From a virus, in IMG/VR virus record IMGVR_UViG_3300045988_084596, positions 121,930-146,360 of that record: DNA of 24,431 nucleotides. One strand, given 5' to 3'. This document shows, one piece after another, positions 1 through 24,431 of the stretch; positions within the stretch are counted from its first letter, which is position 1; each line of letters opens with the position of its first letter. A program made the position numbers and the translations under genes. The notes below the pieces were generated by a model. It saw nothing but the letters and a program-made list of their open reading frames with translations, searched no databases and was not told the origin of the DNA.

Positions 1-138
1 CAATCCAATGCAGTTAAAATTACTGCTATTGTTGATAAATTTTTAGGCAAAGGGAAAAAAGTTGGAGACTGCACTCCCGAACAGTCTGAACAATTGGATC
101 TAATTATTCATGAATTAGAAGACTTAATTAAGACCTAA
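1..138 (+). CDS. 3' end of an upstream gene (partial, 45 codons, product unknown)
   Basis: Open frame from the window edge, ...QSNAVKITAIVDKFLGKGKKVGDCTPEQSEQLDLIIHELEDLIKT, ending in TAA at 136-138. A hairpin terminator follows directly. Confidence 0.4.
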   Translation, partial: QSNAVKITAIVDKFLGKGKKVGDCTPEQSEQLDLIIHELEDLIKT

Positions 139-142
139 ATAA

Positions 143-186
143 AAGGAAGGAGAGTATCAAGGATATTTCTCCTTCCTTGATTTTTT
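143..186 (+). terminator. Rho-independent terminator
   Basis: 11-bp stem aaggaaggaga (143-153) pairs with tctccttcctt (168-178) around a 14-nt loop, followed by TTTTTT (181-186). Confidence 0.6.
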
Positions 187-205
187 ATCTAAAATATGAT
201 ATTAT
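177..205 (+). promoter_or_regulatory. sigma-A-like promoter with extended -10
   Basis: TTGATT (177-182), 17-bp spacer, TG-n-TATTAT (197-205). RBS AAAGGAG then ATG at 241. Confidence 0.4.
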
Positions 206-240
206 ATTTATATAAGGTTATAAAGAAAGGAGCGTAATGT

Positions 241-774
241 ATGGCGAAACACATGGTAAAATGTTTTTACTGTGGAGAAGTATTTGATGCATCAACCACC
301 CCATACGTTAAACCAAACTCAAGACGTTACGCTCATAAAACTTGTGCGCAAACGGCAGAAGAAAATAAAACTCAAGAAGAAAAAGATAAAGAATTATTAG
401 AAAAATATATAAAGGATTTATTTGGAATTAATTGTATCTCCCCAAAAATTAAAAAACAAATAGAAACTTTTAAAAAAGATAAAAATTATTCATATACAGG
501 GATATATAAAACATTAAAATATTTTTTTGAGATAAAAGGAAATTCTATTGAAAAGGCCAATGGTGGAATTGGTATTGTTCCTTTTGTTTATGATGAAGCA
601 TATCTATATTGGAGAGCATTGTGGGAAGCAAGAGAAAGAAATGAGCAGGTAGATATAAAAGAATTTATTTTGCCTGTAAGAGAAGTTCATATAGAGCCTC
701 CTCAGCGACAACCAATGAAACATATACGAAAGCTATTTACTTTCTTAAATGAGGAGGAAACACATGAAGAGTAA
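241..774 (+). CDS. zinc-ribbon protein (CxxC...HxxC); first gene of the replication operon, possibly a replication initiator or helicase loader
   Basis: 177-aa intact ORF with no in-frame TAG, RBS AAAGGAG. N-terminal C-x2-C...H-x3-C motif. Ends TAA and overlaps the helicase start by 11 nt. Confidence 0.6.
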   Translation: MAKHMVKCFYCGEVFDASTTPYVKPNSRRYAHKTCAQTAEENKTQEEKDKELLEKYIKDLFGINCISPKIKKQIETFKKDKNYSYTGIYKTLKYFFEIKGNSIEKANGGIGIVPFVYDEAYLYWRALWEARERNEQVDIKEFILPVREVHIEPPQRQPMKHIRKLFTFLNEEETHEE

Positions 775-2302
775 CTATGTAGATACAGCAGCAATTACTC
801 AAATAATTGGGTGTGTATTTAATAATGCCTCTATTCTCGATGATGCAGATAAATATATAATTCATGAAGATGATTTTCAAGAGGATTTTCACAAAATTAT
901 CTTTGGGAGTATCTATAATATTCATCTAACAGGCAGTCAAGTCAATATTGATGCAATTATAGATTATTTAGCGAATAGACCCAAATTTGATGCTATATTT
1001 AAACAAAATAAAGGTGTAGATTATCTTCTTGAAGCATCACAAAACGCTCGATAGGATACTTTTAATTACTACTATAATAGATTAAAAAAATTTACTCTAT
1101 TAAGGGCATATAATAATTTTGGCCTTGATGTAACCTATCTTTACGATCCAAATAATATTCTTGATACTAAAAAGAGACAAATGCAAGAAGATTGGTTAGA
1201 TAATACAAGTTTAGTTGAAATAGCTCATGCTATTGATGTAAAAATAGATGAAATCAAGAGTAAATATATTGAAGATGATTTAGGATTAGGGTATCAAGCC
1301 GGAGACGGAATCGACGATTTAATCAGTGATTTAGAACAACATCCAGAAGTTGGTATTCCTTTATATGGCCCATTGATTAATACAGTAACAAGAGGCGCAA
1401 GATTGCGAAAATTTTATTTGCGGTCAGCTGCTACAGGAACTGGAAAAACTAGATCAATGATTGCAGATGCTTGTAATTTTGCGTGTAATGAGATCTATCA
1501 TGATCAATTTGGCTGGATTAAAAACGGAACTTCTCAACCAACTTTGTTTATCGCGACAGAGCAAGATAAAGGAGAAGTGCAAACTATGATGTTAGCATTT
1601 CTTTCTGATGTAAATGAAGAACATATCTTGAATGGCCAATATTTTGATGGAGAAAAGGATCGAGTTCTCAAAGCCGCGGAAATTATTAAAAGAAGTCCGA
1701 TTTGGATTGAAGAATTGCCGGATTTTTCTTTGCAAGATGTAGAAAATAAGATAAAAAAGAATATCCGTGAACATGAAGTTAAGTATGTTTTATTCGATTA
1801 TTTACAAACATCTCTCAAGATTCTTGAAGAAATTAGTAAGAAATCTGGCGGAGTTAAATTAAGAGAAGATAATATCTTATTCATGCTTTCCGCAAGATTA
1901 AAAGATTTAGCAAATAAATATGGTATATTCATTATGTCTGCAACTCAATTAAATGCAGATTATTAGAATAGTGAAACACCAGATCAAAATTTGTTGCGTG
2001 GAGCTAAAAGTATTGCAGATAGAATTGATGTTGGCATGATTCTTCTTGGAGTTACAGATGAAGATTTGGTAAAACTTGATCCAATACTTGATAGCAATAA
2101 AAATCTTCTTCGTCCTAATTTAAAATTATCTATTTATAAGAATAGACGAGGATCATATAAAGGAGTTTACCTATGGTGTTCAGCAAATTTAGGTACTTGT
2201 CGTATATTACCACAATTCTGTACTAATTGGAGACATGAAATGATTAGTATTGAAGATATTAGAGTAATTGTAGATGAAGGTCCTGCGGCATGGGAAAAAT
2301 AA
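764..2302 (+). CDS. dnaB: DnaB-family replicative DNA helicase; one gene, with in-frame TAG at 1052 and 1964
   Basis: ORF-track pieces 749-1054, 1181-1966 and 1991-2302 are all in frame 2 and are separated only by TAG. N-terminal DnaB domain; Walker A SAATGTGKT; C-terminal KNRRG motif. RBS GGAGG 7 nt before ATG 764. Ends TAA. Confidence 0.85.
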
Positions 2303-2318
2303 TTTTGGAGGAATTAAT

Positions 2319-2495
2319 ATGAAAAACAATCAATCTTTAGAGTATCGTATGAGTAAAAAAATGTTTAATGCTATGCTTGCCGATAGAAGCGAGACGGAGA
2401 AGAAACAAAATCCTAAAGATTATGTTGCAAAAGTAATTAATGAGCAATTTGGTCTTAAAGGAACTGTAACAAATGTTTCCGTATATGATGCTTAA
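2319..2495 (+). CDS. small hypothetical protein (58 aa)
   Basis: RBS GGAGGAATTAAT then ATG 2319. Ends TAA. Confidence 0.5.
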   Translation: MKNNQSLEYRMSKKMFNAMLADRSETEKKQNPKDYVAKVINEQFGLKGTVTNVSVYDA

Positions 2496-2497
2496 TT

Positions 2498-3601
2498 ATG
2501 TCACGCTATTATGATAAAGATGAACTAAAAGGAAAATTAGAGTTAGAACAAATTTATGATTTAATTGAAGCATGGGGCGGTGAGCCTGAATATGTAGATG
2601 GTGGGCTCATCTCCCAAACTATATGTCATAATCTTCCAGGAGAGGGATCAAGAAAGTTATATTATTACGAAAATACAAAACTTTTTAGATGTTATACTGG
2701 ATGTATAGATCCTACTTTTGATATATTTGATTTATGTATAAAGGTTAAAAAAAAGCAAGAAGGTAAAAAGTGGGAACTATATAATGCTATGGATTATATA
2801 GCTGGATATTTTGGTTTTGATGGAATAGAACTAGAAGATGAAGAACAAGAATTAGAAGATTGGGATATCTTTAAAAGACATAATATTCAGTTACCAAAAC
2901 CTAAACAGCCTATTTGCTTGAAGGAATATAATCCGATTATTCTTACTCGATTTTCTTATCCTAGAATTGCTGGATGGGAAGCAGAAGGAATCTTACCCGA
3001 GGTTAGTAAAAGAAATTTTATTGGGTATTATCCGGGAGGAGGACAAATAACAATTCCTCACTTTGATATTAATAATAGATTAGTAGGAATTAGGGGAAGA
3101 ACATTATCTTCTGAAGATGCAGAAAGATATGGAAAATATAGACCTCTTATGGTGAACAGACAATTATATAATCATCCTTTAAGTATGAATTTATATAATT
3201 TAAACCATAGCAAAGAAAATATAAGAAAAGTAAAAGCTGCAATTATATTTGAATCTGAAAAGAGTTGTCTTATGTATCAGTCTTACTATGGGTACGATAA
3301 TGATATATCTGTAGCTTGTTGTGGAAGTAGTATATCTAGTTATCATATAGATTTACTTAAATCTTTAGGAGTTAATGAAATCATAGTTGCTTTTGATAGA
3401 CAATTTGTCGAAATTAGCGATGATGAATTTAAGAGATTGAAAGCAAAGTTAATTCATATATATAACAAATATAGTAAGAATGTACGCATATCTGCTATCT
3501 TTGACAAACGAATGATTTTGCCATATAAAGCAAGTCCTATAGACAAGGGACCGCAGATTTTTGAAGAGTTACTAAATGAAAGGATAATTCCTTATGAGTA
3601 A
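2498..3601 (+). CDS. dnaG: DnaG-like DNA primase (CHC2 zinc finger plus TOPRIM)
   Basis: CHN...FRCYTGC zinc-binding motif near the N-terminus. TOPRIM-like IIFESEKSC...VAFDRQF acidic motifs. 367-aa intact ORF, ends TAA. Confidence 0.8.
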   Translation: MSRYYDKDELKGKLELEQIYDLIEAWGGEPEYVDGGLISQTICHNLPGEGSRKLYYYENTKLFRCYTGCIDPTFDIFDLCIKVKKKQEGKKWELYNAMDYIAGYFGFDGIELEDEEQELEDWDIFKRHNIQLPKPKQPICLKEYNPIILTRFSYPRIAGWEAEGILPEVSKRNFIGYYPGGGQITIPHFDINNRLVGIRGRTLSSEDAERYGKYRPLMVNRQLYNHPLSMNLYNLNHSKENIRKVKAAIIFESEKSCLMYQSYYGYDNDISVACCGSSISSYHIDLLKSLGVNEIIVAFDRQFVEISDDEFKRLKAKLIHIYNKYSKNVRISAIFDKRMILPYKASPIDKGPQIFEELLNERIIPYE

Positions 3602-3878
3602 AGAGATTTTAAATCTAGTACCTGCTATTAGAGCAATAGAAAAAGAAATAGGAAAATTAGCAGATGATTATAATAAGAGAATACAACCCTATTTTGACAG
3701 TTTAGAGAAACTTAGAGAAATTAATCAAGCATGTGAGTACTGTAACGGAACTGGTCATGTTTTAAGATCTAGATCTTGCGCGGAAGATGATAGGCCAGAT
3801 CCAAACGATCTTAATGACTATATAAAATGTAGAGCTTGCAAAGGAACTGGATTATCACATAATAAGGAGAGTGATTAA
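3594..3878 (+). CDS. small DnaJ-type zinc-finger protein (two CxxCxGxG repeats)
   Basis: CEYCNGTG and CRACKGTG motifs. ATGAGTAA overlap with the primase stop. Ends TAA. Confidence 0.6.
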   Translation: MSKEILNLVPAIRAIEKEIGKLADDYNKRIQPYFDSLEKLREINQACEYCNGTGHVLRSRSCAEDDRPDPNDLNDYIKCRACKGTGLSHNKESD

Positions 3879-3881
3879 AGA

Positions 3882-5633
3882 TTGGAATATTCATTAATTA
3901 ACCCAAGAAATTAGGATTATAGTGCTTTAGAGTAGGTATTAGTTAATAGAGGTATTAAATATGGTGATATATAGCATTATTTAACAGTATCAGAAAAAGA
4001 TAATTTATCTCCCTTACTTCTTAATAATATTGAAAGCGCTGCTAAGCTAATTATTAAGCACATTTTAAAAGATGATTCTTATATCTATGTCTAGGTAGAT
4101 AGCGACTGCGATGGTTACACCTCTTCTGCATTATTGCTAAATTATCTTCATGCGCAGTTTCCCTCTGCAATTAACAAGTTTGTTTATAACTTCCATTCTG
4201 GTAAAATTCATGGAATAAAACCAGAATTAATCCCCGATAATATTTCTCTTGTTATTGCACCGGATTCAAGCTCTAACGACTATCAAGAGCATGAAGAATT
4301 GGCTAATCGCGGAATTGATGTATTAGTTATAGACCATCACTTAGCTGATAAAATATCTGAATACGCCTGTGTTGTTAATAATCAGTTATGCGATTATCCA
4401 ACAAAATCGTTATCTGGTGTAGGAGTAGTTTATAAATTGTGTTAGTATATGGATAGTATTTGCGGAACTGCCTATGCGGACAATTACCTTGATATTGTAG
4501 CCACCGGTCTTGTAGGAGATATGATGGATATTAGAGATTTTGAAACTCATTATCTTATTCAATAGGGGCTACAGAGGTCAAGTCTCCGCAATCCTTTTAT
4601 TAAAGGTATGGCTGATAAAAATGCTTATTAGTTAGGCAGAGGAGATTTATCTCCTATTGGAGTAGCGTTTTATATTGTTCCTCTTGTTAATGCCATTACT
4701 CGTATGGGTACTCAAGATGAAAAGTAGATTTTATTTGAAAGTATGCTTGAATGGAAAGCATATGATCTTATTCCTTCTACTAAACGAGGATGTAAAGGGC
4801 AAGAGGAAACTAGATTAGAGCAAGCATTAAGAGTTTGCACTAATGTTAAGAATCGTTAGACTAGAACTAGAGATGCCGAAGTTGAACAAATAGAAAATAT
4901 TATTCAAGAAAAAAATCTATTATAGCATAAACTTTTAGTAATTAAACTAGAAGATATGTAGGTTGATAGAGGTATTACTGGTTTAATTGCTAATGAATTA
5001 ATGAGTAAGTATAAGCGCCCCGTTATTCTCTTATCAAAGACTGTAAACAATGAACAAGATGCTTGGGAGGGATCAGCTAGAGGATACGAAAAGTCTAAAT
5101 TAAATGATTTTAGACAATTTGTAAGAGATTCAAATTTAGTCTTTTTAGCTGAGGGGCACGCAAATGCTTTTGGCTTTGGCATTTATGAAAAAGATTTTGA
5201 AGATTTTATTATATGGTCAGACAATCAATTAAAAGATATAGAATTTTCACCAAGCTATAAGGTAGATTTTATTTACTCTATGTCAGATATTAATTCTAAA
5301 GATATATTAGAACTAGGTAATTCTAAGTATCTTTGGGGATAGAATATCGACGAACCGTTAATTGCGGTAGAAAATGTTGCAGTAACAAATGACATGATTA
5401 GTCTTATGTCACGAGACAAGAATCCTACTTTGAAGATTCAATTACCAAATGGAGTTACTTGCATCAAGTTTAAATCAAGCGAAGAGGAGCTAGAAGATTT
5501 ATCTAGCGAATTAGGTTGCGTGAGTATAAATTTGATTGGTAAACCAGAAGTAAATAGATACTTCGGTAGTGTGACACCACAAATTATTATTACAGATTAT
5601 GAAATTATAAGTAGATAGAAGTATTACTTTTAA
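3882..5633 (+). CDS. DHH/DHHA1 phosphoesterase, RecJ-like single-strand DNA exonuclease; 13 in-frame TAG codons
   Basis: A single frame-0 reading from the TTG at 3882 (after the in-frame TAA at 3876) to TAA 5631-5633 has no TAA or TGA. TAGs lie at 3912, 3933, 3972, 4092, 4443, 4563, 4629, 4725, 4857, 4923, 4959, 5340 and 5616. Motifs: YIYV(Q)VDSDCDGYTS (DHH motif I), VIDHHL (DHH), GHANAFGFG (DHHA1). Start codon uncertain. Confidence 0.75.
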
Positions 5634-5672
5634 TGATTGCGCAACCTCTTACTAAAGGAGGAAACAATCACA

Positions 5673-6440
5673 ATGAGACGTTTTATGAGTATTATACTAA
5701 GTTTAATCATTTTATTATCTATAATGTGTAGTTGCAATAGTCCATTTATTTCTGTTGCATCAGCATACTCAGTTCAGTATAACAGCAATACAAGTTATAC
5801 CTATAATGATTTAGATACATTGATTGAGCTTATTGCGGAACAAATTTCTAACATGAATGCCGCACATCAAATGGCTGATGCCGCTAGGCAATTAGGTTAT
5901 TCTGAAAACCATGATGTTATTGAGTTAGCCGTAAATGAATATGATAAAGCTAATGAATTAAGACAATCCTATCAAAACGTATATGATAACCTCATGGAAC
6001 ACTGGCATCAAAAGGAAAAAGAGTACCCAGTAGCAACATATATATGGAGCTATTTCAAAGACCTAGGTTATAATAATCAAGTGTGTGCTGGAATACTTGG
6101 TAATATAATGACTGAAGTTGGTGGTAATACCTTGAACATTCAATATGAATTAGGTAATTCTTCATATTATGGGATGTGTCAATGGAATAAGGCGTATTCT
6201 GAGGTTTGGGGAGCCTCATTAGAAGAGCAATGCAATTATTTGGAAAATACTATTGAATATGAATTTAATACATTCGGTCATGCCTATAAGAGAGGGTTTG
6301 ATTATGAAGATTTTCTAAATATGACAAGTATAACTGATGCTGCTTTAGCGTTCGCGAAATGCTATGAAAGATGCAGTTCTGGAAGTTATACAGTACGACA
6401 AAATAATGCGATAATCGCATATAATTATTTTGTAAGTTAA
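5673..6440 (+). CDS. secreted or lipoprotein-like protein with a phage-tail-lysozyme-like (Phage_lysozyme2-type) domain
   Basis: N-terminal hydrophobic signal with Cys (IILLSIMCSC). GILGNIMTEVGG...YGMCQWN motif recalled as typical of phage tail lysozyme domains. RBS AAAGGAGG. No in-frame TAG. Ends TAA. Confidence 0.55.
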   Translation: MRRFMSIILSLIILLSIMCSCNSPFISVASAYSVQYNSNTSYTYNDLDTLIELIAEQISNMNAAHQMADAARQLGYSENHDVIELAVNEYDKANELRQSYQNVYDNLMEHWHQKEKEYPVATYIWSYFKDLGYNNQVCAGILGNIMTEVGGNTLNIQYELGNSSYYGMCQWNKAYSEVWGASLEEQCNYLENTIEYEFNTFGHAYKRGFDYEDFLNMTSITDAALAFAKCYERCSSGSYTVRQNNAIIAYNYFVS

Positions 6441-6449
6441 AATAAAATA

Positions 6450-6487
6450 TCTGCGGACTGGCCGGAACCTAGACGACCGTCCGCAGA
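6450..6487 (+). terminator. GC-rich hairpin, probable terminator or attenuator
   Basis: tctgcggac (6450-6458) pairs with gtccgcaga (6479-6487) in an AT-rich context. The downstream U-tract is interrupted. Confidence 0.45.
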
Positions 6488-6523
6488 AACTAAAATTGGT
6501 TTTACTATTTTTTGAGGTAAAAT

Positions 6524-6784
6524 ATGGAAGAATTAAAACAAACTATAAAATTTTTAGATTCTATTCAAATAGATAAGTATATAATAGGTTATATGGATAT
6601 ACACGATATTATGGATAGAATAGAAGATGATTATGGCGCATTTTTAGAAGATCATCCTATTTTTGAAGGATATGTTTTTAATTGGATGACTTCTGATGAA
6701 TTTGCTGATTATTTAAGGAAAAAGGGTTATAGAGTTCAAGAAAATATTAGTTATGAGGTTTGGAAAAATGGAATTAACTCGTAA
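6524..6784 (+). CDS. hypothetical protein (86 aa)
   Basis: RBS GAGGT then ATG 6524. Acidic small protein. Ends TAA and overlaps the next gene. Confidence 0.55.
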   Translation: MEELKQTIKFLDSIQIDKYIIGYMDIHDIMDRIEDDYGAFLEDHPIFEGYVFNWMTSDEFADYLRKKGYRVQENISYEVWKNGINS

Positions 6785-7949
6785 ACAAGAGGAAGGATTG
6801 CGCATTGCAATAGATAGATATAATCACAACGAGCCCTATACTGTAATAGCGGGTTACGCAGGTACTGGAAAAAGTACCTTGATTAATTTTATTATAGCAG
6901 CTCTTGAGGTAGATCCAGAAGAAGAAGTTGCATATATTACTTTTACAGGGAAAGCCTCAGAGGTATTGCGAGAAAAAGGTTGCCATAATGCTATGACCGC
7001 GCATAAATTGTTATATTATAGTAAGCAAATGCCAAATGGTAAATTTTTCTATAAACCAAGGACTGTTCTTGAAAAGCCTTATAGAGTAATTGTTGTAGAT
7101 GAAGTAAGTATGCTTCCTAAAGATATGTGGGATTTGCTTTTAAGTCATAATATCTATGTAATAGCTTGCGGAGATCCTTTTCAGATTCCTCCAATAGATA
7201 AGAAACAAGATAATCATATTTTGGATAATCCACATATTTTTCTTGATGAAGTAATGCGTCAAGCAAAAGAAAGTGATATTATTTGCCTTAGCATGGATAT
7301 TAGAGAAGGAAAGAGATTATCTCCTTTTAGCGGTCATGATGCTCAAGTTTTTAAGAAAAATGATCTGTGCGATGGAATGTATTTTTGGGCAGACTAGATT
7401 CTTGTATCTACCAATAAAAGTAGACATGATATTAATTCTTATATTAGAGATGATTTAGGCAGAGGATTTGAGCCAGAAATAGACGATAAGATTATTTGTT
7501 TGCGGAACTGTTGGGATACTTGCTCTGAAAAACATGAAAATCCACTCATAAATGGCTCTGTTGGATATATTAAAACTAAAAGAATGGAATCTATTGATTA
7601 TATCCTCGCTGGAAAGTTAGTATCTGCTCCTGTTTTATTTGCAGATATTGAAACAACAAATGATACATATAGAGAAGTTGGTATTGACTATACCGCTTTA
7701 ACTACTGGAGAAAAGTTTTTTACTCCTCAACAAGAATATTTAATTAGGAGAAATAAAGAAAATCCAGATCTCCCTATTGAGTTTAATTTTGGTTATGCAA
7801 TTACTGGACATAGAGCGCAAGGTTCACAATGGGATAAGGTTTTAGTATTAGAAGAATCATTTCCATTTGATAAAATTGAACACGCTAGATGGATATATAC
7901 TACAGTTACAAGGGCCATTGAAAAACTTACATTGATATTAAAGAATTAA
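6768..7949 (+). CDS. SF1B RecD/Dda-like ATP-dependent DNA helicase; one in-frame TAG at 7395
   Basis: ORF pieces 6753-7397 and 7500-7949 are in frame 0 with a stop-free bridge at 7398-7499. Walker A GYAGTGKST; DEVSM Walker B; motif VI-like GHRAQGSQWDKV. Ends TAA. Confidence 0.8.
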
Positions 7950-7992
7950 TATGCTATAATGTAAGTATAAAGAAAATAAGAGAGGTATAATT

Positions 7993-10900
7993 ATGGGTAT
8001 GTACTTTAACAATCATGCGCATACGGAGTTTAGTAACTTGCGTTTGCTAGATTGTATAAATAAACCTGAGGCACTGATTGATAAAGCTATTGAAGTCGGA
8101 TTGACGGGAATTGCTATCACAGACCACGAAAGCCTTTCGGCGCATATGAGAGTAAATAAATATGCAAAGAAAATTAGGGAGCAAAATCCCGATTTTACGA
8201 TTGCATTAGGAAATGAGATTTATTTAACTGATACAAGAGATTTAGGACAAAAGTATTATCACTTTATCCTAATCGCGAAAGATAAAGAAGGATATAGAGG
8301 ACTAAAGGAGTTATCCTCTATTGCTTGGATGAATGGATATTATGACCGTAGAATGGAACGCGTTCCTTTGCTTAAATCTGAGCTTAAAGATGTAATGCAG
8401 AGATTTAAGGGTCATATTATTGGGACTACTGCTTGTATTGGTGGAGAACTTGGTAGTTCCATTTTAAATCTTCATAATTGTGAAGAAATTAAAGATGAAA
8501 TTAACGCACAGAGATACCATAATCAAATTGTTGATTTTATGACATTCTGCATTGATGTATTTGGTAAAGATGATTTTTACATTGAATGTGCTCCCGCTTC
8601 TTATCCAGATCAAATTATCGCAAATAAAAGAATGTTAAGTATCTCTGAGGCTTTTAATATAAATATGTGTATTGGAACAGATGCGCATTACTTAACAAAA
8701 GAAGATAGATATGTTCATAAAGCGTATCTTAATTCTAAAGGTGGAGAACGAGAGGTTGATAGTTTCTATGAGTTTACTCATTTGATGGATGAACAAGAAA
8801 CTAGAGAACTTCTTAGATTGAGCTATGACGAAGGCATAATTGATTGGATTTTTAAATGCTCAAACGAAATGAAAGATAAAATTGAATTTTATTCTCTTGA
8901 ACGTCATCAATCAATTCCAGAAGTAGAAGTAACAGATTATAAAAAAGGGTTTGTACCATATCAGTGGGAAGATAAATATCCTGTTCTATCTAGTTTGATT
9001 TGGAGCGATAATATTCAAGAAAGATATTGGGTAAATGAATGTATTATTGCTTTGCAGAAAAAAGGTTTATTTAATGATCCTAGATATCTTGAAAGATTAG
9101 AAGAAGAAGCAAGAGTAAAGAGAGTGATTGGAGAAAAACTAGGAACTTGTATGTTTGCATACCCAAATACTCTAAAACATTATGTAGATTTGTTCTGGAA
9201 TTGCGGAAGTACCGTAGGTGCAGGGCGAGGATCAGCTTGTGCTGCTTTGAACCATTATCTTCTTGGAATCACTCAACTAGATCCCATTGAATGGGATCTT
9301 CCTTTCTGGCGCTATATTAACGATGAAAGAACTGAACTTGGTGATATTGACCTAGATTTGGCACCATCAAAAATTCAAAAGATTTTCGCGGAGATTAGAA
9401 AAGAACGAGGAGAACTTGGCTTAGTACAAGTTTGTACTTTTGGCACAGAAGGAACTAAATCTGCGATTTTAACAGCTTGTCGAGGCTATCGTTCAGAAGA
9501 TTATCCTGATGGAATTGATGTAGATATGGCTCAATATATGAGTTCTCTTATTCCACAAGAAAGAGGTTTCTTATGGCCTATTGAGGATGTAGTTAATGGT
9601 AATCCGGAAAAAGGCCGTAAACCTGTTACGGTTTTTGTAAATACTGTGAATCAGTATCCTGGATTATTAGATATTATTACTAGAATACAAGGACTAGTAA
9701 ATAAACGTTCAAGTCACGCTTCTGGAGTAATCTTATTTGATCAAAATATTTTTGATACAGCCGCGGTAATGAGAACTCCAAAAGGAGCATTAATTACTCA
9801 ATGGGATCTTCATGATCAAGAAGCCGCTGGATCTGTCAAGTACGATTTCTTGCTTACAGCAGTACAGGATATTATTATTCAAACTATTGAGCTATTGCAA
9901 AAAGATGGCGCTATTGAAAAAGATTTAACATTGCGTGAAGTCTATAATAAATACCTTCATCCATCTGTCCTCCCACAAGACGATAAAAAAATGTGGGATG
10001 CTCTTGCCAATGGAGATGTTCTTGGCTGTTTCCAATTTGATTCTAGTGTTGGCGCTCAAGCAGCAAAAAAGATTAAGCCTCAAAATCCGCACGAAATGGC
10101 GGACGCTAATGGATTGATGAGACTAATGACTGCGGAAAAGGGTGCAGAAACTCCAATGGAGAAGTATGTTCGTTTTAAAAATAATATTTCTCTTTGGTAT
10201 AAAGAAATGGATCAGTAGGGTTTAACAAAAGAAGAACAAAAAATTCTTGAACCTCATTTCTTACGTTCTTATGGTGTGCCTCCCAGCCAAGAACAAATGA
10301 TGACTATGCTTCAAGACCCAAATATTTGCGGATTTACGTTAGCTGAAGCTAATACTGCAAGAAAAATAGTTGGTAAGAAGCAAATGAACAAAATTCCAGA
10401 GTTGAGAGAAAAAGTTTTAAATTCTGCGAAATCTCCAGCATTGGGGCAATATGTATGGAATTATGGCATCGGTCCACAAATGGGCTATAGTTTCTCTATT
10501 ATCCATGCTCTTGCTTATAGCTTTATTGGTATGCAAACTCTTTATCTTGCTACCCATTTTAATCCAGTATATTGGAATACAGCATATCTTATTGTCAATA
10601 GCGGTGCCATTAATGAAGAAGAAGGAGAACAATCAGATTATACCAAGATTGCTAAAGCCATTGGAGAAATTCGTAATGCTGGTATAAAAGTGTCTTTGGT
10701 TGACATTAATCATTCTGATTTTGGTTTTAAACCAGATGTTGAGCATAATCAAATCTTGTTTGGTTTAAAAGGGTTATCTAATGTAAACAATGATTTAATT
10801 AAAACCATTGTTGATAATCGCCCCTATGTATCTTTAATTGATTTCTTTAATAAAGTACATCCAAATAAACAAGCAATGATTTCTTTAATTAAGGGCGGAG

Positions 10901-11874
10901 GGTTTGATCAGTTTCATCCTAGGATGGAAGCAATGATTCAATATATATGGATTACCTGTGATAAAAAGAAAAGAATTACTTTACAAAATCTACCTGGGTT
11001 AATGAGATATAATCTCATTCCTGATGATGAAAAATTTGTAATGCCCAAAAGAGTTTACGAATTTAATAGATATTTAAAAGCAGAATGTAAAGACCCATAT
11101 AATGCAGGTAAGTATAAGCTAGATGAAAGAGCAATAACTTTCTTAGTTGAAATTGATTGCGAAAAACTGCTTGAAACAGATAATTTAGTTTGGTATATTG
11201 ATATAAAATCTTGGGATAAGGTTTATCAAAGTTACATGGATGTATTTAGAGCATGGATTGCAGAAAACAAAGAAAAGATTTTAGATGACTTAAATACTAC
11301 AATCTTTATGGAAGATTGGAAGAAATATGCTTCTGGTAATATTTCTTCTTGGGAAATGGAATCTTTGTGCTTTTATTATCATGACCATGAATTATCAAAT
11401 ATCAACAATAGTAAGTATGGTTTTGTAGACTTCTTTAGTTTACCAGAAGAACCTCAAGTAGATAAGGTATTTAAAAAGGGTGCTTCATTAATTCCTATCT
11501 ATAAGCTATATAAGATTTGTGGAACTTGTATTGCAAAAAATAAAGTAAAAAGTACGGTATATCTTCTTACCACTACTGGAGTTGTAGCGGTTAAGTTTAG
11601 ACAAGAATACTTCGCGTTGTTTGATAAGCAAACTTTCCAGAGAAACGAAGATGGCACAAAAAAGGTCATAGAAAAATCATGGTTTAATAGAGGTAATATG
11701 ATTGTTGTGCAGGGAATTAGACGCGGAGATGAATTTGTAACAAAGAAATATGCAAGTTCTGGAGGTCATCAACTTTATCACATTGATGAAATTGTCAATG
11801 GTACAGACTTAATTTTAAGAAGTGAAAGAAAACAAGGAGAAGAAGAGGATGAAGATAGTAGCGTTAATGGGTGA
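7993..11874 (+). CDS. dnaE: DNA polymerase III alpha subunit (PHP domain N-terminus); one in-frame TAG at 10216
   Basis: ORFs 7993-10218 and 10276-11874 are in the same frame, separated only by TAG. The conserved SYGVPPSQEQMM...GFTLAEANTARKIVGKK helix-hairpin-helix segment spans the junction. PHP histidines HAHTEFS, ITDHES. RBS AGAGAGGT. Ends TGA. Confidence 0.85.
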
Positions 11875-12316
11875 AGCAGGAAGTGGGAAGGATACTATTC
11901 TCCATAGTATTATGGAGAAATATCCTTCTTATTTCAATGAAATTATCAGTTGTACTACACGCCCTCCGCGAGAAGGGGAAAAAGAAGGAATTAATTATTA
12001 TTTTCTATCTATTGATGAATTTACAAAAAAAGTTCTTAATGGAGATATGCTAGAAGCAACAGAATTTAATGATTGGCATTATGGTACAGATAGAGAAAGT
12101 CTAACAATAGACAAAATAAATATAGGGGTCTTTAACCCTGAAGGAGTAAGATGTCTACAAGAAGATGACAATATTGAGCTTTATGTATTTTATGTGCGGG
12201 CCGCGGGTAAATAGAGATTATTAAGATAGTTAAATAGAGAAGAAAATCCTGATGTAAATGAAATTATTAGAAGATATAAGGCAGATACGGAAGACTTTCA
12301 TTTCCTTGATGATATA
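11849..12316 (+). CDS. gmk: guanylate kinase-like nucleoside monophosphate kinase; 2 in-frame TAG (12212, 12227)
   Basis: P-loop GEAGSGKDT; TTRPPREGE; YGT motif. The C-terminal RLLRQLNREENPDVNEIIRRYKADTEDF appears only when TAG is read through. RBS GGAGAAGAAGAGG. Ends TAA at 12314. Confidence 0.7.
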
Positions 12317-12449
12317 AAATATAAAACTCTTAAAAACGACACCTTAGAAGATATTGATGTCGCTGTTGATACTATATTTGGACAATTTTATTAAATTAAT
12401 AATCCCTATCTCTTATATATAATATACTCGCATAAAGAGGTGGATTTAT

Positions 12450-12881
12450 ATGTATTGTATATATTTGCATAGAAATAAAATAAATAATAAAGTATATATT
12501 GGACAAACCAAATTTGGAGATAATCCAAATAAGAGATGGCAAAATGGTAATGGATACAAGGAAAATATATCTTTTTATTATGATATATAGAAATATGGAT
12601 GGAATAATTTTGAACATATAATTTTAGAAAATAATCTTACGCTAGATGAAAGTAATAAGTTAGAAAAGCAATATATATCATATTATAATTCTACCAATCC
12701 CTCTGTTGGATATAATACAATGCCTGGTGGAGGAAAAAGCGAAAAGATTCAAGGTCCAAGTGATGCATTGAACTCATTCATTTCTTTATACTATAATGAT
12801 AGTAATGGAATATTAAAAAGCAAAAAGACTTTAGAATCTTTACAAAGGGAAAAGTAGAGATATATACAAAAAACGAGATAA
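12450..12881 (+). CDS. GIY-YIG family homing endonuclease (free-standing); 2 in-frame TAG (12588, 12855)
   Basis: MYCIYLHRNKINNKVYIGQT...R...KYGWNNFEHIILE follows the GIY...YIG...R...KYG..NFEF.ILE pattern. RBS AAAGAGGTGG. Ends TAA. Confidence 0.7.
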
Positions 12882-12896
12882 GGAGTTGTTTTATAT

Positions 12897-15110
12897 ATGC
12901 TTCAAGTAAGAAAGAGAAATGGTATCCTAGTACCATTTGATAAAGAGCGTATTATTAACGCTATAAATAAAGCTTTCATCGAAGTTGATGGGGCATTATA
13001 TGAAGATGATACAGCAAATGATATTGCAGATGAAATTAAGTATGCTGTAAAAACATCTGATGATGTAGTTTCCGTTGAAAAAATTCAAGATATGGTTGAA
13101 GATTATCTTATGAAATCTGAACGTAGAGACGTAGCCAAAGAATATATTAGATATAGATATAAAAGAGAGATTGCAAGAAAAGGCCAAGATGATTTTATTA
13201 AAGCCTTTTCTGCAAAGATTCAAGGTTCTGATATTGAAAACCAAAATGCCAATGTAGATGAAATGTCATTTGGCGGACGAGTTGGAGCAGCGTCAGATTT
13301 ACAAATGAAAAGGTATGCTCTTGATTATTTAGTTTCTAATAAATCACGAGTAAATCATGAAAATAATAGAATTTATATTCATGATTTAAATGCTTATGCT
13401 GTAGGTATGCACAACTGTCTTTCTATTCCTTTCGATGATTTACTTGAAAAGGGATTTAATACTAGACAAACTGATGTGCGCCCCGCGGGTTCTGTAAATA
13501 CCGCTTTCCAGCTTGTTGCAGTTATTTTCCAACTACAGAGTTTACAACAATTTGGTGGAGTATCTGCTACTCACTTGGATTGGACTATGGTTCCATATGT
13601 ACGAAAGAGTTTTTATAAACATTTTAATGATGGACTTGTTTATGTTGAACATACTTTATCTATGGATGATAGATTAAATTCTACTCTTCCTATTGATAGT
13701 GAAATATATAAAGAATACCCAAATGCGTATCAATATGCTATAGATATGACAGAAAGAGAGACTCATCAAGCAGTTGAAGGTATGTATCATAATTTAAATA
13801 CTTTGTAGTCTCGATCTGGAAATCAATTACCTTTTACTTCTATTAACTATGGTACTTGTACTCTTCCAGAAGGGAGAATGGTAATTAAGGCTTTACTTGA
13901 AGTTTCTATTGAGGGACTTGGTAGACTTCACAAAACTTCTATTTTCCCTTGTGGCATCTTTCAATGTGCAAAAGGAATTAATCGAGCTCCTGGTGATCCC
14001 AATTATGATTTATTCAGAATCGCTTTAAAATCTACTGCTTTAAGATTATATCCCAATTATGCCAATGTTGATTGGAGCGGAAATGCAGGATATGATAAAA
14101 ATGATCCTAAGACATACTTCTCTACTATGGGTTGTAGAACTGCGAATGGGTTCGACATTAATGGATTAGGCCAACAAAAAGATGGTCGTGGAAATATTTG
14201 TCCAGTAACAATTATTATGCCAACATTGGCTATGGAGGCTAAAAAGTATTGGGAAACCATGCCAAGCGGAGACGACTCTTGTGTTGAAACTTTTATTGAT
14301 TTCTTAGATCAAGCTATAAATGATGCTAAAGATATGCTTCTTGAGAGATTTGAGTATATTTGTTCTCAACCCGCGGAATCCGCGAAATTCATGTATGAAA
14401 ACGGCTTAATGGCTGGATATGATGGAATTTCTACTCGAAGCGCTTTAAAACATGGAACTTTAGCTATGGGACAACTTGGATTAGCTGAAACTCTACAAAT
14501 TCTTATTGGTAAAGACCATACCACAGAAGAGGGAATGAAGTTAGCTAAGCGTATTGAGCAATTATTCAAAGATAGATGTGCTGAGTATAAAGAAAAATAT
14601 CAACTAAATTTCGGAGTATATTTTACTCCAGCCGAGAATTTATGTTATACAGCTATGACTAAATTTAAAAATAAATACGGAATTATTCCAAATGTAAGTG
14701 ATAAAGAATACTTTACTAACTCTATTCATGTTCCTGTATGGAAACAAATGTCCCCTTTTGATAAGATTGATATTGAATCCCAATTAACTGGCTACTCTTC
14801 TGCCGGTTGTATCACTTATGTTGAACTTGATAGTGGTATGGAGAATAATATTGATGCATTAGAGACTTTAGTTAATTATGCTATGAATCATGATATTCCA
14901 TATTTTGCAATTAATGTCCCTAATGATACTTGCTTAAAATGTGGTTATACTGGTGAATTTAATGATAAGTGTCCAATGTGTGGTAGTGAAGATATTCAAC
15001 AGTTAAGACGCGTAACAGGATATCTTACTGGAAATTATAAAACAGCCTTTAATAAAGGAAAAGTAGCCGAAACACAAGCGAGAATTAAACACGTGGGGTA
15101 TATGGAATGA
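12897..15110 (+). CDS. nrdD: anaerobic ribonucleoside-triphosphate reductase (class III RNR); one in-frame TAG at 13806
   Basis: ORFs 12897-13808 and 13878-15110 are in frame 0. N-terminal ATP cone. C-terminal Cys4 zinc site CLKCGY...CPMCGS. Glycyl-radical motif RRVTGYL. RBS AAGGAG. Ends TGA. Confidence 0.9.
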
Positions 15111-15580
15111 AGTATGCAGGTATTATAAAAAATGACTTTTCTGCCGCACCTGGGGTGTCTTTGAGTTTTTTTACATAGGGATGTCCTCATAGATGTCAAG
15201 GTTGCCACAATCAAGAGACTTGGGATTTTAATGGAGGAAAAGAATTTACCCATGAAACCCTTAATTCAATCTTAGAAGGGCTTACTGCAAATGGAGTTAA
15301 AAGAACTCTATGTATTATGGGCGGCGAGCCACTATGTCCAGAAAATACATTTCTAACTCATTTGGTAATACAAACCGCAAAAGAAACAATTCCTGATTTA
15401 AAGGTTTATTTATGGACTGGATACTTGTATGAAGATTTAAAAAATTCAACAGATACAGTTATTTAGAATATATTCCAATTAGTTGATGTGCTAATTGATG
15501 GGCCATATATTGAACATGAAAGAGATATTACGGAACCTCTTAGAGGAAGCCGCAATCAAAAAATAATTTATCTAAAATGA
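15107..15580 (+). CDS. nrdG: anaerobic RNR activating enzyme (radical SAM); 2 in-frame TAG (15176, 15464)
   Basis: ATGA overlap with the nrdD stop. FFT(Q)GCPHRCQGCHN CxxxCxxC radical-SAM cluster motif. Invisible in the ORF track because it is split into pieces under 60 aa. Ends TGA at 15578. Confidence 0.75.
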
Positions 15581-15609
15581 ACTTTGTAAAGAGTATTTTA
15601 GGAGGATTA

Positions 15610-16119
15610 ATGATAGCAATAGCTAGCTATATCTACTTATCTGTTGGAGGTATAGTTGGAGCTATTATGTTTTCCATTGGCCTACTGACTATATTAAATA
15701 TGTAGTTTAAATTATTTACAGGTTCAGTTGGTTATATCAAGAGCAAAAATGATATAAAAGATAACTTCATTATTTTAATAGGAAATATTATTGGGGCGTG
15801 CGGGATCTTAGCCTTTCCGCACGCAGCCGCTCTATCTCTAGTCTCTGCTAAGATCGCAATCCCACTATATTTAGTTTTCTTAAAGGGGATGGTTTGTGGT
15901 ATATTTATATATTCGGCAGTATCCTCGTTTAAAAGAAATAAAGATTATATGGTGCCAGTCTGCGTAACAGGTTTTATATTATTCGGCGGAGAACACTGTA
16001 TTGCAGATCTTTGTTACACTTTGGCCGCAGGTGTGCTCTCTATTGATGTAATATTATTTTTAATAGTAGTTACAATAGGCAATGCTATTGGTGCAATTAT
16101 TGTTGACAGAATAAAATAA
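15610..16119 (+). CDS. hydrophobic integral membrane protein (about 169 aa, 4-5 TM); one in-frame TAG at 15703
   Basis: RBS TAGGAGG then ATG 15610. Same frame as ORF 15889-16119. Hydrophobic G/A/I/L-rich throughout. Ends TAA. Confidence 0.55.
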
Positions 16120-16155
16120 TTATGATATTATATTAAAAGAAATGGAGGACTAGAT

Positions 16156-16500
16156 ATGACTTTATACGAGCTAAATCAAGCGGGATATGCCTCCCTTCCA
16201 AAAATGACAAAGGCTGAATTAGAGAAAGCTAAAGGAAATATTATCACATTCTTAGATTCCAATGATTCTAGATATTATATGATGCTTAATCACGATAATA
16301 AATATTTTACTTTATTTACCTATGAAAACGATGTAAATAAAAATAAAATGGCAAGCGAGATTATTTCTGTTTCTAAGACACTTGGAGAAATCAAGGCAAT
16401 AGAGATAAATGGAAATATTGTAGAAATTTGGATTTTACATGGAGAGAAATGTGATATGTATGCGTTCTTTGATTATACAAAAGGGGTGATATAGGTATGA
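16156..16500 (+). CDS. hypothetical protein; TAG at 16492 read through to TGA 16498-16500
   Basis: The ORF track ends at TAG 16492-16494. Two codons later the real TGA forms an ATGA overlap with the next gene start, the same coupling seen at nrdD/nrdG and dut/ruvC. Confidence 0.55.
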
Positions 16501-16763
16501 CAAATGCTATTATTGTAAATTATGATCCATTTGCTATGGAATCTGCTGTATATGTTGTTGATGATGGACTACAAAAACAAATGAAAGTATGCTCTGATAT
16601 TAATGGATTAGCTGAAGCCCTTGTAGGAATTGCTTATGGAAACGGAATATATAGTATACAAGTTCATGCTCCTTTTGCAATAACAGGAGAAATCAATAAA
16701 CTTGTAAATGATTTGGAAAAAAATATGTATTCAAATAGTAAAATTACAGTTGAGGGAATTTAA
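16497..16763 (+). CDS. hypothetical protein (88 aa)
   Basis: Intact ORF. ATGA-coupled start. Ends TAA. Confidence 0.55.
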   Translation: MTNAIIVNYDPFAMESAVYVVDDGLQKQMKVCSDINGLAEALVGIAYGNGIYSIQVHAPFAITGEINKLVNDLEKNMYSNSKITVEGI

Positions 16764-16764
16764 T

Positions 16765-17007
16765 ATGTTTTATAATTTAAAGTCTACAAATACTTATAGG
16801 GTGCCTACTGTAGAAGATGCTCTTAGATTGCGCAAATGGTTAGAAAAAACCTCGGTAGGAGAATTAACTTCATTTAAATACACTACTAAATATATTAAGC
16901 AAAAAGGTGAAATAGTTGAAGAGTATCAACTCGTCACCGCTACTATTACTATTGACAACGAGAAAGAACCAGAAGGCATTATGCCAATTACCATTACGGA
17001 GGAATAA
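16765..17007 (+). CDS. hypothetical protein (80 aa)
   Basis: RBS GAGGGAATTTAAT then ATG 16765. Ends TAA. Confidence 0.5.
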   Translation: MFYNLKSTNTYRVPTVEDALRLRKWLEKTSVGELTSFKYTTKYIKQKGEIVEEYQLVTATITIDNEKEPEGIMPITITEE

Positions 17008-17008
17008 T

Positions 17009-17575
17009 ATGAGTGTATATTTTGAGAAAGTAAGTCGCTTTAGTGACATTGATCTACCTATTCCAACCCGCGCGACCGCCAATTCCGCAGGTTATGATTT
17101 CGTAGTCGCAGAAGATACAGTTCTACCTCCAATGAATTTTTTAACTTCTAAAATTCAAGACCATATTTTTGAAAAAGATAGTGACAAGGATTTTTATGGA
17201 TTTGTGAGCCCTTTTACTCTTGATGATATGGCCAATCTTACTAAAGAATTAAAGTCTAAGATTACTCTTGTATCAACAGGAATGAAATGTCATTTAAATC
17301 CTGGTCAATATCTTGAATTAAGTGTTCGCAGTTCTACTCCTCTTAAACATTGGATTATTTGCGGAAATAGCGTTGGTATTATTGATGCCGATTATTGTGA
17401 TAATCCAGATAATGAAGGAGAGATCTTTTTCCAGCTTGTTAATTTATCTCCTTTTGCTATTCAGTTAAAGCGTGGAGATAAAATTGGACAAGGAATTATT
17501 AAGAGTTATCAAATTACTGATGACGATAATGCAACTGGAGAAAGACTCGGTGGATTCGGAAGCACATCTAAATGA
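17009..17575 (+). CDS. dut: dUTP diphosphatase (trimeric dUTPase)
   Basis: dUTPase motifs: RATANSAGYDF; GIIDADY; C-terminal RLGGFGSTS. RBS GGAGGAATAAT. Ends TGA. Confidence 0.8.
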   Translation: MSVYFEKVSRFSDIDLPIPTRATANSAGYDFVVAEDTVLPPMNFLTSKIQDHIFEKDSDKDFYGFVSPFTLDDMANLTKELKSKITLVSTGMKCHLNPGQYLELSVRSSTPLKHWIICGNSVGIIDADYCDNPDNEGEIFFQLVNLSPFAIQLKRGDKIGQGIIKSYQITDDDNATGERLGGFGSTSK

Positions 17576-18051
17576 GTAATCTATTATCACTCGATTAGAG
17601 TTCGAAGATTACCGGATATGCGGTCTTTGAAGATAATAAGTTAAAAACTTTTGGTAAATTTGCTGTTGAAGATAATAATATAGATACTAGATTAGTAAAA
17701 ATAAGATAGAAGATTAAAGATCTTATTGAATAGTATCATATAGATGAAGTAGTTTTTGAAGATATATAGTAGTAGAATAATATTTCTAATAATGTTTAGA
17801 CTTTTAAGATTTTAGCAGAAGTATATGGGGTAGTTTCTGAATTACTAGAACAAGAAAAAATTCCCCATTCTTCTATTTTAGCAGTAACATGGAAATCTTT
17901 ATTGGGTATAAAAGGAAAAACTCGACCAGAGTAGAAAAAAAATGCTCAGAATTATGTTTTTTATAATTATGGGGAAAAACCCACACAGGATGAAAGTGAC
18001 GCTGTTTGTATCGGCCTTGCGCATATTAAATAGCATCAATGCGCTTGGTAA
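17572..18051 (+). CDS. ruvC: RuvC-like Holliday junction resolvase (phage or lactococcal type); 9 in-frame TAG including TAG-TAG-TAG at 17767-17775
   Basis: ATGA overlap with the dut stop. MSNLLSLD(Q)SSKITGYAVFED. EVVFEDI(QQQ)NN. C-terminal ESDAVCIGLAHI acidic catalytic motif. No ORF-track entry because of TAG fragmentation. Ends TAA 18049-18051. Confidence 0.75.
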
Positions 18052-18070
18052 TATTGGTCTAAATAAAAAA

Positions 18071-18120
18071 ATCCTCCTTTCTTAACTTTAAAATAATTTG
18101 AGAAGTTAAGAAAGGAGGAT
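18071..18120. terminator. perfect 18-bp-stem hairpin, bidirectional terminator; its 3' arm contains the SD of the next gene
   Basis: atcctcctttcttaactt (18071-18088) pairs with aagttaagaaaggaggat (18103-18120). A-run upstream, T-run downstream. Confidence 0.6.
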
Positions 18121-18123
18121 TTT

Positions 18124-18555
18124 ATGTTTGCTTTTATTACAGAACATATAGTAGAAATTCTTTTTGGTCTAATTTCCGCCGGAGCGTTGGCTTTTTGTAG
18201 ATACTTATATAAATAGTTAATGGCATATAAAAAAATGTTATAGGAAAAAGAAAATAATGATATAGTAGAACTTATTGACGAAAAATTAAAACCAATAGTA
18301 GAAGATATTGAAGAATTAAGAACATATATACGGAAAATAGAAGATAAAGAAAGACAAGATTTAACATTAATTATAGCTTCATATAGATTCAGACTTGTTT
18401 AGCTATGTAAAATATATATAAAGCAAGGATATATGACTCAAGATTAGTATGATCAACTAACAGAATTTTACAAACTATATCATTCTTTAGGTGGTAATGG
18501 ACAAGCTAAAGAATATTATGAGAAAACCATGGAGTTAGAAATTAGATCAGAATAA
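18124..18555 (+). CDS. membrane-anchored hypothetical protein (N-terminal TM, helical C-terminal domain); 4 in-frame TAG
   Basis: ATG 18124 is 5 nt after the GGAGG embedded in the hairpin arm. A single frame runs to TAA 18553-18555. N-terminal FAFITEHIVEILFGLISAGALAF hydrophobic segment. Confidence 0.55.
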
Positions 18556-18560
18556 AAAAA

Positions 18561-18586
18561 ATGGGGAACTCACTTGAGTTCCCCAT
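18561..18586. terminator. bidirectional hairpin terminator between convergent + and - modules
   Basis: atggggaactc pairs with gagttccccat (11-bp stem, 4-nt loop), flanked by an A8 run (18553-18560) and cttcttt. It overlaps the last codons of the - strand gene. Confidence 0.6.
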
Positions 18587-18896
18587 CCTTCTTTAAGCGA
18601 TTAAAAATAGAATTAGTCATATTTATTATTTCCTAGCCATATGTAGCAATTAAATCAGCTAATAATTCTTCTTGTTCGATAGACAATTCTATTCCATAAC
18701 TAAACATTGCAGCGTGCGTTAACTCATGACATAAAACTTTTTTCATCATTAATGGAGATAATTCTCCATTAATATAAATACCTTTAGTTTCATTATCACA
18801 AGCTCCTATCGTTAATTGTCCATCGCTTCTAATTAACATAGGATGAATTGGAGAAGTTAAAAATAATTTCCATCCTTCTCCATTAATATTAAACAT
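18570..18896 (-). CDS. HExxH zinc-metallopeptidase-like small protein; one in-frame TAG at 18633
   Basis: HELTHAAM motif. ORF-track end 18633 is a TAG. The frame continues 21 codons to TGA (rc 18570-18572). Confidence 0.6.
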
Positions 18897-19503
18897 GGTT
18901 TAAAGAAGATATTTTTGTAGCAAGAGCAGAAATTTTCTTTTCTAATAACTGTCTTTCTTCTGGGCTTGCGTCATCAATCATTTCAACTAAATCTTCGCTT
19001 AATTCTTTCATGTATTTATCTAATTCTTTCATCTTTATTTCTTTATCTTTATGAAGCTCTTTTGATTCCATATACATCCGACGTATCATAGGACTACGAC
19101 CTTCGCGAGAATCTCTTAAATCCATTGGAAATTCTTTCTCGTTATAATATATTGGTCTATCTCCATAGTTTCTGCTGCTATCCTGCATATCTCCTCTATC
19201 TGATTCAGTATATCTCCCTTGAGAATCTCTTGAACGAGGATAGTACATTCTACCCCATTCATTTCTGTCCATATCTCTATCGGGTAAATAATATGGAGGA
19301 GTAATTGGAATGTAATACTTTCTATGTTCTTCATCTTTCTCTTCCATTGCTTTTACAATAGAACAGTAGTACATTGCCTGCTCTAAATCTTTTATCATAT
19401 CAATAGCTTCGCCTAATTCATGAGTGTCTACATTATGAATATCACTTAGCTATGATTGAACACACCCAATAAGAGTTTCTTTCATATGTTTAAGTCTTTC
19501 CAT
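18889..19503 (-). CDS. low-complexity R/D/S/Y-rich protein with coiled-coil C-terminus (204 aa); one in-frame TAG (rc 19450-19452)
   Basis: In-frame ATG at 19503 with RBS AGGGTGG, 35 codons upstream of the ORF-track start. Ends TAA. Overlaps the next gene by 8 nt. Confidence 0.55.
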
Positions 19504-19505
19504 AA

Positions 19506-19928
19506 TTAAGCCACCCTTTCAATAATTAAATTTGCATTTTGGATGTCAATAGTCTGAGTAGAAACATTTTTTACTGCAATTTCAAAGCAACATCCTCTTG
19601 GCACATCAATAAATATAGAACTTGCTACATTATTATAATCTCCTACTGCCGCTGGAGTAGAAATCATAGTAGTAGAAGCTACCCCTTCTCCATTGATAGC
19701 AATGGCTAAAGAAATTGGGCCTGCTGTTCCACCCGCGGCGATTGCAATATTACCGCTAAAATGAGCTTTATATCTAGCTCTGCATTGAGTAGATGTATTA
19801 CCTTTTAGTGTTACTAGTCCACTTCCAACGCGATGTAGTAGGCTGTTGGAACAGCCTACTACCGCATCGGTAAAAAGGACATTTTGATTAGCTGGTACTG
19901 TTTGTATAGCATTCGCGATAATTTCCAT
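19506..19928 (-). CDS. BclA C-terminal-domain-like (C1q/TNF-like beta-sandwich) protein, probable fibre-tip or receptor-binding module; no TAG
   Basis: The C-terminal ...IQNANLIIERVA resembles the BclA_C terminus ...IIIEKVA. G/A/T/S/I/V-rich beta composition. RBS AAAGGAGAG. In-frame stop upstream of the ATG. Confidence 0.55.
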   Translation of the reverse strand: MEIIANAIQTVPANQNVLFTDAVVGCSNSLLHRVGSGLVTLKGNTSTQCRARYKAHFSGNIAIAAGGTAGPISLAIAINGEGVASTTMISTPAAVGDYNNVASSIFIDVPRGCCFEIAVKNVSTQTIDIQNANLIIERVA

Positions 19929-19956
19929 TGAACCAAATCTCTCCTTTTAATTTAAA

Positions 19957-20862
19957 TTAGCATCCGCAACTATTCACGCTATAGCAACAGTTGGGATTTG
20001 GGACTACATATGCGGGAACTGGACAATCACGGCCTAATCTACGAATGATCTCAGAAGTCTGAGCTTCTTGATTGGCTGTAATAAAGGCGTTCTGAGCCTA
20101 CTGAGAAGCCGCTAAACGAAGAGCCTGATTCTCATTCTGCAAGTCATTGATTTTCTCCTGGCAGAGATAATCAAGAATTGCACGAGTTCCAGCGTTTTGA
20201 CTGTCAATAATATCACGAGTATTATTAGACATAGAAGTTTGAAGAGCGTTAACATTTGTTGCTATATTATAGTTAACGTCAGCAAAGCCTCTTTCAATCT
20301 GACGGCCTGTCTCGCAGCAACAATCTGCAATCTAGCGAGAAATAGCGTTTTGATTTGTGAGATTATCAAAGCTTGCTTGTTGAATTGCAGATCTTGTATC
20401 ACAGCAACAATTTGCTAATTGGGTAGCTAAAGCATTCTGACCTTGCATTAAAGCTACATTGGTATTATTGAAACCTTGCTGTGTTTGATAGCCTAACTGG
20501 CAAATAGCGCTATCAACACCATGGAAACCATTAGTAATAGAATTATTTAGAGCATAAGTACTATCACAAATTCCCTGATGAATAGCGGTAACGCCATTTT
20601 GGAGATTTTGTAATGCAAAACCTTCATTGATATCGGCACGAGTGGCCCATCCCTGGCCAGAAGGAGATCCGAATCCACTACCATTAGATCCAAAGCCTCC
20701 AAAACCGCCGAATCCATTTCCCCATCCAGCGAAACAGAATAGGAAGAGAATTATAATCCACCAGGCTCCTCCGTCATTCCACATTCCGCCGTTATTACGA
20801 TCGGTACCGCCAGTAGCTGCGGCAATATCTGCTAAAGAATACCCACTGTTAGAATTGAACAT
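19957..20862 (-). CDS. membrane-anchored Gly-rich, Cys-triplet repeat protein (301 aa); 2 in-frame TAG (rc 20332, 20098)
   Basis: Strong RBS AAAGGAGGAACTTAA then ATG 20862. TM segment AWWIIILFLFCFAGW. GFGGFGGFGSNGSGFG linker. Repeats carrying NCCCDTR and DCCCETGR. C-terminal CPVPAYVVPNPNCCYSVNSC. Ends TAA. Confidence 0.6.
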
Positions 20863-20885
20863 TTAAGTTCCTCCTTTAAGAAATA

Positions 20886-21119
20886 TTAAAGGCCGAGCAT
20901 TTTCTTAAAGTTGGCAAACTCCTTATCGTAATCTAATCCTCTTTGAGACATAAGATTTCTAGCTATTTGTTCGATCTCTTCAGTTTTATTCTATTTGGCT
21001 AAGTCTAACAAATTAGCTCCAAATGGATTATTCCCCATCTAGTTTTCTAACATATTTAATGTCAACTACTGAGGATTCTATCCATTCCTAATCATTTGAA
21101 TTAATTCCATTGGGTTCAT
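20886..21119 (-). CDS. small hypothetical protein (77 aa); 5 in-frame TAG
   Basis: RBS AAGGAGAATATAAA then ATG 21119. A single frame runs to TAA (rc 20886-20888) with TAG as the only interruption. Absent from the ORF track. Confidence 0.45.
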
Positions 21120-21131
21120 TTTATATTCTCC

Positions 21132-21560
21132 TTAAAAATCTAATTTTGGCTTTGGTTCCTACTATTGCGTCGTGGTCTATTTATTATTAGGCTGCGGCGC
21201 AATTTTTTCTTTTAATTGAGCAAGTACAGTTTCAAATTCTTCTCTAGTTACAAACTGAGCAGGATTGATAACTGGTTCGGTTGGCATATTTTTTAATTCA
21301 TAAATATTAAGTGTAGAAGTTCCATCTAAATTTATCTATTTTGTATATATTCTTTTATTCGCTAAATCAGGAAAGAAAAATATAGAACCATCAAAGTCAA
21401 TGCTAGTCGCTTTTACTTCTTCAATAGAAGAAACTGGACGACCTTTAATTCCAATCTAGGGCTATTCCACATATGGCATCCTCTGCTGCGGTACATAAGG
21501 GGTCGCCGCATATTGAGGTTGCTATTGTTGTGGCATATAGTATGGATAATTAACTGCCAT
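21132..21560 (-). CDS. hypothetical protein with Q/P/Y-rich N-terminus (142 aa); 7 in-frame TAG
   Basis: RBS AAAGGAGGTAAAACT then ATG 21560. Contains MPQQ(TAG)QPQ and QTTTQ(TAG)(TAG)EPKP, so TAGs are embedded in CAA/CAG glutamine runs. Ends TAA 21132-21134. Confidence 0.55.
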
Positions 21561-21604
21561 AGTTTTACCTCCTTTAAAATATTCCCTTGGCCTTTCATTA
21601 TTAT

Positions 21605-21660
21605 ATAAAATTTTGGCAAAGATAATTTTACTATTTTGCCAAAATTTTTGCCAATTTTAG
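21605..21660. promoter_or_regulatory. cluster of TTGGCAA/TTGCCAA motifs (inverted pair plus direct copy) in the late promoter region
   Basis: TTGGCAA at 21613-21619. TTGCCAA at 21636-21642 and 21648-21654. Lies between the holin terminator and the next - strand operon. Confidence 0.4.
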
Positions 21661-21668
21661 TATAAAAA

Positions 21669-21694
21669 TATAATGGGGCATAGTAACCCCATTA
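21669..21694 (-). terminator. Rho-independent terminator after the holin gene
   Basis: ataatgggg pairs with ccccattat (9-bp stem) with a T-rich tract on the - strand side. Located 3 nt after the holin TGA. Confidence 0.55.
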
Positions 21695-21696
21695 TA

Positions 21697-22086
21697 TCAT
21701 GATGCTCTATTTTCATTAACTGCGGCTTCAATGAGATTAGTTAGATAAGTATTTAAGTCGCCAGTTGTCTCAATAATATATTGTTTTGCATCAGATGATA
21801 AGATCTCTAATACAGATTCCATAGTCTTATCAAATGCAATTTTTTGAGCCTCTGCATCAAAAGCGCCCTATTCCTTTAAGCTATTAACATAAGTCTGATT
21901 TGTAGCTATTACGCATTTGGTAATAGTATCAAATATCATAGTGGTGTATTTCTAAGCTGTTTCATTCTCTGTTTTAGAATTTAACTCATCTCGTTTAGCA
22001 GAGAGGAAATCTACGAGATATTTTGTTAAAATACCAAGCAGAGGAAGAATACAAAGCTAGAATATTTGAATAACAATTTCAGGCAT
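21697..22086 (-). CDS. putative holin (single N-terminal TM, amphipathic tail); 3 in-frame TAG
   Basis: RBS AAGGAGGAATTAAT then ATG 22086. IVIQIF(Q)LCILPLLGIL transmembrane segment followed by a charged helical tail. Ends TGA (rc 21697-21699). Confidence 0.5.
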
Positions 22087-22137
22087 ATTAATTCCTCCTT
22101 TATATTATATATAAAACAATAGGAAGATAATTTAACT

Positions 22138-22835
<698 letters not shown>

Positions 22836-22879
22836 GCGTTTTGATTTATATAAAATTTTATTATATAATATATATAAGA

Positions 22880-23128
22880 TTACCAAGGATAATCTCTAGC
22901 AATCAAAACATCGCCTTCTGGCATTATAAATTTATATCTACCATCTGAATAAACATCATCAATAGAGCTTCCATCTTTTATTAAATATACATTATCTGAT
23001 ATTCCTGCACTCATAGGACTGCTGTAAACAATTTCCCCAGGGGTTGCTCTTACTGGATAGCCATATTGAAGGCTTGTTTTATCTATTATTGAATACTTTT
23101 CCGTCTGAAAAGTTTGGTTAATAATCAT
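22880..23128 (-). CDS. hypothetical protein (82 aa), no TAG
   Basis: RBS GGAGGTG then ATG 23128 (ATGA-coupled to the upstream gene). Ends TAA. Confidence 0.55.
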   Translation of the reverse strand: MIINQTFQTEKYSIIDKTSLQYGYPVRATPGEIVYSSPMSAGISDNVYLIKDGSSIDDVYSDGRYKFIMPEGDVLIARDYPW

Positions 23129-23523
23129 GTTCGCACCTCCTACAAAATTATATATATCTATATATCATTTTCTGGAATTTTTTGGGCTTTAAAAGTTAAA
23201 CTATTTTCTTGTTGATTTATACACTAAATGCCTGAATTATTATATATATCTATATCTTTTATTGTTGGAGTTGGACAAATTATCTATTTGCCCTCATCGC
23301 TCAATACTCCAATTATATTTACTGTTTGAGTATTATTAGACCAAGCTGATGAATATAGAGTTATCAATTTAATAATAGGTTTAAGTGCAGAATTTGCTAA
23401 TATAGTATTGAACTCCTTTTCAGTTCCAGTAAACCCTCCTTCTTTAGCTGTTTCATAAGCAGATTTGCCGTTTAATCCAGGCTACCCTATTCCAGCAACC
23501 TTTTTCCCATTTACTTTTATCAT
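23125..23523 (-). CDS. tail-fibre-associated protein with GKSAYE...GF.GTE motif (132 aa); 5 in-frame TAG
   Basis: RBS GGAGGTAGT then ATG 23523. GKSAYETAKEGGFTGTEKEF motif, common in phage fibre and BppU-type proteins. The frame reads through the apparent AT-repeat intergenic region to TGA (rc 23125-23127). Confidence 0.55.
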
Positions 23524-23545
23524 AGTATAATACTACCTCCTAAAT

Positions 23546-24184
23546 TTAATCAATATTACCTCCAGTAGAAGTAATTGTAGCGGGACCAATAATTTTATAT
23601 GCTATAACTTGATAATTATTATTTATTAATATAGCTCCCAAACTTTCATATGCAGACTGAGGAGTAATTTTAAGTCCTGAAGAAGAACCTGCATTTATAG
23701 TTATAATACTATTTTTTATCACTTTATAATTATTTTTCTACACTACCCATACTGACATTGGCGCATTTTCATATTCTATTATTACAGTACATCCACTTAT
23801 ACCCCTCAATGATTCAAATATAATATCCACCGTTTCTATAGGGGTTTCTGTTGTAATCTATCCTATCTTATCTGCCATAGTTGAAAAACTATCGGTCGCC
23901 GCAGTTTCTACTCCTTTGTCAGTGACTGCGGTCGCTATTAGGGTTTTGCCCTCACTGACATCGGTAAAAAGCTCATCAATAGCTGATTGAACATTAGTGG
24001 CTTTCATACTTGAAGTTTCATTATTATATTCTATTGATGATGCAGTAAGATTTTCATTATCTTCTTCATCAAATTCAATAGTATAAGGTCCTAACCCTAA
24101 TGTTTCTCCCATTTCTGCGCTACCGCCTCCTGGTACGGTAATAGCATTTTGGTTTTTAACCTATCCAGTTAAAATACATTCCAT
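23546..24184 (-). CDS. tail fibre / receptor-binding protein (212 aa); 3 in-frame TAG
   Basis: RBS AAAGGAGAAAATATCT then ATG 24184. 24 codons upstream of ORF-track start 24112, and continuing through TAG 23858 to TAA 23546-23548. NVQSAIDELFTDVSEGKTLIATAVTDKGVETAATDSFSTMADKI resembles a conserved phage tail-fibre segment. Confidence 0.6.
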
Positions 24185-24215
24185 AGATATTTTCTCCTTT
24201 CATCTAAAACCTTTA

Positions 24216-24390
24216 AAAAAGTACACTTTACTGAACTTGGTCAACTATATATAATTTATCTACTCTTTCTTTCATATATATTTGAAAAGAGTAAGATACT
24301 CACTTTTGGGAAAAGGGTTTCTTACCCTTTTCCCAATTTTTTGTTATCTAGACAGAAGAAGTATTTTTCCTGTTAAAAAGTGTACTTTTT
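24216..24390. promoter_or_regulatory. candidate invertible DNA switch: two dyad-symmetric recombinase-type sites in inverted orientation flanking 159 bp
   Basis: Left site aaaaagt-AC-acttt (24216-24229). Right site aaaaagt-GT-acttttt (24375-24390). Each has symmetric arms around a central dinucleotide, and the dinucleotides (AC versus GT) are complementary, as expected for inverted serine-recombinase crossover sites. Confidence 0.35.
24306..24342 (+). terminator. perfect 13-bp-stem palindrome plus T6; + strand-oriented intrinsic terminator inside the candidate switch
   Basis: ttgggaaaagggt (24306-24318) pairs with acccttttcccaa (24324-24336), then tttttt (24337-24342). In the present orientation it does not terminate - strand transcription. 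Confidence 0.4.
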
Positions 24391-24401
24391 CTCGGAAATT
24401 G

Positions 24402-24431
24402 TTAATGACTTTCTAAAAGACTGGAGCGAAG
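24402..24431 (-). CDS. 3' end of an upstream - strand gene (partial, 9 codons)
   Basis: Frame from the window edge ...LRSSLLESH, ending in TAA (rc 24402-24404). Confidence 0.3.
   Translation of the reverse strand, partial: LRSSLLESH

Follow-up and report, generated by a model that had tools for sequence, protein, structure and literature searches.

TAG as a probable glutamine codon in the replication module of an SPbeta-like human-gut phage

The analyzed stretch of 24,431 nucleotides (the window) comprises the replication module and the beginning of the late module of a tailed human-gut phage of ~145 kb. Under the standard code, in-frame TAG codons break 21 of its 32 genes, which raises the question whether TAG marks decayed genes, acts as a leaky stop or is regularly translated, and if so as which amino acid. 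The original prediction was that TAG is a sense codon across the whole window, probably for glutamine.

Gene layout and in-frame TAG codons

With only TAA and TGA as stops, gene calling revealed 32 back-to-back genes covering 95% of the window, 21 on the plus strand up to position 18555 and 11 on the minus strand from 18570. The number of in-frame TAGs is 69, close to the predicted 70, but they are spread over 21 genes and not about 24. The reading frame is preserved past all 69, and none of the 32 genes contains an in-frame TAA or TGA. As predicted, TAG never serves as terminator (24 TAA, 8 TGA). Pfam and PDB matches are continuous over the TAGs, including single domains such as RuvC (profile positions 2-148 of 148, nine TAGs), Guanylate_kin (positions 2-178 of 182) and Resolvase (positions 2-143 of 145) as well as DnaB_C, Fer4_12, DHH and RecJ_OB. 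Since the genes tile the window and domains and homologues align over the TAGs, TAG is a sense codon here. Public gene calls already read through the TAGs of this phage lineage.

Among the plus-strand genes, the DnaB-like helicase (749..2302, 517 aa) contains the two TAGs named in the prediction (1052 and 1964), each crossed by one Pfam domain (DnaB, residues 18-113; DnaB_C, 210-476). Site 102 is Q in 21 relative loci, site 406 is K (22) or Q (13). The RecJ-like exonuclease (SPbeta YorK-like, 3882..5633, 583 aa) starts with TTG behind an AGGAG motif and contains 13 TAGs (3912, 3933, 3972, 4092, 4443, 4563, 4629, 4725, 4857, 4923, 4959, 5340 and 5616), over which the Pfam domains DHH, DHHA1 and RecJ_OB are spread. 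Relatives carry Q at site 327 in 33 of 35 and at site 488 in 33 of 39 cases. In public gene calls this protein is shortened to 394 aa. The RecD-like SF1 helicase (6753..7949, 398 aa) has one TAG (7395), flanked by AAA_30 and UvrD_C_2; here 41 relatives carry Q and 12 carry TAG. DNA polymerase III alpha (SPbeta YorL-like, 7993..11874, 1293 aa, TGA stop) has its TAG at 10216, as named, which is CAG in strains L002-L006. This codon was thought to lie in the HhH segment, which is incorrect: residue 742 belongs to the finger domain (649-813), while HhH follows at 897-976. Guanylate kinase (11849..12394, 181 aa) contains two TAGs (12212, 12227), both covered by its Pfam domain; at site 127, 52 relatives have Q and nine have TAG. 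Two TAGs (12588, 12855) were also found in a GIY-YIG endonuclease (12450..12881, 143 aa, Pfam GIY-YIG).

The anaerobic ribonucleotide reductase NrdD (12897..15110, 737 aa, TGA stop) aligns with PDB 8p23 over residues 4-734, including the named TAG at 13806; Q occupies this site in 82 of 87 relatives, and strains L007, L009 and L010 have CAA there. Its activase NrdG (15107..15580, 157 aa, TGA stop, Fer4_12 over residues 15-154) has TAGs at 15176 and 15464, with Q at site 24 in 69 of 79 relatives. A formate/nitrite-transporter-like membrane protein (15577..16119, 180 aa, Form_Nir_trans over residues 3-175) contains one TAG (15703). The RuvC-like Holliday junction resolvase (17572..18051, 159 aa) contains nine (17596, 17707, 17731, 17767, 17770, 17773, 17797, 17932 and 18031), including the predicted triple at 17767-17775; 17707, 17767 and 17773 are CAA in L009, L010 and L012. 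In the same strains CAA replaces all four TAGs (18214, 18241, 18400, 18445) of a hypothetical protein (18124..18555, 143 aa, PHROG 4105 and 4257).

On the minus strand, one TAG each is present in an M78-like metallopeptidase (18570..18896, 108 aa; TAG at 18633-18635, CAA in three strains; PHROG 1233 and 87, weak PF06114 in public gene calls) and in a hypothetical protein (18889..19503, 204 aa; TAG at 19450, Q in 41 relatives). A Cys/Gly-rich hypothetical protein (19957..20862, 301 aa, PHROG 16490) has two (20098, 20332), each replaced by CAA or CAG in every one of the six relatives L007-L012, and a protein of 77 aa (20886..21119) has four (20991, 21039, 21066, 21078), three of which are opposite Q or TAG in relatives. 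The Gln/Pro-rich protein (21132..21560, 142 aa) contains seven (21159, 21162, 21177, 21336, 21456, 21462, 21522). Its translation, with x for TAG, includes MPQQxQPQ (21522) and TTQxxEPK (TAG-TAG-gaa, 21159-21164), which agrees with the predicted glutamine runs, and TAG and CAG/CAA are exchanged in both directions among strains. The holin (21697..22086, 129 aa, TGA stop; PHROG 13712, E = 3e-33) has three TAGs (21868, 21952, 22057). A serine recombinase of the resolvase/invertase type (22138..22761, 207 aa, GTG start at 22761 with GAGGTG upstream) has four (22177, 22333, 22396, 22618), and the first is opposite Q in PDB 2r0q (Sin, 5e-35). A hypothetical protein (23125..23523, 132 aa, TGA stop) with five TAGs (23140, 23158, 23224, 23284, 23482) and a tail-fibre-like protein (23546..24184, 212 aa, PHROG 26419) with three (23738, CAG in L011; 23858; 24161) follow.

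The remaining 11 genes contain no TAG and are all intact under the standard code. These are the YorH-like protein (241..774, plus strand, 177 aa) and the genes starting at 2274, 2498 (primase-like YorJ), 3594, 5673 (tail lysozyme), 6524, 16497, 16708, 17009 (dUTPase), 19506 and 22880.

Uneven use of TAG and the question of termination

The original prediction implied an even use of TAG. This does not hold: in addition to the 11 genes without TAG, the per-gene share of TAG among glutamine codons ranges from 0.02 to 0.69 (chi-square p = 5e-9). Late genes use TAG more than early ones, in a graded series. The share is 1.4% (2 of 146 Gln-type codons) in the 25 early genes past the tRNA cluster, from gyrase to YorG 9.5%, on the plus strand of the window 16.5%, on the minus strand 28% and in structural genes 48.6%.

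This avoidance of TAG by early genes indicates that TAG still acts as a stop at an early stage, and it is in line with an ambiguous rather than a reassigned codon, on which many ribosomes would still terminate, above all early in infection. Some TAGs, particularly those near C-termini, would then be leaky stops which yield two protein forms or throttle expression. Consistent with this, 7 of the 69 TAGs but only 5 of 273 CAA and CAG codons are located in the last 10 codons of a gene (Fisher p = 0.003), and a motif scan of ~88 kb of the ~145 kb phage, which covered the decoding factors suggested by the prediction, detected no RF2 or RF1 antagonist. It revealed no GlnRS either. However, the terminal enrichment fits equally well with old TAG terminators that are now read on to the next TAA or TGA, and close strains have CAA in place of the near-terminal TAGs 16492 and 18633. 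In relatives of the RecJ-like protein that extend beyond site 580, this site holds Q, T or A. Moreover, RuvC with nine and the RecJ-like exonuclease with 13 TAGs are essential enzymes whose synthesis would be impossible if read-through were not efficient. We therefore consider an ambiguous TAG unlikely.

The near-terminal codons also concern a predicted arrangement in which a TAG is followed within a few codons by a TGA embedded in an ATGA start overlap. Of three proposed cases only one is correct. The hypothetical gene 16156..16500 (plus strand, 114 aa) ends with TAG GTA TGA, the TGA overlapping the ATG of the next gene at 16497; since TAG 16492 is CAA in L009, L010 and L012, the reading frame does extend to the TGA. 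The RecJ-like gene ends with TAA (5631-5633). The ATG overlapping this stop is in a frame other than that of the next gene, whose start is ATG 5673, preceded by a strong AAGGAGG. In the M78-like gene, the TAG is followed after 20 codons by the TGA (18570-18572), which has no start overlap and is located at the convergent junction, adjoining a hairpin.

The amino acid inserted at TAG

The comparison of strains shows that TAG and the codons CAA and CAG replace each other in evolution. Among 12 strain-level relatives, the variants at all 19 variable TAG sites of the window are glutamine codons (CAA at 15 sites, CAG at 4), and at 18 of 21 TAG sites of the relatives the window itself has CAA or CAG. 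In addition, residues opposite TAG were scored by likelihood in 154 diverged relative loci (identity < 90%). Q reached a log-likelihood of -4779, E one of -7349 and K one of -7438, which puts Q ahead of the runner-up by more than 2,500 units. The mean Q fraction is 0.45 in TAG columns compared to 0.53 in true glutamine columns and at most 0.045 in columns of any other residue. In distant PDB homologues some TAG sites are opposite H, V or E, as expected for variable positions.

A tRNA with the anticodon CUA, which the prediction had suggested to look for, is present in the same species. It was found on contig IMG/VR 3300045988_081499 (L159:3710-3785), not on the window's own molecule; this contig matches the DNA flanking the window with 99.5% identity on one side and 98.9% on the other. 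The gene (Rfam tRNA, 61 bits, CCA end encoded) is located ~33 kb upstream of the window, where it heads an almost TAG-free early region; the phage also has tRNA-Gln genes with the anticodons UUG and CUG. The tRNA-CUA shares 84% identity with phAss-1 tRNA-Sup-CTA no. 2, and changes in the stems are compensatory. Its identity to the phage's own tRNA-Gln genes is 55-68%; within the phage, tRNA-Trp(CCA) is closest (72%). The phAss-1 suppressor tRNA, copy unspecified, was assigned to glutamine by tRNAscan-SE (Babkin et al., PMC10607447). By its sequence, the body of the tRNA-CUA described here is not clearly of the glutamine type, so the assignment rests on codon evolution and not on tRNA features.

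The likeness to tRNA-Trp and the label 'tRNA-Pyl' given by ARAGORN could point to tryptophan or pyrrolysine, and Glu or Lys may be considered as well. ARAGORN merely uses this name for the anticodon CTA, and tRNA-Pyl is unlike the canonical cloverleaf found here, with its GG D-loop, GTTCGAATC T-loop and anticodon stem of 5 bp. Likeness to tRNA-Trp is also compatible with glutamine: E. coli su+7, a CUA tRNA derived from tRNA-Trp, is charged largely with glutamine, as U35 is an identity element for GlnRS. W is opposite TAG in just 3 of 2,772 columns, E, K, H, N and S all fall behind Q by the likelihood margin given above, and strain variants are exclusively CAA or CAG. Another amino acid is thus very improbable, and there is strong support from codon comparisons that TAG specifies glutamine in this phage.

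Phage lineage, host and proposed decoding

Judged by its replication module, the lineage is SPbeta-like. Geobacillus, Bacillus and Enterococcus are the hosts of the best annotated relatives. Shine-Dalgarno sites of the AGGAGG type are frequent in the window, and near-identical contigs of 148 kb share bins with Oscillospiraceae and Eubacterium MAGs. These findings support the predicted Firmicutes host; the host probably belongs to the Clostridia. The lineage was not found in GenBank phage records. The phage is common in the human gut; the same architecture occurs in hundreds of independent assemblies (contigs of 137-149 kb), and 67 of 88 related loci carry in-frame TAGs in homologous genes.

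As the host is pointed to by co-binning only, it might itself use code 15 and be mirrored by the phage. The gradient from 2 of 146 in the early genes by the tRNA cluster to 49% in structural genes makes sense only if infection begins in a standard-code cell, and a tRNA-CUA gene is present in the phage itself, besides both tRNA-Gln genes. No bacterium is known to decode TAG as glutamine, and a recoded host is very improbable. In the literature, the hosts of recoded phages use the standard code (bioRxiv 10.1101/2021.08.26.457843). Nonsense mutations in a decaying element, or assembly and sequencing artefacts, would account for the 21 genes broken under the standard code but are refuted by the intact frame at 69 of 69 TAGs, the absence of in-frame TAA and TGA, the recurrence in independent assemblies and the conservation of TAG sites, which are kept or exchanged with glutamine codons over 50-99% divergence.

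Very probably, then, this SPbeta-like phage, likely infecting Clostridia, uses genetic code 15, with UAG read as glutamine by its own tRNA-CUA and never as terminator. The early genes and the tRNA array would be expressed first, in the standard-code cell of the host. The suppressor tRNA, presumably charged with glutamine by a host enzyme and in competition with host RF1, would build up until the replication genes with their few TAGs can be translated in full. Next would come the holin, tail and other structural genes, where TAG makes up as much as half of the glutamine codons, and the gradient may act as a timing device. The same code-15 pattern is published for crAss-like, Lak, Agate and phAss-1 phages. 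Gut phages with TAG recoding of this kind have been described (bioRxiv 10.1101/2021.08.26.457843), and in crAss-like phages mass spectrometry has confirmed it (PMC9523058). As code 15 is a familiar feature of gut phages, the finding is correct but ordinary.

Gene structure with TAG as a sense codon

Gene calling with TAA and TGA as the sole stop codons revealed 32 contiguous genes in the window, 21 on the plus strand up to position 18555 and 11 on the minus strand from 18570. After start refinement they cover 95% of the window, whereas the standard code leaves a patchwork of 50 ORFs of at least 60 aa. The genes terminate with TAA (24) or TGA (8) and none with TAG, while 69 in-frame TAGs are spread over 21 of them. 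TAG makes up 20% of the glutamine-type codons (69 TAG to 273 CAA and CAG).

Pfam models cross the TAGs in DnaB, the RecJ-like protein (DHH, DHHA1 and RecJ_OB), the RecD-like helicase, guanylate kinase, a GIY-YIG protein, NrdG, an FNT-like protein, RuvC (full model over 9 TAGs) and the resolvase. In PolIII alpha it is the Pfam finger domain which crosses the TAG, and not the HhH segment as originally suggested. NrdD aligns end to end with PDB entry 8p23 and the serine recombinase with Sin (PDB). Conserved genes of the window thus carry numerous in-frame TAGs past which the homology runs on, as in other code-15 phages, and the original prediction that TAG is a sense codon across the window is confirmed. 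Its coordinates and examples were correct except for three details.

By ORF inspection, no ORF with a lone terminal TAG was found in the early region or the structural region, and in relatives the near-terminal TAGs give way to CAA or a different sense codon. Over the final 10 codons of genes, TAG shows a mild excess relative to CAA and CAG (7 of 69 versus 5 of 273; Fisher p = 0.003), for example at 16492, 5616, 12855, 18031, 23140, 21159 and 21162. The simplest explanation is that this C-terminal excess may represent relics of former TAG terminators, past which translation now continues as far as the following TAA or TGA. Three strains have CAA in place of the TAGs at 16492 and 18633, which shows that these ORFs really extend to TGA. 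It had also been proposed that three such TAGs run into a TGA within an ATGA start overlap. This holds for 16492, but the RecJ-like gene ends with TAA, and in the M78-like gene the TGA follows 20 codons past the TAG, at a convergent junction.

At this junction (18556-18590), where the plus and minus strand gene blocks converge, a hairpin rich in G+C (GGGGAAC-N8-GTTCCCC) overlaps with the TGA codon of the M78-like gene and probably acts as a bidirectional terminator. The sign of the GC skew reverses at 18555/18570, and the junction is possibly also the replication terminus.

Two genes likely begin with non-ATG starts behind Shine-Dalgarno sites, the RecJ-like gene (3882-5633, plus strand) with TTG 3882 and the serine recombinase gene (22138-22761, minus strand) with GTG 22761. 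Gene callers which pass the TAGs still shorten both genes at internal ATGs. Public gene calls begin the RecJ-like protein at ATG 4449 (394 aa, DHH domain lost) and the recombinase at ATG 22614 (158 aa, catalytic YARVSS serine lost).

The recombinase gene lies together with the holin gene (21697-22086) in a 1,144 bp segment bounded by 26-nt inverted repeats (21636-21661 and 22806-22831; TTGCCAAAATTTT...GGCAA-like), which are 85% complementary. The arrangement resembles a Hin-type invertible segment with its own invertase. Inversion was not observed, the orientation being the same in all 6 related contigs examined. A diversity-generating retroelement is located about 0.6-4.5 kb past the right end of the window (L008:4632-8490, on a fetched locus). 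It combines a reverse transcriptase of 405 aa (RVT_1) with two template/variable-like 40-nt repeats (6156-6195 and 6879-6918, 83% identical), and one of the repeats forms part of the C-terminus of a tail-fibre-like protein (Big_3/DUF6273, 541 aa). Another fetched locus, L007, is without an intact reverse transcriptase gene call. GIY-YIG homing-endonuclease-like genes with TAGs of their own were found at 12450-12881 in the window and at L001:5886-6572. These are mobile genes adapted to the code of the phage. In one strain, an extra GIY-YIG gene of 221 aa is inserted between RuvC and dUTPase (L010:15555-16220, corresponding to window position ~17575).

Amino acid and suppressor tRNA for TAG

Among 12 relatives, those TAG codons of the window which vary are replaced by CAA (15 sites) or CAG (4 sites) and by no other codon. 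At sites with TAG in the relatives, the window has CAA (10), CAG (8), GCG (1), TGG (1) or GAA (1). In addition, the 32 window proteins were aligned by tblastn to 263 fetched loci, and the alignments with less than 90% identity (154 loci, 2,772 TAG columns) were used as the diverged set. The residues most often found in these columns are Q (1,104), a further TAG (411), E (190) and K (151). In a likelihood comparison with the substitution profiles of the individual amino acids, Q is the maximum-likelihood residue (log-likelihood -4779, compared with -7349 for E and -7438 for K) and leads by more than 2,500 log units. On average, Q makes up a fraction of 0.45 in TAG columns and 0.53 in CAA/CAG columns, whereas it is at most 0.045 in the columns of any other residue. 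Q stands at the TAG site of NrdD in 82 of 87 relatives and at site 24 of NrdG in 69 of 79. TAGs on the subject side are mostly opposite a TAG or Q of the window. Strain variation and likelihood thus agree with the proposed reading of TAG as glutamine. Peptides with Gln at TAG positions were shown by proteomics for crAss-like phages only (PMC9523058).

Distant PDB homologues proved too diverged for a residue vote, with Q, V and E at the TAGs of the resolvase (Sin) and H at that of NrdD. Recoding of TAA was considered because of 41 TAAs in the tblastn alignments, but there are at most 2 per locus, which fits alignments running past gene boundaries, and it was therefore rejected. Decoding as pyrrolysine was also rejected, since TAG is exchanged with CAA and CAG only and the matching tRNA is a canonical cloverleaf (61 bits, Rfam tRNA model); the 'Pyl' label given to it by ARAGORN reflects the anticodon alone.

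Neither the window nor the first 10 kb on either side of it contains tRNA genes. The remaining genome (total ~144 kb) is supplied by IMG/VR contig 3300045988_081499 (114 kb), which flanks the window region on both sides with 99.5% and 98.9% identity. At least 17 tRNA genes are located along this contig, including tRNA-Gln with anticodons UUG and CUG and one tRNA with anticodon CUA. The latter, for which a search of the rest of the genome had been suggested, lies at L159:3710-3785 (= L267:12790-12865), ~33 kb upstream of the window on this same-species contig, and is conserved in relatives (~90% identity). Its CCA end is encoded, and it carries G73 together with a mismatch between U1 and U72. 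A mismatch at 1:72 is conserved over three lineages, as U-U here, C-U in a ~90% identical relative and U-C in phage phAss-1. Two further genes were seen in relatives: a tmRNA gene within the tRNA array of a relative at ~90% identity (tag peptide DNDYFENYLAA, L273:1410-1725) and an ochre-suppressor-like tRNA with anticodon UUA in a 72% identical relative (L274:17624-17698).

Overall similarity gave no clear amino-acid class for tRNA-CUA, since Cys and Trp tRNAs (0.73) and Asn tRNA (0.72) score higher than Gln tRNA (0.68). The combination of U1 and G73 is common to Gln and Asn tRNAs in the compared set. As the tRNA body is not clearly of the Gln type, the assignment of glutamine rests on codon evolution. 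GlnRS recognition is favoured by a CUA anticodon with U35, by G73 and by a weak or absent 1:72 pair. In E. coli, the amber suppressor supE is a tRNA-Gln with anticodon CUA, and su+7 is a tRNA-Trp with anticodon CUA which is charged with Gln. Like these, the phage tRNA has a CUA anticodon, and it also carries G73 and the 1:72 mismatch. Unlike these single-copy cellular suppressors of partial efficiency, however, it serves a phage which depends on suppression for most of its proteome. The suppressor tRNA of phAss-1 was assigned to Gln with tRNAscan-SE by Babkin et al., the copy not being specified (PMC10607447).

Some suppressor tRNAs are linked to theta ribozymes, with a cleavage site no more than 5 nt from the tRNA end (PMC10879173). 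In contrast to these, tRNA-CUA has an encoded CCA, and on its 3' side AAGGAGG and ATG follow within 21 nt. No theta (HDV-like) ribozyme was found near it with Rfam, a collection which may hold no theta-specific model. At the gathering threshold, Rfam gave no matches in the window or five flanking loci. In L159:1-10000, its matches at E < 0.1 were all tRNAs apart from a single chance match below threshold, so no other known RNA element was found either.

Distribution of TAG along the genome

The original prediction implied an even use of TAG, but its use among the window genes is very uneven (chi-square p = 5e-9). In the replication module, TAG is nearly absent from PolIII alpha (1 of 52 Gln codons) and NrdD (1 of 30), and at these two sites other strains have CAG or CAA. 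The RecJ-like gene (13 of 28) and RuvC (9 of 13) are TAG-rich, and the holin gene carries 3 TAGs. Along the genome, the TAG share of Gln codons rises from 1.4% (2 of 146) in the 25 early genes after the tRNA cluster to 9.5% from gyrase to YorG, 16.5% on the plus strand of the window, 28% on its minus strand (holin, tail-fibre-like) and 48.6% (88 of 181) in the structural block beyond the window. One structural protein of 929 aa has 28 TAGs. This gradient matches the pattern described by Borges et al., in which the code-change machinery is written in standard code and late genes in the alternative code, whereas replication genes are variable (bioRxiv 10.1101/2021.08.26.457843).

The gene for tRNA-CUA opens the run of early genes on the plus strand, which includes genes for NAD salvage, an RNA ligase, a Thg1-like protein and PhoH, followed by gyrase. 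The Thg1-like tRNA 3'-5' polymerase, the RNA ligase, a putative kinase (a small P-loop protein with a GxxGxGKS motif) and a metallophosphatase are encoded 20-30 kb upstream of the window (L081:2670-3941, L081:9551-10405 and L042:546-1639, fetched loci), and tRNA-CUA lies ~6-15 kb upstream of these genes. All four together resemble a set for tRNA repair and are located downstream of the array of at least 17 tRNA genes. NAD-salvage genes (NAMPT-like by analogy to phAss-1, phosphoribosyltransferase by Pfam) and a PhoH-PIN protein come after them.

One could read the TAG density as a translational clock with three steps (~1% of Gln codons in early, 10-16% in replication and ~50% in structural genes), set by the maturation of the one unusual tRNA-CUA with its conserved 1:72 mismatch. 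The Thg1-like polymerase, ligase, kinase and phosphatase could then edit or repair the 5' end of the tRNA and switch decoding on, and the TAG-rich RecJ-like (13) and RuvC (9) genes, outliers in the replication module, would be postponed on purpose until packaging. We consider this reading as a whole very improbable. In the preferred explanation, we infer that a host enzyme charges tRNA-CUA, that RF1 is out-competed and that the gradient has a timing role.

Relatives, host and comparison with other recoded phages

Exact-protein look-ups showed that the window recurs in many human-gut assemblies, on contigs of 137-149 kb which are 83-99.8% identical to it; contigs with one of the phage proteins are spread over more than 1,300 blocks of the public assembly index. 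Public gene calls on these contigs pass the TAGs (DnaB 512 aa, PolIII alpha 1293 aa, RuvC 159 aa). Megablast against 50,697 GenBank phage records gave no DNA-level match. The nearest annotated phages by PolIII alpha, all at ~41% aa identity, are Geobacillus GR1, phAss-1, the SPbeta group and Enterococcus EF1. Two contigs of 148 kb, whose PolIII alpha is 89-90% identical, were binned in MAGs of Oscillospiraceae and Eubacterium, which hints at a clostridial host. Among 88 related loci with enough aligned sequence, 67 contain at least 3 in-frame TAGs in the homologous genes and 20 contain none, so recoded and standard-code lineages are interleaved. The same was reported for other clades (PMC10607447; bioRxiv 10.1101/2021.08.26.457843). 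In the NCBI taxonomy, a 'Caudoviricetes code 15 clade' exists, which holds phAss-1 and the Lak phages.

Ivanova in 2014 is reportedly among the sources for gut phages which read TAG as Gln. Code-15 gut phages include crAss-like, Lak, Garnet, Amethyst, Agate and Topaz phages (PMC7886860; bioRxiv 10.1101/2021.08.26.457843; PMC9523058). Like these, the phage studied here reads TAG as Gln and avoids it as terminator, encodes its own tRNA-CUA, concentrates TAG in structural and lysis genes with variable use in replication genes, and has a mix of recoded and standard-code close relatives. Its size (~145 kb) and probable Firmicutes-type host would fit the Agate phages (154 +/- 27 kb), as judged by the published size range and TAG recoding. 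Accessory factors (RF2, GlnRS) occur in some code-15 phages without being required, and RF2 has been described for several Lak and Agate phages (bioRxiv 10.1101/2021.08.26.457843); no GGQ-type release-factor motif and no RF2 were found here in the ~88 kb scanned, a range lying outside positions 16167-71621 (~55 kb) of the contig. Unlike in crAss-like phages, the replication module, which includes PolIII alpha, is of the SPbeta type, Shine-Dalgarno sites are used, and there is an association with Clostridia. Membership in Crassvirales was rejected on the basis of the replication genes, the clostridial MAG bins and the best annotated relatives, which infect Bacillota.

The human-gut phage phAss-1 (GenBank OQ749652; ~136 kb) also reads TAG as Gln and has a predicted Clostridia host (PMC10607447). 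Both phages have a large tRNA array with a suppressor tRNA (tRNA-Sup-CTA), followed by NAD-salvage genes, gyrase, NrdD/NrdG, ThyX and PolIII alpha, and the second Sup-CTA tRNA of phAss-1 is 84% identical to tRNA-CUA. However, phAss-1 has three Sup-CTA genes, two of them beside NrdD, whereas only one copy was found here, before the early metabolic genes and with none near NrdD. Members of the proposed Phassvirus share 80-86% nucleotide identity (PMC10607447). With 41% aa identity of PolIII alpha and no megablast match to phAss-1, membership in Phassvirus was rejected, and the phage belongs to a different genus or higher taxon. It fits the wider phAss-1/SPbeta-like/EF1 group by its YorF-to-YorL order, gyrase, NrdD/NrdG, ThyX and the tRNA array followed by NAD salvage. 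Public Pfam calls and the PolIII alpha matches (~41% identity) showed that the order YorF, AAA_24 ATPase, YorH, DnaB-like helicase, a primase-like protein named YorJ, RecJ-like protein and PolIII alpha (YorL) is shared with SPbeta and EF1. SPbeta uses the standard code. EF1 shows no stop-codon recoding according to Babkin et al. (PMC10607447), and the phage differs from both in its recoded TAG.

The observation and its interpretation are correct, and the phenomenon is well known. The phage is an abundant SPbeta-like addition to the code-15 gut phages and brings no new principle. With standard-code annotation of the MAG bins which hold copies of it, 21 of the 32 window genes would look broken. 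It adds a well-sampled, Clostridia-associated lineage with hundreds of strain variants to the code-15 phages, and its unusually clean gradient of TAG from early to late genes offers a natural system for questions of RF1 competition and the timing of late expression.

Follow-up and report, generated by a model that had tools for sequence, protein, structure and literature searches.

Reassigned TAG codons are concentrated in the RecJ-like and RuvC-like nuclease genes of a gut-phage replication module

Introduction

The prevailing view is that phages recode stop codons to time their late functions, and the prior evidence comes mostly from recoded structural and lysis blocks. Recoding was proposed as a regulator of late genes by Borges et al., who tested the preferences of gene families and observed that in Agate phages a group I intron homing endonuclease inside an early gene is preferentially TGA-recoded, which was read as delayed production (bioRxiv 10.1101/2021.08.26.457843). 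The recoded ORFs of phAss-1 have also been listed, without analysis of per-gene density or of RecJ-like and RuvC genes (PMC10607447). Phage RuvC itself nicks replication forks in vivo, clears branches ahead of packaging and is harmful when expressed (PMC3864405).

Here we describe a cleaner natural experiment, in which individual late-type-coded genes are set among closely packed genes in standard code. The whole stretch of DNA analysed (the window; 24,431 nucleotides, positions 121,930 to 146,360 of IMG/VR record IMGVR_UViG_3300045988_084596) carries a replication module in which the genes of a predicted RecJ-like exonuclease and a predicted RuvC-like resolvase are loaded with in-frame TAG. 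The recoding-timer idea is already published; the skew in these two genes adds a new and well-replicated case to a phenomenon already known. It also points to concrete targets that are easy to test, a fork-nicking resolvase along with a RecJ-like exonuclease.

Results

The phage from which the window derives uses TAG→Gln (code 15) and is a member of a large gut-phage family. Good ORF coverage was obtained only when TAG was read through; PolIII alpha, NrdD, DnaB and both nuclease genes were each split under the standard code, and in alignments of the two nucleases the in-frame TAG codons corresponded to Gln of homologues. Searched by megablast against GenBank phages, the window as a whole gave no match, and the relatives that tblastn recovered with the RecJ-like protein and PolIII (SPbeta yorK/yorL, Enterococcus and Geobacillus phages, and phAss-1) did not exceed about 41% identity. 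The RecJ-like gene, hereafter DHH, is flanked by TAG-poor genes on both sides:

3882..5633, plus strand: predicted RecJ-like DHH-family ssDNA exonuclease gene (DHH); TTG start, 583 sense codons, 13 in-frame TAG
3933..3935, plus strand: TAG at DHH codon 18, 'LE-TAG-VL', alignment column 21
749..3878, plus strand: four TAG-poor upstream neighbours of DHH, as follows
749-2302, plus strand: DnaB, 2 TAG
2319-2498, plus strand: small ORF, 0 TAG
2498-3601, plus strand: primase, 0 TAG
3594-3878, plus strand: Zn-finger protein, 0 TAG
5673..11874, plus strand: TAG-poor downstream neighbours of DHH, three genes listed
5673-6440, plus strand: lysozyme-domain protein, 0 TAG
6753-7949, plus strand: RecD-like helicase, 1 TAG
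7993-11874, plus strand: PolIII alpha, 1 TAG

From its domains and motifs, the product of DHH is predicted to act as a RecJ-like DHH-family ssDNA exonuclease. It contained the Pfam domains DHH, DHHA1 and RecJ_OB, matched phrog_2484 'RecJ-like ssDNA exonuclease' (E = 2e-151) and aligned with PDB RecJ 8y30 over residues 47-575 (E = 1e-24). The motifs DxD, D, DHH, D and GH were all present as invariant D73, D75, D77, D128, D151-H152-H153, D213 and G425-H426. The 13 TAG codons (at 3912, 3933, 3972, 4092, 4443, 4563, 4629, 4725, 4857, 4923, 4959, 5340 and 5616) were the only stop codons in the frame, with neither TAA nor TGA, and TAG fell in columns with invariant Q of standard-code orthologues. 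Codon 18 was the only DHH TAG site common to five diverged lineages (5 of the 10 recoded lineages aligned), and it was also found in phAss-1.

The second TAG-dense gene lies at the 3′ end of a string of nucleotide-metabolism genes:

17572..18051, plus strand: predicted RuvC-like Holliday-junction resolvase gene (RuvC); 159 codons, 9 in-frame TAG
17767..17775, plus strand: three TAG in a row, RuvC codons 66-68, inside the conserved 'FEDIQxQ' motif
11849..17575, plus strand: nucleotide-metabolism genes 5′ of RuvC, guanylate kinase to dUTPase, as follows
within 11849..17575, plus strand: guanylate kinase and NrdG, 2 TAG each
12450-12881, plus strand: GIY-YIG endonuclease, 2 TAG
12897-15110, plus strand: NrdD, 1 TAG
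within 11849..17575, plus strand: g13 and g14, 1 TAG each
within 11849..17575, plus strand: two small ORFs, 0 TAG
17009-17575, plus strand: dUTPase, 0 TAG

The RuvC product, predicted to be a RuvC-like Holliday junction resolvase, matched Pfam PF02075 with 34.3 bits (cut-off 22.2) and the PHROG resolvase families phrog_827 and phrog_159, and its four catalytic acidic residues (D8, E63, D140 and D143) were invariant in alignment A1. No match was obtained when it was compared with PDB sequences, the solved bIL67 RuvC not being matched at E <= 0.01. Its frame was likewise free of TAA and TGA, the TAG codons being located at 17596, 17707, 17731, 17767, 17770, 17773, 17797, 17932 and 18031. Where RuvC has the triple TAG, orthologues carry Q-x-Q; invariant Q columns of RuvC were 34, 94, 96, 158 and 163. 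Codon 8-9 was TAG in 11 of 21 TAG lineages, near the average TAG share.

Both genes are DNA-metabolism enzymes lying outside the structural/lysis module, co-directional with and adjoining primase or dUTPase. The genes 5′ of DHH follow closely on one another, the gap before the DHH start being 3 nt, and the RuvC ATG overlaps the stop of dUTPase. No terminator-like site was seen at the primase/DHH or DHH/g06 junctions, and a sigma-70 promoter scan was uninformative (107 sites vs 102 expected). Downstream of RuvC the following features were recorded:

18068..18123, plus strand: 22-bp perfect hairpin followed by a U-run, directly 3′ of the RuvC stop
18124..18555, plus strand: ORF g16b with an N-terminal transmembrane segment, 4 TAG among 9 Gln codons
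18570..24184, minus strand: convergent late-type module, the TAG-rich comparator, 26 TAG in 1578 codons
21697-22086, minus strand: holin, in the late-type module
22138-22770, minus strand: serine recombinase, in the late-type module
23546-24184, minus strand: fibre-like gene, in the late-type module

The 3′ arm of the hairpin (dG -32.6 kcal/mol, z = -6.6) includes the Shine-Dalgarno sequence of the ORF that follows, with its spacer, and g16b orthologues in relatives are likewise recoded.

When TAG was recounted as a sense codon, the counts of the original prediction were all exact: primase 0/367, PolIII alpha 1/1293, NrdD 1/737, DnaB 2/517 and RecD-like 1/398. TAG made up 46% of Gln codons in DHH and 69% in RuvC, whereas its share in the 14 remaining genes of the plus strand was 7.5% (Fisher p ~1e-6). 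Compared with those 14 genes, the excess in DHH was significant both per codon (Fisher p = 7e-7) and per Gln codon (1.5e-6), as was that in RuvC (1e-8 and 4.5e-7, respectively). Over the plus-strand module as a whole, none of 200,000 Monte Carlo simulations reached the observed heterogeneity statistic per codon, and per Gln codon p was 3e-4. The skew is gene-specific, and it is no artefact of length, Gln content or composition. A difference of more than 20-fold had been claimed; RuvC showed it when set beside the pooled rest (56.6 vs 2.7 TAG per 1000 codons), and so did DHH when PolIII was the comparator, but DHH exceeded the pooled rest by about 8-fold. Similarly, the description of the neighbouring genes as having 0-2 TAG was right in its counts but masked 6-14 TAG per 1000 codons in the short guanylate kinase, GIY-YIG, NrdG, g13 and g14 genes. 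Some of the TAG codons of short genes were close to the C-terminus, that of g14 being two codons ahead of the stop.

The minus-strand genes (holin, fibre-like and others) had on average 16.5 TAG per 1000 codons, and 27% of their Gln codons were TAG. The likeness to late genes that had been suggested was confirmed, DHH reaching or exceeding this average (p = 0.07) and RuvC lying clearly higher (p = 0.004). Neither the base after nor the base before TAG was seen to differ between gene classes.

The original prediction had proposed comparing orthologues, and the same skew was found to recur in many related phages, in a family whose syntenic order is DnaB, primase, RecJ-like, RecD, PolIII alpha, NrdD/G, dUTPase and RuvC. 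Of 18 diverged TAG-recoded lineages, 17 had a DHH richer in TAG than the replication genes around it. The stratified (Cochran-Mantel-Haenszel) odds ratio was 6.9, and it was 6.1 when the window clade was left out. The pooled TAG fraction was 0.18 for DHH, 0.02-0.075 for other (early) genes and about 0.30 for late genes. In 10 lineages the DHH TAG codons were spread over 50 alignment columns, mostly as singletons, which indicates independent gains; between the window and lineage L003, DHH differed by four TAG flips in 583 codons.

For RuvC the counts in the lineages were taken from tblastn match coordinates, because the ORF caller lost this gene in L041 and L087 to a spurious opposite-strand ORF. 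Its recoded fraction (median 0.42) was higher than that of upstream plus-strand genes (0.11) in 22 of 26 lineages (Wilcoxon p = 3e-5), and compared with late genes (0.31) it was higher in 17 lineages and lower in 6 (p = 0.003), these family-level p-values being optimistic since the compared lineages are phylogenetically related. The lineages with preferentially recoded RuvC include some with a second reassignment, TGA→Trp. In these RuvC had 4 TGA and no TGG, all four Trp codons being TGA in several sub-lineages, whereas g01, DnaB, primase, DHH, RecD, PolIII, gmk, NrdD, NrdG, g14 and dUTPase together had no TGA among about 50 Trp codons. The GIY-YIG endonuclease was also recoded, with fractions of 0.40 in TAG lineages and 0.75 in TGA lineages. 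The presence of the pattern in about 20 diverged lineages, with RuvC showing it under two reassignments, argues that it follows gene function and not genome position or ancestry. Such a tendency has exceptions: DHH was unrecoded in TGA lineages (0 TGA, 5-7 TGG) and RuvC had no TAG in phAss-1, so a need to delay nucleases is no universal rule.

A tRNA scan detected no suppressor tRNA in the window, nor in about 35 kb of flanking sequence of close relatives, which together represent the smaller part of a genome of roughly 115-133 kb. Across the window and about 130 related loci, suppressor tRNAs were detected in two lineages only, neither of them that of the window; L076 had two tRNA(CUA) and L078 had a tRNA(UCA) adjoining RuvC. 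When IMG/VR was scanned with a degenerate suppressor-tRNA pattern, six unrelated contigs were recovered, none from the window clade. Expression of DHH and RuvC would be expected to depend on such a tRNA. The earlier suggestion that DnaB, PolIII, NrdD and the RecD-like helicase also need suppression is reasonable for the window clade, in which each carries 1-2 TAG, and the switch therefore cannot be strictly late there. Suppression would have to be in place when those proteins are required, which need not be the very start of infection, and in less recoded sister lineages the same four genes are without TAG.

Discussion

On balance we favour the explanation that both nucleases belong to a translation class made after the code switch, which would keep them off replicating DNA. 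In most genes of the module the reassigned stop is kept very rare, so that the unmodified host translation system would be able to make them, while the RecJ-like and RuvC genes, and in relatives also GIY-YIG homing endonucleases, appear to carry it at late-gene density or above. DHH and RuvC lie in tight, apparently co-transcribed gene strings, so their output must be gated at translation. As long as RF1 is active, ribosomes would halt at codon 11 of DHH or codon 9 of RuvC. If p is the probability of read-through per TAG, the full-length yield would be about p^n for n codons, a quantitative prediction which links the number of recoded codons to delay or dose; 9-13 TAG would give a steep late switch-on or a low dose, and 1-2 TAG an almost linear response. 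The likely benefit would be that a fork-nicking debranching endonuclease and a 5′-3′ ssDNA exonuclease do not act on phage DNA while it replicates, before concatemers are processed and packaged. Late production of DHH and RuvC is suggested by this arrangement, and their TAG load may be under selection; the pattern is consistent with the published recoding-as-timer model. Against a timer, short metabolic genes (gmk, NrdG) have an intermediate TAG load without obvious need for delay.

Much of the same pattern is predicted by a passive explanation, which we consider rather unlikely. AT-biased mutation (CAG to TAG, TGG to TGA) would fill those genes in which there is no selection against the reassigned codon; early or abundant genes would be purged, and low-abundance enzymes that are not early would drift to equilibrium, with the TAG load marking expression class or lowering the steady-state dose and no evolved timer. 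The position of the pooled DHH fraction between early and late genes, the intermediate loads of the short metabolic genes, the fast turnover of TAG seen against L003 and the lack of an obvious difference in the base after TAG all speak for such drift, as do the unrecoded DHH of TGA lineages and the unrecoded RuvC of phAss-1. It accounts less readily for RuvC lying above the late-gene average both in the window and across lineages, for the complete use of TGA at the four Trp codons of RuvC in several TGA sub-lineages, for one DHH TAG site being common to lineages as distant as 36% identity, and for a trait common to three unrelated nuclease families; none of these points is decisive.

Two further explanations bear on the history and integrity of the genes. 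Recent horizontal acquisition of both from a more heavily recoded donor phage, the alternative given in the original prediction, would suit a region that is mosaic among close relatives (in L001 DHH is 100% identical, DnaB 95% and PolIII 91%, and in a clade with DHH 65% identical PolIII is only 44% identical), but both genes occupy the same syntenic position in every lineage, standard-code ones included, and the TAG positions are mostly lineage-specific. The codon-usage comparison proposed along with it found non-Gln usage to be ordinary relative to the rest: the RSCU correlation with the replication-gene pool was 0.92 for DHH and 0.82 for RuvC, like size-matched neighbours, and GC3 was ordinary as well. 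Recent import is disfavoured by these observations and appears very improbable. The fragmentation of both genes under the standard code could also be taken for decaying pseudogenes, or for TAG arising as sequencing or assembly artefacts. We give this practically no credence: the frames are broken by TAG only (22 TAG, no TAA, no TGA), TAG aligns with conserved Gln, the catalytic motifs are all intact and the same counts were obtained in independent contigs of other samples, which together refute it. Both genes are intact, and standard-code gene calling mis-annotates DHH and RuvC-type genes as fragments, as in the GenBank record of phAss-1.

Going beyond the favoured translation-class explanation, we put forward tentatively, as a possibility we would not yet lean towards, that the number of reassigned stop codons per gene is a selected, tunable device for delay and dose of translation, set gene by gene inside polycistronic early operons. 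The family would have used it repeatedly, after TAG→Gln as well as after TGA→Trp reassignment, to restrain nucleases that act by cutting replication intermediates, namely RuvC, RecJ-like and GIY-YIG. If so, nuclease genes should be among the first to be recoded when a lineage starts changing its code.

Among known systems, the closest is that of Borges et al., which reportedly appeared in Nat Microbiol in 2022. As there, we determined for each gene family what part of the Gln or Trp codons is the recoded one and compared this between related genomes, and replication genes were mostly in standard code with late genes recoded. Unlike here, the preferred families in that study were lysis proteins, tail proteins and the intron endonuclease, and the terms RuvC, RecJ, Holliday and exonuclease do not occur in it (bioRxiv 10.1101/2021.08.26.457843); the genes described here are core DNA-processing nucleases, permanent syntenic members of the replication module, and one of them, RuvC, is preferentially recoded in TAG as well as in TGA lineages of a single family. 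In the block-wise dual coding described with Mgcod for crAss-like phages (bioRxiv 10.1101/2022.06.29.495998), a genome likewise has one part in standard code and another that needs the reassigned stop, but there these are contiguous multi-gene blocks, whereas here individual late-type genes are enclosed by closely packed standard-code genes of the same strand.

A distant relative with the same replication module and TAG→Gln is phAss-1, of the proposed Phassvirus group (PMC10607447; GenBank OQ749652). It has three suppressor tRNA(CUA) genes, and its RecJ-like gene carries 6 TAG against none in PolIII, RecD, primase, RuvC and NrdD, the identified replication orthologues; these counts cover the replication block only, the crude ORF calling being noisy in the tRNA region and fusing some ORFs. 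It differs from the window in that its DHH protein is 36% identical, its genome has 44.5% GC and its RuvC is without TAG.

In function, the predicted resolvase resembles bIL67/bIL66 RuvC, T4 endonuclease VII and T7 endonuclease I in the clearing of branched DNA before packaging, and bIL67 RuvC belongs to the same enzyme family; the fork nicking and the harm upon expression cited above are those of bIL66/67 RuvC (PMC3864405). So far as is known, the phages with these enzymes use the standard code and control their resolvases by other means. Translation of a defined gene set is gated by a limiting decoding tRNA in Streptomyces, where the bldA tRNA reads TTA codons. The likeness lies in a codon with a limiting tRNA that gates a set of genes; bldA involves a sense codon and one tRNA, whereas here a stop codon is set against a release factor, with many copies per gene that would give a steep response.

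Gene order and genetic code

The window has a GC content of 32.5% over its 24.4 kb, and long ORFs extend across it only when TAG is allowed to encode an amino acid. Translation in the standard code fragmented PolIII alpha, NrdD, DnaB, DHH (a RecJ-like exonuclease) and RuvC (a Holliday-junction resolvase), and all were still broken when TGA was read through in place of TAG. The TAG codons of DHH and RuvC fall in alignment columns where standard-code orthologues have an invariant Gln, and the meaning of TAG is thereby fixed as Gln. With this code, the following gene order was obtained:

plus strand, first block: g01, DnaB, a small ORF, primase, Zn-finger protein
3882-5633, plus strand, TTG start: RecJ-like DHH exonuclease
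plus strand, next: lysozyme-domain protein (g06), RecD-like helicase, PolIII alpha
plus strand, next: guanylate kinase (gmk), GIY-YIG endonuclease, NrdD, NrdG, two small proteins, two further small ORFs, dUTPase
17572-18051, plus strand: RuvC, followed by a small membrane protein
18570 onward, minus strand: late-type genes (holin, serine recombinase, fibre-like protein, unknowns)

No tRNA gene was found in the window. The g06 product (5673-6440), located within the replication module, begins with a signal/lipoprotein-like stretch and has a PF18013 ('phage tail lysozyme') domain, and its 255 codons include no TAG, contrary to usual reports on lysis enzymes of recoded phages. Among the late-type genes, the serine recombinase/DNA invertase (22138-22770, minus strand, GTG start, 4 TAG) adjoins fibre-like genes and has on either side a 30-nt imperfect inverted repeat (22110-22139/23192-23221, 83% complementary) which runs on into the 3' portion of the adjacent gene. 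The g24/g25 region varies among relatives, and recombinase and repeats may form an invertible host-range segment, the repeats being weak in such AT-rich DNA.

Judged from their sequences, the DHH and RuvC genes are real and intact. The DHH protein matched Pfam DHH, DHHA1 and RecJ_OB, the PHROG family 'RecJ-like ssDNA exonuclease' (E = 2e-151) and, over nearly its full length, solved RecJ structures (8y30, E = 1e-24), and its DHH-family motif residues are all invariant among orthologues. RuvC scored above the Pfam threshold and keeps its four acidic catalytic residues. Neither gene contains an in-frame TAA or TGA; TAG alone breaks the frames, with identical counts in independent contigs, so that pseudogenes or artefacts were excluded.

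TAG load within the window

The original prediction held that TAG is concentrated in DHH and RuvC and nearly absent from neighbouring replication genes; its counts were all exact on recount.

TAG codons per sense codons in selected genes of the window
DHH (3882-5633, TTG start): 13/583
RuvC (17572-18051): 9/159
Primase: 0/367
PolIII alpha: 1/1293
NrdD: 1/737
DnaB: 2/517
RecD-like helicase: 1/398

Counts were normalised per Gln codon, which removes length and composition effects, and the density was still not uniform. TAG made up 13/28 Gln codons in DHH (46%) and 9/13 in RuvC (69%); for the remaining 14 plus-strand genes combined the figure was 13/173 (7.5%), and each nuclease gene differed from it (Fisher, codons treated as independent, p = 1.5e-6 and 4.5e-7, respectively). 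A Monte Carlo test of heterogeneity in the plus-strand module gave p = 3e-4 per Gln codon and, per codon, no exceedance in 200,000 simulations. The predicted likeness to late genes was also borne out: relative to the minus-strand late genes (mean TAG share 27% of Gln codons) DHH lay at or above the average (p = 0.07) and RuvC above it (p = 0.004). The near-absence of TAG in neighbours held for primase, PolIII alpha, NrdD and DnaB but not for the short genes gmk, GIY-YIG, NrdG, g13 and g14, which with 1-2 TAG each are intermediate (6-14 TAG per 1000 codons); the TAG load across the module is thus graded rather than binary. A few of the TAG in the short genes lie near the C-terminus. That of g14 (16492-16494) is codon 113 of 115, two codons ahead of the TGA stop, so the protein is nearly unchanged whether TAG is stop or Gln, and this 'harmless' TAG should not be counted as needing suppression.

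TAG skew of DHH across related phages

IMG/VR was searched with both proteins and alignments of them, giving about 250 loci which belong to one large family of gut and rumen-type phage contigs (75-200 kb) with a common gene order and with standard-code, TAG-recoded (TAG->Gln) and TGA-recoded (TGA->Trp) members. Gene calls in these loci were homology-anchored but crude, and in the lineage tests the lineages are phylogenetically related and codons were taken as independent. Clustering of the DHH loci at 85% identity gave 24 lineages, 18 of them with any TAG in the replication region, and in 17/18 the DHH TAG share of Gln exceeded that of pooled g01, DnaB, primase, g06, RecD, PolIII, gmk and NrdD (in one lineage 4/23 vs 0/119). 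The stratified Cochran-Mantel-Haenszel odds ratio was 6.9 (6.1 without the window's clade), and pooled shares were 0.18 for DHH vs 0.02-0.075 per other family. The predicted skew was thus seen in orthologues as well.

TAG occupied 50 different DHH alignment columns over 10 lineages, most columns in one lineage each, and between the window and a 98% identical relative (L003) four TAG flips were found in DHH, yet each has 13 TAG; the load was thus not passed down in one piece. Five diverged lineages have TAG at codon 18 ('LE-TAG-VL'), as does phAss-1 (36% identical; GenBank OQ749652), the only complete GenBank relative, whose RecJ-like gene has 6 TAG while its PolIII, RecD, primase, RuvC and NrdD have none. 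In TGA->Trp lineages DHH is not recoded (TGA in none of its 5-7 Trp codons).

The module is mosaic: one clade (L004/L018) matches the window at 73-82% identity in DnaB, RecD and NrdD but at just 44% in PolIII alpha, and in another relative (L001) DHH is 100%, DnaB 95% and PolIII 91% identical.

Recoding of RuvC and GIY-YIG genes

Over 26 recoded lineages the median recoded share of RuvC was 0.42. It was higher than that of upstream plus-strand genes (median 0.11) in 22/26 lineages (Wilcoxon p = 3e-5, lineages related), and relative to downstream late genes (0.31) it was higher in 17 and lower in 6 (p = 0.003, lineages related). In TGA->Trp lineages RuvC uses 4 TGA and no TGG, against 0 TGA in about 50 Trp codons over g01, DnaB, primase, DHH, RecD, PolIII, gmk, NrdD, NrdG, g14 and dUTPase. 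RuvC hence behaves in the same way under two independent code changes.

The GIY-YIG homing endonucleases dispersed in the module had recoded shares of 0.40 (TAG lineages) and 0.75 (TGA lineages):

window 12450-12881; L027 5913-6530; L056 7160-8008; L065 2615-3295; L068 824-1735 and 7156-7998: GIY-YIG endonuclease genes

In relatives they are free-standing or inserted so as to split NrdD or PolIII, like introns or homing elements. On the contig of L027/L060, which is only lightly recoded, the sole RuvC Trp codon (the conserved 'TWKS' Trp) is TGA and large neighbouring genes have no TGA. The loci at which the mixture of codes within the family was noted were as follows:

L189 (e.g. 17990-18517), L193, L195, L196, L197, L223; RuvC of L060/L027

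The earliest genes to be recoded may include those for nucleases.

Transcription context

Primase and the Zn-finger ORF share 8 nt, DHH starts 3 nt after the end of that ORF and 39 nt separate DHH from g06; the RuvC ATG overlaps the dUTPase stop. Terminator-like sites were absent from the stretch that separates primase and DHH and from the DHH-g06 gap, the nearest being at the g06 3' end; the strongest such site marks the convergent junction (18561-18586). A scan for promoters was not informative. From this arrangement, DHH and RuvC are likely to be co-transcribed with TAG-free neighbours, which would place control at translation. Directly after the RuvC stop, a perfect 22-bp hairpin (18068-18123; dG -32.6 kcal/mol, z = -6.6) is followed by a U-run, and the AAGGAGG Shine-Dalgarno and spacer that serve the following ORF (ATG at 18124) fall in its 3' arm; the hairpin could be both a terminator and a translational occluder.

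Possible translational timing and rival readings

Full-length DHH or RuvC requires decoding of 9-13 TAG, the first at codon 11 in DHH and codon 9 in RuvC, where codons 66-68 are three consecutive TAG. Decoding would be carried out by a phage suppressor tRNA(CUA) like those of phAss-1 and L076. That of the window's clade was not found in the ~35 kb searched of a roughly 115-133 kb genome; in relatives, suppressor tRNA genes lie within the module or at its edge:

L078 9620-9714, minus strand: tRNA(UCA), ~1 kb downstream of RuvC, TGA lineage
L076 899-1048, plus strand: two tandem tRNA(CUA), upstream, TAG lineage
phAss-1 62445-62610: two tRNA(CUA), directly upstream of NrdD

If full-length yield goes as about p^n (p, read-through per TAG; n, TAG count), p = 0.5 would give 50% for a one-TAG gene, 0.2% for RuvC and 0.01% for DHH, and p = 0.95 would give 63% for RuvC and 51% for DHH. 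The two nucleases would then appear later and more sharply than DnaB, PolIII and NrdD, which need 1-2 read-throughs each in the window's clade. Lactococcal phage RuvC enzymes nick replication forks in vivo, are not maintainable in repair-deficient cells and are thought to debranch DNA ahead of packaging (PMC3864405); delaying such fork-nicking enzymes would be biologically plausible. The rationale is weaker for the RecJ-like enzyme.

Recent import of both nucleases from a more heavily recoded donor, the alternative offered in the original prediction, is contradicted by conserved synteny (standard-code lineages included) and by TAG positions that are independent between lineages. GC3 and the usage of non-Gln codons, both of them ordinary, also contradict it; the correlation of that usage with the replication-gene pool (DHH 0.92, RuvC 0.82) is like that of size-matched neighbours. 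A serious rival to an evolved timer is passive accumulation, in which the reassigned codon builds up by AT-biased mutation wherever tolerated, for example in low-abundance enzymes not needed early, and the TAG load is an expression-class mark or dose limiter. Such accumulation is in keeping with the intermediate family-wide share of DHH, with loads in some metabolic genes that are intermediate too, and with the exceptions (DHH unrecoded in TGA lineages, RuvC in phAss-1). The excess of RuvC over late genes, its complete use of TGA, the DHH TAG site common to several lineages and the like behaviour of three nuclease families point to selection. Neither set of points is decisive.

Comparison with known recoded phages

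In the deposited phAss-1 annotation, made in the standard code, the RecJ-like gene is split into three hypothetical proteins; for this genome ARAGORN names suppressor tRNA(cta) tRNA-Pyl and tRNA(tca) tRNA-SeC. In a literature search of incomplete coverage, no paper was found on RuvC, RecJ or resolvase recoding in stop-codon-reassigned phages. Borges et al. (bioRxiv 10.1101/2021.08.26.457843) proposed the timer model, reported variable recoding of replication genes and tested recoded-codon preference per family. The GIY-YIG recoding seen here resembles the intron endonuclease recoding which they reported; RuvC, RecJ and resolvases are unmentioned there. Nuclease recoding is thus a further, unusually well-replicated case of a known phenomenon, and it adds a convergence under two reassignments.

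Follow-up and report, generated by a model that had tools for sequence, protein, structure and literature searches.

Several DNA inversion systems provide the background against which the locus described here can be read. In Salmonella, the small serine recombinase Hin acts on two inverted dyad sites, each with a nonpalindromic 2-bp core, and the orientation of a promoter decides expression; the H segment measures about 1 kb, holds hin itself, needs a Fis-bound enhancer and turns one operon ON or OFF. Phages Mu (Gin/G) and P1 (Cin/C) carry a serine invertase by their tail-fiber genes and alternate between two receptor-binding specificities by swapping 3′ coding parts of the fiber gene on a segment of 3 to 4 kb. 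Such swapping of fiber coding segments and hypermutation by a retroelement are the known routes to host-range variation in phages. In Campylobacter fetus, a single promoter on an invertible segment reportedly serves oppositely oriented sapA homologues with conserved 5′ ends, one of which is selected by the flip; the segment is said to span several kilobases, with long conserved 5′ gene regions as the substrate of a RecA-dependent reaction. Smaller elements are found in Bacteroides, where the serine invertase Mpi flips numerous promoter segments in trans, each about 200 bp long and with short inverted repeats, and in C. difficile, where the invertible element of cwpV, also of about 200 bp, has its promoter outside the switch, presents a terminator in one orientation only and depends on the tyrosine recombinase RecV. 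Finally, Sin and Bin3 (staphylococcal plasmids, Tn552) are serine recombinases of solved structure, of which Sin resolves directly repeated res sites with the help of an accessory site.

The locus analyzed here lies at the end of a 24,431-nucleotide stretch of viral DNA (IMG/VR record IMGVR_UViG_3300045988_084596, positions 121,930 to 146,360; hereafter the window, to which all coordinates refer unless a relative is named). The window reads sensibly only if TAG is taken as a sense codon: open reading frames of at least 100 codons add up to 16.5 kb with the standard code and to 25.9 kb with TAG read through, and in-frame TAG codons occur in the two genes flanking the switch (genes A and B; in gene A at codon 8, positions 24163 to 24161), in the genes for the invertase and the holin and in many plus-strand genes. 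No tRNA gene was found in the window. The virus is a TAG-recoded gut phage of roughly 100 to 150 kb, its host is probably a Firmicute, and it is common in human gut metagenomes, with one of its proteins indexed in 1,314 blocks of the assembly collection. BLAST against GenBank phages returned no more than three short matches, of 65 to 68%, and no annotated relative. Literature searches that covered the site sequence, phage invertible promoters and links of retroelements to invertible DNA turned up no description of this arrangement or of the site sequence; a 2026 paper speaks of "putative viral invertons" only (PMC13501310). Elsewhere in the window, where coding goes from the plus to the minus strand, a perfect 21-bp inverted repeat (AAAATCCTCCTTTCTTAACTT / AAGTTAAGAAAGGAGGATTTT, 14 bp between arms, 18068 to 18123) contains two back-to-back AGGAGG sequences resembling ribosome-binding sites (RBSs).

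The element itself consists of an exact 14-bp inverted repeat, AAAAAGTACACTTT at 24216 to 24229 and its reverse complement AAAGTGTACTTTTT at 24377 to 24390, and a 147-bp interior (24230 to 24376) between the arms, which together make 175 bp. Each arm is a dyad of the form AAAGT-NN-ACTTT around a nonpalindromic 2-bp center, AC on the left (24223 to 24224) and GT on the right (24382 to 24383), so that the two sites, whose centers are 159 bp apart, have opposite polarity, as expected of an inversion system. On the basis of the half-site profile of the wider family described below, the left site (core AAAAAGT-AC-ACTTT, predicted crossover at AC) would extend over about 26 bp, from 24211 to 24236; its inverted counterpart on the right (core AAAGT-GT-ACTTTTT, centered on GT) spans 24370 to 24395. 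This is the only site pair in the 24 kb examined. A sequence-only reading of the window had described both dyad sites, with their spacing, inverted orientation and AC/GT centers, all of which we confirmed, and had cautioned that the 14-bp match might have arisen by chance in AT-rich DNA. That caution proved justified for the bare repeat but not for the dyad: a perfect inverted repeat of at least 14 bp with a spacing of 30 to 300 bp was present in 12% of dinucleotide shuffles of the window, whereas the 12-mer AAAGTNNACTTT occurs twice in the window, both times at the sites (0.12 occurrences expected), a count reached in none of 100 shuffles. The 14-bp repeat is by itself not significant, and it is the dyad structure and the comparative data that carry the case. 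Among relatives whose interiors diverge by up to 20%, the sites are invariant.

Homologous loci were collected by site-pair pattern scans of IMG/VR, metagenomes and genomes, and more were added via protein look-ups. In one of them, L013 (OGGG01000034.1, a 148-kb contig), the 175-bp element is flipped with respect to L027 and L022, while the flanks and the interior allele are unchanged. L013 and L027 are 97.8% identical over 3.8 kb on one strand, with the 175-bp element 100% identical on the other, and comparison with L022 gave the same result. In both comparisons, the breakpoints fall inside the 14-bp sites, the left and the right alike, and the interior is flipped relative to both flanks. Since the 14-bp repeats are shorter than assembler k-mers, misassembly seems unlikely. 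The interior points toward gene A in L013 and toward gene B in about 35 related loci and the window itself, which makes the A-pointing orientation one of approximately 37 homologous loci and thus rare as an assembly consensus; 10 further assemblies, reached via an 82-amino-acid (82-aa) open reading frame of the A operon, were all B pointing. The junction that marks the A-pointing orientation had no match in IMG/VR; the IMG/VR pattern scans were not exhaustive, as they missed L065, a locus with both sites. The search for both orientations that the sequence-only reading had recommended thus found both in public assemblies, and its view of an invertible segment with sites built like hix and gix is borne out. 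We are highly confident, from these comparisons of sequences, that the segment inverts by site-specific recombination. Together, the 5′ ends of genes A and B make up a 28-nucleotide inverted repeat (82%), which we also considered as the recombination substrate and ruled out, the breakpoints in L013 being at the 14-bp sites.

The same sites are found well beyond this phage. A scan for pairs of the 12-bp site with a spacing of 135 to 165 bp yielded 44 metagenome loci, 4 viral loci and 12 genome matches, in the last of which all named taxa are Firmicutes, including Oscillospiraceae, Lachnospiraceae, Anaerotignum, Succiniclasticum, Megasphaera and Selenomonadales. At no fewer than 20 loci with unrelated interiors and flanks, a serine recombinase 41 to 60% identical to that of the window is encoded some 20 to 200 bp from the pair. 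Both orientations occur in three more families with these sites (L019/L028, L011/L051 and L045/L059), in each of which the flanks and the switch aligned on opposite strands in blastn. When the four half-sites were compared across 30 families, conservation was seen past the selected core (A at −6, a pyrimidine at −9 and T at −11) and reached position −12, which indicates half-sites of 12 to 13 bp, as expected for small serine recombinases. The interiors of other members contain promoters matching 11 or 12 of the 12 consensus positions. Seen as a group, loci L005 to L060 (besides the three pairs just named, for instance, L010, L014 and L042) represent widespread Firmicutes invertons of 159 to 189 bp, with sites AAAGTACACTTT / AAAGTGTACTTT, an adjoining Sin/Bin-like serine recombinase and strong internal promoters; they adjoin genes for large secreted or surface proteins and glycosyltransferase-like genes, and several of the families show both orientations. 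Invertons with the AAAGT-AC-ACTTT core and Sin/Bin-like invertases would form a large and apparently uncharacterized family. Related bacterial switches may already be included, without characterization, in general catalogues of Firmicutes invertons.

A candidate for the enzyme is encoded on the minus strand at 22138 to 22761 (GTG start), 1.4 kb from the switch. The protein is a small serine recombinase, with an N-terminal resolvase catalytic domain that includes the nucleophilic serine (catalytic motif YARVSSRDQ) and a C-terminal DNA-binding region, and matches phrog_125 (DNA invertase; E = 2e-52) and PF00239 (E = 2e-30). Its best relatives of solved structure are Sin and Bin3 (E = 2e-35, aligned over residues 2 to 191), with respect to which the YARVSS and SIDRLGRN motifs and the catalytic serine are conserved; the gamma-delta and Tn3 resolvases scored about 1e-22, and Gin, the sole Hin/Gin-type invertase among the solved structures matched, scored far worse than Sin/Bin3, at 3e-15 to 5e-15. 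The "Hin-type enzyme" of the sequence-only reading is therefore a serine recombinase, as stated, but the type was loosely chosen (2e-35 for Sin/Bin3 versus 3e-15 for Gin), and the protein, which scores 43.3 bits against a cut-off of 272 for the Mpi family (NF009949, NCBIfam), is not a member of that family. No other recombinase was found in the part of the window examined (18.5 to 24.4 kb) or in the related loci. Judging from proximity and co-occurrence, the serine recombinase of the window is likely the enzyme of the inversion. Site I of Sin may share a GT-AC-AC core, a point to which we give no weight as evidence. A palindromic motif, TTGCCAAAATTTTGGCAA, is present at 21607 to 21661 and 22806 to 22831 (26-nucleotide arms, 85% complementary, 1,144 bp apart), that is, upstream of a gene starting near 21560 and upstream of the invertase gene; in L067, too, it precedes the invertase gene, and it may represent an operator or promoter element common to both genes.

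Inside the interior, a sigma-70/sigma-A-like promoter (TTTACT-17-TATAAT; 10 of 12 consensus positions, conserved in relatives) is predicted on the plus strand at 24227 to 24255, upstream of a hairpin. It is the sole promoter-like site in a 600-bp region, where none was found outside the segment, and a search of the interior's opposite strand brought up no second promoter. The −35 hexamer extends into the inner half of the left site and, because the sites are perfect inverted repeats, would be rebuilt at the other end after inversion. In the distant relatives L053 and L067, the promoter hexamers drift (TTAACG...GATAAT). The −10 region of these two loci (L053, 6985 to 7010; L067, reverse strand) is part of a 21-bp perfect palindrome (CCATGGATAATTTATCCATGG or CCACAGATAATTTATCTGTGG) with a T run behind it. 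The window allele has no such palindrome, which could serve as an operator or form a further terminator-like hairpin. In L067 and its companion L068, the promoter-proximal site has a mutated inner half, with ACATT replacing ACTTT.

The hairpin (TTGGGAAAAGGGT/ACCCTTTTCCCAA, 24306 to 24342, plus strand) resembles an intrinsic terminator, with a 13-bp stem, a 5-nucleotide loop and a run of six T residues, and lies about 45 nucleotides downstream of the predicted transcription start. This perfect hairpin had been described correctly in the sequence-only reading, and it folds well: the RNA from 24262 to 24345, which includes it, has a predicted energy of −27.9 kcal/mol and a z score of −5.9. It is strand specific, since on the minus strand a run of six A residues precedes the stem and no T run follows it. 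With both elements on one strand and the hairpin downstream of the promoter, the two flip as one unit, which in the window is aimed right, at gene B. In L053, from a rabbit-gut Clostridia MAG and with a switch 80% identical to that of the window, all 13 stem pairs persist by way of a compensatory change and two wobble changes; L067 and L068 retain the hairpin with one A-T pair gone from both arms. Just upstream, a leader element (GAAAAGAGTAAGATACTCAC, 24284 to 24303, plus strand) is able to base-pair with the 3′ hairpin arm and is a possible antiterminator. It is conserved in every relative, save for one A lost in L067 and L068 that matches the A-T pair lost from both hairpin arms there, and in L053 its pairing with the 3′ arm becomes perfect. 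Taken together, the hairpin and the leader element resemble a choice between terminator and antiterminator and, as far as the sequence allows us to tell, most likely constitute a regulated attenuator. A tRNA scan and Rfam searches of the window and the switch region returned nothing at or near gathering scores, and on that basis we ruled out the hairpin unit as a known RNA family or a suppressor tRNA.

The switch is situated within a 325-bp intergenic region between two divergent genes, each with an RBS. On the left, gene A (23546 to 24184, minus strand) encodes a fiber-like protein of 212 aa (phrog_26419, tail fiber; E = 9e-11) and reads in-frame TAG codons as sense; the start assigned to it in the sequence-only reading, at 24184 on the minus strand, holds, with an ATG at that position and an RBS at 24194 to 24199. 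It is followed on the same strand by two small genes, one for a 132-aa protein (23125 to 23523) that has the tail-fiber-type motif GKSAYE..GF.GTE.EF and is present as a 132-aa gene in public assemblies too and the other an 82-aa open reading frame (22880 to 23128), then by the serine recombinase gene (22761 to 22138) and the holin gene. The A side is a hot spot of exchange (23546 to 24184 compared with L003, L015, L037 and L053), the B side being conserved: in these four loci, the first nine or so codons of gene A are kept, the fiber bodies are unrelated and the number of downstream genes varies. A more distant phage relative (L067, 1790 to 2681; L068, 5690 to 6582) has no A operon, and its invertase gene directly adjoins the switch on the A side, so a toggle between two fibers is not universal in the lineage. 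Further along, adjoining the lysis region, the minus-strand gene at 19957 to 20862 encodes a 301-aa protein (phrog_16490) whose N-terminal region is Gly-rich and which has repeated CCC/CC motifs.

On the right, the claim that the site abuts the stop (24402) of an upstream gene did not survive inspection of contigs extending past the window end, which show the leader of a divergent gene instead. The right flank of the switch is the 120-bp leader of gene B, the first part of which is in the window (24391 to 24431, plus strand). Gene B itself, past the window end and seen in longer related contigs, is on the plus strand. Its RBS is GAAGGAGG, its start codon is a TTG (window-equivalent position 24510), and its 585-aa product has Big_3 and DUF6273 domains. 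Gene B opens a diversity-generating retroelement (DGR) cassette, in which this target gene is followed by an avd-like gene, a template repeat and the gene for a reverse transcriptase (L002, 7465 to 11455, minus strand; window equivalent, about 24510 to 28500). The reverse transcriptase matches RVT_1 (E = 1e-16) and has a YMDD motif, and the template and variable repeats agree at 85 of 100 positions; since all 15 mismatches are at template adenines, gene B is the target of this DGR. The leader of gene B is strongly structured (L002, 11456 to 11580, minus strand; window equivalent, 24385 to 24509; z score of the whole leader, −7.1), and a 12-bp hairpin, CCTTCTATCTAG...CTAGATAGAAGG, covers part of RBS GAAGGAGG.

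The N termini of the two gene products are alike. Gene A starts with MECILTGq (variants MNCILqGq, MKVILQGq and MIKAILQGq) and gene B with (M)PKCILAEq...GGGS, and both have a TAG at codon 8 or 9. The common N-terminal motif suggests that A and B are alternative parts for the same virion position, and the early TAG could gate their translation via a suppressor tRNA.

We propose the following model, which builds on the sites, their inversion in nature, their link to the recombinase, the divergent genes and the retroelement, all of them directly established. The small serine recombinase encoded 1.4 kb away would bind both inverted sites, cut at the central AC/GT dinucleotide and flip the interior, in which a single promoter would precede a structured leader and its terminator-like hairpin. 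The switch being located between divergent genes, each flip would redirect one transcription unit: aimed left, it would drive the fiber-A operon (gene A and the two small genes); aimed right, it would drive gene B, whose product, of the receptor-binding type and with Ig-like domains, is hypermutated by the retroelement. A and B would then be alternatives for one virion position, and the hairpin, moving with the promoter, may act as an attenuator that links the selected gene to a further signal, such as late antitermination. We consider this full model, a promoter toggle between two receptor-binding modules, probable, while inferring from sequence that the promoter is active and affects expression, which enzyme acts in this phage, what the hairpin does and which part A and B play in the virion. 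That gene A has no visible promoter in the B-pointing state is expected under the model; against it, a terminator-like hairpin right after the promoter would, at face value, halt transcription before either gene.

A cwpV-like arrangement is one of two unlikely alternatives. A promoter outside the segment would then be read through the switch, with fiber A ON in the orientation of the window and OFF after inversion, and this is how the sequence-only reading had pictured it, with the terminator gating read-through from an upstream co-directional gene. The inversion is real, and the hairpin with its T run is strand specific and kept through compensatory changes, as a terminator switch would have it. 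No such upstream gene exists, however, in this divergent intergenic region, where the right flank is the leader of gene B; between gene B and the right site, the A-coding strand showed no promoter-like site; and with the internal promoter upstream of the hairpin on the same strand, the terminator is never parted from its promoter. Having neither an external promoter nor an upstream gene to point to, we favor the promoter toggle, and the fallback of the earlier reading, that inversion might swap a promoter, turns out to be the better one, the sole promoter-like site lying inside the segment and flipping with the hairpin.

Just as doubtful is the alternative that the segment inverts but that its output is an RNA of about 80 nucleotides ended at the hairpin, or the control of the recombinase or lysis genes, the choice between A and B being secondary or absent. 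It would account for a strong terminator-like hairpin so soon after the promoter, for the invertase gene directly on the A side in L067 and L068 and for the compact bacterial cassettes, which put the invertase beside the switch. However, a unit wholly inside the segment would yield the same RNA either way and leave inversion without a purpose, no Rfam family was matched, and the conserved divergent pair with common N termini points to a choice between A and B. Far less probable still is the notion that the dyads are operators for a dimeric regulator rather than recombination sites; while each is near-palindromic and the left one overlaps the −35 hexamer, they contain the breakpoints of inversions in the phage and in three other families and co-occur with a serine recombinase, not with a particular regulator (binding of the recombinase could, as a side effect, repress the promoter). 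Finally, we dismiss as most improbable a chance repeat in AT-rich DNA, with L013 as an assembly artifact or one-off illegitimate event: repeats this long are found in 12% of shuffled windows and a single inverted assembly was found in the phage group, but the sites are invariant beside interiors diverging by up to 20%, recur with similar spacing next to a homologous recombinase at dozens of unrelated loci and have been inverted independently in three other families.

Returning to the promoter toggle, we speculate, with about even confidence, that it forms part of a bet-hedging stack. The invertase-driven promoter flip would pick either the fixed, exchangeable operon A or the hypermutated gene B, the attenuator would add timing, and the switch would come from a Firmicutes inverton family that phages borrowed from bacterial surface phase variation. 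Besides the two known routes to host-range variation in phages, the locus suggests a third one and a combination: a tiny promoter flip that chooses between complete receptor-binding modules, one of which is hypermutable. Such a switch could shape the host range of a prevalent, uncultured, TAG-recoded phage. Moreover, the analysis defines a family of recombination sites and invertases that is widespread in gut Firmicutes, with coordinates and natural ON/OFF examples.

How, then, does the phage switch relate to the described systems? It resembles Hin in that a serine invertase flips a promoter and in the style of the half-sites, with an A-tract beside the core. It differs from the H segment in being a 175-bp, noncoding element with genes on both sides, in having its enzyme encoded outside and closer to Sin/Bin3 than to Gin and in belonging to hosts that appear to be Firmicutes, which are not known to have Fis. 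With Mu and P1, it has in common a phage-encoded serine invertase by tail-fiber genes and two alternative receptor-binding specificities; nevertheless, the segment contains no 3′ fiber coding parts, as 147 noncoding bp between two start codons are flipped and the choice, being one between two complete divergent genes, would be made at transcription. The closest likeness in layout, one promoter between two divergent related genes, is to C. fetus sapA, from which the phage locus is set apart by breakpoints in 14-bp sites and, likely, a dedicated serine recombinase. Mpi of Bacteroides likewise combines a serine invertase with promoter segments of similar size and short inverted repeats, but its site sequence, its host phylum and its action in trans on many loci are different. 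Size, Firmicute context and a terminator-like structure in the 5′ leader recall cwpV; in the phage, however, the promoter-like site lies inside the switch, no outside promoter reads through it into a gene, and the recombinase is of the serine type. Sin and Bin3, finally, are the closest solved relatives of the enzyme, yet the phage sites are inverted rather than directly repeated, inversion products were observed, and no accessory site was identified. The phage switch is therefore different from the known systems in its size, in the lineage of its enzyme, in having genes on both sides and in its pairing with a retroelement.
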